Shown here: positions 1-64,000 of the stretch, in pieces
Layout of the letters: the number at the start of each line of letters is the position of its first letter
How positions within the stretch are numbered: the stretch's first letter is position 1
Assembly: GCA_016934745.1 (NCBI GenBank)
Contig: JAFGSF010000062.1
Coordinates: forward strand, 64,843 to 128,842
Direction of reading: 5' to 3'
Source of the DNA: Candidatus Aminicenantes bacterium
GTDB taxonomy: Bacteria > Acidobacteriota > Aminicenantia > UBA2199
Length of the DNA: 64,000 nt
Notes under the pieces: model-generated
Databases searched by the model: none
What the model was told of the DNA's origin: nothing
Seen by the model: only the letters and a program-made list of their open reading frames with translations
Made by a program: the position numbers and the translations under genes

Positions 1-938
1 AGCATGGTCGGAACCACGGGGAATATGGTCGGTTGATGCTGCACGATGGTCTGGATCAAGCCTTTGGTGTCGGTCGGGTTGGGAACCAGCACGATAGTGG
101 TACCGGTGAGAATTCCCAGGTTCAGGCAACAAGTCAAACCAAAGCCATGGAACAGCGGCACGGCTGCCAGGGTAGTTTCGCAACCATTGCCAATGCCCGC
201 CCAGACACGGTTCTGTTCGGCATTGGTCAGAAGGTTGCGATGGGAGAGCTCGACCCCCTTGGAAACACCGGTGGTTCCGCCGGTATAAAGCAGAACAGCC
301 GTATCCTCAAGATCAACCGTCACCGGTCGCGGCAGCCCCGCACGCAGCAGTGTTGTGAAACGAAAATCGTTCGGACCCATTGCATAGCGAGGCAGCTTGC
401 GTTCTTTGGTGAGCGTATAGAGCATCCAGAGCAGGGGCGGGAAGTACTCCTTGATGCTGGTAACGACAATGTGCCGCAGCATCGTTTTGGTTTGAACCTG
501 CTGAACGATCGGAACAAAACGATCGAGAACAACGGCCACCTTGGCTCCGCAGTCTTTGAGCTGATACTCGGCCTCACGCGCCGAGTACAGGGGATTAAAG
601 GGCACGGCAATGGCTCCGATTCGTACAGCCGCCAGGAAAGCAATGACAAATTGCGGGCAATTAGGCAAGTAAATGGCCACCCGGTCGCCCTTTTGCACAC
701 CGAGCCCCTGCAGGGAAGCGGCGAAACGGCCGACGTCCTGATGGAGTTTGGCGTAGGAGATCGGGTAATTGAACAATTTTCCGGCCGCAGCGACAGCCAG
801 TACCAGCGCGGTTCGATCAGGATAACTGCCGGCTGCCGCGGGCAGCAGGTCGGGCAGGGTTGAAGACGGATTTTCCACCTGATGGGGAACGCCCGGTTCA
901 TAGTACTTCAGCCAGGGTTTGTCAATATGCACGTTCAT
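1..938 (-). CDS. AMP-dependent acyl-CoA synthetase / long-chain fatty-acid--CoA ligase, N-terminal ~312 codons (3' end lies beyond the window)
   Basis: Own translation of the minus strand from ATG 938-936 gives MNVHIDKPWLKYYEPGVPHQVENP... The in-frame AMP-binding motif LLYTGGTTGVSKG is encoded at ~299-255. The frame stays open to position 1, so it is missing from the ORF track. The listed 33..863(+) and 320..901(-) ORFs are shadow frames. Confidence 0.85.
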   Translation of the reverse strand, partial: MNVHIDKPWLKYYEPGVPHQVENPSSTLPDLLPAAAGSYPDRTALVLAVAAAGKLFNYPISYAKLHQDVGRFAASLQGLGVQKGDRVAIYLPNCPQFVIAFLAAVRIGAIAVPFNPLYSAREAEYQLKDCGAKVAVVLDRFVPIVQQVQTKTMLRHIVVTSIKEYFPPLLWMLYTLTKERKLPRYAMGPNDFRFTTLLRAGLPRPVTVDLEDTAVLLYTGGTTGVSKGVELSHRNLLTNAEQNRVWAGIGNGCETTLAAVPLFHGFGLTCCLNLGILTGTTIVLVPNPTDTKGLIQTIVQHQPTIFPVVPTM

Positions 939-1112
939 TGCTCCTTGGGTTCGGATGCTGAGATTTTTCGGGCAGCCGTCCCGGGAAGAACAGGCTGGGG
1001 CCTGTTCGTTCCGGCTCCTATTCTATCAGAAATCAAATAAAAAACGAATTTCCATCGTTTCGTGAGTATCACTTTTTTCAGAAGACCGGTATTGAAGAAT
1101 CAAAAAATCCGG

Positions 1113-1141
1113 TTGACTGTGCCCGGCCTTTATGATATTTT
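1113..1141 (+). promoter_or_regulatory. sigma70-type promoter TTGACT-17nt-TATTTT; the -10 ends 6 nt before ATG 1148 (leaderless layout)
   Basis: Hexamers and spacing read directly from the sequence. No Shine-Dalgarno sequence is possible in the 6-nt gap. Confidence 0.45.
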
Positions 1142-1147
1142 TCACTA

Positions 1148-1819
1148 ATGACAGACATATTTCGTATTTTAATACAGTTTGCCACCGTGCTTTTTGCCAT
1201 ATCGATCCACGAATCAGCCCATGCCTGGACCGCCGACAAATTCGGCGATCCCACCGCACGCCTGCAGGGGAGGGTGACCTTGAATCCCATCCCCCACATC
1301 GACTTGATCGGCACCATCATTTTTCCGCTGATCCTGGCCATCGTCGGCGCCCCGGTTTTCGGCTGGGCCAAACCGGTCATGGTCAATCCCTACAATTTGC
1401 GCAACCGACGCCGCGACAGCATGTTCGTCTCGGCCGCCGGTCCGGCCGCCAATATCATGGTAGCTTTGGGCGTCATTGTGCTGTTGGCGATTTTCCAACA
1501 ACCCATCCTCCTTTCAAGTAGCGCCAGTATCGTCTTTTTAATGAAAATCGCCACCAACCTGTTGCTGATCAATATTTTCCTGGCCGTTTTTAACCTGATC
1601 CCCATCCCCCCCCTGGACGGCAGCGGCATCCTGGAAGGACTGCTCAAGGGCGAAGCTCTGGCCATGTTTGAAAAGATCAAACCCTACGGCTTTTTAATAC
1701 TTTTGGCCATCATCTACACCCATGTCCTTGATGTCATTGCCAATTTCATCTTTACCATTTTATTCAAATTATTTCCTTTCTTGATTTTCATCATGATGAA
1801 GGCCGGAGCCGTATCGTGA
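1148..1819 (+). CDS. site-2 protease family (peptidase M50) membrane metalloprotease
   Basis: 223 aa multi-pass protein with HExxH (HESAH) in the first TM region and the LIPIPPLDGS (NxxPxxxLDG-like) motif typical of M50. Confidence 0.85.
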   Translation: MTDIFRILIQFATVLFAISIHESAHAWTADKFGDPTARLQGRVTLNPIPHIDLIGTIIFPLILAIVGAPVFGWAKPVMVNPYNLRNRRRDSMFVSAAGPAANIMVALGVIVLLAIFQQPILLSSSASIVFLMKIATNLLLINIFLAVFNLIPIPPLDGSGILEGLLKGEALAMFEKIKPYGFLILLAIIYTHVLDVIANFIFTILFKLFPFLIFIMMKAGAVS

Positions 1820-2793
1820 ACAAGCATGTGGTCATGAGCGGCATGCGCCCCACCGGGGCGCTTCATCTCGGCCACTGGGAGGGAGCGCTGAAGAGCTGGC
1901 TGTTGCTGCAGGAGTCGGCCGTGTGCCACTTTTCGATCGTCGACTGGCACGCTTTGACTACCGAGTACCAGGACCCGGCCAACATCGGCGGCAATATCCG
2001 CCAGGTGCTGCTCGATTGGTTGGCCGTGGGCATCGATCCGGAAAAGAGCGTGGTTTATCTGCAGTCGGCCGTCAAGGAAATTTCCGAGCTTTTTTTATTG
2101 CTGAGCATGATGACCCCGCTCGGCTGGCTGGAGCGCGTACCCACCTTCAAGGAGCAACAAGCGCAGCTCAGCGACCGCGATCTTAACCAATACGGTTTCC
2201 TCGGCTATCCGCTGCTGCAGACCGTAGACATTGTCATCATGAAAGCCGACACCGTGCCGGTAGGCGAGGACCAGGTTTTTCACCTGGAACTGGCGCGCGA
2301 GATCGTACGCCGCTTCAACGGTCTTTACGGCGACTGCTTTCCAGAACCACAGCCGTTTTTAACCCCGATTCCCAAACTACCGGGAGTTGACGGCCGCAAA
2401 ATGAGCAAAAGTTACGGCAACGCCATTTATCTGGGTGATTCGCCCCTCATGGTTGGCGAAAAAATAAGGCCCATGGTTACCGATATACGCCGCAAAAGAC
2501 GCTCCGATCCCGGCGTTCCGGAAGAATGCCCGGTTTTCGCCCTGCACAAGGCATATTCCAGGGCGGAGCAAATCAAAGAAGTGGCCGCTGGCTGTCGCAC
2601 AGCTGATATCGGCTGCCTGGACTGCAAAAAAATTCTGATTGCCAATGTCAATGAATTCCTGGAGCCTTTCCGTCAACGGCGCAGCCAATACGAGAACATG
2701 GCGGTTAACGACATCTTGGCGACCGGCAACCTGCGGGCTGCCGAGCGCGCCCGGCACACGCTCGCGCAGGTACGGGATTTAATGAAAATATAA
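1816..2793 (+). CDS. trpS: tryptophan--tRNA ligase
   Basis: 325 aa with a class I HIGH-type motif (PTGALHLGH) and KMSKS. The GTG start overlaps the upstream stop (GTGA). An alternative ATG lies at 1834. Confidence 0.93.
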   Translation: MNKHVVMSGMRPTGALHLGHWEGALKSWLLLQESAVCHFSIVDWHALTTEYQDPANIGGNIRQVLLDWLAVGIDPEKSVVYLQSAVKEISELFLLLSMMTPLGWLERVPTFKEQQAQLSDRDLNQYGFLGYPLLQTVDIVIMKADTVPVGEDQVFHLELAREIVRRFNGLYGDCFPEPQPFLTPIPKLPGVDGRKMSKSYGNAIYLGDSPLMVGEKIRPMVTDIRRKRRSDPGVPEECPVFALHKAYSRAEQIKEVAAGCRTADIGCLDCKKILIANVNEFLEPFRQRRSQYENMAVNDILATGNLRAAERARHTLAQVRDLMKI

Positions 2794-3518
2794 TGGAAAT
2801 ACCGGCATACCAGATCCAGACCGATTTCTTTGAAGGCCCGCTGGACTTGTTGCTGCACCTGATCCGCAAAAACAAATTAAATATCAACGAAATACGATTG
2901 GCGGAAATCACCAGCGAATATCTTTCTTATCTCGACAATAAAAATGGAATTAACCCCTCCCGGGAAAGCGATTTCCTGACCACGGCCGCAACCCTGATCT
3001 ACATTAAATCACGATCCTTGTTGCCGAAACCCGAAAGCCTGAATGAAGAATCTCCGGAAAAACAGCTCCTTAACACCCTGATTGAATATGAGAAAGTCCA
3101 AAAGATTTCCAAGATGCTGCAGGAGATGGAGTATACCGAACGCTTGCTTTGGCGGCGCCTCGAACTGAATGAGAATTTCGCCAACCGGGAGTTCACCCTC
3201 AAGGAAGTTTCGGCATTCCAACTGGCTGAAATATTTTTTGCCATCGTGAAAAAGAAGGAAAACGAGCAATTCCTTTACGTTTCATCGAAAAACTACTCCA
3301 TTGCTTCCAAACAGGCGGAAATTAGCAGCCTGATCAATAAAAAAGGCTTTCTCGATTTCAGCGCCTATGTGAGCACGCTCGATTCGATCGAAGAAATCTT
3401 GGTCAGCTTTTTTACTCTGCTGGAAATGGTCAAACGTCACTTGCTTATTGCCTTGCAAGAAACCCTTTTTGGCACCATCTCGTTGTATCCCAACAAGCCG
3501 GTCGCCACAAGCAATTAA
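2793..3518 (+). CDS. scpA: segregation and condensation protein A
   Basis: 241 aa with the N-terminal FEGPLDLLLHLIRKNKLNI signature. TAATG overlap with trpS. Confidence 0.9.
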   Translation: MEIPAYQIQTDFFEGPLDLLLHLIRKNKLNINEIRLAEITSEYLSYLDNKNGINPSRESDFLTTAATLIYIKSRSLLPKPESLNEESPEKQLLNTLIEYEKVQKISKMLQEMEYTERLLWRRLELNENFANREFTLKEVSAFQLAEIFFAIVKKKENEQFLYVSSKNYSIASKQAEISSLINKKGFLDFSAYVSTLDSIEEILVSFFTLLEMVKRHLLIALQETLFGTISLYPNKPVATSN

Positions 3519-3523
3519 CTAAT

Positions 3524-4084
3524 ATGAACAGCGAACAAATCGCATTGATTGAAGCGATATTGTTTGTTTCCAAGGACCCGCTGGAACCAAAGCGCATCAT
3601 GGATTTTTTGCAGATCACCGATGCCAAGCAATTTGAAAAAGACCTCCAAGCCATGGAAAATGAACACCTGCTGAACCGCCCCGAGCGGGGCTTGTTGTTG
3701 AAAAAAAGCGGCGGTGGCCTGCAACTGGTCACCAAGCCCGAGTTGCATGACGACTTGAAAGCTTTTTTCACCATCAAGCAGGTCACCAAGCTGACCCTGG
3801 CTTCCCTGGAAACGCTGTCCATCGTGGCTTACCGTCAACCGACCACCTTGGCTGAGATTTCCGATATGCGCGGCGTCAATTCAACCGGACCGGTAAAAAA
3901 CCTACTGCAAAAAAAATTAATCAGGATCAGCGGCCGAAAAAAAGTTCCCGGCCTGCCGGCATTATACGCCACCACTCCGGAGTTTTTGATTTATTTCGGG
4001 CTGAATGACATGTCCGAGCTGCCGTCTTTGGAAGAATTGACCGAACTTTTTGAAGAAAAAGAACAACCATCGCTTTTTAAATAG
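3524..4084 (+). CDS. scpB: segregation and condensation protein B
   Basis: 186 aa with IEAILFVSKDPL... and LETLSIVAYRQPTTLAEISDMRGV...GRKKVPGLPALYATTPEFLIYFGL, the typical ScpB winged-helix pair. It sits directly after scpA. Confidence 0.9.
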   Translation: MNSEQIALIEAILFVSKDPLEPKRIMDFLQITDAKQFEKDLQAMENEHLLNRPERGLLLKKSGGGLQLVTKPELHDDLKAFFTIKQVTKLTLASLETLSIVAYRQPTTLAEISDMRGVNSTGPVKNLLQKKLIRISGRKKVPGLPALYATTPEFLIYFGLNDMSELPSLEELTELFEEKEQPSLFK

Positions 4085-4093
4085 GAGGCGTGC

Positions 4094-5194
4094 ATGGAAT
4101 CTTTAGTTAATCCCAATGTGCTGCAAATATCCCCTTATGTCCCGGGAAAGCCGGTCGAAGATATTCAAAGAGAATTTAATCTGAAAAAAATTGTCAAGCT
4201 GGCATCCAATGAAAATTTGCTGCCGATTCCTGCAAACGTCGCACATGCCATCCGGGACGAACTGCAGCAAATTCACTGCTATCCCGATTCCGACAACTAC
4301 TATCTGCGCCAACGCCTGGCCACGCTGAATAACTTGCCACTGGATCAAGTCATTGTGGGTGCCGGATCGGTGGAACTCATCCATATGCTGGTCCGGACAT
4401 TTTTAAAACCCGGCGAACATGTTTTAACATCTGAAAAAACATTTTCCCTTTACAAGGTCGCCACCACTGAATTTGCCGGAGAGGCGGCGTACCGGGAAAT
4501 TCCCATGGACGAAAACCTGTGCTTTGATTTGGAGTCGATCCTTAAACGAGTGGACAGGCAAACCAAAATCATCTTCATCACCAATCCCAACAACCCGACC
4601 GGGACGCTTGTTCATAGCAATGCCATTCGTCAGTTCATCCAAAAAGTACCCCATGATAAAATCATCGTTTTGGACAATGCCTATCAGGAATATGTCGACA
4701 ACCAGGAAGATTATGTCAGCGGCTTGGACGAAATTCAGGCCGGGAAAAACATCATCGTGTTAAGAACCTTTTCCAAGATTTATGGATTGGCCGGCCTGCG
4801 GATCGGTTACGCCATGGCCAAGCCGGAGATTATTTCCATGCTGAATCGCGTCAAGGCGCCCTTTAATGTAACCCGGGTCGGCCAACGGGCGGCCCTGGCT
4901 TCGCTGGAGAATGAAGATTATAAAAAGCGCTCCGCCAACCTGAACCGAATCAACAAAGCCAAATTGCTTGCCCAGATGGAAAATCTGGGACTGCGTGTCA
5001 TTCCCTCGCAAACAAATTTTCTCCTCTTTTTTCCGGAAATCGCCCCGGCCGAACTGAATGTCCGTTTGCTTAAGGAGGGGGTAATCATCCGCCCAGCCGC
5101 CGGATTCGGCATACCGGAAGGCATGCGCGTGACCGTGGGCCTGGAAGAAGACAATGAGTTTTTTATTGAGAAATTAAAAAAAGTACTTTCTTAA
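4094..5194 (+). CDS. hisC: histidinol-phosphate aminotransferase
   Basis: 366 aa with ISPYVPGKP...LASNENLLP at the N-terminus and PLP-lysine context TFSKIYGLAGLRIGY. GGAGG lies upstream. Confidence 0.88.
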   Translation: MESLVNPNVLQISPYVPGKPVEDIQREFNLKKIVKLASNENLLPIPANVAHAIRDELQQIHCYPDSDNYYLRQRLATLNNLPLDQVIVGAGSVELIHMLVRTFLKPGEHVLTSEKTFSLYKVATTEFAGEAAYREIPMDENLCFDLESILKRVDRQTKIIFITNPNNPTGTLVHSNAIRQFIQKVPHDKIIVLDNAYQEYVDNQEDYVSGLDEIQAGKNIIVLRTFSKIYGLAGLRIGYAMAKPEIISMLNRVKAPFNVTRVGQRAALASLENEDYKKRSANLNRINKAKLLAQMENLGLRVIPSQTNFLLFFPEIAPAELNVRLLKEGVIIRPAAGFGIPEGMRVTVGLEEDNEFFIEKLKKVLS

Positions 5195-5217
5195 ATCCGC
5201 TGTTTCAAGGAGCGCAC

Positions 5218-6585
5218 ATGGATTTCGATCTGCTGTTTATCGGAGCCGGGCCCGCCGGTTATGAGGGAGCGATCGCCGCAGCCAAGAAAGGCCTGAAAAC
5301 CGCCGTAGTGGAAATGGACCTGCCCGGAGGTACCTGTTTGCAACGCGGCTGCATTCCGACCAAAGCCATCCTCCATTCGGTCAAGGCAATCAAGCAAATC
5401 AACGATTTCGAAAAAATCGGCATCCATGTGGAGAAATTTCAAATCTCCCTTGACGAAATCAAGCGCCGAAAAGTGCGCATCGTGTCCAAGCAAACACGTG
5501 GCATCGAATTTCTTTTCAAGCAGAACAATATCCGCCTGATCACGGGCAAAGCCCAAATTGCCGGCGTCAATAAAATACTGCTCAACGGCCAGGAAGAAAT
5601 ATCAGCCGGCCATATCGTCGTGGCCACCGGTTCCAGGGCGGCTGAATTGCCTTTTTTAAAACGGGACGGGCAAAAAATAATCCATTCCGACAACTTGCTG
5701 GAATTGGAGTCCATTCCCGAATCCATGTTGGTCGTCGGCGCCGGTGCCGTGGGACTGGAATGGGCGCTGATCTACAGTTATCTGGGCTGCAAGGTCACGG
5801 TAGTTGAAATCATGGATTCCATCGTCCCGGGAACGGACAGGGAAATCACCGATATTTTAAAAATCGAACTGATCAAGCAAAACATCACCATTCATACCGC
5901 GACCGCCGTTTCCAATCCGCGCCTAAACGAAAAAGTGGGGCTGACTTTCAAAAAGGGGGACCAGGTTTGGGAGGAGGAATTCGCCAAGGTGCTGCTGGCC
6001 GTCGGCCGTATCCCCAACAGCGAGGATATTTTTACGGGCGATTTGCCTGTCGATCTCGACAACAAAGGATTTATCCAGGTGAACGGGAACCTGCAAACCG
6101 CCGTACCAACAATTTTCGCCTGCGGTGACGTCATCGGCCCGCCCCTGCTGGCCCACAAGGCCTCGCACCAGGCCATAGGCATTGTCGATTTTATTGTCAA
6201 CGGCACGCCGGTATCCCATCACCCCTTGCCCGGGGTGATATTCACCTTTCCCGAAATGGCCACGGTGGGTATGACCCAAGAGCAAGCCGCACAAGAAGGC
6301 TTGCAAGTCAAAATCGGCCGTTTCCCTTACGCCGCCGGATCGCGGGCCAACGCCATTGATGAAAAAATAGGACTGGTCAAAGTGATCGCCGACCAGGAGA
6401 ATGTCATCCTGGGCGCTCATATCGTCGGCGCCGAAGCCGGCGAACTGCTGCCCCTGTTAACTTACGCCGTGACCCGCAGGCTCAAGTGCGACGAATTCAA
6501 GGATCTGGTATTCGCCCACCCCACGCTAGGTGAAAATCTTTGGGAAGCCATGGGCGAAATCGCCGGTTTTTCCATCCACATCTGA
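5218..6585 (+). CDS. lpdA: dihydrolipoyl dehydrogenase (pyridine nucleotide-disulfide oxidoreductase class I)
   Basis: 455 aa with the FAD motif GAGPAGY, the redox disulfide GGTCLQRGCIPTK and C-terminal FAHPTLGE. Confidence 0.85.
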   Translation: MDFDLLFIGAGPAGYEGAIAAAKKGLKTAVVEMDLPGGTCLQRGCIPTKAILHSVKAIKQINDFEKIGIHVEKFQISLDEIKRRKVRIVSKQTRGIEFLFKQNNIRLITGKAQIAGVNKILLNGQEEISAGHIVVATGSRAAELPFLKRDGQKIIHSDNLLELESIPESMLVVGAGAVGLEWALIYSYLGCKVTVVEIMDSIVPGTDREITDILKIELIKQNITIHTATAVSNPRLNEKVGLTFKKGDQVWEEEFAKVLLAVGRIPNSEDIFTGDLPVDLDNKGFIQVNGNLQTAVPTIFACGDVIGPPLLAHKASHQAIGIVDFIVNGTPVSHHPLPGVIFTFPEMATVGMTQEQAAQEGLQVKIGRFPYAAGSRANAIDEKIGLVKVIADQENVILGAHIVGAEAGELLPLLTYAVTRRLKCDEFKDLVFAHPTLGENLWEAMGEIAGFSIHI

Positions 6586-6588
6586 AAG

Positions 6589-6617
6589 TTGCTTTTTTAT
6601 TTCTAATAAAATATAAT
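6589..6617 (+). promoter_or_regulatory. sigma70-type promoter TTGCTT-17nt-TATAAT; the -10 ends 7 nt before ATG 6625 (leaderless layout)
   Basis: Read directly from the sequence. There is no SD between the -10 and the ATG. Confidence 0.5.
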
Positions 6618-6624
6618 TATTGAC

Positions 6625-7899
6625 ATGAAAAAAGTATGGGGGCTTTTACTTTTCTTAATTCCTTTCTGGCTGCAGGCCGAGATTTACAGCCTGCGCGTGG
6701 ATGGTCCCATTGATACGATTCTGGAAGAATATGTGGTGAATTCTTTCGCCAAAATCAAGAAAGCGGGAAACGCCAGCCTGGTCATTATCGAAATGGACAC
6801 GCCCGGCGGTTATGACACATCCATGCGGGCCATCATCAAGGCCATGATGAATGCAAAAATTCCCTGCGCCGTGTACGTGTCCCCCCAGGGCGCTCGCGCC
6901 GCATCGGCCGGATTCTTTATCATGATGGCCGCGGATATCGCGGCCATGGCACCGGGCACCAACACCGGCGCCGCCCACCCCGTATCGGTCACCGGCAGTG
7001 ACATTGAAAAAAACATGAAGGAAAAAGTGACCAACGATGCGGCTGCCTATATCAAGACCCTAGCCAAAAACCGCCAGCGCAATGCGGAAATGGCAGAAAA
7101 AGCGGTTCGTGAAAGCCAATCTTACACCGCTGAAGAATGTTTGAAGGGCCAATTGATTGATGTGATCGTTCCCAACCGCAGCGAATTGATCAAGCAATGC
7201 GACGGGAAAACGATTACCCTGCATGATGGCCGCGCCATCACCCTGAATATGCAAAACCAAAAAATCATCCACCTGACGATGAGCGACCGGCAAAAATTTC
7301 TACGCACAATCACCAATCCCAGCCTGGCCTATTTCCTGCTGATTTTCGGCTTGATCGGCCTGTACATCGAATTCACCCATCCCGGCGTAGTCATTCCCGG
7401 TATCCTGGGCGGCATATCGTTACTGCTGGCGTTCCTGGCGTTTCAAGTGCTGCCGATCAATTATGTCGGCCTGTTCCTCATTCTCCTTTCGATTGGATTT
7501 TTCATTGCCGAAATCAAGGTCCAGGGTTTTGGCATGCTGGGTATCGGCGGTATCATATCTTTTATCTTGGGATCCATGATCTTGGTCAATTCACCCATTC
7601 CGGAAATGAGGCCGGCCATGTCCATTATCTTGACCTTTGCCGTTTGTTTTGGGTTCATCTTCTTGTTTCTGACCATGAAAGTCTTCCAAGCCATGAAAAG
7701 GCGAAAGGAAACGGGCCGGGAAGGACTGATGGGTGAATACGGAATAGCCAAAACCGATATCGACAATCAATCGGGAAAGGTATTTGTCCATGGAGAATGG
7801 TGGAACGCGGTTGCCGACGGCTTGATCCCGGCCGGCAGCCGGGTCCAAGTGGAATCAATCAATAACTTAAAACTTAAAGTAAAAAAATCAGGAGGGTAA
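6625..7899 (+). CDS. NfeD family membrane-bound ClpP-class serine protease
   Basis: 424 aa with a signal peptide, a ClpP-like N-domain, a multi-TM middle and a C-terminal NfeD OB domain ([13 protein letters not shown]...). It lies immediately upstream of a stomatin gene, the classical pairing. Confidence 0.85.
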
Positions 7900-7900
7900 C

Positions 7901-8653
7901 ATGCAAGCTTTCAGTCCGCTGGTCGTTTTGGCCGTAATTGCCATATTTATCATTTTAAATTGGATCAAGGTTTTGAAGGAATACGAACGCGGTGTTGTTT
8001 TCCGTTTGGGCAGGGTTCTTGACCAGCCCAAAGGGCCCGGTTTGATCCTGGTCCTATCCCCCATTGACAAACTGGTCCGTATCGGTTTGCGCACCATCGT
8101 CCTGGATGTTCCGCCCCAAGACATCATTACCCGGGACAATGTCTCGGTCAAGGTGAATGCCGTGGTGTATTTCCGTGTTTTGGAGCCCAAAAAAGCGGTC
8201 ATTGAAGTCCAAGATTATTTGTACGCCACTTCACAGCTTTCGCAAACCACGCTGCGTTCGGTTCTGGGCCAGGCCGATCTTGACGAACTTCTGTCAGCGC
8301 GCGACAAGCTCAATTCACGCTTGCAGACCATCATCGATGAACACACCGATCCCTGGGGCATCAAGGTGTCCATGGTAGAGATCAAGCATGTCGATTTGCC
8401 TCAGGAAATGCAAAGGGCCATGGCCAAGCAAGCCGAAGCAGAGAGAGAACGCCGGGCTAAAATCATCCATGCCGAAGGTGAAAGCCAGGCTTCGGCCAAG
8501 CTCCTCGAGGCTGCCAACACCCTTTCCCAGAATCCTTCCACCATTCAACTGCGTTATCTGCAAACTCTGGTTGAGATCGGCTCTGAAAATTCCACCACCG
8601 TTGTTTTCCCCATGCCCATTGACTTGTTGAAAGGAATCTTCGAAAAAAAATAA
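7901..8653 (+). CDS. SPFH/band 7 (stomatin/prohibitin-like) membrane protein
   Basis: 250 aa with an N-terminal TM helix, then [12 protein letters not shown] and the SPFH core and an Ala/Glu-rich coiled coil ([14 protein letters not shown]). Confidence 0.9.
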
Positions 8654-9202
8654 ATGGAAAAAACCTATTTCGACATCCGGGTGACTTTTGTTCACGTCGT
8701 GGTGTTTTTAATCGCCGTCATTGCCATCGGGATTTTTCTTTTTTACATGGGTTATCAGGCCGGGCACCGCCTGGCCAATCAACCGGCCGGCATTGAAAAT
8801 GCGGACAAACTAAACGAAGCGGCTTTCGATAATCAGGAAAAAATCGACTTGGTAGACGAGAAGCCGGTCAAACCGGCCAAACAAACAATTCCCTCGGAAA
8901 TGAAACTGCATGAAAAGCAGATACCCGAAAAAATACCGGCGGCCACCGGCAGGAATGTTTCATCTGACCAGAACTATACCATCCAGGTAGGCGCTTTTGC
9001 TGATTTTTCGAATGCTCAAAAATATAGTGAAAAGTTCGCCAAATTAGGCTATCAAACCGAAATCATCGTCGAAACCATTAACCAGAAAAAATTACATACC
9101 GTCCGGGTTGGCAGCTTCGTTTCCCTGGCGGAAGCCCAAATGGAAAAAAACAGGCTTGAAGGCCTGGAGAAAAAGAAATTCAAAATAAAAAAAGGACACT
9201 GA
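8654..9202 (+). CDS. SPOR domain-containing membrane protein
   Basis: 182 aa with one TM helix, a low-complexity linker and a C-terminal SPOR-like YTIQVGAF...HTVRVGSF repeat. Confidence 0.75.
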   Translation: MEKTYFDIRVTFVHVVVFLIAVIAIGIFLFYMGYQAGHRLANQPAGIENADKLNEAAFDNQEKIDLVDEKPVKPAKQTIPSEMKLHEKQIPEKIPAATGRNVSSDQNYTIQVGAFADFSNAQKYSEKFAKLGYQTEIIVETINQKKLHTVRVGSFVSLAEAQMEKNRLEGLEKKKFKIKKGH

Positions 9203-9249
9203 GCTATAGAAAAAACCTTTTATGGCTGACGGCTGGCCTGGCATATGGA

Positions 9250-10731
9250 TTGGCCTTTCCAAAAGCGCAGATTGCATTTTTGGCTTTTATCTTTTTGGTT
9301 CCCCTGCTTCTGGCCATAGAAAAACAATCCAAGGCCAGCGTTTTCAGGATGTTTTTTTCTTTTTCCTTTTGCAGCAATTTACTGCTTTTATATTGGATCC
9401 CACGGGTCATGGTCCAATACGGCGGCACGACCTGGGTACTGGGCATTATTGCTTTAATCGTTCTGGCCGCATACCTTTCATTTTTTTCCGGGCTGGCCGG
9501 CATGCTGATCGCCCGCTGGAGCAAAGACCCGTCTCGTTGGACAGCGCTATTTTGGATACCGGCAATATGGATTGCCAAAGACCTGGCTGTCGAGAAAATG
9601 TTCAGCGGTTTCCCCTGGTGCACGGTTGGCTATTCTCAATACCAAAACGTTTACTTCATCCAGGTAGCGGAAATAGGCGGGATCCACCTGATTTCATTTA
9701 TTATCATCGCCATCAATGTCATGTTTTTCCGGCTGCTAAAAATAAAAAATTGGAAAAGACTGTTAGCGCCGCTGTTTGTCTTCATGCTTATTTATGCTGG
9801 CGGTTACGGGCTACTTAAAAACCATTCGCTTCGTGTGGCGGATATTGCCTTTCATCAAGCAGGCATTATCCAACCCAACAGCAACCATGACCTGCTTTTT
9901 GATTTCAGTACTAAACAAAAAGTACTGAACCATCTTTTCAACACTTCTTTGGCATTAAAAAACCAGGGAGCTGAATTGATTATATGGCCCGAATTCACGG
10001 TTCCGATTTATCCCCTGCAATCCCCGGCACAAAAAGACCGCTTTACGTCTTTCAGCCGGCGGCAAGTCCCCATATTGGCCGGCTTCACGGACTTTCAAGA
10101 TTCAGACAATGTTTTTAATTCGGTCATGCTCTTTAACGGCGATAAATTTGAAAAATATGACAAGTTCCACCTGACTCCTTTTGGCGAATATGTGCTATTC
10201 CGCCGCTGGTTATTTTTCGTTAAAAAGATCACCGATGAGATAGGGGATTTTACTCCGGGGAAAACCTTGCACAATCTCGACTTTGCAGGGCATCAATTGG
10301 CAACCCCCATTTGCTACGAAGTCATTTACCCTGAGCTCAGCAGACAATTGATCGCCCTGGGCGGAGAAGTCATCATAACCATCTCTAACGATTCCTGGTT
10401 CGGAAAATCGTCAGCCCCTTATCAGCACCTGGCCATGGCTGTTTTTCGCAGCATTGAAAATCGCCGCTATTTGCTGCGTTCGACATCCAATGGTATTTCA
10501 GCTTTGGTGGATCCGGCCGGTCGCATGGTTTATCAATCCCCTCTGCACAAGCCCGACCAGTTTTTAGCTTCGTTTCAATACCTGAAACAAAAAACCATAT
10601 TTACCCGCTGGGGCTATCTATTCCCCTATTTTTGCTTATTCCTGCTTTCAGCGTATGGACTGGGGATAATTTATAAAAAATATAAAAACCGCTTTTTTCA
10701 GCCCAGAAAGGCAAAAAATATTTTAGCCTGA
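9250..10731 (+). CDS. lnt: apolipoprotein N-acyltransferase (start uncertain, probably upstream near 9199)
   Basis: CN-hydrolase catalytic contexts IIWPEFTVP and ATPICYEVIYPE, plus a multi-TM N-terminal half. The same frame continues upstream as KNLLWLTAGLAYGLAF (an Lnt TM1-like helix) with no ATG/GTG/TTG. Confidence 0.85.
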   Translation: MAFPKAQIAFLAFIFLVPLLLAIEKQSKASVFRMFFSFSFCSNLLLLYWIPRVMVQYGGTTWVLGIIALIVLAAYLSFFSGLAGMLIARWSKDPSRWTALFWIPAIWIAKDLAVEKMFSGFPWCTVGYSQYQNVYFIQVAEIGGIHLISFIIIAINVMFFRLLKIKNWKRLLAPLFVFMLIYAGGYGLLKNHSLRVADIAFHQAGIIQPNSNHDLLFDFSTKQKVLNHLFNTSLALKNQGAELIIWPEFTVPIYPLQSPAQKDRFTSFSRRQVPILAGFTDFQDSDNVFNSVMLFNGDKFEKYDKFHLTPFGEYVLFRRWLFFVKKITDEIGDFTPGKTLHNLDFAGHQLATPICYEVIYPELSRQLIALGGEVIITISNDSWFGKSSAPYQHLAMAVFRSIENRRYLLRSTSNGISALVDPAGRMVYQSPLHKPDQFLASFQYLKQKTIFTRWGYLFPYFCLFLLSAYGLGIIYKKYKNRFFQPRKAKNILA

Positions 10732-10762
10732 ACCAAATTGATAATTTAATTCATTTTCCAAA

Positions 10763-10791
10763 TTGACAGAAACCCATCTTTTGGATATTTT
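10763..10791 (+). promoter_or_regulatory. sigma70-type promoter TTGACA-17nt-TATTTT, 10 nt before ATG 10802
   Basis: Read directly from the sequence. The very short leader has no SD. Confidence 0.4.
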
Positions 10792-10801
10792 TTAGAAAAA
10801 C

Positions 10802-12340
10802 ATGAAAAAGTTAGAATTCCTAATTTTCGTTGCCTTGCTTTGTCTGGCTATTTCTTGTAATAAAAAAGACACAGCTGCTGAAAAAAAAAACTTGCCGATT
10901 TCTCTGGATAAGCAGGGTCCCTATCTGATTGTTTCAAGCCAGAGCGCCAGCCGGGATTATGCCCAGGCAATCGAGTTGGCTGAACAGATGCACCCCGACG
11001 CGGTGGTCAGCCAATTGAATTTTAACGATGACGCAGCGGTTCAAAAATTGCTCAATAGAATCCAACCGTTTTATGCTTTAATTTTCGTAAAGCCTGAAGA
11101 ACTGGATGCCCGGTTGGCCTGGCAATGGCTGCAATGGAGTGCTGCCATTGACCAGGACCCTTTCATAGATGCCCGAACCGGATTTATAACTGGTGAAAAT
11201 CCGGCCGCGGTTCTGAGTTTGCTCAAGCGTATCCAGGATGCACTCGCGGGTAAAATTTTTCTGCCGGCAGAATTTATTGACCAGCTTGGACCCAACAGCC
11301 AACTAGCTAAACAAGATTTCGCCAAGATGCCGGGAAGTTACATGATACCCGTTTTGTCCCAACAATACCCTGCCTATGCCATTACCCATGGAATTGAAGG
11401 ATTCAGCAAAGAGCGATTGCAAAGCTTGTCGGGAGCTGGGCTGATTCATTTTGGCGGACATGGTTTTCCAGAACGGATAGTCAATTGTTTAAATGGGCGC
11501 TATGTACGCCAAGTTCCCTTTTCAGCTTGTGTGGTTTTTAGTGGTGCCTGTTATACCGGGGTTACCGGCCACTGGCTGGATATGAGTTCAGGATATTTTC
11601 AGTCCCGTGATGTGGCTGCTCATTTTTCCTTTGCTCTGGGGATACTGTCCAACCAGGCCATTGCCTACTTGGCTGCCTTGCATGCCGATCATGGTATTCC
11701 GGTCTATCAAGAATTGGAATTTCTGTCATACACGGGCGCACCTTTAGGAGAAACCATCAAGCATACCCTGGATGGCGTTATCATCGCTTCAAAAACCAAG
11801 GCTCTTTCTTTAAGCCAGATTCGGGACGGTATGCCCGTTTCCTGGACAGCTGCCGAATTCATGCTCTGGGGTACGGCTTCACGCGTTCTTTTTGGCGACC
11901 CGGCGCTCAGAATCATGGATAAATTTTGTGACGCTCCCTTTGACCTTCACGTGCAAACTGAACCGGATGCAATAAAAATAATAGCCCGGGTTAAAAACAA
12001 CAATTTAAAATCAACTTTTAGCGATGCATACTTTTCTGATTTGTCAAGAACCGGTCAGTTTAATGATAGAATCCTGATTTCATGCCCATGGCCAGCTCCA
12101 TGGCTGGAAATTGAAAACCCATGCGTCACCAAGCTTACGGCGCGGGGAAAACCTTTGCCATACCGTTTAATCGGTTCGGCCTGGGAAAAAGATCGGGGAA
12201 AAATCATTTTACATATTCAGGTCGATGTGGAGTCGTCTGGATATATGCAATCTCTCCTGCGTAATCCCGGATGCGAAATTGAAATCATAGTGTATCGTTC
12301 AAAAAAGAGACCGGTTTCAGCCGTTCATTCAATGGAATAA
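10802..12340 (+). CDS. lipoprotein with a putative caspase-fold (gingipain C25/CHAT-like) His-Cys dyad
   Basis: 512 aa with a lipobox LAISC. It contains LIHFGGHGF and, ~30 aa later, VVFSGACYTG, the arrangement of caspase-hemoglobinase fold proteases. The C-terminal ~130 aa is beta-rich. The family call is an inference from motifs only. Confidence 0.4.
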   Translation: MKKLEFLIFVALLCLAISCNKKDTAAEKKNLPISLDKQGPYLIVSSQSASRDYAQAIELAEQMHPDAVVSQLNFNDDAAVQKLLNRIQPFYALIFVKPEELDARLAWQWLQWSAAIDQDPFIDARTGFITGENPAAVLSLLKRIQDALAGKIFLPAEFIDQLGPNSQLAKQDFAKMPGSYMIPVLSQQYPAYAITHGIEGFSKERLQSLSGAGLIHFGGHGFPERIVNCLNGRYVRQVPFSACVVFSGACYTGVTGHWLDMSSGYFQSRDVAAHFSFALGILSNQAIAYLAALHADHGIPVYQELEFLSYTGAPLGETIKHTLDGVIIASKTKALSLSQIRDGMPVSWTAAEFMLWGTASRVLFGDPALRIMDKFCDAPFDLHVQTEPDAIKIIARVKNNNLKSTFSDAYFSDLSRTGQFNDRILISCPWPAPWLEIENPCVTKLTARGKPLPYRLIGSAWEKDRGKIILHIQVDVESSGYMQSLLRNPGCEIEIIVYRSKKRPVSAVHSME

Positions 12341-12352
12341 ATCCGCGGAAAC

Positions 12353-13045
12353 CTACTGGCGCGCATCATTTCGGATGGTAAAAGTGATGCCAAGGGAAAA
12401 AGCCATGATCAGGGGAAAAACCGCTCCGAAACCAAATGCCCACAGGTATTCCTCGACTGGGAAACTGAGAAAGCGATATCCCCACAGGTTTTTCATTGTC
12501 CATTGGTTATGGAACAATGGGAATTTGAGACTCAACATTCCGGTCACCAGCACATACAGCATGGTGAACCCCAGCGCCCCCCTTATGGCAAAGGGCCAAT
12601 AACAGCGGTTTTTGGCCAGCAAAACCATTCCCAGCACCAGCATCGCAAATAAACAGCAGGTCATGACGGGCATCCCTGCCATGCGAAGTACATAGCAAAG
12701 AACGGCCGACAACAGGGTGCAGAACAAGAATTTTCCCGTCAGCATGCCGAGGGAATAGCGAACCTGGATTGTGTCGCGAACGCTCCATAGGGAAATGAAA
12801 AGGACAATGCCGCCATTGGCAAACGAAAAAAGCATGTCCTCCAGTCCAACCGGGATTTTAATTACAAGAACGGGTTGCCAATATTCCGGGACAAAGAATA
12901 CGGCCGCCAACGAGTAAAGGGCAGAGGCCAAACCACCCAGGACCATCACGCGCCTGAACCGCTTGACCCGAATGAATGTCACGGTGAAAACCAGCAGCAG
13001 AACCAGACTCCCGCAAAGATAGGGATATTCACTCAACGCCTTCAT
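12353..13045 (-). CDS. lycopene cyclase domain-containing membrane protein (two fused CrtYc/d-like repeats)
   Basis: 230 aa with ~7 TM helices and two copies of the PxE(E/D) motif context (PVGLEDMLFSF and SFPVEEYLWAFGFG). Confidence 0.5.
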   Translation of the reverse strand: MKALSEYPYLCGSLVLLLVFTVTFIRVKRFRRVMVLGGLASALYSLAAVFFVPEYWQPVLVIKIPVGLEDMLFSFANGGIVLFISLWSVRDTIQVRYSLGMLTGKFLFCTLLSAVLCYVLRMAGMPVMTCCLFAMLVLGMVLLAKNRCYWPFAIRGALGFTMLYVLVTGMLSLKFPLFHNQWTMKNLWGYRFLSFPVEEYLWAFGFGAVFPLIMAFSLGITFTIRNDARQ

Positions 13046-13219
13046 CCCAAGGCAAGTCCCGACGAGATTTTATTAATGCCATTCCCATCCAATAATTTTA
13101 AAGAATTTAATTTGAAAATTCAATCGACCACTGACCGGGAAAACAACCACTGTTTCTCATTCACCTGCCGGGCATTTCTCTTTTCTTTATGGCTGATTTT
13201 GAAGAGTAAAAAAAACCTT

Positions 13220-14683
13220 TTACCAACCCTGCAAATTATAAAAAAAGTCACCGGTTGAACCTACCGTGTGAAAATGGTCGGCCGGGACCTTGAGCGACCG
13301 CGAAACGCCCATGTAATAATTCAGGTTAAAGAGGGGGATGAAGGGTAGGGTGTGCAACCAGCGTTCATGGGCCTTGATATAGATCTGCCGGCGTTTTTTT
13401 TCGTCCATTTCGCACAGCCCGGCCTCGAGCAGGGCATCCATTTTGCTATCGGCCAGGCCGGCATAATTAAAATACCCGGAACTCGACAGGACGTCCTTGA
13501 GGTTCCAGTCCATGTCCAAAAGAAAAGCGGAGACAGCCAGATCAAAATTTCCCTTTTTCAAATATTTTAAAAAAGCCTGGTACTCGACAAAAACCGGCTC
13601 CAATTCGATATTAAAACGCTTCATTTCTTCACACAAAAACAATACCAACTGCTTGCGCAGGACCGATTCGCTGTTGGCCAGGATGCGCAAGTGCCGGCGC
13701 CGGGGCGGGGATGACACTGGCAAGCGCCGGGAGCGAACGCCGGCGCTCAAATAGAGGAAGGGGGAATGAACGGTCTCTCCGGCGCCTTGCAAAAAGGTTT
13801 GCAGGAAAGGGGAGACCTGCAGGCAATTGTAAACCAGTCGGCGCAAACTGGGATCGACGGATGAATTCTTTAAATTGAACACCAGGTAGGTATAGCCGAA
13901 TTTTCGGTACTTCACCAATCCAAATCTCCGGCGCCACTCGGGTAATTGTTTATACGAGCGCACATCATCGGTTTGAATTTCAACTGCATCCATTTCTTCG
14001 GCAAGCAGTTTCAATGGTCCTTGCCGGGGATCGCCAAGGACAGAATAAATGATTTTTTTGAAAGAGTTCTTTTCTTGGTAATGGGGATTTTCCTTCAGGA
14101 CAATTTCCCGCGGCTCCCTGACGGCTTCCACCTGATAGGGTCCGCAACCCACCGGCAAGTGCCTCCTGAACGCTGCCGGGCCTCTGCCATGGATATCCGT
14201 GGCGCTCAGTATCTTGAAAGTCAAGTAATTTTTCCAGGGGGCAAATTTTCCCTTCAACCTGATGCGAAAATTCAACTGGTCCAAGATCGTGATTTGTTCC
14301 ATGAAATTCAAATCGGAAAGGTAGGGATACTCGTATTTAGGATCCTTTAGCAGCTCGATCGTTGCCTGGACATCCCGGCTCTGCAGGACGGCGCCATTGG
14401 CAAAGCGAATATTTTTTTTCAGAGTGATCGAAACGGTCAATTGGGGTTCATCCCAGGATATGGAATCAACCAGTTCCGGAGAAATCGTTCCGGACGGGTC
14501 AAAATAGAACAGGGCCAAGTGGACCTTGTTCATGATCCCCTGGGCCGTCTCGGTGGTGGCATAAACCGGATTCAATTCCCGGGGAAAATCAAGGCAACCG
14601 ATGCGCAACACTCCGGATTCGGAGGCAGGAACAAAAATGGGGAGGCAGCATAAGACAAATAAAGCACGCTTGAAAAAATTCAA
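13220..14683 (-). CDS. ABC transporter substrate-binding protein, family 5 (peptide/nickel type)
   Basis: 487 aa with a signal peptide and an SBP_bac_5-like N-terminus (LRIGCLDFPRELNPVYATTETAQGIMNKV). No cognate permease or ATPase genes are nearby. Confidence 0.7.
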   Translation of the reverse strand: MNFFKRALFVLCCLPIFVPASESGVLRIGCLDFPRELNPVYATTETAQGIMNKVHLALFYFDPSGTISPELVDSISWDEPQLTVSITLKKNIRFANGAVLQSRDVQATIELLKDPKYEYPYLSDLNFMEQITILDQLNFRIRLKGKFAPWKNYLTFKILSATDIHGRGPAAFRRHLPVGCGPYQVEAVREPREIVLKENPHYQEKNSFKKIIYSVLGDPRQGPLKLLAEEMDAVEIQTDDVRSYKQLPEWRRRFGLVKYRKFGYTYLVFNLKNSSVDPSLRRLVYNCLQVSPFLQTFLQGAGETVHSPFLYLSAGVRSRRLPVSSPPRRRHLRILANSESVLRKQLVLFLCEEMKRFNIELEPVFVEYQAFLKYLKKGNFDLAVSAFLLDMDWNLKDVLSSSGYFNYAGLADSKMDALLEAGLCEMDEKKRRQIYIKAHERWLHTLPFIPLFNLNYYMGVSRSLKVPADHFHTVGSTGDFFYNLQGW

Positions 14684-14692
14684 TTTAATTAC

Positions 14693-14926
14693 TTATTGGA
14701 CCAAACGAACTTCAGTGATCTCGGGAATTTCTTCCTTCATTACCTGCTCCACATAACCTTTAATGGTGAAGGTGCTCATCGGGCATCCAAAGCAAGCACC
14801 TTTAAGTCGAACCAACACCACCTTCTCTTCTGCCAAAACATCCACCAATTCGATATCGCCGCCATCTCCCTGCAAAGCCGGCCTAACCTTGTCAATCACG
14901 GAACTGACCTTTTCCTTTAATTCCAT
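14693..14926 (-). CDS. NifU C-terminal-domain (Nfu-type) Fe-S cluster carrier protein
   Basis: 77 aa with VRPALQGDGGDIELVDV...GACFGCPMS (CxxC), the typical Nfu/NifU-C motif. Confidence 0.85.
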   Translation of the reverse strand: MELKEKVSSVIDKVRPALQGDGGDIELVDVLAEEKVVLVRLKGACFGCPMSTFTIKGYVEQVMKEEIPEITEVRLVQ

Positions 14927-14936
14927 TTCATTCTCC

Positions 14937-15851
14937 TCAATTAAATTCTAGCATTTTCTGCAAAGCCTGACGCGCGTTATTGCCAACCAGCGGGTCCACG
15001 GTAATTTCATATTTTTCTTCATTCAAGGAATCAAAAACATCTTGAAGCGTTGTGCGCTTCATGTTGCTGCAAATTTTGGGAGTCAGAGCCGGATAAAAGG
15101 CCTTGCCGGGGTTTTCTCTTTTCATCCTCTCCAGCAATCCCTGTTCAGTAGCCACGATAAATTCCCGGTGCCCTGTGCGTGCGACATATTTCAACATGCC
15201 GCTGGTCGAGAGCACTTCGTCAGCCACCATCGTTACCTCCGGGCTGACTTCCGGATGAACGATTACTTTGGCTTGCGGATGTCTCTGGCGCATTTCCACG
15301 ATTTCATCACTTGTAATGCGCATGTGCACATAACAAAAACCCTCAAACAAAAACAAGGTCTTGTCTGGCACCATTTTTTGCACGTATTTACCCAAGTTTT
15401 TATCAGGAACAAAAATAATTTCCTTGGCCGGAATATTAGTAACAACCTGGACCGCATTGGCTGACGTGCAGCACACATCACTTTCAGCTTTAATTTCAAC
15501 AGGTGAATTCACATAGGTTACCAGCGGCGCTCCCGGATGCTGCTTCTTCATTTCCCGTACATCATCCACCATAATCATGTCAGCCATGGGGCAACCGGCA
15601 TCCAGGCGGGGCAGCAGGACTTTTTTTTCGGGAGACAGGATTTTCGCGGTTTCGGCCATGAACTTAACTCCAGCAAAAACAATGAGCGACTGAGTTAATT
15701 CAACCGCTTTTCTGCTCAATTCCAACGAATCTCCTAAAAAATCGGCCACGAGTTGCACGTCCTCAAGTTGATAATTATGGGCTAGAATAACAGCATTTTT
15801 TGACTTTTTTAACCTGGCTATTTCACGGTTAAGTTCAGTTCTTTCAGCCAT
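14937..15851 (-). CDS. nadA: quinolinate synthase
   Basis: 304 aa with ILAHNYQ, conserved Cys ligand contexts and overall NadA length and layout. Confidence 0.92.
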   Translation of the reverse strand: MAERTELNREIARLKKSKNAVILAHNYQLEDVQLVADFLGDSLELSRKAVELTQSLIVFAGVKFMAETAKILSPEKKVLLPRLDAGCPMADMIMVDDVREMKKQHPGAPLVTYVNSPVEIKAESDVCCTSANAVQVVTNIPAKEIIFVPDKNLGKYVQKMVPDKTLFLFEGFCYVHMRITSDEIVEMRQRHPQAKVIVHPEVSPEVTMVADEVLSTSGMLKYVARTGHREFIVATEQGLLERMKRENPGKAFYPALTPKICSNMKRTTLQDVFDSLNEEKYEITVDPLVGNNARQALQKMLEFN

Positions 15852-15990
15852 ATGTTTCCTTGCCTTGATTGTATGCTTTTTCTTTCATTCAGTCAAATGT
15901 TAAGAATTAACCAAAAAAATACTTGGCAGCTCGAAAAATTCATTGTATTTTATTTTGTCCAAAAATAATATTTTTGTCGGAACAGAATGG

Positions 15991-15998
15991 TGTATAAT
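15991..15998 (+). promoter_or_regulatory. extended -10 element TGTATAAT upstream of the TRAP operon
   Basis: TGnTATAAT lies 21 nt upstream of ATG 16019. GGAGA SD at 16006-16010. Confidence 0.4.
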
Positions 15999-16018
15999 AA
16001 TATCTGGAGATATACTCA

Positions 16019-16981
16019 ATGAAACAATCTTATACACTGATTTATTTACTCGCAATGCCGGCGTTGATTTTTCTTCCAGCGTGCTCCATCAAAAAGCTGG
16101 CCATGAATCAGGTGGCCAATGCATTGACCACGCCAACTTCCAGTTCCGTGTTCAGCGGCGACAATGATCCCGAGTTGGTAGGCGATGCCTTGCCTTTCGC
16201 CATTAAACTTTACGAATCACTGATGGCAGCCAATCCGGACCATTCCGGTTTAAAATTAACAACTGGAAGTCTATACATCATGTATGCCAATGCATTCCTG
16301 CAAACTCCGGCACTGATGCTCCCCGATAGCGAGTTTGAAGCGCAGGAGTTCAATTACAACCGAGCCAAAAACCTATATTTGCGGGGGCGTGATATAGTAC
16401 TTTCCGCATTGGAAGGCAAATACCCCGGCTTCAAACAATATCTTCAAAAAAAAATGTATGCCCGGGCGTTGCAATCCACCAACAAAAAGGATATTCCGCT
16501 GCTTTATTGGGCGGGAGCCGGCTGGCTGGCTGCATACGCCATCAATCCCTTTGACATGGAACTGGGAATCACCCTGCCCGCCGCAGAGGCCTTGATGAAT
16601 CGGGTCTACGAGCTTGAAGAAAATTACGCCGGTGGTACAATCCATGAATTTTATATCCTCTATTACGGCTCGCTGCCTGAATACATGGGTGGAAGTTTAC
16701 AAAAAGCACGCCACCATTTTGAGAAAGCCATTGCCATATCTGCCGGAAAATCTTCAACGCCTTACATCGCGCTGGCAACCACGGCGTCCGTGAAGGATCA
16801 AAACCTGGATGAATTCAGGTCTTTACTGGCAAAAGCGCTGGCTATAGATCCGGACATTGATCCGGAAAATCGCCTGGTGAATATTCTAAACCAGCGCAAA
16901 GCCAGATGGTTGATCCAGAATGCCGGTGATTTTTTCCCGGAAGCGGAAGATGGAAATAGTGGGAACGAGGAGTCAGAATGA
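16019..16981 (+). CDS. TatT-type TPR lipoprotein of a TPR-protein-associated TRAP transporter (TPAT)
   Basis: 320 aa with lipobox LPAC. The N-terminal KKLAMNQVANALT...SVFSGDNDPELVGDALPFAIKLYESL resembles the TRAP-associated TatT family. It is followed by overlapping DctP- and DctQM-like genes. Confidence 0.75.
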   Translation: MKQSYTLIYLLAMPALIFLPACSIKKLAMNQVANALTTPTSSSVFSGDNDPELVGDALPFAIKLYESLMAANPDHSGLKLTTGSLYIMYANAFLQTPALMLPDSEFEAQEFNYNRAKNLYLRGRDIVLSALEGKYPGFKQYLQKKMYARALQSTNKKDIPLLYWAGAGWLAAYAINPFDMELGITLPAAEALMNRVYELEENYAGGTIHEFYILYYGSLPEYMGGSLQKARHHFEKAIAISAGKSSTPYIALATTASVKDQNLDEFRSLLAKALAIDPDIDPENRLVNILNQRKARWLIQNAGDFFPEAEDGNSGNEESE

Positions 16982-17973
16982 TGAACTGGAAAGGGATAGT
17001 CTTTTTTCTGCTTTGTTTACCCTTGATTGTCAGCGCCCAGGTGATTAAAATCGGCAGCATTGCGCCGGACCGCTCGCCGTGGAACGATGCGCTGAAAGAA
17101 ATTGCCCGTGAATGGGAAAAAATTACCAGCGGCCAGGTGAAATTGAAAATCTATCCGGGGGGGATAACCGGCAGTGAAGATGATATGATCCGCAAAATGA
17201 AATTGGGGGTCCTGGGCGGAGCCGTGTTGACCAATGTCGGAATCACCAAGATCAACCGTGACGCGTTCGTGCTCAATTCCCCCTTCCTTTTTGACTCGGA
17301 AAAGGAAATGGAATACGTCATGGGCCAGTTGGTGCCGATATTTGAAAAGCAAATTAGGGAAAGGGGTTACCACACCGTGGTCTGGGTCATGAGCGGCTGG
17401 ATTAATTTTTTCTCGAAGGATCCCGTTATTTATCCTTCGGACCTGAAAAAACAAAAACTGGCAATCAGTACCGACGAACCGGAAGTCGAACTGGCCTGGA
17501 AAAAATCCGGCTTCCGTACCGTACCCATTGAATTGAAGGACATGATGATGGCCCTGCAAAGCGGCATGATTGAAGCATTTTATATCCCACCGGTTCTGGC
17601 CGGTGCCGGCCAGTATTTCGCCTTTGCTCCACATATGAATTCTTTAAAAATAACTCCCTTGGTCGGAGGCATGGTCATCGTCAACAGGATCTGGGATAAA
17701 ATTCCCGAGGGCTTCAAGCCTGCCATGAAGGCAGCCGTGCAAAAAGTCCAGGCAAAGCTGGACAAGGGAATTATTGACTTGGAAGCTGACGCATTGGCCA
17801 CCATGAAAAAAAATGGCTTGATCTTTCACGAAGCCCCGCCCGACAGCCTGCCCCGATGGAAAGAAGGCGCCATCAAGGGCATGGATGAATTGGTCGGCAA
17901 AGTTTTCAGCAAAGAAATATACGATAAATTGCTGGGAATGCTGAAGGAATATCGCCAAAAAAATGTTCAGTAA
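16978..17973 (+). CDS. TRAP transporter substrate-binding protein (DctP/TatP-T-like)
   Basis: 331 aa with a signal peptide and a DctP-family layout. ATGA overlap with the TatT gene. Confidence 0.8.
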   Translation: MMNWKGIVFFLLCLPLIVSAQVIKIGSIAPDRSPWNDALKEIAREWEKITSGQVKLKIYPGGITGSEDDMIRKMKLGVLGGAVLTNVGITKINRDAFVLNSPFLFDSEKEMEYVMGQLVPIFEKQIRERGYHTVVWVMSGWINFFSKDPVIYPSDLKKQKLAISTDEPEVELAWKKSGFRTVPIELKDMMMALQSGMIEAFYIPPVLAGAGQYFAFAPHMNSLKITPLVGGMVIVNRIWDKIPEGFKPAMKAAVQKVQAKLDKGIIDLEADALATMKKNGLIFHEAPPDSLPRWKEGAIKGMDELVGKVFSKEIYDKLLGMLKEYRQKNVQ

Positions 17974-19834
17974 GAAATTTATCAACCTGGACAAAAAGTT
18001 TGAAAATTTACTTGCTTTTCTGACTATATTCCTACTGGCATTTTTCCCTTTTATGGAAGTGATTGCCCGAACGATTTTTCATACCGGTATAGCCAATTCC
18101 ACCGAGTATACCCATCACCTGGTTCTCATTCTGGCTTTTATCGGCGCCGTCATCACCGCCAGAGAAAATAAACACCTCTCCCTGACTTTAAATTGGAAAT
18201 TGTCTCCTTTATTCCTAAAGCGCGTTCAGGCACTCATCGCATTGATTAATACAACCTTCTGTACGGCCTTTGCCTGGATTTCATTATCTTTTCTTTTAAG
18301 CGCCTTTGCGGCCAATGAAAAAATCGCTTTTTTCCCGTTGCGCTGGATTATCATGGTCATGCCATTGGGATATATGGTCATGGCGTTGCGTTTTATCGCC
18401 CATACTCCCCCCAAGCCATTGGCAAGAATCATAGCAGCGTTAGGATTGATTCTGGGAACATTGCTGGCTCTTGGGGCAATCGCGAATATTTCCCATGTGC
18501 TGCTTCCCCATAGCACTCACTTTCTTGACTCTCTCGTGCCGGTTTATAACCAAATCTCCGCCAATCTGGTTGCACCATTGATTGTTGTTTTGATTGTTTC
18601 TGCAATCTTCGGAGTGCCGATATTCATTGTTTTGGGCGGCATCGGCTATCTTCTTTTCGCCCGCGCGGCCCAACCACTGGAAATTATTGCCAACGAAGCT
18701 TATTCATTGCTGACCAGTCATTCCATACCAGCCATCCCGCTTTTCACATTCACCGGGTTTCTCCTTTCTGAAAGCAAAGCAGGAGAAAGACTGGTCAAGC
18801 TTTTCAAGGCATTATTTTCTTGGTTCCCTGGCGGCTTGGCGATCATGGCCATCTTGGTTTGCACTTTTTTCACCACATTTACCGGAGCATCCGGAGTGAC
18901 CATCCTGGCAGTAGGCGGCTTGCTATCCTATGTTCTGATCAAAGGGAGCTTCAGCTCAAAATTCAGCACCGGCCTGCTCACGGCGACCGGCAGCATCGGC
19001 TTGCTTTTTCCTCCCAGCCTTCCGGTTATTATTTACGGAGTAACGGCGCAAATCAGCATCAAGGACATGTTCATCGGCGGCATTGCTCCCGGTATCATCA
19101 TGGTCTTGACAATGATCGTATTTGGAATTTGGTACGCGTTAAAAAATAAAATAGTGCGCGAACGATTTGTTTTAAAAGAGGCTTTGTCCACCACCAAAAA
19201 TTCATTCTGGGAAATACTTCTCCCGGTGATTGTCGTAACCGGATTTTTCGGCGGCATCACCACCTTGGTGGAAAGCGGCGCGATTGCGGTCATTTATACG
19301 CTCATTGTTGAAGTGTTTATTCACAAGGACTTGAAAATTAGAAATCTCCCCCAAGTATTGCTCAAATGCATGCCGATTATTGGCGGCGTTTTGGCTATCC
19401 TGGCCATGGCCAAGGGCCTTTCTTATTTTATCATTGATGCCGAAATACCCATGCAGTTGACGGCTTGGGTGCAAATGCATATTGGTTCCAAGTATGTTTT
19501 CCTTTTGCTGCTGAATATTGCCCTGCTGATCACGGGTTGTTTTATGGATATTTTTTCAGCCATTTTAGTGGTCGTTCCCTTGATTATTCCACTGGGGAAT
19601 CTCTTTGGCATTCATCCCGTGCATTTGGGGATCATTTTTCTGGTCAATATGGAATTGGGATACCTAACCCCCCCGGTTGGTCTGAACCTCTTTCTGGCTT
19701 CCTACCGCTTCAACGAACCCATGGGGAAATTGTACAAGGATGTTTTTCCTTTCCTCATTATCCAGCTGATAGCCGTCTTGCTGATTACATATGTTCCCTT
19801 TCTTTCTACGGGATTACTGACTTTGTTTAAATAA
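17963..19834 (+). CDS. TRAP transporter fused small/large permease (DctQ-DctM fusion)
   Basis: 623 aa polytopic protein. The N-terminal ~170 aa is DctQ-like and the remainder DctM-like. It overlaps the binding-protein gene. Confidence 0.85.
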   Translation: MFSKKFINLDKKFENLLAFLTIFLLAFFPFMEVIARTIFHTGIANSTEYTHHLVLILAFIGAVITARENKHLSLTLNWKLSPLFLKRVQALIALINTTFCTAFAWISLSFLLSAFAANEKIAFFPLRWIIMVMPLGYMVMALRFIAHTPPKPLARIIAALGLILGTLLALGAIANISHVLLPHSTHFLDSLVPVYNQISANLVAPLIVVLIVSAIFGVPIFIVLGGIGYLLFARAAQPLEIIANEAYSLLTSHSIPAIPLFTFTGFLLSESKAGERLVKLFKALFSWFPGGLAIMAILVCTFFTTFTGASGVTILAVGGLLSYVLIKGSFSSKFSTGLLTATGSIGLLFPPSLPVIIYGVTAQISIKDMFIGGIAPGIIMVLTMIVFGIWYALKNKIVRERFVLKEALSTTKNSFWEILLPVIVVTGFFGGITTLVESGAIAVIYTLIVEVFIHKDLKIRNLPQVLLKCMPIIGGVLAILAMAKGLSYFIIDAEIPMQLTAWVQMHIGSKYVFLLLLNIALLITGCFMDIFSAILVVVPLIIPLGNLFGIHPVHLGIIFLVNMELGYLTPPVGLNLFLASYRFNEPMGKLYKDVFPFLIIQLIAVLLITYVPFLSTGLLTLFK

Positions 19835-19874
19835 GTTTACAAAAAACCGAACATCAAGGCCGGCAAACTAGTGA

Positions 19875-21230
19875 TTACGAGTCGAATTCAAGTGAGTTGC
19901 CAATCAAAATAGATATGACTTTGTTTTTACTTGGGAAAAGATGTTTGACTATATCCACACCCTCACGTTGGATGACAAAAAGGCCATCCACACTATCGAT
20001 TTTGACAAAAGGGATTTTTTTCTCGGAAATTCCCATCCGGATTTTTGGATAATTGATTCTGATACTGCCCAAACTGCTGCCAATGCCGATGCCCCTCTTG
20101 GTTTTGAAATTTTCACTGATTATCGAGATTCCCCAAACCCGGTTATTATTTTCATAAACAAAAAACAAAGGTTCGTTGCTTTGATCGAGCACTTTATAGA
20201 CATCATGATAAATGTCTTTGACAAGTACTTTGCGCTTTAAAATAATATATGAAGAAAGCAACATATTTTCCAGCCGGGCCGTGGTCATGCCCAGCTTGAT
20301 TTTCCCAACGCTTTTGCCTGAAATCAACACATCATCGTCAATCGGGTTCCCGAAATTATTTTGAACCCTGATTTGAACCTTGAATACGCTGTCCTCCGGC
20401 TTTGGCGGCAGTGTGATGATCTCTAAGCCTGCCTTCTCTAATTCCAAAGTAAATTGTTCCAGATCACTATCCCGGAATGATTCCAGCACACGATTCACGG
20501 TTTTAATGATTCCCCTTTGGGGGAGGATCACCGTCACTTCTTCGGAAAGCGAATTTTGATCTTCCATGATCTCTTCAACGGTGATTTTAAAACCGCGAAA
20601 AGTTCCCTTGCTTACCAAGGTGACCACGTTACCGCGCCGAGTCGTTTTTCTATCTACGGAAATCTGCAATCGCTTCTTCAGAGCATCCACCATGGCTGCT
20701 AATTCCGGGTCAAGTTCCACCGAAACAACCGGTCCATTCGCCTTCACAACCAAAGGGGCCTGGCCGGCAAATTCATCGTCCGTTAAAAATAACTCGGGCT
20801 GGAGAGGCGGCCGAACCAATTTATTTTTCAACACATCCCCCGTATTCGTTCCTGCGGGTTCGGTTGTTTCTTCAAACTGTTCATCAGCAACCGGCTTCAA
20901 CATTTTATTTTTGTGTCGCCCTTGCATGATCAGCCAGACAAAGATCACTAAAAAAGTCAGAATGATCGAAAGGGAAATCCAGATTATTTGAGACTGGGAC
21001 AGCTTTTTAAGCCAGCCCGCCGGTGACAGCGCAAACCTGGGTTTTCCCGCTGACAGGCGAACGTCATCAGCCTCTGCACCTGGACTGTTTGCCCGATCTT
21101 GTTTACCAACCGTAGCAAGCGCCGGGAGCAATTTAGTCTGGTTCGGGTTGTAGGCTGCATCGGAATGCATTCCCTCATGATCACCCGGTTCAGGAACTGA
21201 GCCGGATTCAGGCGATTTGGTTTCAGTCAT
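19875..21230 (-). CDS. hypothetical single-pass membrane protein (disordered cytoplasmic N-terminus, ~330 aa periplasmic domain)
   Basis: The start is set at ATG 21230 (MTETKSPESG...) with GGAG 6 nt upstream. The track's TTG start at 21275 is itself the -35 hexamer of the promoter. One TM helix (IIWISLSIILTFLVIFVWLIM). No recognisable family. Confidence 0.6.
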   Translation of the reverse strand: MTETKSPESGSVPEPGDHEGMHSDAAYNPNQTKLLPALATVGKQDRANSPGAEADDVRLSAGKPRFALSPAGWLKKLSQSQIIWISLSIILTFLVIFVWLIMQGRHKNKMLKPVADEQFEETTEPAGTNTGDVLKNKLVRPPLQPELFLTDDEFAGQAPLVVKANGPVVSVELDPELAAMVDALKKRLQISVDRKTTRRGNVVTLVSKGTFRGFKITVEEIMEDQNSLSEEVTVILPQRGIIKTVNRVLESFRDSDLEQFTLELEKAGLEIITLPPKPEDSVFKVQIRVQNNFGNPIDDDVLISGKSVGKIKLGMTTARLENMLLSSYIILKRKVLVKDIYHDVYKVLDQSNEPLFFVYENNNRVWGISIISENFKTKRGIGIGSSLGSIRINYPKIRMGISEKKIPFVKIDSVDGLFVIQREGVDIVKHLFPSKNKVISILIGNSLEFDS

Positions 21231-21246
21231 GATAAACTCCAAGACT

Positions 21247-21275
21247 AAAATAAACCACAGCTTTTTTTTTGTCAA
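21247..21275 (-). promoter_or_regulatory. sigma70-type promoter TTGACA-17nt-TATTTT with an A9 tract spanning the -35/spacer
   Basis: The minus strand reads TTGACAAAAAAAAAGCTGTGGTTTATTTT, followed by a 16-nt leader containing GGAG and ATG 21230. Confidence 0.5.
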
Positions 21276-21315
21276 CCGAACTCAAAGAAAAAACTGGCTG
21301 TTTCGGCCTGAAAAA

Positions 21316-22326
21316 TTAACTCTGCCAAATTCCCGCTATGGGCTGACCGCAAAATTGACAGTTTCCCGCTTGCAAAGCCAATATTTCGCTGTGGTACCCC
21401 TGACGGCGAATTAATTTTCCCTTGCAATTCGGGCAATGGGTATCGTTCCAACTATCAATCGCCATATTGCCGCCATAAAGATATTTTAAACCCATTTCAG
21501 AGCCCAGGTCCAGGAATCCATGAATGGATTCTGTGGCCGTTGCCGGAATATGCTGCATTTGATATTGCGGAAAATAACGCGACACATGCCAAGGCAATTG
21601 ATCATCAAGTCCAAGTAAAAATTCGATTAACCGTTTTATTTCTTCGCGATCGTCATTTAATCCCGGGATCAGCAGCGTTGTAATTTCAAGCCAAATAGCC
21701 CCTGCCTGTATCGCAGCAATTGTTTCCAGAACAGGCTGCAAGCGAGCGCGACAATACTTTTTATAAAATTTTTCACTGAAGGCTTTCAAATCAATGTTGG
21801 CGGCATCGATGAATGGCTCCAATTGGGACAACGCCCATCGGCTCATATAACCGTTACTGACCATGATGTTTTTTATCCCATGCTGGTGCGCCAAGCGGGC
21901 GGTTTCCAGCATCAGTTCAAAAAAAACAGTGGGTTCGGTGTATGTGTATGAAATCGAACTGGCTCGATTTTGCAAAGCAAATTGCACCAACTGCTCAGGA
22001 GAAACAGACTCTCCCGAGATTTCCTGTTCATTGGTGACCATGGATATCGAATAGTTCTGGCAAAAGCGGCAGGAAAAATTGCAACCCATAGCGGCAATGG
22101 AAAAAGTGGTTGCCCCGGGCAAGAAATGATACAAGGGTTTTTTTTCAATTGGATCCAAGTGCATCGCGACAACGTGGTCAGAATTTAAAGAATAAAGTAC
22201 ACCGGCGACATTCTTTCTAACCCGACAAATTCCCGTGGACCCTTCAGGCAATCGACACTGATGGGCGCAAAGCCGGCAAATCACCTGGTTCTGGACATCC
22301 GTTTCGTACAGGTCAGCCTTGATCAT
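21316..22326 (-). CDS. AmmeMemoRadiSam-system-type radical SAM enzyme (PFL-activase-like)
   Basis: 336 aa with an N-terminal Cys-rich CRLCAHQCRLPEGSTGICRVRKN, DPIEKKPLYHF, the radical SAM cluster CNFSCRFCQN and a C-terminal CPNC...CQFC. Confidence 0.8.
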   Translation of the reverse strand: MIKADLYETDVQNQVICRLCAHQCRLPEGSTGICRVRKNVAGVLYSLNSDHVVAMHLDPIEKKPLYHFLPGATTFSIAAMGCNFSCRFCQNYSISMVTNEQEISGESVSPEQLVQFALQNRASSISYTYTEPTVFFELMLETARLAHQHGIKNIMVSNGYMSRWALSQLEPFIDAANIDLKAFSEKFYKKYCRARLQPVLETIAAIQAGAIWLEITTLLIPGLNDDREEIKRLIEFLLGLDDQLPWHVSRYFPQYQMQHIPATATESIHGFLDLGSEMGLKYLYGGNMAIDSWNDTHCPNCKGKLIRRQGYHSEILALQAGNCQFCGQPIAGIWQS

Positions 22327-22388
22327 TCCGGCTCCGTTTGCAATTATAATCCCTCAGGGCCGATGATAACCACGATCTGTCCGCCATC

Positions 22389-23315
22389 TTACTCAAATTG
22401 AGCAAGGTGCTCCTCGCAACTTAGGGCAGCCTGCACTCCCATACCTACCGAAATTGCGACTTGGCGGTGATTCCCCTTAATTACTTCTCCCGCCACGAAT
22501 AATCCTTTTGTTCGGGTGGATAAAGAAATGTCGGTTTTCGCATAGCCGTTTTCATCAAGGTCGACATAATCCTTAATCAGTTCACTGTTGGGAATTGTGC
22601 CGATCGCTAAAAAAGCTCCATCAAAAGCAATGGTTTCGACCACAGCCGTTTTTTTATTTTTTAATTCAATCCCTGACAATTTCTGCTCTCCTTCAAAAGC
22701 GAGAATTTCCATGTCCCACAGTAATTTAATTTTGGTATTGGCAAAAACCCTTTCCTGAAGTATTTTTTCCGCCCGCAATTGGTCACGACGATGAATGACA
22801 TAGACAGTAGAGGCAAACTTTGCCAGATGCAGGGCCTCGACCAATGCGGTATCACCTCCACCCAGAACAGCAACCTTGCGATTAAGAAAAAAGGGCGCAT
22901 CACACGTAGCGCAAACCGAGACACCGCGACCCAACAACTCTTTTTCTCCTTTCACATTTAAAAAGCGGTGTTTGGATCCGGCCGCATAAATCAATGCATT
23001 AGCCGTATAAAAATTGTTGTACACATCAACCCGCCACCGATTATTTTCAGATTTAATCAAGGTGACTTCATCGTTTTCCAATGTGACCCCGAAACGTGCG
23101 GATTGCTTTAACATTTGATCCATCAGATCAGCCGGAACGATGGGATCGGCAAAACCAGGATAATTCTCAATAATATCCGCATTGATGATTTGTCCGCCGA
23201 AAACCTGTTTTTCAAGGACCAGCGTTTTTCGCAGAGATCGTCCGCAATATATCGCCGCTGCCAAACCGGCCGGTCCGCCGCCGATAATGATGATATCCCA
23301 GTTTTTTTCCATCAT
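22389..23315 (-). CDS. trxB: thioredoxin-disulfide reductase
   Basis: 308 aa with GGGPAG, the redox CATC, and GGGDTA in the NADPH domain. Confidence 0.9.
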   Translation of the reverse strand: MMEKNWDIIIIGGGPAGLAAAIYCGRSLRKTLVLEKQVFGGQIINADIIENYPGFADPIVPADLMDQMLKQSARFGVTLENDEVTLIKSENNRWRVDVYNNFYTANALIYAAGSKHRFLNVKGEKELLGRGVSVCATCDAPFFLNRKVAVLGGGDTALVEALHLAKFASTVYVIHRRDQLRAEKILQERVFANTKIKLLWDMEILAFEGEQKLSGIELKNKKTAVVETIAFDGAFLAIGTIPNSELIKDYVDLDENGYAKTDISLSTRTKGLFVAGEVIKGNHRQVAISVGMGVQAALSCEEHLAQFE

Positions 23316-23632
23316 TGCATTTCACTCAGGGTTTTTTCAATTTGACTCGGGTTAACCGCACCAATAATTTGTGTTTTCACTAAACCGTTTTTTATAAATA
23401 AAAGAGTCGGAAGGGTGCGAACAAAAAAACGTGAAGATGTCAAGGGGTTTTCATTCACGTTGACTTTGAGCACAGTCACACTTTCGTGATGATTGGCAGC
23501 AATCTTTTCCAGGCCTGGCTCCATAAGTTTGCAAGGCATGCATGTAGGGGCCCAAAAGTCAACAATAATCGTCTTGGTGCTATGCATCAAACTGTCAAAG
23601 TTTCCGTCGTTGGCAGAATTAATCTCAGCCAT
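23312..23632 (-). CDS. trxA: thioredoxin with atypical active site T-C-M-P-C
   Basis: 106 aa thioredoxin fold (DFWAPTCMPCK...VNVNENP...LPTLLFIKNG). ATGA overlap with trxB and an 8-nt overlap with glgA. Confidence 0.85.
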   Translation of the reverse strand: MAEINSANDGNFDSLMHSTKTIIVDFWAPTCMPCKLMEPGLEKIAANHHESVTVLKVNVNENPLTSSRFFVRTLPTLLFIKNGLVKTQIIGAVNPSQIEKTLSEMQ

Positions 23633-25082
23633 GGTTTCTATCCTCCCGCATAATTTTATTATAAATGCTTATATACTCTGGAACCACCATTTCCCATGCA
23701 AAATTTCGCAACATGCCATTTTCCTGAATTTGCCGCCAAACCTGTGGGTTTTGATACATTGCCAGAACCTTCTTTATTAATAACATAATTTCTGAAATGC
23801 TGTCACCTGAAAACTTAAAACCAGTGCCATGCCCGGTATGCGGGTCAAATTCACTTACAGAATCTTCCAACCCTCCGGTCGCTCGAACAATCGGCACGGT
23901 ACCATATTTCATGCTGTAAATCTGATTCAGTCCACAAGGTTCATAAATTGAGGGCATGAAGAATATATCCGCAGCTGCTTCCATCCGATGGGCCATCCTC
24001 TCATCAAAAAAGTTTAAAAAAGTTGAGCGGTTGGGAAATTGATCGGCCATGGCCTGTAATTTCTGGGTTAAATGAGCTTCTCCCTCGCCCAGAATAATAA
24101 CATGTAAATTTTCTTTTAGGAGAATCGGAAAAATATTCAGCAGCAGGTCTATTCCCTTCTGCTTAGCGATACGTGAAATCACTACCAACAATGGCCAGTT
24201 GCAATCTGTCGAGATATTAAGTTCTGCATACAAAGCTTCCTTGTTTTTTCTTTTTTCAGCCAGCGTTACCCGGGAATAGGGATAATCAATAAAAGAATCA
24301 TTTTCTGGCGCCCATTGACTATAATCGACTCCATTCAGAATTCCACTTAGTTTAAATGAAAACTTGTTAAGCAAGCCATCCAAACCGAATCCTTTTTCTG
24401 GCGAAAGGATTTCCCTGGCATAGGTGGGACTGACCGTGAGCAACCAATCTGAAAAAATAATCCCGGCTTTCATAAAATTGATATTTCCATAAAATTCAAG
24501 GTAGTCGGAGGAAAAAAGATAGTCTTCAAAGCCAGTTTCACTGAATAAATTCCCGGGAAAAATCCCCTGATATCCAAGATTATGTATCGAAAAAACAATC
24601 TTGGTCTTCAATAAAAGTGAAGGGCTGGGGGGCGATTTGATTAAAAGCGGGATCAATGCGGTCTGCCAGTCATGGCAATGAACAATATCAAAAAATATTT
24701 CCTGGCGGCGAATAAATTCCACAATTGCTTTTTGAAAAAACAAAAAGCGGTAAAAAGTATCGGAGTATTCGCCATGAGCATCCCCATAAAGATATTTTCT
24801 TGCAAAAAAATATTCCTGGGTAATAAAATATACACTCAAGCGTGGAGTGAGATTTGCTTTTTTTATTTCGGCCGGGAAAGATCGGGACCCGATTGGGATG
24901 GGAAAAAAATCCACCGTTTCCAGCGTAAGACTGCGAATTTTTTCTGTCAGATATTCCGGAATCATTAAAGACACATTTGATTTTTCAGCCAGGAATTGCG
25001 GAAGAATTCCCGCCACATCGGCTAGTCCCCCGGTTTTTGCAAATGGCACAGCTTCTGAAGCTATAAAAAGAATTTCCAACAA
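23625..25082 (-). CDS. glgA: glycogen synthase (ADP-glucose type, GT5)
   Basis: 485 aa with ILFIASEAVPFAKTGGLADV at the N-terminus. TTG starts at 25082 and 25079. Confidence 0.9.
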   Translation of the reverse strand: MLEILFIASEAVPFAKTGGLADVAGILPQFLAEKSNVSLMIPEYLTEKIRSLTLETVDFFPIPIGSRSFPAEIKKANLTPRLSVYFITQEYFFARKYLYGDAHGEYSDTFYRFLFFQKAIVEFIRRQEIFFDIVHCHDWQTALIPLLIKSPPSPSLLLKTKIVFSIHNLGYQGIFPGNLFSETGFEDYLFSSDYLEFYGNINFMKAGIIFSDWLLTVSPTYAREILSPEKGFGLDGLLNKFSFKLSGILNGVDYSQWAPENDSFIDYPYSRVTLAEKRKNKEALYAELNISTDCNWPLLVVISRIAKQKGIDLLLNIFPILLKENLHVIILGEGEAHLTQKLQAMADQFPNRSTFLNFFDERMAHRMEAAADIFFMPSIYEPCGLNQIYSMKYGTVPIVRATGGLEDSVSEFDPHTGHGTGFKFSGDSISEIMLLIKKVLAMYQNPQVWRQIQENGMLRNFAWEMVVPEYISIYNKIMREDRNHG

Positions 25083-25116
25083 TTTCCCCTAGAAATTTAG
25101 TTTCATGTCGTTGGCT

Positions 25117-25144
25117 ATTTTACCTTAAAAACACTAAATGTCAA
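25117..25144 (-). promoter_or_regulatory. sigma70-type promoter TTGACA-16nt-TAAAAT for the glgA-trxA-trxB operon
   Basis: Read on the minus strand. Followed by a ~34-nt leader with AGGGGAAA before the TTG start. Confidence 0.45.
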
Positions 25145-25189
25145 CACAATTCATTATAAAAACACAAAATATGGGGGAAGACAAATAAT

Positions 25190-26620
25190 TTATTTCTTTT
25201 TTTTAAACACTGAAAAAACGGATTGTTTTTTGTTATCGGGCGATAATTCGGCAATTTTTTTTAATGCGACTTCATGATCCGGGTCAATCGCCAAGGCTTT
25301 TCTAAAAAAACTTCCCGCTCTTTTGTCCAATTTTTCAGCCAAGAATAATAATCCCAGCGCGACTAAAGGTTCCGCATTCCATGGTTCCATTTCGACAACT
25401 TTCTGAAGGTTTTTTTCGGCAACTCTCCGTAAAGCCGGAATATTGGACTGGCTTAAACCCAACAAGAGGAAATACTGCGATTTGCTCTTATCATTTCTTA
25501 CGGCTTCCTCTAAAAGACTGGCCGCTTCCAGGAATCTTTTCTGAGCATACGAGGATTTGGCTTTTCGATAAAACAGATTGGCTTTTTCAACTAGATTCTC
25601 AGTGACCTTGTCCACTTTCTGGATTTCTTTATAACCCTTGGTGTCATATTCACGACGCTTTTCTTCACTGCTTAAAACTTCAAAAGCCTTATTAATACGT
25701 GAGAAAACAAGATTGGCTTTATCCTTCAGCTCGGGGTCCGGCGCATCGCCAAAACGATCTGGGTGATATTTTTTCGCATATTGATAATAGGCATCCTTGA
25801 TTTCATTGAAAGCCACCGAGTTATTTAAATTGAACAATTCATAATAATCAATCTCTTTGGTTTTCAATTTTTCATAAAGTGCGATCAATTCATCATAGCT
25901 TTGGCTTGTTTCCTTGTCGATGGAGGTTTGGCCAAATTCCACTATATTGAGCAAAAAAAACAACATGAGCTTTTGCCAATAAATTTCATCGCCAACATTC
26001 ATCTTGGCAGCAATTTGCCCGGCCGGCGCAGGAGAATGGCTTGCCAATTCCAAGTAAAAATCAATTTCGCTGGAGCTCATCAAATTTTTAAAATCATCGG
26101 ACATGGATTTGGTCAACAAAGAACGAGTGGAAAAATTGTTTTTGAATAAAGCCAGATTTTTAAATCTTTTCACGCCCTCGGGAAAAATAGCCGGCAACTC
26201 GATCTGAAACATGGAACTTTCTGAAATATCGGGGATCATGGAAGTAAATTCCCATTCGCCACTGGTCAATGAAAATGTTGAAATAGCGATGAGCCTTACC
26301 TGATAGATCAATCCAAAATGTAAATCCTTTTGAGTAAGAAAATTATTTGCAACTAGAATACTACCAATTTTTGCTTTTTTGCCGGAAAGCAATTTTTGGA
26401 TGTCCCAAAATTGAGTTTGATTGATTTTTCCTATTTTAAAAAGTATTTCACCCAATCGTTCATGAAGGACGTTGGTTTTGGCAAAACAAAGGGTGCCCGA
26501 GGCAAAATACAAGCTCTTCTCGAAGTTTTCTCCTTTCAATCTGAGTTCACCACTGCTTTTCTCGATAAATATTTTCCTCAACACGAAGGGGACTGGAGAT
26601 TCAATTATATGTTTTCCCAT
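25190..26620 (-). CDS. DnaJ (J-domain) protein with an N-terminal DUF4388-like domain and C-terminal TPR repeats
   Basis: J-domain DYYELFNL...YAKKYHPDRF. The N-terminus (LRKIFIEKSSGELRLKGENFEKSLYFASGTLCFAKT) is DUF4388-like and the C-terminus is TPR-like. The start is set at ATG 26620 (AGGA 5 nt upstream) rather than the track's TTG 26638. Confidence 0.75.
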   Translation of the reverse strand: MGKHIIESPVPFVLRKIFIEKSSGELRLKGENFEKSLYFASGTLCFAKTNVLHERLGEILFKIGKINQTQFWDIQKLLSGKKAKIGSILVANNFLTQKDLHFGLIYQVRLIAISTFSLTSGEWEFTSMIPDISESSMFQIELPAIFPEGVKRFKNLALFKNNFSTRSLLTKSMSDDFKNLMSSSEIDFYLELASHSPAPAGQIAAKMNVGDEIYWQKLMLFFLLNIVEFGQTSIDKETSQSYDELIALYEKLKTKEIDYYELFNLNNSVAFNEIKDAYYQYAKKYHPDRFGDAPDPELKDKANLVFSRINKAFEVLSSEEKRREYDTKGYKEIQKVDKVTENLVEKANLFYRKAKSSYAQKRFLEAASLLEEAVRNDKSKSQYFLLLGLSQSNIPALRRVAEKNLQKVVEMEPWNAEPLVALGLLFLAEKLDKRAGSFFRKALAIDPDHEVALKKIAELSPDNKKQSVFSVFKKKK

Positions 26621-26652
26621 GGATATCCTATTTCTCAAATCAGCTGGAATGA

Positions 26653-26681
26653 TTTTTACACTATTTGACTTTTATTGTCAA
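26653..26681 (-). promoter_or_regulatory. sigma70-type promoter TTGACA-17nt-TAAAAA
   Basis: Read on the minus strand upstream of the DnaJ-domain gene. Confidence 0.4.
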
Positions 26682-26730
26682 CAACAACAACTTTCATGGA
26701 GCAGATGACGGCAAGAGATTTTCATGCAAA

Positions 26731-27642
26731 CTATCTTGTCGGAATAACGTAATGCCGGCCCTGAAAAGCGTCCGCTTGTTTCATTTTAAGCCTGATCGAG
26801 TTTAAAACAGCCGGCTTGTTCAATGCCCATTCCGGCGCAACAAAAATTTCCTTTTCCCTTTCGGCCGTAAGCCGATGAATCACGATATCGGGATCAAGAT
26901 GGTCCAAGAGAAAAACAATCAGCTCCGTGTATTCCTTTTGGGTGAGCAGGGGAAACGGCGTTTGCAGATATTGTCGATGCAAGGCGGTGTCTTTTAAAAT
27001 ATGCAGCAAATGAAATTTAATACCCTGTGGCTTCAAGCGGTTCATTTCCTCTATGGTGGCCAGCATGTTTTCTCGGGACTCACCCGGAATGCCAACAATC
27101 AGATGAACAACCGTGTCAATGTTCACAGATTGCAATTTCTGAAAAGTTTCCAGGAATTGCGGGTAGGAATGATTGCGGTTTAAAAATTTTAAACTTGATT
27201 CATGGATCGATTGCAAGCCCAATTCGATCGTGACATACAGGCGCTGATTGAATTCCTCAAGAAGAAACAAAACCGGATTGGAGATAATATCAGGTCGGGT
27301 GCCGATAGACAGTCCGACAATATTTTCATAGTTGAAAACTATTTCGTATTTACACTTCAGGTCTGAAATTGAACCATAGGTGTTGCTGTGAGACTGAAAA
27401 TAGGCTATATACTTTTTACCGGGATGGGCCGCCATAAAGGTTTCAATTTGCTGTTCGATAGGCCAACCCGCCGTACGAACCGGTCCTGCAGCATATTGAT
27501 CGCAAAAAACACATCCTTTCCAGCTAATCGAACCATCCCGGTTTGGACAGGCAAAACCGGCATTGAGTGGAATTTTTAGGATTTTTTGTCCGGGAAACTT
27601 TTTCTTTAAAAAATCTGACAACGAATTATACGAATCATTCAT
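26731..27642 (-). CDS. TIGR01212 family radical SAM protein
   Basis: 303 aa with the characteristic CPNRDGSISWKGCVFC cluster motif near the N-terminus. Confidence 0.85.
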   Translation of the reverse strand: MNDSYNSLSDFLKKKFPGQKILKIPLNAGFACPNRDGSISWKGCVFCDQYAAGPVRTAGWPIEQQIETFMAAHPGKKYIAYFQSHSNTYGSISDLKCKYEIVFNYENIVGLSIGTRPDIISNPVLFLLEEFNQRLYVTIELGLQSIHESSLKFLNRNHSYPQFLETFQKLQSVNIDTVVHLIVGIPGESRENMLATIEEMNRLKPQGIKFHLLHILKDTALHRQYLQTPFPLLTQKEYTELIVFLLDHLDPDIVIHRLTAEREKEIFVAPEWALNKPAVLNSIRLKMKQADAFQGRHYVIPTR

Positions 27643-28003
27643 TTAGAATCGCTTGAATGCCCTTGTACAAGGCTTCAAGATTCAACGGTTTTTCATAAAA
27701 ACCTTCTAAATAGATATCATCAATTTTTTTTCTGACTTCGTCCTGGTGATAAATTCCGGATATGGCGATAATCGGAGTAAAAAAACGATCTTTTATTTCA
27801 CGCATAACATCAACGCCATGTTCTTTGGGAAGCAGCAAATCCGTTATGACCAAATCCGGTACATGGTTTTCAGCCAATTCAATGGCTTTTTGGCCATCGT
27901 GGGCGATCCGTATTTCAAAACCCCTTTCTTCAAGAAATTCTTTTAACAGCAAGCAAATTTCCTTGTCGTCATCAACTATTAAAATTATTTTATTTTCGCC
28001 CAT
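27635..28003 (-). CDS. stand-alone response regulator receiver domain (CheY-like)
   Basis: 122 aa with the acidic pocket IVDDD and the phospho-acceptor context LVITDLLLP. There is no output domain. It overlaps both neighbours. Confidence 0.85.
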   Translation of the reverse strand: MGENKIILIVDDDKEICLLLKEFLEERGFEIRIAHDGQKAIELAENHVPDLVITDLLLPKEHGVDVMREIKDRFFTPIIAISGIYHQDEVRKKIDDIYLEGFYEKPLNLEALYKGIQAILNE

Positions 28004-28544
28004 TTTTCTCTCTTAGATAGACCAATGAATATTCACACCAGGACCACAGCAAAAAAGCCGAACTCAGGACTATAAAAAACCGTTTGAGCAAAAATAAATC
28101 GATGGAATCACTGAGATCGACAATGAAAACAAAAATCAACAAGCTGAGTAGGCCGAAAGTAAACTTGCCTATCACCAGGGAAGGTTTGATAATCTTCCTG
28201 CCCTTGAACAACAAGAAACTGGCCCAGAGAATCAAAATATCCCGCAAAACGATAAAAACAGCCAACCATACTGGAAAATCAAACTTGATGGTTAGTGTGA
28301 ATAACAGGGACAAAACCAGGAATTTGTCCGCCAAGGGATCTATAATTTTACCTAAATCGCTCTCTTGAGAAAAGCAGCGGGCAATAAATCCATCCAAAAA
28401 ATCAAGAAATACGGCAAAGACATAGACAACGATTAAATATGGAAAGATTTGCGGACTGACATGGATCATTAAAAAAATAATGATCGGAATCATAAATATG
28501 CGTAGCATACTTAATATATTGGGCAAAGTAACTGTTTTCTTCAT
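27990..28544 (-). CDS. CDP-alcohol phosphatidyltransferase (PgsA-like)
   Basis: 184 aa with DFLDGFIARCF...GKIIDPLADK, matching D(x)2DG(x)2AR...G(x)3D(x)3D. Confidence 0.85.
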   Translation of the reverse strand: MKKTVTLPNILSMLRIFMIPIIIFLMIHVSPQIFPYLIVVYVFAVFLDFLDGFIARCFSQESDLGKIIDPLADKFLVLSLLFTLTIKFDFPVWLAVFIVLRDILILWASFLLFKGRKIIKPSLVIGKFTFGLLSLLIFVFIVDLSDSIDLFLLKRFFIVLSSAFLLWSWCEYSLVYLREKNGRK

Positions 28545-28552
28545 CGGGATTA

Positions 28553-28581
28553 AAAATATATCAAATCAACAATTAAATCAA
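28553..28581 (-). promoter_or_regulatory. sigma70-type promoter TTGATT-17nt-TATTTT; the -10 ends 8 nt before ATG 28544 (leaderless or near-leaderless)
   Basis: Read on the minus strand. No SD in the gap. Confidence 0.4.
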
Positions 28582-28592
28582 TATTCTAGAAT

Positions 28593-29840
28593 TTATTTTA
28601 AATAAATATCTCCATAATTGTTGTTGATGATTATTTCGGGTTTCTGACCGCTGCGATTGGCAAAATTTTCATCCTTTTCCTGGAAGATATCCAAAGCAAT
28701 GGAAGAATGATTGTATATCCTGCCATGTATTGTTTTTATATTGAAGGTAGGATCGGTCAACCCGCCCAGAAAAAGATTAAGGTTTGCTTGCTGCGATTCT
28801 ATATTTATTCTATCGGCAATTTTTTCACCGATAAAATCTAAATTCCCGTTTTTTAGAAGCACATTCAGGGTTTCTCCCGCACAGTCAGTAATGGCAATAT
28901 CGGCGAATGAATTCTCAATAACCATGCTCTTGGCTTGAACATGGCGGACATCCATTTTACTCGATCGACTCGTCAGATAAACTCGACCCTTAATATTTTC
29001 TATAAAAACAGTTTGGAAAGCATTGGAAAGATTTAGACCATTCTCTATGTTGCGAACCACGACTTTGCTATGGCGTCCGAAGATTTCAGCTTGCCCGGCC
29101 CCATCCAAAATAATGTCGCCATACGCGTGTTCAATGGTAACCCCGGATTTGATTTTTTTTAACCGATAGTTCCCATGCCGTCCCTTCACATGAAGGGAGG
29201 CAGCATTTTCCAGCAAAATATCACCTTGACTTGCTTCAATGTCTACACTTCCGGTGATATTTTTTAAATCCATGTTTCCACGCCGTATTTCTATTCGCAC
29301 CGATGAGGGAATATCCTTTAAAAATAAATTTCCGTTTTTCTGCTTGAGAAAAAGGTCTGTCCCGCATTGACGAACAATCGTATTTCCCAGCTGATTGCGT
29401 ACAGACAACATGACGGCTTCGGGAATCATCACATGAAAATAAGTCCTTAGTCTTTTATAGGGAAAAGCCGACACATAATCCACGCTAACATTTAATTCAC
29501 CATTTTCATTTTCTACATGGATACGTGCATGACGACTGATCTTTTCAACATCCTCCCGATCCAAATAATATACCCTGAAAGATGCCTGAAGATGAACCTG
29601 GCCATCCATTGATTTATCAACGACTATCTCACCGGCAGGATTATCCAAAATGATTTTATGCGGCGCCGGAAAAACCATTTCTTTTTGGGGAAAGGCCTTA
29701 TATTGCTCACTGATCAAAAGTCCTTCACTTAAAAATTCGGGGAAATCGTCAATGAATTTAATGGTGCCTTTTCGGATCGCATTATAAACAAATCCAAAAA
29801 CGATTAATAAAACAACAATGACGATTTCTTTCTTTTTCAT
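28593..29840 (-). CDS. DUF4097-type beta-solenoid (putative adhesin / LiaF-C-like) protein with an N-terminal TM anchor
   Basis: The start is set at ATG 29840 (MKKKEIVIVVLLIVFGF...), in an ATGA overlap with the upstream small gene. It carries many degenerate ~20-aa repeats of the G-N/D-I-x-L-x-N-I-x-G-x-V type. Confidence 0.7.
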   Translation of the reverse strand: MKKKEIVIVVLLIVFGFVYNAIRKGTIKFIDDFPEFLSEGLLISEQYKAFPQKEMVFPAPHKIILDNPAGEIVVDKSMDGQVHLQASFRVYYLDREDVEKISRHARIHVENENGELNVSVDYVSAFPYKRLRTYFHVMIPEAVMLSVRNQLGNTIVRQCGTDLFLKQKNGNLFLKDIPSSVRIEIRRGNMDLKNITGSVDIEASQGDILLENAASLHVKGRHGNYRLKKIKSGVTIEHAYGDIILDGAGQAEIFGRHSKVVVRNIENGLNLSNAFQTVFIENIKGRVYLTSRSSKMDVRHVQAKSMVIENSFADIAITDCAGETLNVLLKNGNLDFIGEKIADRINIESQQANLNLFLGGLTDPTFNIKTIHGRIYNHSSIALDIFQEKDENFANRSGQKPEIIINNNYGDIYLK

Positions 29841-30022
29841 TGATTTTTTTTTGTATACAAATAAATATTTTTCAACCCGATATAAATCAAGATTAATGGC
29901 CAATATTTCCCGATAAGGTACCAGACCCTAATTTCCAAGCCAAAGTTTTTCAATAAAAAAAGCATACCCAAAACCAAAATGATGAATCCCCAAAAAAGTG
30001 ATTCTTTTTTAGCTTTTGCCAT
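29837..30022 (-). CDS. 61-aa two-TM protein (LiaI/LiaF-like TM region, DUF5668-like)
   Basis: MAKAKKESLFWGFIILVLGMLFLL...YWPLILIYIGL. GAGGAG lies 7 nt upstream of ATG 30022. The track's longer 77-aa version would run through the preceding gene's 3' end. Confidence 0.6.
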   Translation of the reverse strand: MAKAKKESLFWGFIILVLGMLFLLKNFGLEIRVWYLIGKYWPLILIYIGLKNIYLYTKKNQ

Positions 30023-30494
30023 TTTTACTCTCCTCGTTTTTGAAGTAATTGTAAACAATCTTAATGCCAAAAATAATCAGTACCAGCGGCCACAGACGTG
30101 TCACTTGGCGATACGTGATCAAATCAAAGTTGGCCAATTGGAAAACAATCCCGATCATCAGCACGATGATTGCAGAAAACAAAGAAAAATCTTCTTTGTT
30201 GTTTGCTGGGTTTTCTTCAGTTAGAATACTCTGATTAATCTTCCCTGCTTCATTAAAGCTGTCAATGATCTGAAAAATAAAAAAGCCGGCAATCAACAGA
30301 CCAAAAACTACCGCATCGGGATCATTGGCATTATCGGTCAAAACAATTAAAACAGCAAAAATAAGCATATAGGTAATGCCCTTGATAATGTTGCCGTTAT
30401 ATATGGCCCCCATACCGGGAAATATTGCCAGAAAAGCAGCTAAAGACGGATTTTTTTCTTTTTGACCCGAGACTAATTTTTGATTGTTATCCAT
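30009..30494 (-). CDS. four-TM membrane protein (PGMGAIYNG motif; C-terminal DUF5668-like helix pair)
   Basis: 161 aa with AAFLAIFPGMGAIYNGNIIKG and a C-terminal LWPLVLIIFGIKIV. It overlaps the anti-sigma gene's stop. Confidence 0.6.
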   Translation of the reverse strand: MDNNQKLVSGQKEKNPSLAAFLAIFPGMGAIYNGNIIKGITYMLIFAVLIVLTDNANDPDAVVFGLLIAGFFIFQIIDSFNEAGKINQSILTEENPANNKEDFSLFSAIIVLMIGIVFQLANFDLITYRQVTRLWPLVLIIFGIKIVYNYFKNEESKNGKS

Positions 30495-31035
30495 TTTTTC
30501 CTCCTTTGCTTAAGCCATCATTCAAATTAAAATCGGAACTAACTTTTTCATTTTTTGTCTGGCTGGCTTTTTTATTAAAAAACGTAAACAAAATCAAATC
30601 TTTGGATTCTTTAACTCTTTCAAACCATCCTCCGGTTCGCACGATAAACGTTTCTATAGAGCCAACCACCACATGCATTTCGCGATTGACCGATGGGAAA
30701 ATATTGGTAAAGTAAAATAGATTTAAAAACAAAATGATGGTTCCGATTGCTGCAGCCAACCATTTGGGGAAAAAAACAGTTTTGGCAAATCTCCTTTTTT
30801 CAGAAATTTCCGGAATATTGAACAGCCTGTTTTTTAGATAAAATGGGACTTCTTCCTGCAAGTCCGACATTTTCAATAGTATCTCTTCCATTTTTTCTTT
30901 CAGATGAAGACAACGGGGGCATTCCGACAAGTGGCGTTCGATGTTGCCGGACTCCGCCGGGGATAATTCGTTTTCCAGGTATGCCGAGAGCCGGGATTCA
31001 ATTTCTTTGCATTTAAAAATCATTGCCCCCCCCAA
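30487..31035 (-). CDS. anti-sigma factor, zf-HC2 type, single TM
   Basis: 182 aa with CKEIESRLSAYLENEL...IERHLSECPRCLHL and one TM helix (WLAAAIGTIILFLNLFYF). It overlaps the 3' end of the ECF sigma gene. An alternative ATG lies at 31023. Confidence 0.8.
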   Translation of the reverse strand: MGGAMIFKCKEIESRLSAYLENELSPAESGNIERHLSECPRCLHLKEKMEEILLKMSDLQEEVPFYLKNRLFNIPEISEKRRFAKTVFFPKWLAAAIGTIILFLNLFYFTNIFPSVNREMHVVVGSIETFIVRTGGWFERVKESKDLILFTFFNKKASQTKNEKVSSDFNLNDGLSKGGKNG

Positions 31036-31564
31036 TAAAAGATTGGGCCAGCTTCAAGCGGGCTCGATTGATACGGGATTTCACCGTTCCTTCGGGGATG
31101 GAAAATTTCACGGCAATTTCCTGATAAGACAAATCCTGAATGTCACGCAAAATTAAAATCACCCTGAGTTCAGGTTCCAACTGCGCTATTTTTTTTCTCA
31201 ATTCCACAATTTCCGATTCCCGGATCGAATGGTCCTCCGGAGTCTGGTCGTGGCCGCTGATTTTTTCGTCTAATTCCTGATTACTTAAAAAGTATTTCTT
31301 GTTTTTACGCCAGTAATCAATGCAGTAGTTGCGAGAAATAGTAAAAAGCCAGGCCGTGAAATTTTTGTCTTCTTTAAACTTTTCTAGATTGTGATAGATT
31401 TTCAGGAAAATATCCTGAGTCACATCGGCGGCGATGTCTTTATCGGCAAAAAAATTCAAGGCGATGTTGTAAACCGCTTTGGAATAATCATTAATCAACA
31501 TATTCCAAGCCTCCTGATCGCCATTCCTGCACCTCAATAAAATTTCTGTTATATCCATACACAC
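31013..31564 (-). CDS. ECF-type RNA polymerase sigma-70 family factor
   Basis: 183 aa with region 2 (DVTQDIFLKIY...) and region 4 HTH (SYQEIAVKFSIPEGTVKSRINRARLKL). The start is GTG 31564 or ATG 31558. Confidence 0.88.
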   Translation of the reverse strand: MCMDITEILLRCRNGDQEAWNMLINDYSKAVYNIALNFFADKDIAADVTQDIFLKIYHNLEKFKEDKNFTAWLFTISRNYCIDYWRKNKKYFLSNQELDEKISGHDQTPEDHSIRESEIVELRKKIAQLEPELRVILILRDIQDLSYQEIAVKFSIPEGTVKSRINRARLKLAQSFIGGGNDF

Positions 31565-31622
31565 CTATAAACGAAATAAAAAAATTAAAAGTTCTTTGAG
31601 AAGAAAGTTATCTCTTTTCATA

Positions 31623-32741
31623 TCAAACAATAATCCTTGGAATCAAGGGATTAATCCGCGCCAATATTTCATAATTGATTGTGCCGGCCAGCTCAGCCAG
31701 CACGTCGGCATGGATCTTTTCGCCATTCTCCTCGCCCAGAATAAGGACCCGGTCGCCAATTTTTACATTTTTTACATGCGTAACATCCACCATGAACATA
31801 TCCATGCAAATTCTGCCCCGAATGGGGGCCTTAACACCATGGACCAAGATTTGTGCGATATTGGAAAGCTTGCGATCGTAACCATCATAATATCCCACCG
31901 GCACGACAATGATTTTTACATTATTATAAGTCCGGTAACTCAGTCCGTACCCGATAGCCGATCCTTTTTTAATCTGCTTGATTTGTGCAACTTTTGCCAC
32001 CCAGCTTAGAACGGGCTTTAAAATTATTTTTTTGCTGCTTTTTTCCAAATACAAAGCATGGGTCTGCTTGGATGGCCAATAGCCGTAAGCCGAAATGCCT
32101 ATCCTCACCATATCAAAGAATGTTTTTGGAAAAAGCAGGCTTGAAGCAGAACTGGAGAAATGCCTTAGAATTCTTCCAGCTGGGACGTGCTTCAGCACCT
32201 GATTATAAATGGCCAGCTGCTGTTGGGCAAAAGTTGGGTCGGTGGTGTCTTCAATATTGGCAAAATGTGAATAAATTCCCCGTAATTCAAGTTGTGGGTC
32301 AGGAAAATTCCGCAGCAACCGAGTAACCTTCTCGGGTTCAAGGCCCAGGCGCTGTGTTCCGGTTTCCAACTTCAAATGAATGAAAGCCTTTCGGTTGATT
32401 TTTTTGGCGATTTCCTTGGACAATTTAAATTGATCGTTTGATGGAACGACTGTTTCAAAACCGTTGGCGATGATTTCCGTTAATTCGGCCCGATCGCTCC
32501 AACCCAAAATTAAAATGGGTTTTTGTTGCTGCCGCGACTTTATCAACATGGCTTCAGATATGGAATCCACGGCATAATAATCTACCAGCGGCAGATCCTT
32601 GATGATCTCGATAATTTCATTTAAACCATGGCCATACGCATTGGCCTTGACTACAAACATTATTTTTCTTCGCGTTATTTCCTTGAACACTTTCAAGTTA
32701 TGCAGCAAATTGGCTTTGTTTAATTCAATATGTGTTTTCAT
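31623..32741 (-). CDS. alr: alanine racemase
   Basis: 372 aa with the PLP-lysine motif VVKANAYGHG and a conserved C-terminal beta domain. Confidence 0.9.
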   Translation of the reverse strand: MKTHIELNKANLLHNLKVFKEITRRKIMFVVKANAYGHGLNEIIEIIKDLPLVDYYAVDSISEAMLIKSRQQQKPILILGWSDRAELTEIIANGFETVVPSNDQFKLSKEIAKKINRKAFIHLKLETGTQRLGLEPEKVTRLLRNFPDPQLELRGIYSHFANIEDTTDPTFAQQQLAIYNQVLKHVPAGRILRHFSSSASSLLFPKTFFDMVRIGISAYGYWPSKQTHALYLEKSSKKIILKPVLSWVAKVAQIKQIKKGSAIGYGLSYRTYNNVKIIVVPVGYYDGYDRKLSNIAQILVHGVKAPIRGRICMDMFMVDVTHVKNVKIGDRVLILGEENGEKIHADVLAELAGTINYEILARINPLIPRIIV

Positions 32742-32826
32742 TCAGTTCACAGGCCTGCTTATGCATGATTGGTTTCTGCCAACTATTATAGCAAATAAAT
32801 TCTTTGCGATAAGCAATCTTTCGAAA

Positions 32827-33828
32827 TTATTCCACTTTTTTCAATTTCGAGATAATCAGGATCAAAAAGAAAGGCGCTCCGAACAAGGAAGTGATGATGC
32901 CGACCGGAACTTCAACGGGAGGCATCAGTATCCGGGCAAAAAAATCGGCCAGAACCAAAAATCCGCCACCCAATAACAGTGACAAAATAACCGTTTCGTG
33001 GAAATTGCTCTGGCCCCAGATCCTGGCAACGTGAGGCACAATCAGGGCAATGAAGCCAATAGGCCCGCAAATTGAAACAACCGCACCCACAATGAACGCC
33101 AAGCCCAGAAAAGAATAGATTCTAAAACGAGCGACATGCAAACCACGGCTTTGCGCGAAATGATCTCCGGCGGAAGCCAGTAGGAATTCTTGCTTGAACA
33201 AAAAAACAAAAAACAAAAAAATGAATAAAAGCATGCCTAAAAATGCAATTTCTCGATAGCCTACCACGGAAATTCCACCCATCAGCCAACGCAGCAATGA
33301 AAAAGTATTGGAAAAATCAAATAAATATTGAAAAAATACGATCAGGGCTGAATAGAAAAAATTGAGCGCCACCCCGCACATTAAAAAAGTATAAAGCGAT
33401 GAATTGCGCACCATTCGTGAAATAAGCAGGACAAAGAAAACCGATGACAAGGCACCCAGATAGGAAAATAAAATCAAACCTCCAAAGCCAATGAAAGAAA
33501 CCAAGAGATTGAATTTCAATGCCAGAACCGCGCCGGCCGCCGCCCCGGACGAAATCCCCAATAGATCCGGTGTGGCCAGATCGTTTTTAAAAAGATTTTG
33601 ACAAACCAACCCGGACAGGGCCAAAATGGAACCGGCCACAAATCCCAATATGGTCCGGGGCACGCGTAACTGCCAGAAAACAAAACTACTGGGATTACTT
33701 TTAAAAATTGTTTGCCAATGGATGGGAATGATGCCCAGAAACGGGGTCAGGAACATCAGGGCCAAAACGATCGCGGCCAGCACATAGATTTTTTTACTCA
33801 TGGATATAAATAATTTCCTTACTGTCAA
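32827..33828 (-). CDS. FecCD-family ABC permease (BtuC-like, cobalamin/siderophore type)
   Basis: 333 aa polytopic FecCD-like protein, the last gene of a riboswitch-led operon. Confidence 0.85.
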   Translation of the reverse strand: MTVRKLFISMSKKIYVLAAIVLALMFLTPFLGIIPIHWQTIFKSNPSSFVFWQLRVPRTILGFVAGSILALSGLVCQNLFKNDLATPDLLGISSGAAAGAVLALKFNLLVSFIGFGGLILFSYLGALSSVFFVLLISRMVRNSSLYTFLMCGVALNFFYSALIVFFQYLFDFSNTFSLLRWLMGGISVVGYREIAFLGMLLFIFLFFVFLFKQEFLLASAGDHFAQSRGLHVARFRIYSFLGLAFIVGAVVSICGPIGFIALIVPHVARIWGQSNFHETVILSLLLGGGFLVLADFFARILMPPVEVPVGIITSLFGAPFFLILIISKLKKVE

Positions 33829-34549
33829 TCATCAAGCGCTTCACCGACACCTGGTAAATATCATGAAACAACGATGCAGAAAATCTTTTTTCGCCAAAAT
33901 ACTGGGTTTGGCCATTTTTCAAGGCTAGCATTTTATTGGCAATGGGGAAAAAGTACTGGATTAAATGGGAAACCAGCAATATTGTTTTCCCTTGCTCATG
34001 CATTTCCTTGAGCATTTTAACCACCTGAATCGCGCTGGATGGATCTAAAAAATTCAACGGCTCATCCAGTAGAATGAGCGGAACATCCTGAATGAAAGCG
34101 CTGGCCAGTAAAACTTTTTTCCTTTCGCCGCCGCTGAGCGTCAGCATGTTGCGGTCGACAAAGTCCGCCAGCTCGAATCGTTCAACCGTTTTATCAAATA
34201 GTTCATAATCGCGGCGGGAATATTTTTTGAAGAGAGACCCGTAGGGGTAACGGCCGGACAGCAGGATATCTTTGACCAGCATCGGTAAGTTAAACTCGTC
34301 AAACTGGGGCAAATAAGCAACGTGAGTGGCCAACTCCTTTTTTGAACAGAGCAAGATGTTTTTCCGGCCGATAAAAATGCCTCCTTGTTTGGTAGTCAAA
34401 ATTCCAGCCATTAATTTTAAAATGGTCGATTTTCCCGCCCCATTGGGCCCAAAGATTAAAAGAAAATCATTTTCATTCAATGAAAAATCCACATTTTGTA
34501 AAATGGATTTATTTCCGATCTGATAAGATACGTGCGCCGCTTTAATCAT
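33794..34549 (-). CDS. ABC transporter ATP-binding protein (BtuD/FepC-like)
   Basis: 251 aa with Walker A GPNGAGKST, signature LSGGERKKV and Walker B ILLDEP. Confidence 0.9.
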   Translation of the reverse strand: MIKAAHVSYQIGNKSILQNVDFSLNENDFLLIFGPNGAGKSTILKLMAGILTTKQGGIFIGRKNILLCSKKELATHVAYLPQFDEFNLPMLVKDILLSGRYPYGSLFKKYSRRDYELFDKTVERFELADFVDRNMLTLSGGERKKVLLASAFIQDVPLILLDEPLNFLDPSSAIQVVKMLKEMHEQGKTILLVSHLIQYFFPIANKMLALKNGQTQYFGEKRFSASLFHDIYQVSVKRLMIDSKEIIYIHE

Positions 34550-34552
34550 GAA

Positions 34553-35428
34553 TTAATTTTTGCTGACCGACTTTTCAAGTTTTTTGGCCGGGCTTAAAAT
34601 ATCGGCCAATTCCTCGGCGACAAGCCCAATCCGCGATCCGGGCCTCAACCAAAAAGATTTTTTTATTATTGTTATGCGCTGATTTCGAACCGCTTGCAGC
34701 ATGGTGAATGGCCTCCATAGTTGAAAAATTATTTCGTCGCTAATCCCTTCATAAAATGCGGAAACTTCAAGGATCAATTCCGGATCAAGAAAGATAACTG
34801 TTTCCATCGAGATGTTGGGATAATCAACCGCACCTTGATACGCGTTCATGCCCCCGGCAATTTCCAAAAGCTCATTCAAAAAATCACTTCGACCGACAAT
34901 ATACATATTCTTCAATTCATCGGCGTTGCGGCCGGCAACGATCAACGTTCTGATTTTTTTTTTGCCCCTGTTCTCGACAGCAACCGCGGCTAAATTATTT
35001 TTCATGGCCAAAACCATCTCGCGAGCCTTCTTTTCTGCATGCAGGACGCCGCCGATTTTTATAATGGAATCAAACAAATCAGACAGGGTTTTATGCTTCA
35101 CAACCAGCACCCGGACCCGTGACTCTAATAATTTCACCTTGGCATAATGTTCAGGGTAGGCAATGATGACTTCCGGAGTCAAAGCCAGAAGGGCCTCCAT
35201 ATTCATATCCAGCAGACCGCCGATTTTGGCAATTTTAAGAGCCTCATCCGGAAAATCACAAAATTTTGTGACGCCAACCAGTTGGCCGCCTCTGCCCAAA
35301 GTGAAAACGATTTCAGTGATGGCTGGGGCCATGGATACCACCCGTTGTGAAAAAATCACTTGGTGCAATATGACAAATATGAAAAATAAAATAGTTTTTT
35401 TTGTTTTCACTTTTACAGCCAATGACAA
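34553..35428 (-). CDS. periplasmic binding protein, class III (BtuF-like)
   Basis: 291 aa with a signal peptide and VVSMAPAITEIVFTLG..., typical of the BtuF/FhuD cluster. Confidence 0.8.
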   Translation of the reverse strand: MSLAVKVKTKKTILFFIFVILHQVIFSQRVVSMAPAITEIVFTLGRGGQLVGVTKFCDFPDEALKIAKIGGLLDMNMEALLALTPEVIIAYPEHYAKVKLLESRVRVLVVKHKTLSDLFDSIIKIGGVLHAEKKAREMVLAMKNNLAAVAVENRGKKKIRTLIVAGRNADELKNMYIVGRSDFLNELLEIAGGMNAYQGAVDYPNISMETVIFLDPELILEVSAFYEGISDEIIFQLWRPFTMLQAVRNQRITIIKKSFWLRPGSRIGLVAEELADILSPAKKLEKSVSKN

Positions 35429-35438
35429 TGAAATTCAA

Positions 35439-37238
35439 TCACTGGTATTTAATGCCGACCAAAAATCTGCGCAAGGGCGCCGGGTAACCCAATACTTCTT
35501 CAAAATAACGATTCAAAGCATTGCTGATATTAACAAACAAGCTGAATTTGCCGCTGACAGGAAAATTTAAAACAAAATTGAATGTATTGAAGGCTGGATT
35601 ATCCGCAACTGACCAAAGTATTTCGTCATAATCAAGACGTTTGCCTACATAAATCATTTCCGCGAAAAAATCAAACCGGGCACTTTGATAGCTCAATTCA
35701 GTGGAAAATGTATGGCGCGGCCGCCGCAACAGATCCCGGTTGTATTGAATATCCATGGTTCTTAAATAGGTGTAGGACAATCCCCATTGCCAATGCTTGA
35801 AAAAATCTTTTTTAATACTGAATTCAATTCCACTGGCCACGGCTTCATCGATGTTGACGAATTTCCAGGTTATCGGACTGTAACCGATTAAATTCAAGTA
35901 CTGGGAGTCGAAATAGGTAATGCCCATGGCCAACGATTGCATAAAAAAATCAACGCCGCATTCAATGGATTTTCCGGTTTCAGGCACCAAGGCCGAATTG
36001 CCCCAATAAGGATTCAGCAATTCAGGCAAGGTCGGAGCTCTGAAACTCTCAGCATACGATGCCCTGATCTTAAAATTGGCCGACGGACTGTATGAAAGCC
36101 CCAATTGCGGGGAGGCGACGATTTTCAATTTATTATACTTGTCCAGACGTATGGACGCGGAAATGAGGAACTTGTTTAAATCGGCATTGACACTCAAGAA
36201 ATGAGAAAAAATATTGGCTCCTGCATCTTCGAGCAATACTTCACCATTGTTTTGATTGTCAATAGAGTGCAGGGAATAATCGAGGCCGGCCATGATTTTC
36301 AGTTTTTCCCAGAAAAGGGCATTGAGTTTGGCCGTTATGGCACCAACAAGGGATCGATTGGCAAAAAAAGAGTTCCACGTATCGTCCGGATCGGAAAATT
36401 CGTATTTATTATAATGAAAAGAAATTTTAGTTTCAAGATCCAGATATTCAGCCAAGCGATAAGTGAAAGGAACGGCAAGGAGTAAATTTTGCTGCCAATA
36501 GTGGCGTTTGGGTGTGGGCAAGCCTAGATTGATCGGAATCCCGGAATTGATGAAATTCCCAAATAATTGAATTCTTAAATTCAAGTCGGTTTTTTCAAAG
36601 GCTGATTGCAGGGAAAATCCTTGTTTTTGCATTTCATCATTAAGCTGGCCATCACTATAATTAATAAAGTGTCCATTTAAGGAGAAACTGAAAGGCGCCT
36701 TTTTATGTCCCCAATTAAAATCACCTTCATACGTCCCGTGGCTTCCGCCAGCCAGAGAAAAAACTATGCCGTCACTTTTTTTTGTGATCAAGTTGACTAC
36801 CCCGCCCATGGCGCTAGAACCATAGAGGTTGCTGAGCGGACCACGAATGATTTCAACTTTCTGGATGACCTGGGGAGATAAAAAGGAAAAATTCGCCCCT
36901 AAAGAACTCGATGGATCAAATAATCTGCAGCCGTCCACCAGAAACAACATTTGGTTCACTGCCGCGCCGCGGGCAAATGTATAAGCGAATTGTCCGGGAT
37001 GGCCGGCACTGAGAACCAGGATCCCGGGAGTTTGGTTCAAAACCCCTTTTAAGCCCGCGGATTTCAAATAATCAAGTTCTTTTTCACCGAATATTGTTAC
37101 GCTTTGCAAGGCCCGGGTCAATGGAACGCGGCCGATCACTTCGATTTTTTCTTCCAGCCAAGGCTTTTCCTTTCTTTCTTCGCAAAAAAGATGGCAAGAA
37201 TAGCACAACATGAAAAAAATACAAAAATAACGCGTCAT
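35439..37238 (-). CDS. btuB: TonB-dependent outer-membrane receptor (BtuB-like)
   Basis: ~599 aa with a signal peptide, a plug domain and a 22-strand-type barrel. ATG 37238 has GGAGG 7 nt upstream. A cobalamin riboswitch sits in the 5' leader. Confidence 0.8.
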   Translation of the reverse strand: MTRYFCIFFMLCYSCHLFCEERKEKPWLEEKIEVIGRVPLTRALQSVTIFGEKELDYLKSAGLKGVLNQTPGILVLSAGHPGQFAYTFARGAAVNQMLFLVDGCRLFDPSSSLGANFSFLSPQVIQKVEIIRGPLSNLYGSSAMGGVVNLITKKSDGIVFSLAGGSHGTYEGDFNWGHKKAPFSFSLNGHFINYSDGQLNDEMQKQGFSLQSAFEKTDLNLRIQLFGNFINSGIPINLGLPTPKRHYWQQNLLLAVPFTYRLAEYLDLETKISFHYNKYEFSDPDDTWNSFFANRSLVGAITAKLNALFWEKLKIMAGLDYSLHSIDNQNNGEVLLEDAGANIFSHFLSVNADLNKFLISASIRLDKYNKLKIVASPQLGLSYSPSANFKIRASYAESFRAPTLPELLNPYWGNSALVPETGKSIECGVDFFMQSLAMGITYFDSQYLNLIGYSPITWKFVNIDEAVASGIEFSIKKDFFKHWQWGLSYTYLRTMDIQYNRDLLRRPRHTFSTELSYQSARFDFFAEMIYVGKRLDYDEILWSVADNPAFNTFNFVLNFPVSGKFSLFVNISNALNRYFEEVLGYPAPLRRFLVGIKYQ

Positions 37239-37284
37239 GGCCAAACCTCCTAAATATGAGGACTTCGAGCACCAACATTATCCG

Positions 37285-37472
37285 CCCTCCGCAGATAATG
37301 CGCATCGGGTTGATACCTGATAGGTCTTCCGACTTCCGGAACCTTTAAAAAGCCTTCCCGCCCCTACTAGGGCAGTGGCTGAGACTTTCAAAGATACTTC
37401 CAGGCGAGCCTGGTCCGGTCACGGCAGCGGGGGCTGTGGGGTTTTAGCCTCTTCCCTTGAATCAAGCCTCAA
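37285..37472 (-). promoter_or_regulatory. cobalamin (B12) riboswitch
   Basis: The minus strand reads AAGGGAAGAGGCTAAAACCCCACAGCCCCCGCTGCCGTGAC ... CTCAGCCACTGCCCTAGTAGGGGCGGGAAGGC ... GAAGTCGGAAGACCTATCAGG. These match the conserved core and B12-box (GCCACTG) of RF00174-type elements. A CATTATC/GATAATG hairpin and a CCTC..GAGG SD-pairing segment follow. Confidence 0.85.
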
Positions 37473-37477
37473 AATTG

Positions 37478-37506
37478 ATTTTACTAAATGAAACGACCAT
37501 TGTCAA
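37478..37506 (-). promoter_or_regulatory. sigma70-type promoter TTGACA-17nt-TAAAAT driving the riboswitch-btu operon
   Basis: Read on the minus strand immediately upstream of the riboswitch. Confidence 0.55.
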
Positions 37507-37574
37507 CAGTTCTGGGAGAATCTGTTTGCCAAGAATCCTTGATATATTTCACTCTTGTAAAATCCCTTTTAATG

Positions 37575-37602
37575 TTGACTTTTCTGTAATTATCTGTATA
37601 AT
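37575..37602 (+). promoter_or_regulatory. sigma70-type promoter TTGACT-16nt-TATAAT
   Basis: Followed by a ~25-nt leader with AAGGAG 7 nt before ATG 37634. Confidence 0.5.
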
Positions 37603-37633
37603 AAAAACCCTATAAAATTTAAGGAGTTCAAAC

Positions 37634-39205
37634 ATGAAAAGAACAGTTTTGCCTGTGGCCATGCTATTGATAATCTCTGTCATCACTGCGGGGATCGTCA
37701 TTGGCGCCTCATCCGAGGCAAAGGACCCGACAACTGCCATCACCCATAGCCCAAGCGAGCAATCAAAGGGCGTGTCCGGAGCTACAAACCCCCGAGTAAC
37801 GGCCGACCCGGTCGTTACGACGATACAGCTCACTCCGTTGAACCACACTGGAAACTGGCGCCATCCGGCTGTTGGCGAGGACTCCAGGGGAAACCGTCTG
37901 GTTATTTTCAGAGGCCCGGAAGGTAACAAATATTACTACGTTTATTGCACGAATGGCGGCACGTGGAGCGCCCCAAAATTAATCGCCGACGGCAACCAAC
38001 CGCTTCTCCACAACAGCCTCTATGCGAATATTAAGGTCGACAGTAGCGACCGCTTTCATTGCACCTGGGAAGATGCCGATGGAGCCGTTTACGCGTCGTT
38101 CCGCGACGATGTCTGGTCAACACCCACGCTGCAATATATGACCGGCGAATATGATTTGATCAGCAGTGCCCTCGACATTCGCAGCGACGATACCGTGCTC
38201 ACCGCTGACTGCGAGGTTAATGGTTTTAGCAAAGATATCTTCCTCCACAGCAAGGGCAAGAATGACACCGAATTCGGCGACCCTTTCAATATGACCAGGG
38301 ATGTCATTGAAGGTTCGACCCAACCCTGCATCGCCGTCGACTCTAAAGACAATACCTGGCTAGTGTGGAAGAGCGATCTCCTCATCCCTGACGTTGACGA
38401 AAATTTGGTCATTTACCTGGCCCAGTATGATGTGAACAACAATGATGTGGATGACTGGATGCTTCTTTCAACCAGCCCGGGCTGGTCATTTGTGCCCCAG
38501 GTTGCCGTCAACAGCGAAGATAAAGTAATGTCCGCATGGGCCTTCCCCACAGGCGGTGCCTATAGTTCCAGGCTCTTTGATCCAGCAACCAAAACGATGA
38601 GTCCTGAAATCGACCTTGGAATCAGCCTTTTAAGAGTGCCCTGGCACACTTTCTTTATCAGAATGGCGTCCCACGACAAGGATTTCTTTGTGACGGCCCT
38701 GACCGCCGCCAGGACCCTTCCCCTGATGAAATTCGATGAAACGACTTCCGAATGGAACCAGGTCGCTGAATGCGCCGATAGAGGCGTTGAGATGCATTCT
38801 TTGTTTTCGGGTTATGACAACATGCTTATCGCTTGGAATTCATTCGAGGAGCCCACAGGCGTCTTCCTTACCACGGTCAGCGTTCCGCCCTACAGCAAGA
38901 TCAGGATCAAATCAGTAAGCAACCTCGTGGTGGTAAAACAAACCGAACGCGGCTTCTTCACTGGTTACACACTGAATGCCTTGACTTGGGAAGCCAATCC
39001 AGAAAACGCAGAAAAAGAGATCACGGTCACTGCTCATCGCGTTTACCGCAAAGGGCGGACCGAGCCTTACTCAGAATGGGAACGCATCGCTGAGCTCGCA
39101 GCGGATGTCTTTAAATACGGTGACCGTAACATCCCCGCCAATAGCGACTACGTCTATGCCGTCACTTGCGTCGATGACGAAGGCAAAGAAAGCTCGATCA
39201 ATTAA
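37634..39205 (+). CDS. secreted BNR/sialidase-like beta-propeller protein with a C-terminal Fn3-like module (paralog of 51749..53494)
   Basis: 523 aa with a signal/anchor peptide and a Ser/Thr/Pro-rich linker. It has repeated G-x-W-S/T-x-P blade motifs (NGGTWSAP, DDVWSTP) and a C-terminal YRKG...SDYVYAVTCVDDEGKES. It shares PQVAVNSEDK versus RPVVAVNSIND with the paralog. Confidence 0.6.
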   Translation: MKRTVLPVAMLLIISVITAGIVIGASSEAKDPTTAITHSPSEQSKGVSGATNPRVTADPVVTTIQLTPLNHTGNWRHPAVGEDSRGNRLVIFRGPEGNKYYYVYCTNGGTWSAPKLIADGNQPLLHNSLYANIKVDSSDRFHCTWEDADGAVYASFRDDVWSTPTLQYMTGEYDLISSALDIRSDDTVLTADCEVNGFSKDIFLHSKGKNDTEFGDPFNMTRDVIEGSTQPCIAVDSKDNTWLVWKSDLLIPDVDENLVIYLAQYDVNNNDVDDWMLLSTSPGWSFVPQVAVNSEDKVMSAWAFPTGGAYSSRLFDPATKTMSPEIDLGISLLRVPWHTFFIRMASHDKDFFVTALTAARTLPLMKFDETTSEWNQVAECADRGVEMHSLFSGYDNMLIAWNSFEEPTGVFLTTVSVPPYSKIRIKSVSNLVVVKQTERGFFTGYTLNALTWEANPENAEKEITVTAHRVYRKGRTEPYSEWERIAELAADVFKYGDRNIPANSDYVYAVTCVDDEGKESSIN

Positions 39206-39359
39206 ATAAAGGGAACCTACTAGCACATCAGGGATTTTTTCAGCGGCAGGCGCTTGGTTTTAAGAAAATTTTAAAACCGGCATCAAAATCGATTGTCACC
39301 ATCTTTGTTTATCGTAATGATGAGTAAGTTTTTGCCGGCAGATCATATCCAGAGATGGA

Positions 39360-40418
39360 TTATTTGATCAGGAGATTGCTTTGTATATAGCTGGCAATCG
39401 CATGGGAGAAAATTTTGTTTCCCAACGGATTGGGGTGGGCGTTGGCGGCACTGATGCGAACATCTTGAATCTCATATGGCAAAAAAGCAGATAGTGGGTC
39501 AATCACGGCAAAAGCATATTGCCCTGCCAGTTTTTTTACAATCTTATGCAATTCGGAAAAAGGATATTGCTGCAGATTCTGCAATTCAGGGTAGATGGCA
39601 ATCAACACCGGGACCTTTGGTTGGGTGGCCCGGCGGATGTCGGCAAAGGCTGCATGCAGGCGGCTCCAATTTTCAGGTTCCTGGTAGGCATTAAGTAAAA
39701 ATCCATTGTAGCCCATTTTGAGAACTTTCTGTCCGTCTTTGGAATACCGGGGAGGTTTGGTATCTGCTTTGGTTTTTTTTAGATAGAAACGATTCTTTAG
39801 CAACAAATACAGTTTGGAACGGCCAAGGAACTTGTCAATAAACCCGATACCGGTGGTCAAAAACGAGTTGTAACCTCGATATGTGCTTAACACAGTCCTT
39901 TCGCGGCTCAGTATGCCAATATCATTCAGGGAGTAGCCAATCACGATCAAATCGGGCGAATAACCCAGGACTTTTTCGCGAATTATTTCGGCTTCCTGGG
40001 TAGTATTATAGCCCATGACACCAAAATTGATGACTTCGACACTGGCCTTGGATCGCCGCAGTTCCTTTTCCAATTGCTTGGGCCATGTATCCTGCAGATC
40101 CACTGCCATGCCAAACGTGCATGAATCGCCTACGGCAGCAATACGATAGGTGCTTGCTGGTTTAATGCGCGCATAGACTTCATCGCGGATGCCGTCTTTG
40201 TTGATTCTGTACCAGGTGTTATCTTCAAAAGAAGCGCTTCCGGGAATCAGCTCATAGCCCATTTTCCTATTGGCAGAGGGGCGGTGCGTTTTCAGGCTCA
40301 ACGGGATGATTTGCCCGGAAATTTTGCTTCCTAAAATTCTGATGCCGATCTCCAGCAAGCCCAAGGTAAAGACGGTCGTCAAAAAGATGACCAATAACCG
40401 CGACAAAATTTTTTTCAT
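39360..40418 (-). CDS. SGNH/GDSL hydrolase with an N-terminal membrane anchor
   Basis: The start is set at ATG 40418 (MKKILSRLLVIFLTTVFTLGLL...). Block I is AAVGDSCTFG, block III is GYSLNDIG and block V is like AANAHPNPLG. The track's 566-aa version is a GC-rich upstream shadow extension. Confidence 0.75.
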   Translation of the reverse strand: MKKILSRLLVIFLTTVFTLGLLEIGIRILGSKISGQIIPLSLKTHRPSANRKMGYELIPGSASFEDNTWYRINKDGIRDEVYARIKPASTYRIAAVGDSCTFGMAVDLQDTWPKQLEKELRRSKASVEVINFGVMGYNTTQEAEIIREKVLGYSPDLIVIGYSLNDIGILSRERTVLSTYRGYNSFLTTGIGFIDKFLGRSKLYLLLKNRFYLKKTKADTKPPRYSKDGQKVLKMGYNGFLLNAYQEPENWSRLHAAFADIRRATQPKVPVLIAIYPELQNLQQYPFSELHKIVKKLAGQYAFAVIDPLSAFLPYEIQDVRISAANAHPNPLGNKIFSHAIASYIQSNLLIK

Positions 40419-40543
40419 AGGTGATCCATCCCGGATATCATGTATCCCAAATGTGATTTGCAACAATGCATTTGTGATTTTAGCAGGTATTTTCGGCTTG
40501 GGCAATACAGGATATCCCAGCGACGCTTTTTTTTCATCCCCCG

Positions 40544-42535
40544 TCATGGCTGGGCCAGGGAATAGAGGACGGTCGAACCCATGCGCTTCAGCACAGGCAA
40601 AGCGGGTGCAATCTTGAAATAACGTTTTTCGTCTTCCCCCCAGAAAAGATAATCCACTCCCATGTTTTTCAGGTCGTTTTGAGTAGCCGGCAGTCCGGCA
40701 AGGGCACGGCGCAGAGCTTCGACCCGGCGCTGGTATAGGTCCGGAAGAACCTGGAATATCTGGCCATGCATCCGGTCGCCGACAACCATTTGTTTTCCCG
40801 AAAAAGCGGGTATGGCCGAAAGGTTCCAGGGCCTGGCCTCGGGGAAATTCTGAACTGTCCGGTTGGCGGGGACGTTCTTTCTGATCCAAGCCAACATCCG
40901 CATTTCCCCAAAGGAGACATAACTGGTGAAACGTCGGTTTTGGACATCGGACGAATTTCCGACATCCAGGGTAAGGGTCCATAGGCCGGGCAGGATGGTC
41001 AGCAAGGCCATGAAAAGTGCAAGCCTGCCGGCCCCCCGCGAGACCTCGGCGAGTCGACAAGTCAGGAGCGCCAGGACCAAGATGGCCACCAATCCGGCCT
41101 TGAGTGACACATCCGACTCGAAGTTATTGATGCGCACGGCCAGGATGAGGCCAAGGGAAACGGCCAGGAGCAGAGCATAGAAAGCCCTTCCCTGGAAACG
41201 CCCCGCCAGGAGCCCCAACGCTCCGCCCAATGTCAGCAGGCCGAAGTTCAAACCCAGCAGGATTAGGATTTCACCCGGCTTCATTGGTTTGAGCACGACG
41301 CCGCTGCCGCTGAATGAGATCATTTTCAGACCAACGGAAAGTCCTATGACAAAAATCGGCAAAACGAAATATTTCGCCAGGTTCTTCAGGAAATCCCGAA
41401 ACTTGAGCAGCCCACGAACGAGATTTGCCCCTTCCCGGACCGTTGCGTACAATCCCCAGGAAATGAGGAGAATCCCGCCGACGAAAAAACTGGCCGCCAG
41501 GCTTGATGCCAGGCAGACTGCTAACGCCCAGGGATGTTCATGTTTTTGAGACAGAACGTACAAAAACAACAACAAGAAGGTCAGACTGAGCAGATGCTGC
41601 GGAGTGAAGAGCAGCGATCTGAGCAACGTATCGATCTCAGGCAGTTGCCAGAACCAGCGGGTCAAGCCGTCAATGTTGATATTGCGGCCGATACGGAAAT
41701 AGACCGTCCATGAAAAACGCGCCCGTACCGCCCAGAGGTAGAAGCCCTCGAGGCTAGGAGCCAGGACCAGCAGTGCGGCAAAGTATGGCATCCACCTCCG
41801 TCGTCCGCAGATCTTCAATGCCATAAGGAACAAAAGGAGAATAAAAAGGAAATTGACGGAGAAGGAAAAAGCGAACATGGCTTTGGCCGTGGAACCGGCA
41901 AAAAACGCTACTAAGGCCGGTGTGGCATAAGGGAGCCAATAGTAATGCAGCGCCTCGCCCTGGAAATAGAGGTTTGCGGGGGGCAGGCCGGCCTGATTAA
42001 GTGATTCGACCACCGAGAAATGCTTGAGGTAATCCGAACTGAAATAAGCGCGATAAGCATAATTCCCATCGAGGGGAAGACCGATCCTTGAGAAAGGATA
42101 CCAGGCTAGGACCGTCACCAAAAGAAAGGCGATGGCAACCCAACGTTTATCCTTGCTAGCTGCCTTATTCCCGGGCGCTTTGCGGATGATGGAGAGTAGA
42201 AATCCGATCGTGAGCAGAACCACCAGGACCTGCGGCGCGGCGCGGCCCGCCAGGGCGCGGCAGACCAGCCAGGCAAAAGGAAACAAGCCAAGGCTGAGAA
42301 GGGAGCGGATCGTTAAGGATGTCACGGCCGAACCATTTTCCATGAAAGCGCCGCTCGCAACCTTCAGAATTCCATTGCTCAGAAACAATAAAAGGGTCAG
42401 GACCACAGCCGCCTTTTCTCCGGCAAAAAGAAAGTTGCCAAACAACAACAGGGAGTAGAAAAGGATGGCTGCAAATTTTTCAATCAGTCGACTGAACAGG
42501 GTCTTAATACTGTAAGTCAAGCCAATTTTTCCCAT
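40544..42535 (-). CDS. 663-aa polytopic membrane protein with a C-terminal periplasmic domain (GT-C-like glycosyltransferase/polymerase candidate)
   Basis: About 14 or more hydrophobic helices, a loop motif YFSSDYLKHF...PPANLYFQGEALHYYWLPY and a ~150-aa soluble C-terminus. It is markedly G+C-rich relative to its neighbours. The function is inferred from architecture and context only. Confidence 0.45.
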   Translation of the reverse strand: MGKIGLTYSIKTLFSRLIEKFAAILFYSLLLFGNFLFAGEKAAVVLTLLLFLSNGILKVASGAFMENGSAVTSLTIRSLLSLGLFPFAWLVCRALAGRAAPQVLVVLLTIGFLLSIIRKAPGNKAASKDKRWVAIAFLLVTVLAWYPFSRIGLPLDGNYAYRAYFSSDYLKHFSVVESLNQAGLPPANLYFQGEALHYYWLPYATPALVAFFAGSTAKAMFAFSFSVNFLFILLLFLMALKICGRRRWMPYFAALLVLAPSLEGFYLWAVRARFSWTVYFRIGRNINIDGLTRWFWQLPEIDTLLRSLLFTPQHLLSLTFLLLFLYVLSQKHEHPWALAVCLASSLAASFFVGGILLISWGLYATVREGANLVRGLLKFRDFLKNLAKYFVLPIFVIGLSVGLKMISFSGSGVVLKPMKPGEILILLGLNFGLLTLGGALGLLAGRFQGRAFYALLLAVSLGLILAVRINNFESDVSLKAGLVAILVLALLTCRLAEVSRGAGRLALFMALLTILPGLWTLTLDVGNSSDVQNRRFTSYVSFGEMRMLAWIRKNVPANRTVQNFPEARPWNLSAIPAFSGKQMVVGDRMHGQIFQVLPDLYQRRVEALRRALAGLPATQNDLKNMGVDYLFWGEDEKRYFKIAPALPVLKRMGSTVLYSLAQP

Positions 42536-42541
42536 TCAGGC

Positions 42542-42570
42542 ATTTTGAGGATAATTTTTCAAAATGTCAA
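42542..42570 (-). promoter_or_regulatory. sigma70-type promoter TTGACA-17nt-CAAAAT; the -10 ends 6 nt before ATG 42535 (leaderless layout)
   Basis: Read on the minus strand. Confidence 0.4.
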
Positions 42571-42714
42571 TCATTCGGCGCTGATTTCTTTGGAAGAAAC
42601 TGTTGGGGGTAAATTTCTGAAATGAGAATAGAAGATTTGTTCTGCCACTAAATATGTCCACCGCGTTTTTTGTTGAAACTAAGCTTGATGTTTCGAGATA
42701 GTGCCTGGTTGTGT

Positions 42715-42873
42715 TTAAAAAAGGGTGTAAATAAAAGGGGCAAACGGGCTGCCGGCCGAAAGAAAGATCAAAAGCCCAAGTAAAACCAGGATGACAATCA
42801 CCGGCACCAGCCAGAATTTTTTGTTATGCTTAATGAAATCCCAAAGTTCTTTCAGGACACCTATTTTAGCCAT
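42715..42873 (-). CDS. DUF5989 (SxtK-like) small membrane protein, 52 aa
   Basis: Not in the ORF track (too short). Own translation gives MAKIGVLKELWDFIKHNKKFWLVPVIVILVLLGLLIFLSAGSPFAPFIYTLF*. The APFIYTLF ending and its position after carbamoyltransferase and SxtJ match the known cassette. Confidence 0.8.
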   Translation of the reverse strand: MAKIGVLKELWDFIKHNKKFWLVPVIVILVLLGLLIFLSAGSPFAPFIYTLF

Positions 42874-42888
42874 TCTTATTCTCCAATT

Positions 42889-43281
42889 TTAATATTGTTT
42901 TTCGTAACCTTGTGCGGTTTGCGGATCTTCAAAATAAGATAGAGCTGCCTTATCATAACGCACGGCCATAAATTCTTTGCCAAACAAACGCATGACTAGG
43001 GAGAGCGGGGTGAGCAGTAAGAAAAATACTGCAGCGGCAATGACCAGAAATATCATGTTGCCGACAAAACCGCTAACAAGCAATATTCCCTTATAAGCAG
43101 GAGCAAACAAGCGGGGCAGGATAGAAAAAAACAAGGCAACCACTGCAAAGGCAAAAAATATTTTTGTTTTCAACAAACCGTCAACGCCTTTGAAACCCCT
43201 CCAAAGGATCAGGGCTGAAAGAGCCGTCAGCAACAATAAAAACATGCGCATGTTTTTAGCGGAATAATTAGTTTTTTTCAT
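42889..43281 (-). CDS. SxtJ-family membrane protein
   Basis: 130 aa from ATG 43281 (TAATG overlap with the carbamoyltransferase stop), with 3-4 TM helices. The track's start at 43308 would overlap by 28 nt. Confidence 0.65.
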   Translation of the reverse strand: MKKTNYSAKNMRMFLLLLTALSALILWRGFKGVDGLLKTKIFFAFAVVALFFSILPRLFAPAYKGILLVSGFVGNMIFLVIAAAVFFLLLTPLSLVMRLFGKEFMAVRYDKAALSYFEDPQTAQGYEKQY

Positions 43282-45101
43282 TAATCCAGTTGAAACTCCT
43301 TTTTCCAATCCGAATCACCCTGAAGGATGTCCATCTGCTGCTTGTCAAGAAAATAATTTTCCAGCACGAGATAATCGATGTTGGTGCGCATAAAACAGCG
43401 GTAGGCATCTTCCGGAGAATTGATAATTGGTTCGCCGCGAACATTAAAGGATGTGTTGATAATTATCGGACAACCGGTAAGCTTATAGAACTCTTCTATA
43501 ACGGCGTAATAATAAGGGCTGACTTCGCGGTTAACGGTATGCAGGCGGGCAGAAAAATCGACATGGGTGATTGCCGGCACGCATGACCTTTTTATATATA
43601 ATTTATCTATGCCTTTTTTCTTTTTATCTTCGGCAGTAAACTGGCAGCGGTATTTTTCACGGATGTCATAAACCAACAGCATGTAGGGTGAAGGAACATC
43701 AAAATCAAAATACTCCCCGACCTGTTCCTCGAGCATGGAGGGAGCAAATGGCCGAAAAGACTCGCGGAATTTTATTTTAAGATTCATGAGTGATTGCATT
43801 TTGTCAGAGCGCGCGTCACCGATAATGCTGCGGCCGCCCAGGGCGCGGGGACCGAATTCCATGCGCCCCTGGAAAAAGCCGACAACCTTATGGCCATTGA
43901 TAAGTTCGGCAATTTTTTTTGGCGCTGCTGCGGGAGAAACTTCACTGTATTTTATATTTTGGCTGTCAAGAAACTTTTTAATATATTCGGGAGAATAATC
44001 GGGTCCCAAAAAGGAACCCCGTTGCGAGTCTTTCCCCGGCTGCACGTTGCGTTCCATTTTAAGCTTTTTATGCCAAACCGCCAGGGCCGCGCCCAAGGCT
44101 CCGCCCGCATCTCCGGCCGCGGGCTGGATCCATATATTCTTGAATGTCTGTTTTTTCAAAATTTTGCCGTTGGCCACGCAATTCAAAGCCACGCCACCGG
44201 CTAGGCACAGATTTTCGCTGGGTGCGATCTTTTTAGCAGTAGCAACTATTTTTTCCAGTATTTCTTCCAGCACGACCTGAATGGAAGCAGCCAGGTCCAT
44301 ATCTTCTTTGCGCAGCGGGGTTTCGGGAAGTCGGCGAGTGATGTTGAAAAGTTTTTCAAATCTGCGGCCGGTCATGGTCAAACCGGTATGATAGCTGAAA
44401 TATTTCAGGTTCAAACGAAACGAACCGTCTTCTTTGACATCCACCAGATTTTTTAAAATGATATCCCGATAAATTGGCTCGCCATAGGGAGCAAGGCCCA
44501 TCAGCTTGTATTCTCCCGAATTTACCTTGAAACCGGTAAAATAAGTAAAAGCCGAATAGAGCAGGCCGAGGGAATGGGGGAAGGATATTCTCTTTAACAT
44601 TTCAAAATCACTGCCTTTACCATAGGCAATGGTCAGGGTGTCCCACTCGCCAACGCCGTCAACGGTTATAACCGCGGCTTCAGTAAAGGGCGATGGATAA
44701 AAAGCCGAAGCGATATGGGACTCATGGTGAGTGATAAATAGTATCTCGGCCTTCGGGGTCGCGACTTTCTCCTTGATGATTTCCTTCATAAAGAGCTTTT
44801 CTTTGGCCCACACCGGCACAACTTTCAAAAAACTTCGGGTGCCGGCCGGAGCAAACTGCATAAAGGTTGACATCAAGCGGTCAAACTTGATAAACGGTTT
44901 TTCGTAAAAAACAACATAATCAATGTCAGCCCGGGAAATACCGGTATAATCAAGGGCGGCCTGCAAGGCTTTTTCCGGAAAACCGGCATCATGCTTTTTT
45001 CTGCTGAAACGTTCTTCTTGCGCCGCAAAAATAATTTCACCGTCTTTGAGCAAGCATACCGCGCTGTCATGATAAAATGCTGAAATACCAAGGATAATCA
45101 T
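43281..45101 (-). CDS. carbamoyltransferase (NodU/CmcH family)
   Basis: 606 aa with the N-terminus IILGISAFYHDSAVCLLKDGEIIFAAQEERFSRKKHD and a C-terminal YrdC/Kae1-like carbamoyl-transfer layout. Confidence 0.9.
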   Translation of the reverse strand: MIILGISAFYHDSAVCLLKDGEIIFAAQEERFSRKKHDAGFPEKALQAALDYTGISRADIDYVVFYEKPFIKFDRLMSTFMQFAPAGTRSFLKVVPVWAKEKLFMKEIIKEKVATPKAEILFITHHESHIASAFYPSPFTEAAVITVDGVGEWDTLTIAYGKGSDFEMLKRISFPHSLGLLYSAFTYFTGFKVNSGEYKLMGLAPYGEPIYRDIILKNLVDVKEDGSFRLNLKYFSYHTGLTMTGRRFEKLFNITRRLPETPLRKEDMDLAASIQVVLEEILEKIVATAKKIAPSENLCLAGGVALNCVANGKILKKQTFKNIWIQPAAGDAGGALGAALAVWHKKLKMERNVQPGKDSQRGSFLGPDYSPEYIKKFLDSQNIKYSEVSPAAAPKKIAELINGHKVVGFFQGRMEFGPRALGGRSIIGDARSDKMQSLMNLKIKFRESFRPFAPSMLEEQVGEYFDFDVPSPYMLLVYDIREKYRCQFTAEDKKKKGIDKLYIKRSCVPAITHVDFSARLHTVNREVSPYYYAVIEEFYKLTGCPIIINTSFNVRGEPIINSPEDAYRCFMRTNIDYLVLENYFLDKQQMDILQGDSDWKKEFQLD

Positions 45102-45108
45102 GCTTATT

Positions 45109-45140
45109 ATTATAGCAAAAATCGATCACAACGTCTATAC
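45109..45140 (-). promoter_or_regulatory. extended -10 promoter TGCTATAAT (weak -35 TAGACG); the -10 ends 7 nt before ATG 45101 (leaderless layout)
   Basis: Read on the minus strand. Confidence 0.45.
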
Positions 45141-45173
45141 GCCGCTAGTAGATTTCTGCTGTGTAACAGTTGA

Positions 45174-45202
45174 TTGACATTTTCATATACTTCCCCTAAA
45201 AT
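45174..45202 (+). promoter_or_regulatory. sigma70-type promoter TTGACA-17nt-TAAAAT with a ~128-nt leader
   Basis: Read directly from the sequence. It is divergent from the carbamoyltransferase promoter. Confidence 0.5.
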
Positions 45203-45336
45203 TCCATCATTGATATGATTGATTTTCATTTTAAAGTACTTATTTGATGATTGTCCCAAAGGAGCCATGGATTTTTCACTAAAAGGCAAATTGGAAACTG
45301 CGGGGCAACAGCTATTAAAATCTGCGTGAGGTAATA

Positions 45337-46080
45337 ATGGCCAAGGATGTTTTCGGAAGCATTCAGAAAGAGCTTGGCGCCGGGCGTAAGTCCCTCGGCA
45401 ATAAGTACAAGGATATCTTTGTCGGCCGGCGCGGACCGGCCGCATTCCTGAAATACGAGCTCCTGACCTGGCTCTCCGGAATTTCGGGGGCGCTCGGTTT
45501 TGCGCTACGCAAGGCGTTCTATCCCTCCCTGTTGGGCGAAGTGGGGAAGGGGGTTATCTTTGGCCGTTATTTAACTTTTCGCCATCCGCACAAGGTCCGC
45601 ATCGGTGCCGGTACAATCATTGACGATTTTGCGGTCCTCGACGCCAAGGGCGAAGAAAACGACGGCATTTGCGTCGGCAAGCAAGCCTATATCGGCCGCA
45701 ACGCAATCCTGAGCTGCAAGGAAGGCTCCATCCGCCTGGGCGACCACACCAACATCTCGGCCAACTGCACGCTGCTCTCAGAGACCGTGATCACCCTCGG
45801 CCGCTACTGTTTCCTGGCCGGGAATTGCTATCTCGTAGCCGGCGGTAACCACAGCTTCGCCGACATCTCGAAGCCCATCATGCACCAGCCATCGCTGGCC
45901 AAGGGCGGCATTCTAATCGGCGATGATGTTTGGCTTGGCGCCGGTGTTATCATCCTTGACGGAGTCACAATCGGTTCCCATTCGGTCGTCGGCGCAGGTT
46001 CTGTCGTCTCAAGTCAACTGGCAGAATATGCTTATGCCCGCGGCGTCCGGACCTTGAAGATACAGGATCGTCGCGGGTGA
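45337..46080 (+). CDS. left-handed beta-helix (hexapeptide repeat) acyl/acetyltransferase, WcaF-like
   Basis: 247 aa with repeated [LIV]-G-x4 hexapeptides (IGAGTIIDD, IGRNAILS, IGDDVWLGAGVIILDGVTIGSHSVVGAGSVV). G+C-rich. Confidence 0.8.
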   Translation: MAKDVFGSIQKELGAGRKSLGNKYKDIFVGRRGPAAFLKYELLTWLSGISGALGFALRKAFYPSLLGEVGKGVIFGRYLTFRHPHKVRIGAGTIIDDFAVLDAKGEENDGICVGKQAYIGRNAILSCKEGSIRLGDHTNISANCTLLSETVITLGRYCFLAGNCYLVAGGNHSFADISKPIMHQPSLAKGGILIGDDVWLGAGVIILDGVTIGSHSVVGAGSVVSSQLAEYAYARGVRTLKIQDRRG

Positions 46081-46083
46081 CAC

Positions 46084-47052
46084 TCAAAGCCAGGCATTCT
46101 CACGGTACCAGCCAACCGTCCTGGCAATTCCAGTTCGGAAATCTATCACTGGTGCAAACCCAAGTTCATCTTTCGCCCGGTCAGAAGACATAGCCTTCGG
46201 GTCAAGAAAGAATGAAAGTTTGCCGCGGTTGAGGAACGTTTCTTTTTTTGCCAAAGCGAAGACTTTTTCCAGGATGAATGCCGCCGCAATGGTCGGTCCC
46301 TTGGGCAATTTGAAACGCGGGATCGTAACTCCACAAGCCGCGGCCACGGTTCGCGCCATTTCCTCGGCGGTCAGGATCTCGTCTCCGGCCAGGTGATAGA
46401 TCGCTCCCGGACGGCCCTTGGCGGCAACGAGGAGGATCCCGGCCACCAGATCGTCTATGTAAACCGGCGTTTGCCGACCGGGCGCGCCGGCGATCAGGGC
46501 AAACTTTTTCCGACAAATGGCACTGATGAACTTGAATGTTCGGCGGTCACCCGGGCCATAAACCCAACCCGGCCTGATAATGACAACATCCAGCCCATTT
46601 GCCGCGGCAAATCCAGCTGCCTTTTCCGCCGCAAGCTTAGTCTTATCATAGATGGTCCTGGGAGCGGGAGGATAGTCTTCCTCCGCTGTTTCACCAGTCT
46701 TGACGGCGCCTAGAACTCCAATAGAGCTGAAATGGACAACACGTTTAACACCAACCCGTTGTGCAGCCGCGAGCAGCGCTTGGGTACCGTCAACGTTGAC
46801 CTTGTGGAACGCATGGGAATCGGTTACGATTGATCCGACGGCCGCGGCGAGGTGAAACACAGCATCTACACCGGCCAGGGCATTTTCCAGTGTCGTGCCA
46901 TCGCGGATATCCCCTGCCACAGATTCAATACTCGGTATCTCATCTAAAGCAGTATTATGGACCAAGGCCCGGACATCCCAGCCTTTGATTATCAGGGCCC
47001 GGAGAAGATGGCTGGCGATGAATCCCGAAGCGCCCGTAACGAATGCCAGCAT
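46084..47052 (-). CDS. NAD-dependent epimerase/dehydratase (extended SDR)
   Basis: 322 aa with a Rossmann TGASGFIASHL and a YxxxK context (YDKTK). G+C-rich. Its stop lies 3 nt from the convergent acyltransferase stop. Confidence 0.85.
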   Translation of the reverse strand: MLAFVTGASGFIASHLLRALIIKGWDVRALVHNTALDEIPSIESVAGDIRDGTTLENALAGVDAVFHLAAAVGSIVTDSHAFHKVNVDGTQALLAAAQRVGVKRVVHFSSIGVLGAVKTGETAEEDYPPAPRTIYDKTKLAAEKAAGFAAANGLDVVIIRPGWVYGPGDRRTFKFISAICRKKFALIAGAPGRQTPVYIDDLVAGILLVAAKGRPGAIYHLAGDEILTAEEMARTVAAACGVTIPRFKLPKGPTIAAAFILEKVFALAKKETFLNRGKLSFFLDPKAMSSDRAKDELGFAPVIDFRTGIARTVGWYRENAWL

Positions 47053-47081
47053 GGTTTCCTCACATGAATACTATATAGAAT

Positions 47082-48710
47082 TTATTTTTTTTTATCATAC
47101 TTTTCAACCAACCGGAAAATTTTAATTTCCGGGTTGATTTTATCGAGATTCGAAAAAATAGCTTCACGGCCATCCTTGAGAATCGCTTCGTAGTCGAATA
47201 GGACCCACTTTTTAGGCGTCCGATATTTTAATACCAAAATATAACCAAGTTCTTCCAACCCAAGTTTCTCGTAAAAATTAGGTTCCCCGAATGTGATGGC
47301 GGGATTGAACAACAAGTATTCAGATTTGTTAGCCTTAATGATCTGGGCTGAAGGTGGAAAATACAATCTAATGTTGTTGAAATGGGGAGTCCTGGGCAAA
47401 CTCTCCCAAAATCCGATTAAACCAATGGCCGCATTGTAATCGATATGTTTCTTCATCCAATTTTCGACATAATACCGGGAATCATTGACCATGTTGATAT
47501 CCACTGACGCAGCATACCAAACCGAATAACCAATCAACAAGCTCAATAAAACTATCTTACACCAATACCATCGGTGCTGCGGTGTGAACCAATCCGCCAA
47601 TACCTTGCCGCCGAAAAATGACAACAGGATAGTGATCGGGATTAAAAACCGTTCATAATGATACAACACCACGCTAATAAAAAAGAAGTAGTAGGAAACG
47701 CCGGGGATAAGCATGGCGAAAAGGATAAGGTTGCGCTTTTTGCTGACCAAAGCAGTTACAATGCCGATCAGGCAGACAATGAATATCGGCCAGCCTGACA
47801 AAAATTGTAAATGCTTGATTGCCTGCCAAAACATTTGCGCATGACCGGCTACTGTATTCGGATAGATTTGAAAACCTTTACTGGCCGGTCCAGTAATCTG
47901 CGCGACATGATTGAGGAACCCCGATAGATTAAAACCCACATTATGGATCAGGGCAAACAAGAGGCCGGCTGCGCCAAGGGCTATCAAGTTTTTTCGAGCT
48001 AACAGGACACGGTGGAATTTTAAAGCCGGGTGATCTGTTTTTTGTCGAAAATAGTCGGAAATGACAATGGGAATTGGAGTTAAGACATACAAACCATATG
48101 CCTGGTCTTTCGTACAAACGGCACATACCGCCGTGAGGGCAAACAACAGATAATCGGCCGGAAGATGGCGTTTTAAAATGCGCGCATAAAACAGCAACGA
48201 AAACGCAAACCAGAAAATATATGGAATATCGACATTAGTAATCTTCGCATAATAAACAAATGGGCCCATAGTTGCCGTGATCAATGCCGCGAATAGGGCA
48301 GCACGACGTTCGAACAATACGCAGCCGCAACGATATACCAGAAAAACGATCCCGGTGCCCATCAGCACACTAACCAACCGTCCCAAAAAGAACAACCATG
48401 TGTAGACATTAAAATTATTTTTAACATTCAGGAGTTGCAGACGCTCCATTAGTAAGAACGGCAGATGAGTGAGGCTTAAAATATAGTAATGCAACGGGGG
48501 ATATTTACTGTACCACCCTTGCGAAAAGCGCTGATCAATCCCTTTCTGGACTTCGGCAGGGATAATTTCATCCATGGCCCAGCCATTCAAAGATGGCAGC
48601 CCCCAACCGATGCCAGCTAAATTCAACAAGAAACTGAGACTTAAAATCAGGAACAATGCGCATAGAAACGGTCGACGAAGTTCATTAAATGCAAACAAGC
48701 TGTTCCCCAA
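47082..48710 (-). CDS. GT-C glycosyltransferase, family 39/ArnT/PMT_2-like
   Basis: 542 aa polytopic protein. The first periplasmic loop carries WAMDEIIP (the Asp-Glu motif of PMT/ArnT-type enzymes), followed by YSKYPPLHYYIL. TTG start. Confidence 0.7.
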   Translation of the reverse strand: MGNSLFAFNELRRPFLCALFLILSLSFLLNLAGIGWGLPSLNGWAMDEIIPAEVQKGIDQRFSQGWYSKYPPLHYYILSLTHLPFLLMERLQLLNVKNNFNVYTWLFFLGRLVSVLMGTGIVFLVYRCGCVLFERRAALFAALITATMGPFVYYAKITNVDIPYIFWFAFSLLFYARILKRHLPADYLLFALTAVCAVCTKDQAYGLYVLTPIPIVISDYFRQKTDHPALKFHRVLLARKNLIALGAAGLLFALIHNVGFNLSGFLNHVAQITGPASKGFQIYPNTVAGHAQMFWQAIKHLQFLSGWPIFIVCLIGIVTALVSKKRNLILFAMLIPGVSYYFFFISVVLYHYERFLIPITILLSFFGGKVLADWFTPQHRWYWCKIVLLSLLIGYSVWYAASVDINMVNDSRYYVENWMKKHIDYNAAIGLIGFWESLPRTPHFNNIRLYFPPSAQIIKANKSEYLLFNPAITFGEPNFYEKLGLEELGYILVLKYRTPKKWVLFDYEAILKDGREAIFSNLDKINPEIKIFRLVEKYDKKK

Positions 48711-48844
48711 TGACTATAAGGAAAATCAATTTTCCCTTTTTTCTATATTAGAAATATTAAGGAAATTTAAAATAAAATGCAATGATTCAATGTTGCAGAA
48801 AGTACCCGCCCATTTCATGGCATTTGAATCGTTAGCTTGTTCCT

Positions 48845-50554
48845 TTAAAATTTAACGGCCAAACCAATCCCCATTTCAAATCCACCGAGGTCAAGCTTGT
48901 TGCCCTCATCCTCGGGAAGCGCCTCGGCCAAAGTCTTGTTAACGATGTTAAATTTCACAAAAATTTCTCCCAGCAGAGAGCGGTTGTGCTTAGCGAAAAT
49001 GCTTTTCAGGAAAGAAGGGCTAAAGTAAAAATAAGTCCCACCCTGAAAATGGAAGCCGAATGCCAGGCCACTGGTGGGGTCCAATTCTGCTACACCTTTG
49101 ATCGACTCCCTATAATAATAGAAATTGATCCCGGCGCCGACGAATGGTTCAAGGGAACCCAGTTTTGCAGGACGGAAACGACCGCCGATCGAAAAGGGTA
49201 TCAGGGTAAATCTGACTGTATCTTCAAAAAAAAGAGTGGTTTGCTTGACAGTGTAAAACTTGGCGGTAGCCCAGATGTCGATTTTGTCGACAGCTTGGTA
49301 AGAAAATTCGAGTCCGGGGATATGCTGGAACCAGTAAGAATAATATTCACGCATATTCTTGTCATTGATGGTGAAGCGTTCGAAGGTCAATCCCACAATA
49401 TAACGATGTTTGTTGGCTTCTCCGATTTTTTCCGCTTCTTCCACTATTTTGGTCTTGACTTCAGGTTCAGCAACTTTCTTTTCTTTCTTGATTGCAGGCT
49501 TGTCTTTTTCCTTTGCCTGAACTTTGGCTTTATCTTTGGCCAGTTCTTCCCGGTTGACTATCCGGATTTTCTTGCCATCAACCACGCATTCCAAACCGGA
49601 CACAATGAGCATCGTATCTGTGGCCAGCCCCTTGGCAATCATGGTTTTATCATTGGCAGCAGCTCCAGGCGTCACGTACAGTTTCTTGGCTTTTTTCTTT
49701 TCGACCACGTAAACAAAATCACCCAGGCTGTCCTTTTGAATAGCTGCGCTCGGAATGACAATGGCGTCAACATGCTCGGCGATAAATTTTTTGAAGGTGA
49801 AGGTGACGCCATCTTTGACCTGGTTGGAATCATTATTTACTCTGATCGACACCAGGGCATCGCTGATCGCAACAATTTCAGCCTCAACTTCACCCTTAAA
49901 ACCTTCGCCGGTTCCGATGAATTTATCACTGATTTTCAATGAAGCCCTGTCAGCATCCTTCAGGGGCGCTTGAAAAATCATTTGCCGAGGATTGGAAATT
50001 TCCAGCAACAGAGCATCGGCTTCAATTGCCGTTCCGGCAGCCATGACCAGGTGAACGATACCAGCCACGGGCGCCTTAACGACCCGATTGACCTGCGATT
50101 TCTTTTCATTCATCAGTTCCAGGGCGTTTTGATAAGCCTTCTCTGCACTTCGGATGGCTGCTTCACTTTTTTCCTTCCAATTCTGCCGCGCAACCAGAAT
50201 TTTTTTTGCCTTGGCAGCCGCCGCTTCAAGCTTGTCTAACTCTTCATCGGCGCCCGCATTCATGACGGCAAGCTCTTGGTCCAAATCAACCAAGCTGCCT
50301 TCGCTCACCTTGATTTCTGAAACTAAACCGCTTACTGGGCTTTTAACAGCAACGATTTCAGCCCGGCCCTGGGCTGAAAAATACTGGTATTCCATAAAAA
50401 CCGATGGTTTGAGTTCTTCAACGACCACGGGTGCTTTTTTGGGGCAGTTGCTTTCCGTATTAACGTCATCAGCGGCCAGCAATGCCATATCGGACATGGC
50501 CATAAATAGAACGGCCACAACCAGTAAAAATCTCAATGCTTTTCTAAATTTCAT
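48845..50554 (-). CDS. periplasmic adaptor (HlyD/MFP-like) domain fused to a C-terminal outer-membrane beta-barrel
   Basis: The start is set at ATG 50554 (GGAGG 8 nt upstream). It has a signal peptide, split lipoyl motifs (VKSPVSGLVSEIKVSEGSLV ... VKAPVAGIVHLV) around a coiled coil, and beta-barrel/MP-like segments. A Lys/Glu-rich linker leads to a ~190-aa amphipathic beta-strand domain ending GIGLAVKF. Confidence 0.6.
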   Translation of the reverse strand: MKFRKALRFLLVVAVLFMAMSDMALLAADDVNTESNCPKKAPVVVEELKPSVFMEYQYFSAQGRAEIVAVKSPVSGLVSEIKVSEGSLVDLDQELAVMNAGADEELDKLEAAAAKAKKILVARQNWKEKSEAAIRSAEKAYQNALELMNEKKSQVNRVVKAPVAGIVHLVMAAGTAIEADALLLEISNPRQMIFQAPLKDADRASLKISDKFIGTGEGFKGEVEAEIVAISDALVSIRVNNDSNQVKDGVTFTFKKFIAEHVDAIVIPSAAIQKDSLGDFVYVVEKKKAKKLYVTPGAAANDKTMIAKGLATDTMLIVSGLECVVDGKKIRIVNREELAKDKAKVQAKEKDKPAIKKEKKVAEPEVKTKIVEEAEKIGEANKHRYIVGLTFERFTINDKNMREYYSYWFQHIPGLEFSYQAVDKIDIWATAKFYTVKQTTLFFEDTVRFTLIPFSIGGRFRPAKLGSLEPFVGAGINFYYYRESIKGVAELDPTSGLAFGFHFQGGTYFYFSPSFLKSIFAKHNRSLLGEIFVKFNIVNKTLAEALPEDEGNKLDLGGFEMGIGLAVKF

Positions 50555-50600
50555 AACTTCAACCTCCATAATTTTATGAATATTTTCTTAAAGGGAGCTA

Positions 50601-50629
50601 ATTATTTCATGAATCAACCAAATTGTCAA
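50601..50629 (-). promoter_or_regulatory. sigma70-type promoter TTGACA-17nt-AATAAT
   Basis: Read on the minus strand, ~46 nt upstream of ATG 50554. Confidence 0.45.
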
Positions 50630-50722
50630 TATCTCTTAATATCTATCATAAATTCCCATTCATCAACCTGGATTCTCCAAAATTAGGCAATTTTCACATT
50701 ATTGAAGCCTGGAAATAAAGCA

Positions 50723-51517
50723 TTAAGGCTGTCTTCCCATTTTTTGCAACAACCGCCAAAAGCGGCGATTGTTTTCACCTGACCACTGATGCCAGGGCGG
50801 AGACAGGTCTTTGAGCAGAACGGTCCGGTAGCCTGCCTGGCGGTATTTCTGCTCTGATGCGACACAGAACGCTATCAGTTCAGGATAATCCATTTTGTTA
50901 TAGGCGAAAATGACGCCAAACTGCGGACCTGGCACTGCCGGTTCCAGGATCGTCCCTTGCTCGCTGATATAAGCCTGGGAATGAGAAATGATGCCGTTAT
51001 AGAAATAAGGACGGTGGTTGGCCAAGAAGTGAGAGAAAACTGCTCCGGCCGATAATCCGGCCAAATAGATATTTTGCCTGGAAACAGGATAGTGCTCAGC
51101 AACACTGTCGATCATTTTTTCAATGCCGTACATTTCTTTTTCGATCACCCAGCCCTTGGCCGTGCAATTCAGGAATTGGTATTCGTACAAAGCATCGGGA
51201 ACAAGAAGGATGATCCCGTTGACACGGCAAAATGAAATCAGGCCGGTTTCTTCGATAGGAGCTCCGGTATACTTTTTTAGGGCTGGAATTCTTTTGAACC
51301 CTTCTGAACGGACACCATGAAAATAAGCAAGAAGAGGTAGCGGTTTTTTCCCCATCCGGGGCAGAAAAAGCCGGTAAGTGCGCGGGTTGCCAAAGCGATC
51401 GACAATCGGATGCGGTGTATTGAGTATTTTTGCCGTCGAAGAGCGCCGGCAGGCCGGAATCATGGTGATCGCCGCAGATATGGCAAGCAACAGGATAAGT
51501 CTGGCCCGTTCAGCCAT
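50723..51517 (-). CDS. alpha/beta hydrolase (PHB-depolymerase/feruloyl-esterase-like esterase)
   Basis: 264 aa with a signal peptide, the oxyanion context LLAYFHG and the nucleophile elbow GLSAG. Confidence 0.7.
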   Translation of the reverse strand: MAERARLILLLAISAAITMIPACRRSSTAKILNTPHPIVDRFGNPRTYRLFLPRMGKKPLPLLAYFHGVRSEGFKRIPALKKYTGAPIEETGLISFCRVNGIILLVPDALYEYQFLNCTAKGWVIEKEMYGIEKMIDSVAEHYPVSRQNIYLAGLSAGAVFSHFLANHRPYFYNGIISHSQAYISEQGTILEPAVPGPQFGVIFAYNKMDYPELIAFCVASEQKYRQAGYRTVLLKDLSPPWHQWSGENNRRFWRLLQKMGRQP

Positions 51518-51713
51518 AATTTTTGCGTAGTGGCGAAATACGAATAGGAAACGTCATCTGAACAATAAGTATTAGTGTAAAAGCCACTCGGCTTATTTTT
51601 GTTTTCATTTTGTCAAAAATGCTTATTTTTTCATGAGTTCCTGAAGAAAGACTCAGATTTTTTATTTTAGCTGAAATTCATAAAAAGTCAAGATGATCAA
51701 GACGATCTAGCCA

Positions 51714-51742
51714 TTGACAAACATCGTTAGGCCTTCTATAAT
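51714..51742 (+). promoter_or_regulatory. consensus sigma70 promoter TTGACA-17nt-TATAAT; the -10 ends 6 nt before ATG 51749 (leaderless layout)
   Basis: Perfect hexamers and spacing read directly from the sequence. Confidence 0.6.
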
Positions 51743-51748
51743 GAAGGT

Positions 51749-53494
51749 ATGCGTTGGCGAATCGCTCTCTTTTTGCTGTTTTCGGGATTTTTTTTTGCGC
51801 AGCTCGAATACGCGGATGCGGAAAACATTTCGAATTCTCCCTACCCGTCAGAAAATGTCAGCATCGCCATTAGTCCGTCCGGGGAAATTGGAGCAATCTG
51901 GGTAGAGAAGTTCTCGAGCGAAAATCAGCAAATCTATTACTCTATTCGGCAGAATGAGCAGTGGTCGTCCCCCCAGAGCATTCCTGGACAGTCGGGAAGG
52001 AACGCCAATCCCCGTATCGCCAAAGGAATCAATGGGGGATTCGTAGCGGTCTGGCATGATCAGTCATTCGAATGCATCCGTTTCTCACAATACCAGGGAT
52101 CCTGGTCGACTCCGCTTACCGTTTCCCAGGTTGGCGGCTACCAATTGAGCTGGCCTGCAATCACAACAACCACCAACGGCCGTATAGCAGTGGGCTGGAT
52201 GCGGGGAAACCCGACGAACCTGGATATATACGTGGCAACATTTCAAAACGGCTGGTCAGACCCGGTTAACGTCTCGAATACGCCTTTCAGTTCCAAATAT
52301 TGCGACTTGGCTTACGGCCCGAATGGCGAGATCTATGTCGTCTTCCAGGATAATCTATGGATAAATGAGACGGACTATTTTGCCACAAAGATGTGCCATG
52401 ACAGCGGCAACGGAAGATGGACCCAACCAGAAATAATTGACAACCTCGATGCTTGGACTTTTCGGCCAGTAGTAGCGGTCAATTCGATTAATGACATCCT
52501 CTCCTGTTTTTATTACATGCAGGGATCCAGCTACTGGGCTTCGTACCGTTTAAATGGCATTTGGCAAAATCCACAGATCATCAGTGATGTCGGTAACCAT
52601 CACGACCACGATTTTTATTTTTCCGATGTCTGCCCTTTCAATGACGATAGCTTCCTTTACATTTATCGCGACTGCGCCCTGAACATTTTTTACACAATTG
52701 TCCGGGAAGGAAATCAGGAAGGAGGGGTGGCCCTGACCAACAGTGCTCAGTGTTATTGTCCAAGTATTGATTACAATCCCACGGTGGGGGCCGCCGCGGC
52801 TTGGACCGATCGCTCCGGAAGCTGTGATGTGTTTGTCCAGTTTTTTGATCCCGAAACCGGGACCAGTGGAAGCGGGATACAGCCTCCAATCAGAGTGGTC
52901 GCCGATTACAAGAAAATCTTCCTGACGCCAGCCGAACTGAAAGTCGAACCGGTCGTCAATCGCAACCTTTTTTCCATCCAATATTTTTGGAAAATCAGCT
53001 GGGTTGCGGACAGCCGCTGGAGCGACTGGAATATCAACCTTGCCAAATATCGCATATATCGTAAATTGAAAGCATCCGCTGCGTGGGTGCTACAGGCTGA
53101 AATCGGGCCTACGGAACTGATTTATATCGACACGGACGGTGTTTCCAAGCAAGATCAATTCGATTACAAAGTACTGGGCGTGGACGATTTCGGAAATGAG
53201 TTCTATGCCTACAACCGAATCAGCTGGGCACTTAACCCGATCAATACTGACAGGGGAATCACTGTACAAGGATATAAATTGTACCGCAAATTAAGTGGAC
53301 AATCAGCAGAAAGTTACACACTTTGGAAAACAGTCGATGCCGCTACTCTGGCTTGGGAGGATCACTCAATTGAAATCCAGCAACTCCAGGTATACGACTA
53401 TGCATTAACTTCGGTAAGCGATACAGGCAAGGAGAGCGTTAAAGCGCAGGCACTAAAAATCAGCAGTTCAACTTATAAGGAAAAGAGACTTTAA
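51749..53494 (+). CDS. secreted BNR/sialidase-like beta-propeller protein with two C-terminal Fn3-like modules (paralog of 37634..39205)
   Basis: 581 aa with a signal peptide. Blade motifs include NEQWSSP, YQGSWSTP, QNGWSDP, NGRWTQP and NGIWQNP. The C-terminal modules end FDYKVLGVDDFGNE and YDYALTSVSDTGKES. Confidence 0.6.
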   Translation: MRWRIALFLLFSGFFFAQLEYADAENISNSPYPSENVSIAISPSGEIGAIWVEKFSSENQQIYYSIRQNEQWSSPQSIPGQSGRNANPRIAKGINGGFVAVWHDQSFECIRFSQYQGSWSTPLTVSQVGGYQLSWPAITTTTNGRIAVGWMRGNPTNLDIYVATFQNGWSDPVNVSNTPFSSKYCDLAYGPNGEIYVVFQDNLWINETDYFATKMCHDSGNGRWTQPEIIDNLDAWTFRPVVAVNSINDILSCFYYMQGSSYWASYRLNGIWQNPQIISDVGNHHDHDFYFSDVCPFNDDSFLYIYRDCALNIFYTIVREGNQEGGVALTNSAQCYCPSIDYNPTVGAAAAWTDRSGSCDVFVQFFDPETGTSGSGIQPPIRVVADYKKIFLTPAELKVEPVVNRNLFSIQYFWKISWVADSRWSDWNINLAKYRIYRKLKASAAWVLQAEIGPTELIYIDTDGVSKQDQFDYKVLGVDDFGNEFYAYNRISWALNPINTDRGITVQGYKLYRKLSGQSAESYTLWKTVDAATLAWEDHSIEIQQLQVYDYALTSVSDTGKESVKAQALKISSSTYKEKRL

Positions 53495-53499
53495 ACCCC

Positions 53500-53586
53500 A
53501 GATCCGAGCCGATAGTCACACTCCAACACATCGTTTCAAGTCCAGGTGGAAATCCTAATCACCGCGATTCTCTTCAGCTCGGATCT
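53500..53586. repeat. 10-bp perfect inverted repeat (AGATCCGAGC / GCTCGGATCT) separated by 67 nt in a convergent intergenic gap
   Basis: Read directly from the sequence. The right arm is followed by CAGTTTTATTTTTTTT. It may be a terminator-like or structured element. Confidence 0.35.
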
Positions 53587-53591
53587 CAGTT

Positions 53592-56045
53592 TTATTTTTT
53601 TTGCCAGAAAGCGTTGATATAAGCCAGGTAATCGGGCTCAATGCTGAACTTTCCGATCATGAAATTACTCTCACGCTGGCCCTGGAAGCTGAATTGAATG
53701 AATGTCAGTTCATCGACAACAATCGGCTTCACAATTCCGGATGCCATATCCGCAGCCGAAATATCAATTTCACCGCTCTCTTTTTTACTCACGCCTATGG
53801 AGCTCCACGTCAGCTTCAGATTCGCTGTCAGCGGCTGCGTGAAGACGATTTTTTGACCTTGTATGCGCAGCAGGTATTGGCCGGCAACTAGCGGAAAATC
53901 ATCGAGAACCATGTCCTGGATCGACTGCTCTTCATTTATAAAAAGCCGCTCGGTCTGGACGAAACGGTGCAGGATGGGGTCGATGCCGGAATGACTATAA
54001 AACTTTTGGCACCAGGATGGAATCTCTGCAGCTGAAAAGGGATCGGGAAGCGGGTCGTTCTGGGGCCGGTCGAATATAGCTTTTTCCGGCACGGACTCCA
54101 CAGCGGACATGAACTCTGGCACACAGACCAGAAAAGCTGGAAAATCGCCCGCAGCATAGACCATTTCCATTGAATAAATATAGTCATGGTGCAGGCGCTG
54201 GCGACGGACATGATCGAAAACGATTCTGTGGACTTGCCCGGCCCGCTCAAACAGGAATTTTTCTTTTTTGCCATTGACAGCAACGAACAACCACTTGCCG
54301 GCAGCTTTTGGCAGGATATAAAAATTGATCCGTGAGAGCGGGCGCGAGGAGTAGATTTTTTTTGTCCAGTTTTCTTTGGTGATTTTTCCGAAAAGCGGCG
54401 ATTTTTCGAAATTCTGCAACGGCAGGTAGCAGGTGTCGCTGGCAAGCTCGCTGGGCGGCAGGCTGAAAACAGGAAAGAAGTGCGGCAGGGGGTGGTCGAG
54501 ATTCAGTTCTTGCACCCAATAGGGCTTCTTGTACCAGTAAGTAATGTCATCGTCGAAAGATGAAAAGCGCGGCTTGTGGATGCGCTCGAAGGCCGTATAA
54601 TTGGCCAAATTGCGCTTTAGCGTTCTTTTAATTCTCGGATCGGCTGTCTCCTCGAGGATATAGCGAGTAAAAAGCCCGGTGCACAGAAATTGCATGGCGT
54701 CAGGGCCTTTAAACCAACTCCTCGGACCAGCGCTAAGATCGGAGTATCCCTTGTCCCCACTAAAGCCGGGAGTCATGTTTTCCCGGGCCAGGGAGAATTC
54801 AAAAGGGATATGGCGGAAGCGGTAATCGATTGCCTGGTCATAGGTAGAAGCGGTACTCAAAAGGTTGAAGCGGCGTATGTTCATCAGGGCGCCATTCACG
54901 GTATAGAGCCCCAGCAGGGCCCAGGCGGCAACTTGATAAAGAGGCCGCAACCGTCTGAATTTGTCCAGCAATTGCAGGGGATTGTAAAACAGACCGTTGG
55001 CAATGAGCAGGGCCGCGGCCGGCAGCAGGGGCAGCACCATGCGCTCTCCGAAATAAGCGGTATTGCCCAGGATGGCCACATAAACGATGATATAGGCGGC
55101 GATGAGTATGGAATGGCGCCGCCGGCTGAAAATGATAGTTAGCAGCCCGATCAACAGGAAGGCGCTGAGGATCGGCCCAAAACTCTCCAGGATCGTTTTG
55201 AAGAAAGCGGAGTAGGCCAGTTTTTTTTGGCCGTAAAAATGAAAACCGGTGTAATGGTAGGTAACAAAGCGATACGCTTCCGCGATATTCAGGAAAGGAT
55301 GGATGATCCAGTTGGGGGCGCCGCTAAAAAAACCCAGCGCCATGGCAGTCGGCGCCAGGAGCAGTGGTTTCCAAAGCGGCTGATGGTGGCGGTGGCACGT
55401 GATCAGGAATGTCGGCAACAGGAAAAAGAACTCTACCGCCGCATTGTACTTGGCTGCCACCGCCAGTCCGAAAAAAAGAGAAGAGAGAAACAGCCAGCGC
55501 CATTGCGCTTCGCGGTCGTGTTTCAGTACAAAATAAAGGCTGGCGCAGAGCAGCAGGGTTGTCAGGGTGTCGGGTTTGAAGATGTGGGCGTCGAAAACAA
55601 GGAACGAATTGACAGCCATCAGCAGTGCGGCGACCCAGGCCGCGGCCCGGCCGAAAAACTCGCGACCCATACGCCAGGTCAAGGCCACAAGAGCCGTTCC
55701 CGCCAAGGCCGTCACGATCCTTCCGGCTTTGAGGACGAAATCGTAGCCCAGGCCTGAGTAGACGAATTGCGAAGGAAAATTAGTGACACCGAAGAAGAGC
55801 AGTATTTTCTGGCAGACAAAGGCTAGCAGAAAGTTGAAGTAAAAGAAAAGCGGCGGATAACCAGGATAGCCTGGATAGCTGCCGTTAGAGAAAGGATTGT
55901 CATAGATGTGCAGAGTTATGTTCAGTAGCGCGGCTTCATCGGGGACCCCCAGGCGGTTCCATTGCTGCAGGCGCATGGCCAAAGCAAAAACCAGAAGCAG
56001 CATCAGGGCTAAAGCGCCAATCAATTTGCGTTTATCGGCGAGCAT
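53592..56045 (-). CDS. GT-C glycosyltransferase, family 39/ArnT/PMT_2-like, with a ~400-aa C-terminal periplasmic extension
   Basis: 817 aa. The first loop carries LGVPDEAALL (Asp-Glu motif), followed by YPGYPGYPPLFFYFNFLL and a polytopic N-half. Confidence 0.7.
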   Translation of the reverse strand: MLADKRKLIGALALMLLLVFALAMRLQQWNRLGVPDEAALLNITLHIYDNPFSNGSYPGYPGYPPLFFYFNFLLAFVCQKILLFFGVTNFPSQFVYSGLGYDFVLKAGRIVTALAGTALVALTWRMGREFFGRAAAWVAALLMAVNSFLVFDAHIFKPDTLTTLLLCASLYFVLKHDREAQWRWLFLSSLFFGLAVAAKYNAAVEFFFLLPTFLITCHRHHQPLWKPLLLAPTAMALGFFSGAPNWIIHPFLNIAEAYRFVTYHYTGFHFYGQKKLAYSAFFKTILESFGPILSAFLLIGLLTIIFSRRRHSILIAAYIIVYVAILGNTAYFGERMVLPLLPAAALLIANGLFYNPLQLLDKFRRLRPLYQVAAWALLGLYTVNGALMNIRRFNLLSTASTYDQAIDYRFRHIPFEFSLARENMTPGFSGDKGYSDLSAGPRSWFKGPDAMQFLCTGLFTRYILEETADPRIKRTLKRNLANYTAFERIHKPRFSSFDDDITYWYKKPYWVQELNLDHPLPHFFPVFSLPPSELASDTCYLPLQNFEKSPLFGKITKENWTKKIYSSRPLSRINFYILPKAAGKWLFVAVNGKKEKFLFERAGQVHRIVFDHVRRQRLHHDYIYSMEMVYAAGDFPAFLVCVPEFMSAVESVPEKAIFDRPQNDPLPDPFSAAEIPSWCQKFYSHSGIDPILHRFVQTERLFINEEQSIQDMVLDDFPLVAGQYLLRIQGQKIVFTQPLTANLKLTWSSIGVSKKESGEIDISAADMASGIVKPIVVDELTFIQFSFQGQRESNFMIGKFSIEPDYLAYINAFWQKK

Positions 56046-56051
56046 TGGCTA

Positions 56052-56081
56052 TTTATACCACAGGAAGATTGATTTTGTCCA
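56052..56081 (-). promoter_or_regulatory. promoter TGGACA-18nt-(TGG)TATAAA; the -10 ends 6 nt before ATG 56045 (leaderless layout)
   Basis: Read on the minus strand. An extended -10 TG is present. Confidence 0.45.
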
Positions 56082-56183
56082 CGCCGGAATTCTGGGGAAA
56101 ACAGTTAAAATGGCATCGTGCAAGCTGCAGTATTTTTTTTATTTTGGGGAATTGTTCCGGGAACTGGAGTTTTTAAGCGGTGA

Positions 56184-56212
56184 TTGGCAAACAGGTATGA
56201 CTGTGTTACACT
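56184..56212 (+). promoter_or_regulatory. promoter TTGGCA-17nt-TACACT; the -10 ends 6 nt before ATG 56219 (leaderless layout)
   Basis: Read directly from the sequence. It is divergent from the 56045 promoter. Confidence 0.4.
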
Positions 56213-56218
56213 CAGCCG

Positions 56219-58336
56219 ATGGGACAACGTCTGGATAAATATCGCCTAGAAAGCGGTATAATTTTTTCCTATTTTCTCGTATCTTTGCTGATTCTCTATC
56301 CGCTTCTGACACGTTTATTCAGCCAGCTTCCCTTTGCATCCAATGGAGATATTCGCCTCTCTCTGGCAATCCTGTTTTCAAATCTGAAAAAAATCACCCA
56401 GGGTGATTTTCTGAATCTTTTCCAACTTCCCATCCTTTTCCCCTTGTCCCATACTTTAACTGCGGGAATCAATCTTTTCGGACAGACCTTGCTGGTCCTA
56501 CCGTTTTATCTTGTTCAGATCCGGAATGTATATATCATCTACAACCTATTGACCTTTATTTCATATATTGCAGCGGGATATTGTTCGTATCGATTTGTAC
56601 GCGAATGGGTTCCGGAACGCTGGATCGCCTGGGTCGCAGGAGCTTTATATATCCTCCTGCCCTTCCGAGTTCACAATATCCCGCACTTGAACCTGATGTT
56701 CAGTTTTCCCATTCCCCTCAGCCTTTTATTTTTTTCCCGATTTTTAAAAATGGGCAAGACAAAAGACCTGGTTTTCTTTTTTTTCTCGTTTCTTTCGCAA
56801 TTTCTGTTCGACCTTTCCTTAGGCATTTTCTTGGGAATTGCCCTGGGGATTTTTTTTCTGGTCCAGCAAGTTATATTCGGCCTCCTGCCCAGGAGGTCTT
56901 GGCTGCTCTTCATCATGGCTTCCGTTTTATTCGTCCTTTTCGTGACCCTGATCTTTTTCCCTTACTTAAATCAGAAAACCTCCTTTTCCATTGTCCCCGA
57001 AACAAAATCCATCTCCCCAGAAAATTTCAGAACCCCGCTGAGTTTTTACAGCAATTGGACCTACCTGCTCCTGTTCTTCAAGCGAATATTCTGGGATCAA
57101 TCCCCATTTTCGCCGGGAATCAGTATATTTGTTTTTTTCCTCCTCGCCTTTGTACCTTACTTTGAAAAGCGCCTGCAAAAAACCACTGCTCTGTTTTGCT
57201 CGTTTTTTCTAATTATCCCTGCCTTTGCCCTGCCCATCATCTACAATGGTTTGCCTTTGAACATACTGAATCGACTATGCGGTTGGGCACTCCTTTTATT
57301 TCTCTTGAGCCTTTCACTACTCCTTTTCCTGATCCGCAAAAAGATTCCCCGCTCGCTGCTTCTACTTACAATCACTTGGATCGTTTTGCAATTCTATTCC
57401 AGCCAGATCAGTTTGCCTTTTTTCAACCTGTTTCAAGGTCTGGCTCGTTTGTTCCCTTTTCTGCTCCGCACCCGAGGCATCCGCACGGAATATATCTTGC
57501 TGCTCCTCTTTTTTACAATTTCCGCCTTCGGATTTTCTTATTTTTATAGACGCTTCCAGAAAAATAAAATCATCCTGGGGCTGGTGCTTTTTTTGGTTTT
57601 CGCCGAACGCCTACGCTGGCCGGTATATCCGGAAAGGCTGAAAGATGATCTCCCGATCTTCCGGACGATCTATCAACAACTCGCACTCTACCCGGACCAT
57701 TTCGGCCTATTGGAATTCCCTTTTTTCCCGCAAAATTCCAACTATTATCCGCTATTTACCATCTACCACAACAAGCACACCTATCACGGACTCATCAATT
57801 ACTTGAGCGATTATTACGGATTGACTGGCAATCCCCTGCTCCAGGCCGAAAGCGAGTTTTTCGGCCTGAGCGATCCGCAGTTTATGCAGATGCTGAAGGC
57901 AAAGGGGATCCGCCTGATCATGCTCTGCAAAAGCAAGATACACTCGGAACAAAATGAAGATCAACGGACTTGGTTGGCACTGAAAAATCAGATCAAAAAA
58001 GGCGAAAGCAAAGGCTTATTCGAAAAAATTGAAAAAAACCGTCATGGGATCCTCCTGGTTCTGGCCGAACAAGAGCAAGGACCGCAAATTCGCTATTTCC
58101 TCCCCTATTTTGCCCTTAAGGACAAAAAAAACCTTGTGTGCACCATCGATGCCAATGAGGAAACGATTGCAGAATTTCGCTTCAATGAAAAACCGGTCAA
58201 AAAGCAGCGGCTGCAGCTGGGAAGCCGAAGCAGAATCGTGATCAATCTTCAGAAACTTCCCCTGGCCCTGCAATTCAATTATCTGGAAATACGCTCGGGC
58301 CCTTCTTTAAAATTACTGAAGGTAAGGATAGAGTAG
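56219..58336 (+). CDS. 705-aa polytopic membrane protein with a C-terminal soluble domain (GT-C/YfhO-like candidate)
   Basis: About 14 or more TM helices followed by a ~230-aa soluble domain. The architecture parallels the other three large membrane proteins in the island. I could not recognise a firm family motif. Confidence 0.4.
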   Translation: MGQRLDKYRLESGIIFSYFLVSLLILYPLLTRLFSQLPFASNGDIRLSLAILFSNLKKITQGDFLNLFQLPILFPLSHTLTAGINLFGQTLLVLPFYLVQIRNVYIIYNLLTFISYIAAGYCSYRFVREWVPERWIAWVAGALYILLPFRVHNIPHLNLMFSFPIPLSLLFFSRFLKMGKTKDLVFFFFSFLSQFLFDLSLGIFLGIALGIFFLVQQVIFGLLPRRSWLLFIMASVLFVLFVTLIFFPYLNQKTSFSIVPETKSISPENFRTPLSFYSNWTYLLLFFKRIFWDQSPFSPGISIFVFFLLAFVPYFEKRLQKTTALFCSFFLIIPAFALPIIYNGLPLNILNRLCGWALLLFLLSLSLLLFLIRKKIPRSLLLLTITWIVLQFYSSQISLPFFNLFQGLARLFPFLLRTRGIRTEYILLLLFFTISAFGFSYFYRRFQKNKIILGLVLFLVFAERLRWPVYPERLKDDLPIFRTIYQQLALYPDHFGLLEFPFFPQNSNYYPLFTIYHNKHTYHGLINYLSDYYGLTGNPLLQAESEFFGLSDPQFMQMLKAKGIRLIMLCKSKIHSEQNEDQRTWLALKNQIKKGESKGLFEKIEKNRHGILLVLAEQEQGPQIRYFLPYFALKDKKNLVCTIDANEETIAEFRFNEKPVKKQRLQLGSRSRIVINLQKLPLALQFNYLEIRSGPSLKLLKVRIE

Positions 58337-58357
58337 GAAATCAAGAAAAAATCATTT

Positions 58358-59287
58358 TCATTCGATATCGCGGATCCGGTCGATAAAAAAACGGGGGCGA
58401 TTTTTGATCTCTTCGAAGAAAATGATTAGATATTCGCCAATAATGGCGATCATAAAAAACATCAATCCAAATGAGATCAGGGTCAAAAGCGTCATGGTAC
58501 TCAGACCCACGACGATCCTGCCAGTGAACTTATTGTATAAAATCAGGATTCCGTAAAAAAACGAAAAAATCCAATACCCCAGGGCGATAAAAAAATTAAT
58601 GCGCAGGATGTGGGAAAAAGAAATGATACTCCTTATGCCCAGCAAAAATAGTTTTTTGAACGTGAAGGTCGTAACATCGCTCTCCCCGGGATTGAATGTG
58701 ATCTCCCGTGAGGCCATTCCAAGCCAGCGCACCAAGTTGCGGACCACGATTCCATTTTCCTGCATCAATAAAATGCGATCGCGCACAATCCGAGAAAAGA
58801 GAATGAAATCAGAGGAGCCTTTTTTCAGCTCCCTGATCCCCAACTTTCGCACAATGAAAAAAAAGAGGGCCGTCAGGGAACGTCTCAGCCAGTGATAGGG
58901 CTCCTGCTTTTTGACTGCATATACAACTTCTATGTTCTCTTTTTCAATGCAGCGGTACATTTCCGGGACCAGAGTAAATGGAGTCTGTCCGTCGGCATCG
59001 ATGATCACATAAAAATCAGCTTCCATCTCCTGCATGCCGGCAAATACAGCGCTATCCTTGCCGAAATTACGGACAAAGCGGATCAATTTCGCCGCGATCT
59101 TTTCCTCAGACAGTTTCTTTTCAAATACATTAAATGTATCGTCCCGCGAACCATCATCGATCAAGACCAGGACTACTTGAACCTCAGATGAAGGCAAGGC
59201 GGACTGAATACTACGCAAGCCGGCGATCAAGGTTTCTACCCGCCGACTTTCATTCAATGCGGGCACAAGGACGGCAAGTCGTTTCAT
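58358..59287 (-). CDS. GT2 polyprenyl-phosphate glycosyltransferase (GtrB/ArnC/DPM1-like)
   Basis: 309 aa with VLVPALNES..., IDDGSRDDT, a DxD (IIDADGQ) and two C-terminal TM helices, as in GtrB-type enzymes. Confidence 0.8.
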   Translation of the reverse strand: MKRLAVLVPALNESRRVETLIAGLRSIQSALPSSEVQVVLVLIDDGSRDDTFNVFEKKLSEEKIAAKLIRFVRNFGKDSAVFAGMQEMEADFYVIIDADGQTPFTLVPEMYRCIEKENIEVVYAVKKQEPYHWLRRSLTALFFFIVRKLGIRELKKGSSDFILFSRIVRDRILLMQENGIVVRNLVRWLGMASREITFNPGESDVTTFTFKKLFLLGIRSIISFSHILRINFFIALGYWIFSFFYGILILYNKFTGRIVVGLSTMTLLTLISFGLMFFMIAIIGEYLIIFFEEIKNRPRFFIDRIRDIE

Positions 59288-59388
59288 ATTATTCCCGATA
59301 CAATTAGTTTGCTGAACTGACCTCTGAAGATATGGTTGCTTTCTCTCCGATTACATAAAAAAAATAACAAAGAAAATATCATATAATG

Positions 59389-59417
59389 ATTATATCCAAT
59401 CCATGCAGATTGGTCAA
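59389..59417 (-). promoter_or_regulatory. sigma70-type promoter TTGACC-17nt-TATAAT with a ~100-nt leader before ATG 59287
   Basis: Read on the minus strand. Confidence 0.5.
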
Positions 59418-59454
59418 TCATGATAATTTTACGAGCTGTCAAAAATTAAACCAA

Positions 59455-59483
59455 TTGAAATAATTATATCATTGTGCTATTCT
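59455..59483 (+). promoter_or_regulatory. promoter TTGAAA-17nt-TATTCT; the -10 ends 7 nt before ATG 59491 (leaderless layout)
   Basis: Read directly from the sequence. Confidence 0.4.
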
Positions 59484-59490
59484 GAAGCAA

Positions 59491-60105
59491 ATGAATAATA
59501 AAATCGCGACGGTACTTTTACTTTTTTTACTGACGCAAACGATGCCTGCCAATGACATCAAGGTCATGCTCGGATTGAATTCCAGTACATACGTGTTTTC
59601 AAGCTCGACGGATTCTTTGGACCAGCAACACAAATCGGGATTGGCGTTCGGCTTGGGGTGGGCGTATAGCCTGAATAAGAATATGAAACTGGAAATCAAC
59701 GCCATGTTCAATCAGAAGGGTGCAAAGGTGTCCATCATCAATTCTCCGAACGCGATTGTTTCGGGTGTTTATAAGAATAGTTCCATTGGAATTCCATGCT
59801 TTTTCAGATACCAATATAAAGAAAAAGCATCGCCTTACTTTTCTTTCGGACCCGAATTTGTATTTGTCACTTCACACCATTTGTTTTTAACTGAAAGCAA
59901 TGAGAGTTATAACTTGAGCGATATGACAAAAAAAATCATCCTGGCATTCAATGCTTTACTGGGCTACGAATACCCCATTGGCAAGTGGGGATTATTTGCC
60001 GAAATTCGCTATAACTATTGGTTTAGTAATTTTTTAAATGATCCAGAAGCGTTGGTGAAAAGTCAGTCATTCGTATTTTTACTCGGGGGCGTTTACTATT
60101 TGTGA
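59491..60105 (+). CDS. small outer-membrane beta-barrel protein (OmpW/OmpX-size porin-family)
   Basis: 204 aa with a signal peptide and alternating amphipathic strands (GLAFGLGWAY, FAEIRYNYWF). It ends in LLGGVYYL. Confidence 0.65.
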   Translation: MNNKIATVLLLFLLTQTMPANDIKVMLGLNSSTYVFSSSTDSLDQQHKSGLAFGLGWAYSLNKNMKLEINAMFNQKGAKVSIINSPNAIVSGVYKNSSIGIPCFFRYQYKEKASPYFSFGPEFVFVTSHHLFLTESNESYNLSDMTKKIILAFNALLGYEYPIGKWGLFAEIRYNYWFSNFLNDPEALVKSQSFVFLLGGVYYL

Positions 60106-60620
60106 CAATCATTGAAGAAATCACAAATCGCCATTCAATTCGCCAGTACAGCACAAAAGCCATTGAACCTGAAAAAATAGCCCGAATATTGGAAGCCGCC
60201 CGCTTAGCACCCACTGCGCGTAACCAGCAGGATTGGAAATTGGTTTTAGTGAGAAATCCCGATATTAAAGGCAAACTTGTCGATTTAGCTTCACCCCACC
60301 AACAATTCCTAAAAGAAGCACACATCATCATTGCTGCATGTGCTCTGAATCCCACCTATATCATGCGTTGCGGCCATCCCGCTTTTTTGATCGATGTAGC
60401 CATTGTCCTGGAGCATATTGCCTTGCAAGCGGTGCGTGAAGGTTTGGGTACTTGCTGGATTGGTTCTTTCGATGAAAATAAAGCTAGAATGATTTTGGCT
60501 GTTCCTCAAAACACACGTATTGTGGAGCTGATGAGTCTGGGATACCCCGAACATATCCCGTCGACCAAGACGCGAAAATCATTGCAGGAATTAGTCAGCT
60601 GGGATTCATGGCAAGAATAA
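60102..60620 (+). CDS. nitroreductase family protein
   Basis: 172 aa with RHSIRQYSTKAIEPEKIARILEAARLAPTARNQQDWK, the typical FMN nitroreductase N-terminus. Confidence 0.85.
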   Translation: MTIIEEITNRHSIRQYSTKAIEPEKIARILEAARLAPTARNQQDWKLVLVRNPDIKGKLVDLASPHQQFLKEAHIIIAACALNPTYIMRCGHPAFLIDVAIVLEHIALQAVREGLGTCWIGSFDENKARMILAVPQNTRIVELMSLGYPEHIPSTKTRKSLQELVSWDSWQE

Positions 60621-61501
60621 AAAATTTCTCGAATATTATCAACAATGTCTTTGTGATTCACGACACCATGTTTCCCGTTTATATCATTCGTGGCCAAAAA
60701 AAAATATTGGTGGATTGCAGTATCCTTTCCAAAGGTCCACGCATCGAGGAAATCCTTGAAAATATTTTGCAGGATGACAAAATTAACACGGTTTTACTAA
60801 CGCATTCCCATTACGACCACACCGGAGCATGCGCATATTTGCAAGCAACGCACAATTTTGAAATCCTTGCCTCGCAAAGAACCAGGGAAATTCTGCAAAA
60901 CCCAAAAGCCATTGAATTCATCGATAAGCTTAATCAGGGATTCTTTCGTATCCTCGGCCAAGACAGCAAGACCCACGTTACCATGCCTGAAAATATCGTT
61001 ACGGTACATGAAGGAGATAAGATCCCGGTTTCACCGAGCCAATGGCTGCAGGTTTATGAAACTCCCGGGCATTCCCGTTGCTCACTTTCTTTTCTATTGC
61101 AACCTGAAAATATTCTTTTTCCCGGCGATGCGGCAGGGATTATTGAAAAAGACCGGACCATCAAACCGCTTTTTTTATCAAGTTATACACAGTACATCGC
61201 ATCGATTAAAAAATTAAGCGGCTTGGACGCTGAAATACTGGCTTTGCCGCACAACATGATCATTAAGGGACGCAAAAAAATTCAGGCATTTTTCAGACGC
61301 GCGCTAGTGGAAGCACAAAAATTAAAAGACAAGATCTTCCATGAATTGCAGATAAACACCGATTCCAACGCCATCGCCGAAAAACTGTTAGCCAAGGAAT
61401 ATTCTTTCCCAACCGTAGATGGACCACGCGAAGCGCAATTGATTAATTTATCAGCCATGGTCAAATCAATCTATTTCGAACTTGTTAAAACTGTCGAATA
61501 A
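60608..61501 (+). CDS. MBL-fold metallo-hydrolase
   Basis: 297 aa with HxHxDH (THSHYDHTG) and a downstream TPGHS. Confidence 0.85.
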   Translation: MARIKNFSNIINNVFVIHDTMFPVYIIRGQKKILVDCSILSKGPRIEEILENILQDDKINTVLLTHSHYDHTGACAYLQATHNFEILASQRTREILQNPKAIEFIDKLNQGFFRILGQDSKTHVTMPENIVTVHEGDKIPVSPSQWLQVYETPGHSRCSLSFLLQPENILFPGDAAGIIEKDRTIKPLFLSSYTQYIASIKKLSGLDAEILALPHNMIIKGRKKIQAFFRRALVEAQKLKDKIFHELQINTDSNAIAEKLLAKEYSFPTVDGPREAQLINLSAMVKSIYFELVKTVE

Positions 61502-61520
61502 GACCGATATTATTGTATTA

Positions 61521-63851
<2,331 letters not shown>

Positions 63852-63855
<4 letters not shown>

Positions 63856-64000
63856 TTCACAATTTTTTCATCCACTCCCCGGTTCTTACTCTCCAAAGCT
63901 TTCATTTCCATTTGGCATGATCCTTGAAAAAATGCCCCTTCTTCAATAATTAATTTTGGTGTGGTAACGGTGCCGATCACCCGGCCCTTGGAAAATATTT
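63852..64000 (-). CDS. bactofilin-family cytoskeletal protein, C-terminal 48 codons (5' end beyond the window)
   Basis: Own translation gives ...IFSKGRVIGTVTTPKLIIEEGAFFQGSCQMEMKALESKNRGVDEKIVK*, a bactofilin beta-helix repeat pattern. ATGA overlap with the kdsB start. Not in the ORF track. Confidence 0.6.

Follow-up and report, generated by a model that had tools for sequence, protein, structure and literature searches.

Gene content of the locus

The locus is carried by an uncultured Candidatus Aminicenantes bacterium and lies at an origin-proximal site in the 64,000-nucleotide stretch of DNA analyzed here as a whole (the window). From 37.6 to 60.1 kb, we found 15 genes, the first of which starts at position 37634, and a boundary gene encoding a small outer membrane (OM) beta-barrel protein (59491–60105, +; OMP_b-brl_2, E 5e-15). 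The original prediction counted sixteen genes in 37575–59287; only 15 lie there, and the small OM protein gene falls beyond this range. Gene positions and most family assignments were reproduced, including those of the SDR, LbH, carbamoyltransferase, SxtJ, SGNH, and esterase proteins described below. The ORF at 45110–45445 (−) is probably spurious because it overlaps the start of the LbH gene. The component parts of the locus are of known kinds, and the products of all its genes are envelope- or glycan-related.

In agreement with the original prediction, no genes for Wzx, Wzy, Wzz, Wza/Wzc, a phosphoglycosyltransferase, or a capsule ABC exporter were found in the 45 ORFs scanned across the window, a set that leaves out about nine smaller ORFs (120–336 aa, 1–22 kb). 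A classical export locus was also looked for next to the genes, and none was adjacent.

GT2 enzyme and four GT-C-type membrane proteins

The gene at 58358–59287 (−) encodes a GT2 enzyme of the GtrB/ArnC/DPM1 type, a polyprenyl-phosphate glycosyltransferase with the Pfam domain Glycos_transf_2, a DAD motif, and two hydrophobic segments that form a TM hairpin at the C-terminus. Its homology to Synechocystis GtrB (5EKP; E 5e-27, residues 4–305) and to ArnC (E 1e-18) extends over the full length.

Two of the four large membrane proteins belong to the PMT_2 family, namely PMT2_542 (47082–48710, −) and PMT2_817 (53592–56045, −), which scored 35.5 and 63.3 bits, respectively, against a Pfam cut-off of 26.1 bits. 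The Asp-Glu motif predicted for their first loops was found just after the first TM segment in both, as WAMDEI at residues 44–49 (D47-E48) and VPDEA at residues 34–38 (D36-E37), respectively. The two proteins are similar to each other over the TM domain (E 1e-6), and neither resembles in sequence a solved GT-C enzyme in the PDB, the ArnT structures included. The C-terminal domain of PMT2_817, of about 390 aa, has no Pfam match.

The other two proteins, GTC663 (663 aa; 40544–42535, −) and GTC705 (705 aa; 56219–58336, +), had no sequence match in Pfam, NCBIfam, or the PDB, and their structures were predicted by AF2 (pLDDT 91.9 and pTM 0.93 for GTC663; pLDDT 82.3 for GTC705) and compared with the PDB by Foldseek. 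The best 14 matches of GTC663 were to STT3, DPY19, AglB, AftA, ArnT, PglB, and Pmt4, and the best 13 of GTC705 were to STT3, DPY19, and AglB, all with a probability of 1.00; the significant full-length matches of both were GT-C enzymes only. The TM-scores were low, about 0.3–0.5, and did not discriminate among GT-C families; the highest among the listed matches of GTC663 was that of AftA (0.51, normalized to the target). A non-GT-C fold had been named as an alternative, and the predicted structures indicate that both proteins are GT-C-like and not transporters. The C-terminus of GTC705 matched CBM6/35/36 and BcsB, as a CBM-like beta-sandwich.

GTC663 is distantly DUF2298-like, with 12 of the 43 members of its family matching DUF2298, and its invariant residues R162-Y164-F165-D168 form a candidate catalytic loop. 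In GTC705, D44 of the first loop is nearly invariant, and a profile search collected 4968 relatives, the distant ones combining PTPS_related, PMT_2, or DUF6044 with lectin-type C-terminal domains (F5/8-type-C). In all four proteins, one of the first extracytoplasmic loops carries an acidic residue. These homology and fold data fit the predicted scheme in which the GT2 makes a polyprenyl-phosphate sugar for use by GT-C enzymes outside the inner membrane.

The GT2 gene is tightly linked to the GTC705 family only, and it adjoins GTC705 or lies one gene away from it in four genomes (the window, L001, where this occurs twice, L085, and L086). The two proteins may form a GtrB/GtrC-like pair. In the Gtr (GtrA/GtrB/GtrC) system of O-antigen glucosylation, a GT2 of the GtrB type, which also ends in a TM hairpin, stands beside a variable GT-C partner, and the GT2–GT-C pair recurs with a partner that varies between strains. 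Unlike the Gtr system, the locus has no GtrA flippase, GTC705 belongs to a PTPS_related/PMT_2-like branch with a CBM-like C-terminal domain, and the pair is not phage-borne and has three further GT-C genes around it.

Sugar-modifying, adaptor-barrel, and secreted proteins

The LbH gene (45337–46080, +) encodes a WcaF-like hexapeptide O-acetyltransferase (Hexapep, E 1e-15; WcaF family, E 3e-19) and is divergent from the carbamoyl cassette. Where coordinates were read for Vicinamibacteria loci, its close homologues (about 200 bits) lie within about 6–8 kb of distant GTC663 relatives. The gene at 46084–47052 (−) encodes an extended SDR of 322 aa, a sugar epimerase/dehydratase/reductase (Epimerase, E 3e-38), with a best NCBIfam match to an HpnA-like family at 190 bits, under the cut-off of that family. 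Est264 (50723–51517, −) is an alpha/beta esterase of the PHB-depolymerase/CE1-like type (weak Esterase and Abhydrolase_2 matches; NF050058, E 4e-14) and probably a lipoprotein (MIPAC); it was found near GTC663 in 12 Aminicenantes loci.

The gene at 48845–50569 (−) encodes a 574-aa protein in which an RND/HlyD-type adaptor and a K/E-rich linker are followed by a putative small OM beta-barrel of about 190 aa. The adaptor part of the predicted fusion was clearly recovered (TIGR01730, 80 bits), and the barrel remains a candidate, indicated by a weak C-terminal OMP_b-brl match (E 0.006), a C-terminal Phe (ending AVKF), and PF13505 in many of the 75 homologues. The few homologues with names came from Aminicenantes or Acidobacteria MAGs and one from Chrysiogenales.

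This periplasm-spanning protein, which is conserved in the cluster, is one of the observations that would fit polymer synthesis in the periplasm. In the mycobacterial Emb/Aft/Mpt sets, which use Ppm1 or DPA donors, several GT-Cs dependent on polyprenyl-phosphate monosaccharides act outside the membrane, and some carry CBM-type C-terminal domains; Emb and AftD have a CBM-like C-terminal domain, as does GTC705. By analogy, linkage-specific GT-Cs might build an arabinan- or mannan-like polymer from one polyprenyl-phosphate monosaccharide, with the adaptor-barrel fusion and the OM protein linking the system to the outer membrane, and because such polymerization would take place outside the inner membrane, a Wzx/Wzy or ABC route would not be needed. 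Four GT-C proteins beside one GT2, the absence of export genes, and the top rank of AftA by TM-score among the listed GTC663 matches agree with this. We nevertheless consider it quite improbable: a primer or initiating enzyme is absent, a polysaccharide channel would need a larger barrel than one of about 190 aa, the modules separate in relatives, and TM-scores cannot tell GT-C families apart. The mycobacterial sets also differ from this diderm locus, where polymer synthesis is putative, in lineage and in GT-C branches.

Two secreted proteins, sec523 (523 aa; 37634–39205, +) and sec581 (581 aa; 51749–53494, +), are paralogues (phmmer, E 1.6e-14), as predicted. Their propeller/Fn3 architecture is a candidate fold, hinted at by weak lectin-propeller and BNR_4 matches of sec523, which belongs to no Pfam family, and by a W[STQ]xP motif that recurs five times in sec581, at intervals of about 50 aa. 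In sec523, the signal peptide is followed by a linker rich in Ser/Thr (13 of 40 residues), a body that contains repeats, and a single C-terminal domain about 95 aa long; sec581 has two copies of this domain, and its gene is preceded by a perfect sigma-70 consensus ending 7 nt before the ATG. L005, L009, L012, L017, and L020 each combine the sec523 gene with GTC663 and the carbamoyl cassette; the sec523 gene adjoins GTC663 in L017 and lies two genes away in the window and L005. The sec581 gene is convergent with the 817-type PMT_2 gene, a pairing kept in L086.

Each secreted paralogue thus travels with a GT-C gene, which would suit a dedicated Pgf- or PMT-like protein O-glycosylation system that transfers the GT2-made lipid-linked sugar to Ser/Thr residues of sec523, sec581, and perhaps other envelope proteins. 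The Ser/Thr-rich linker of sec523 and the best NCBIfam match of the GT2, which is PgfS of Streptococcus mutans (131 bits), point the same way, and the pgf operon similarly combines a GT-A lipid-sugar synthase (PgfS), an SDR epimerase (PgfE), two GT-C enzymes (PgfM1 and PgfM2), and genes for substrate adhesins (PMC12041528). We judge protein O-glycosylation to be unlikely. The PgfS score is far under the equivalog cut-off of 500, the host here is diderm, none of the four GT-C proteins matched the YfhO family at the thresholds used, and no MIR or TMEM260-type features were seen in them. No marked Ser/Thr-rich region is seen in sec581, and a role as partners that bind or process glycans would suit both secreted proteins just as well. 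Furthermore, the carbohydrate-binding-type domains at the C-termini of GTC705 and its distant relatives suggest that the acceptors are glycans.

Carbamoyl cassette

CarbT (43281–45101, −) is an O-carbamoyltransferase of the NodU/TobZ/NovN/GdmN type (Carbam_trans_N, 329 bits; Carbam_trans_C, 227 bits). It has no TM segments, is cytoplasmic, and matched NovN (7e-82), GdmN, and TobZ in the PDB; the cassettes of Planctomyces and Sinorhizobium contain homologues with 54% identity. Translation of CarbT is coupled to that of two small membrane proteins. The first is SxtJ-like (42889–43281, −; 130 aa), and its ATG at 43281 overlaps the CarbT stop codon by 1 nt. Its PF19588 score of 22 bits is under the cut-off of 24.4, and it aligns with proteins of Planctomyces and Planktothrix annotated as SxtJ family; it has 3–4 TM segments and no conserved His. 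The second, which corresponds to the predicted SxtK-like partner, is a single-pass DUF5989 microprotein of 52 aa (42715–42873, −; PF19451, 80.6 bits) with a K-rich N-terminus and the invariant C-terminus APFIYTLF, conserved as FIYT[LI]F in 12 homologues from five phyla.

The fourth protein, in the SxtL position, is a 352-aa SGNH/GDSL protein with an N-terminal membrane anchor (39360–40418, −; Lipase_GDSL_2, E 2e-16), whose gene starts at 40418 and not at the start of a 566-aa ORF. The GDS motif (S89), G123, N155-D156, and H318 are invariant, charged residues of the anchor (E13 and R17) are conserved, and the Asp of the DxxH block is not conserved. It is similar to the Planktothrix SGNH protein encoded downstream of SxtJ-DUF5989 (phmmer, E 3e-19).

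These genes constitute a widespread, self-contained SxtI-SxtJ-SxtK(DUF5989)-SxtL(SGNH) cassette, with the gene order of sxtI-J-K-L (PMC2679770). In 80 metagenome loci anchored on DUF5989, SxtJ was directly upstream in 58 of the 66 evaluable loci, CarbT was adjacent in 35 of 43, and 8 of 17 had an SGNH gene within 2.5 kb; relatives of the four GT-C proteins or the GT2 were found in none of the 80. The cassette of Planctomyces lies inside an exosortase/EpsI exopolysaccharide locus, with a sugar O-acetyltransferase alongside. The cyanobacterial saxitoxin clusters share the four-gene composition and the invariant DUF5989 C-terminus, and in relatives the order is likewise carbamoyltransferase, SxtJ, a 50-aa SxtK/DUF5989, and then GDSL/SGNH. 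Unlike these clusters, the window and most metagenome loci have no toxin pathway and place the cassette among envelope glycan genes, and in the window GTC663 is inserted between the DUF5989 and SGNH genes.

Conservation and variation among relatives

The right boundary of the variable locus is kept in L085, L086, and L172, which have the same small OM protein gene and the same downstream synteny (nitroreductase, MBL, pyrG, kdsB, bactofilin, parBA, gidB, glnA, and dnaA). As the original prediction would have it, the genes stay clustered in relatives and are not scattered: they are co-localized, despite rearrangement, in the window, L001/L016, L005, L009, L010, L012, L020, L085, and L086. Gene content differs among the window, L001, L085, and L086, with dTDP-sugar genes, a methyltransferase, and a sulfatase-family membrane protein among the replacements found in relatives. 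This variation fits diversification of a surface structure.

The same variation could mean that the locus has no functional unity, being unrelated envelope genes piled up at an origin-proximal hot spot, with its coherence a by-product of recombination. Its genes form at least eight transcription units of alternating orientation, their GC content is a gene-by-gene mosaic (0.41 to 0.58), and L001 contains pseudogene fragments, among them those of the 817-type gene. However, the same families come together again, in differing orders, at nine or more Aminicenantes loci and, in part, also in distant Acidobacteriota (L048). Every product is envelope- or glycan-related, the locus lacks a tRNA gene and sizeable repeats at its flanks, and the scanned ORFs included no integrase or transposase families. 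Such a chance assembly therefore seems hardly likely.

In other Aminicenantes, the GTC663 family and the carbamoyl cassette are found together where no GT2 lies within 10 kb, and no GT2 homologue was detected in the flanks of L009, L010, L012, and L020. The GT2, GTC663, and cassette modules are separable, and any single coupled pathway is therefore hypothetical; the locus is a mosaic of recurring modules, not one fixed pathway, and occupies a site near the replication origin that is conserved in Aminicenantes genomes. The original prediction was of a single Arn-like pathway: a sugar bearing a carbamoyl or acyl group would be loaded on polyprenyl phosphate, passed by the four GT-Cs to different acceptors, and then deprotected by periplasmic esterases. 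The required enzyme classes do all lie within one 22-kb stretch, with an ArnC-like GT2, ArnT-sized PMT_2 proteins, and acyl-handling enzymes that are cytoplasmic (CarbT and LbH) or extracytoplasmic (the SGNH protein and the esterase). This pathway is nevertheless very unlikely to be correct: the GT2 is linked to the GTC705 family only, the CarbT cassette is autonomous in all 80 metagenome loci, its coupling to two membrane proteins is left unexplained, and ArnA, ArnB, ArnD, ArnE, and ArnF of the aminoarabinose system for lipid A are absent from the locus. The PMT_2 proteins lack sequence similarity to solved ArnT structures, and the group added here would be carbamoyl, not formyl, and handled by a separate cassette. 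The removal of the transient acyl group had also been placed after flipping; in the Arn pathway, ArnD deformylates on the cytoplasmic face, before flipping.

Proposed function

Most likely, the locus serves to decorate sugars of the cell surface, acting on the outer side of the inner membrane. More specifically, we give about even chances to its being a lineage-specific envelope-glycan modification locus that combines polyprenyl-phosphate-sugar-dependent periplasmic glycosylation, in the manner of Gtr, Arn, or Pgf, with a separate carbamoyl/esterase editing module. The SDR would tailor a nucleotide sugar, which the GT2 would load on polyprenyl phosphate at the cytoplasmic face. A putative flippase would flip the lipid-linked sugar, the locus itself having neither GtrA nor ArnEF. 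At the periplasmic face, the GT-C enzymes would transfer sugars to envelope glycans that already exist, whether LPS or a different surface polymer; in GTC705, the CBM-like domain at the C-terminus would bind the acceptor glycan. The LbH acetyltransferase and the esterase would join the CarbT-SxtJ-DUF5989-SGNH cassette in the editing layer, which would put carbamoyl and acetyl groups on the same glycan or take them off.

For the cassette, we tentatively favor a relay analogous to the Dlt and PatA/PatB MBOAT-SGNH systems, a possible reading but a doubtful one. CarbT would activate carbamoyl as an adenylate, the invariant Tyr of the DUF5989 C-terminus would carry it on the outer face, and Ser89 of the SGNH protein would hand it to the glycan. 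The FIYTLF end of this microprotein of about 50 aa fits the FXYXXF "acyl-shuttle" motif of DltX/PatA (FIYANF in NgPatA), the Tyr of which feeds acyl groups to the SGNH partner (PMC12148441). Those relays likewise have a membrane-anchored SGNH partner and a cytoplasmic adenylate-forming donor enzyme encoded upstream. They differ in that the locus has no MBOAT or AT3 protein, which counts against a relay, as do the lack of a conserved His in the small SxtJ, the unconserved DxxH Asp of the SGNH protein, and the homology of DUF5989 to DltX, which is undetectable beyond the motif and gives no match to the DltX Pfam family. The saxitoxin clusters, which act on a small-molecule substrate and have an SxtL with a decarbamoylase annotation, also speak against it. 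The group moved here would be carbamoyl, and the cassette microprotein hints at a new way of moving it across the membrane.

Gene content and flanking regions

The locus, at approximately 37.6–60.1 kb of the window, contained 16 genes in the order sec523 (+), encoding a secreted protein; SGNH (−), encoding a 352-aa membrane-anchored protein with its true start at 40418; GTC663 (−), encoding a 663-aa polytopic protein; the gene for the 52-aa microprotein DUF5989 (−); SxtJ (−); CarbT (−), encoding a two-domain O-carbamoyltransferase; LbH (+), encoding a left-handed beta-helix acetyltransferase; SDR (−); PMT2_542 (−), encoding a 542-aa PMT_2 protein; an adaptor-barrel fusion (48845–50569, −); an esterase gene (−); sec581 (+), a paralogue of sec523; PMT2_817 (−), encoding an 817-aa PMT_2 protein; GTC705 (+), encoding a 705-aa polytopic protein; GT2 (−); and the gene for a small OMP (+). 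The original prediction had listed sixteen genes at 37575–59287, and the same set was recovered, but only 15 of them lay within this interval and the OMP gene was located just beyond it. An ORF at 45110–45445 (−) was probably spurious, since it overlaps the start of LbH and a relative has a mere promoter gap at that spot. A 566-aa TTG-extended version of the SGNH ORF was also rejected, because it overlaps GTC663 and its N-terminus resembles an out-of-frame translation.

For sec523 and sec581, NCBIfam and Pfam gave no useful match, and a profile of their relatives yielded nothing more than marginal BNR_4, Kelch, and FG-GAP hints in PDB and Pfam, so that the propeller/Fn3 fold originally assigned to them is a tentative one. 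The C-terminal domains of these two proteins, PMT2_817, PMT2_542, and GTC705 likewise returned nothing useful from Pfam. The 574-aa adaptor-barrel protein consisted of an RND/HlyD-type periplasmic adaptor, a Lys/Glu-rich linker, and a putative outer-membrane beta-barrel of about 190 aa ending in ...AVKF. The few named ones among its 75 homologues came from Aminicenantes or Acidobacteria MAGs and one Chrysiogenales; PF13505 was found in many, and the adaptor part was doubled in some (920–1000 aa). No pump gene adjoined the fusion gene, which was frequently paired with a sec523-like gene.

Wzx, Wzy, Wzz, Wza/Wzc (OPX/PCP), a capsule ABC exporter, an initiating phosphoglycosyltransferase, and a processive synthase were all absent from the 45 ORFs scanned with Pfam across the window, a set that left out about nine smaller ORFs (120–336 aa) in the 1–22 kb region. 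The left flank of the locus carried a TonB-dependent receptor with a FecCD-type importer (the sole ABC system among the scanned ORFs), alr, an ECF sigma/anti-sigma set, and housekeeping genes, and the right flank carried OMP, nitroreductase, MBL, pyrG, and kdsB. The expectation that no complete Wzx/Wzy or ABC capsule locus lies adjacent was thus borne out for the scanned flank and window ORFs. A classical export locus hidden elsewhere in the window was rejected, as the scanned ORFs in 1–37 kb had housekeeping and uptake functions, and so was a mobile genomic island, since tRNA genes and sizeable flanking repeats were absent and the scanned ORFs included no member of an integrase family. At 28593–31564 (−), about 6 kb left of the locus and beside alr, genes for an ECF sigma factor, a zf-HC2 anti-sigma factor, a LiaF-like membrane protein, and a DUF4097 'toastrack' protein likely constitute an envelope-stress module. 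Two ORFs of 512 and 466 aa, at 10802–12340 (+) and 19875–21275 (−), respectively, matched no Pfam family at E ≤ 1e-5.

GT2 and the four GT-C-like membrane proteins

GT2 aligned with Synechocystis GtrB (5EKP) over residues 4–305, the full length including the C-terminal transmembrane hairpin (E 5e-27), likewise over its full length with ArnC (E 1e-18), and with DPMS (E 7e-10). A DAD motif and hydrophobic segments at residues 230–251 and 257–294 were present. By all sequence criteria applied, GT2 is a polyprenyl-phosphate glycosyltransferase.

PMT2_542 and PMT2_817 matched Pfam PMT_2 above the cut-off with 35.5 and 63.3 bits, respectively, and were similar to each other across the membrane domain (E ~1e-6). 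GTC663 and GTC705 matched no NCBIfam or Pfam family, and PDB sequence searches with all four proteins matched no solved structure. AF2 models of GTC663 (pLDDT 91.9, pTM 0.93) and GTC705 (pLDDT 82.3, pTM 0.79) were compared with the PDB by Foldseek, where the best 14 and best 13 matches, respectively, were STT3, DPY19, AglB, AftA, ArnT, PglB, and Pmt4. The leading GT-C matches had a probability of 1.00, E values of 3e-6 to 9e-3, and TM-scores of 0.24–0.51; these scores are moderate, so the shared GT-C fold does not imply a close relationship. Transporters appeared in the lists with non-significant E values only. The GT-C-like nature originally proposed for the 663- and 705-aa proteins, which was tested against a non-GT-C fold such as that of a transporter, was upheld, with GT-C enzymes leading both lists. 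On the basis of these models, GTC663 and GTC705 belong to the GT-C fold superfamily, and their use of polyprenyl-phosphate sugars is predicted. A Wzy-/WaaL-like identity of GTC663 was rejected, because Wzy_C was matched marginally by a single protein among 43 relatives and no such protein was among the leading Foldseek matches.

Candidate catalytic residues were located in all four proteins. Acidic pairs lie right behind TM1 in PMT2_542 (D47-E48) and PMT2_817 (D36-E37). Alignments of 149 GTC663 and 53 GTC705 homologues revealed an invariant D168 in GTC663, placed by the alignment and the model in an early extracytoplasmic loop (a loop-helix behind helix 130–149), and a nearly invariant D44 in an early extracytoplasmic loop of GTC705. 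DUF2298 was weakly matched by 12 of the 43 GTC663 relatives and not by GTC663 of the window itself; a literature search on DUF2298 found no characterization. The C-terminal ~100 residues of GTC705 resembled CBM6/35/36 modules and the carbohydrate-binding domain of BcsB in Foldseek. A profile of the GTC705 family retrieved 4968 proteins among 1.84 billion representatives, and ten distant relatives that were scanned had membrane domains of the PTPS_related, PMT_2, or DUF6044 type and, at the C-terminus, F5/8-type-C or ILEI domains. The two proteins add two orphan branches to the GT-C glycosyltransferases, namely a 663-aa DUF2298-like family and a 705-aa family with a lectin-type tail.

Proposed pathway and comparison with known systems

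With the gene inventory, the folds, and the neighborhoods established as above, we infer that an SDR-tailored nucleotide sugar would be loaded on polyprenyl phosphate by GT2, flipped by some further protein, and transferred at the periplasmic face by the GT-C enzymes. GT2 and GTC705 may form a GtrB/GtrC-like pair whose acceptor would be a glycan, an acceptor type to which the CBM-like tail of GTC705 and the lectin-type tails of its relatives point. CarbT and the genes grouped with it, LbH, SGNH, and the esterase would install and remove carbamoyl and acetyl substituents on an envelope polymer.

In this scheme, the locus would work like Gtr, Arn, and Pgf systems, and it differs from each of them in composition. 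A GtrA-type small flippase is missing beside the GtrB-type GT2: no ORF of the locus matched the GtrA family, and the spaces between the genes leave no room for an extra one. The best NCBIfam match of GT2 was PgfS, at 131 bits far under the cut-off of 500, and none of the four GT-C proteins matched YfhO. For an Arn-like pathway with a protected donor, as the original prediction had it, the ArnC-like GT2 and the PMT_2 proteins are the only Arn-type components; ArnA, ArnB, ArnD, ArnE, and ArnF are missing, and family scans of the locus and window ORFs detected no formyltransferase, aminotransferase, deformylase, or EamA-type (ArnEF) flippase. We consider this pathway unlikely here. ArnD is usually placed on the cytoplasmic side of the membrane, at odds with the removal of the Arn formyl group after flipping that had been assumed. 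Multiple GT-C genes per locus have precedent, e.g., in mycobacterial embCAB. The presence of AftA among the structural matches would agree with a mycobacterial-style synthesis of a periplasmic polymer, a reading that is given little weight. The combination with an SxtIJKL-type cassette, two orphan GT-C branches, and an adaptor-barrel fusion is not described.

Carbamoyl cassette and its distribution

The two domains of CarbT scored 329 and 227 bits, and the protein was a full-length homologue of NovN, GdmN, and TobZ. DUF5989 scored 80.6 bits, and SxtJ, at 22 bits under the 24.4 cut-off, nevertheless aligned with annotated SxtJ proteins. The CarbT stop and the SxtJ start overlap by 1 nt, and DUF5989 begins 15 nt downstream of SxtJ. 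SGNH directly follows DUF5989 in four related loci (L009, L010, L012, and L020), whereas GTC663 intervenes in the window. In saxitoxin clusters the order is sxtI-sxtJ-sxtK-sxtL, with sxtL encoding a GDSL lipase; the 2009 cluster papers (PMC2679770, PMC2684587) gave SxtJ and SxtK as hypothetical or without a known function. The locus resembles this arrangement in having a NodU/TobZ-type carbamoyltransferase contiguous with SxtJ and DUF5989 (SxtK), and a GDSL/SGNH protein as the fourth gene. Judged by position and GDSL/SGNH family, SGNH fills the SxtL position of the cassette.

Homologues of CarbT with 54% identity were found in a Planctomyces exosortase/EpsI polysaccharide locus, where the cassette is followed by a sugar O-acetyltransferase, and in an equivalent cassette on Sinorhizobium pSymB. 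The window SGNH was homologous to an SGNH following SxtJ-DUF5989 on a Planktothrix plasmid and to SGNH genes of Ensifer located about 4 kb away from the cassette. Culturable carriers of the cassette include Sinorhizobium, Ensifer, and Planctomyces. On the plasmid (Planktothrix agardhii p1, L090 5277–7116), SxtJ, DUF5989, and SGNH are contiguous without a carbamoyltransferase, and a sterol-desaturase-family gene adjoins. Therefore, these membrane and extracytoplasmic parts can travel without CarbT.

A metagenome scan for the DUF5989 C-terminus matched at least 600 stretches, of which 550 were confirmed, which marks the cassette as abundant in environmental bacteria. In 80 DUF5989-anchored metagenome loci, SxtJ was directly upstream in 58 of the 66 evaluable cases, CarbT was adjacent in 35/43, and SGNH was within 2.5 kb in 8/17. 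Relatives of the window GT-C proteins or GT2 occurred in none of the 80 loci. Thus, the cassette is an autonomous, widespread module, which only in Aminicenantes and Acidobacteriota is linked to GT-C genes.

Strong sigma-70-like promoters were present at 51714–51742 (+) for sec581 (12/12 consensus), 45137–45109 (−) for CarbT, and 42570–42542 (−) for GTC663. Their −10 hexamers end 6–7 nt ahead of the start codon, a placement that suggests leaderless or near-leaderless transcripts. A 35-nt inverted repeat (74% complementary; arms at 42539–42573 and 45171–45205) brackets CarbT-SxtJ-DUF5989, and each arm falls on a promoter-like site that faces outward, toward GTC663 in one case and toward LbH in the other. 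The repeat could reflect shared regulation, the edges of an inserted cassette, or chance.

C-terminal motif of DUF5989 and a possible acyl relay

All 12 DUF5989 homologues examined, from five phyla, carried FIYT[LI]F as their very last residues. Homologues reached without using the motif (n = 11; Aminicenantes, other Acidobacteriota, Planctomycetota, Alphaproteobacteria, and Cyanobacteria) all ended in APFIYT[LI]F. In the FXYXXF acyl-shuttle motif, the Tyr delivers the acyl group to an SGNH protein, DltD or PatB (PMC12148441). DUF5989 shares with DltX its size, the C-terminal FXYXXF motif, and a predicted N-in/C-out topology, the C-terminus-out orientation being predicted from the K-rich N-terminus. 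No DltX match was obtained for DUF5989 in Pfam at E values up to 10, so the link between the two is at the motif level only. As in Dlt, PatAB, and OatA systems, the cassette includes an SGNH partner that is tethered to the membrane and retains its nucleophile: SGNH has an N-terminal anchor, in which two charged residues are kept, and an invariant GDS Ser89, Gly123, Asn155, and His318, consistent with a putative transferase or hydrolase role. Unlike these systems, the locus has no MBOAT or Acyl_transf_3 (AT3) match, and the cassette SxtJ, with 3–4 TM segments and no invariant His, differs from MBOAT/AT3 relay proteins; these points and the missing DltX match of DUF5989 speak against a relay.

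The size and predicted topology of DUF5989 and the conserved SGNH and anchor residues agree with a relay, and it is a tentative possibility that the cassette is a third, previously unrecognized class of trans-envelope acyl relay without MBOAT or AT3. Cytoplasmic CarbT would load carbamoyl, through SxtJ, onto the invariant C-terminal Tyr of DUF5989, and the membrane-anchored SGNH would pass it to a glycan in the periplasm, which in this locus would be synthesized or modified by the neighboring GT-C enzymes. The Tyr motif shared with the Dlt and Pat shuttles offers a concrete hypothesis for how carbamoyl reaches extracytoplasmic polymers and, if true, would explain mechanistically what SxtJ, SxtK, and SxtL do in saxitoxin clusters. 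Literature searches on DUF5989 and on acyl shuttles combined with carbamoyl found no characterization of DUF5989 and no paper linking the two.

Conservation and modularity in relatives

Six-frame ORFs from 80 genome loci, each chosen around a GTC663 relative, were searched with the window proteins. In five Aminicenantes loci (L005, L009, L010, L012, and L020), a contiguous CarbT-SxtJ-DUF5989-SGNH operon was beside GTC663, with sec523, adaptor-barrel, and esterase genes nearby, while other Aminicenantes kept GTC663 and the esterase without CarbT. In a distant Acidobacteriota locus (L048), a GTC663 relative was within 4 kb of CarbT-DUF5989, and close LbH homologues were near GTC663 relatives in Vicinamibacteria. 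No cluster surrounded the distant homologues in L003 (30% identity to GTC663) and L084 (37% identity to GTC705). The recurring pairs were GT2 and GTC705, sec581 and PMT2_817, and GTC663 and the carbamoyl cassette. The pairing of a secreted protein with a PMT_2 enzyme would suit protein O-glycosylation of sec523 and sec581, and the sugar-binding tails of the GTC705 family favor a glycan as the acceptor; glycosylation of the two proteins seems improbable to us.

The right boundary, OMP-nitroreductase-MBL-pyrG-kdsB, was fixed in four genomes, and the gene content left of it was variable. A contig with an identical kdsB runs on beyond the window with bactofilin-parB-parA-gidB-glnA, and dnaA is next in relatives. 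L085 had PMT2_542, a sec523-like gene, adaptor-barrel, esterase, sec581, GTC705, and GT2, with PMT2_817 replaced by other genes. In L086, genes for an NTP-transferase, two SDRs, a GT2, and a methyltransferase were inserted before GTC705, and a gene for a sulfatase-family membrane protein followed it. L001, whose GTC663 was 93% identical, had the entire set rearranged, with two GT2-GTC705 pairs. Three separate fragments of an 817-type PMT_2 gene (18060–19235, 19239–20144, and 5785–6411) lay beside an intact paralogue in this locus, indicating gene decay and rearrangement.

The predicted clustering in relatives held, with the genes co-localized across rearrangements, but as separable modules and not as a single fixed unit. 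Per-gene GC was 0.41–0.58 in the locus against 0.40–0.43 in the flanks; at 37634–59287, it was 0.58 for LbH, 0.56 for SDR, 0.54 for GTC663, 0.52 for sec523 and PMT2_817, 0.43 for PMT2_542, and 0.41 for SxtJ and DUF5989. Such sharp differences between neighboring genes suggest piecemeal acquisition from higher-GC relatives. Variable content and uneven GC would also agree with a lack of functional unity, a view that the persistent co-localization and recurring pairings speak against and that we hold to have a low probability. The variation among close relatives agrees with diversifying selection acting on a surface structure, and this uncultured phylum may diversify its surface via lipid-linked monosaccharide donors, without classical export genes at the locus.

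A sulfatase-family protein of about 685 aa with an LtaS/EptA-like architecture was encoded next to the boundary OMP in L086 (12271–14328) and L001 (304–2358) and was absent from the window. Its presence at the same chromosomal site is a further hint that the site holds envelope-modification cassettes.
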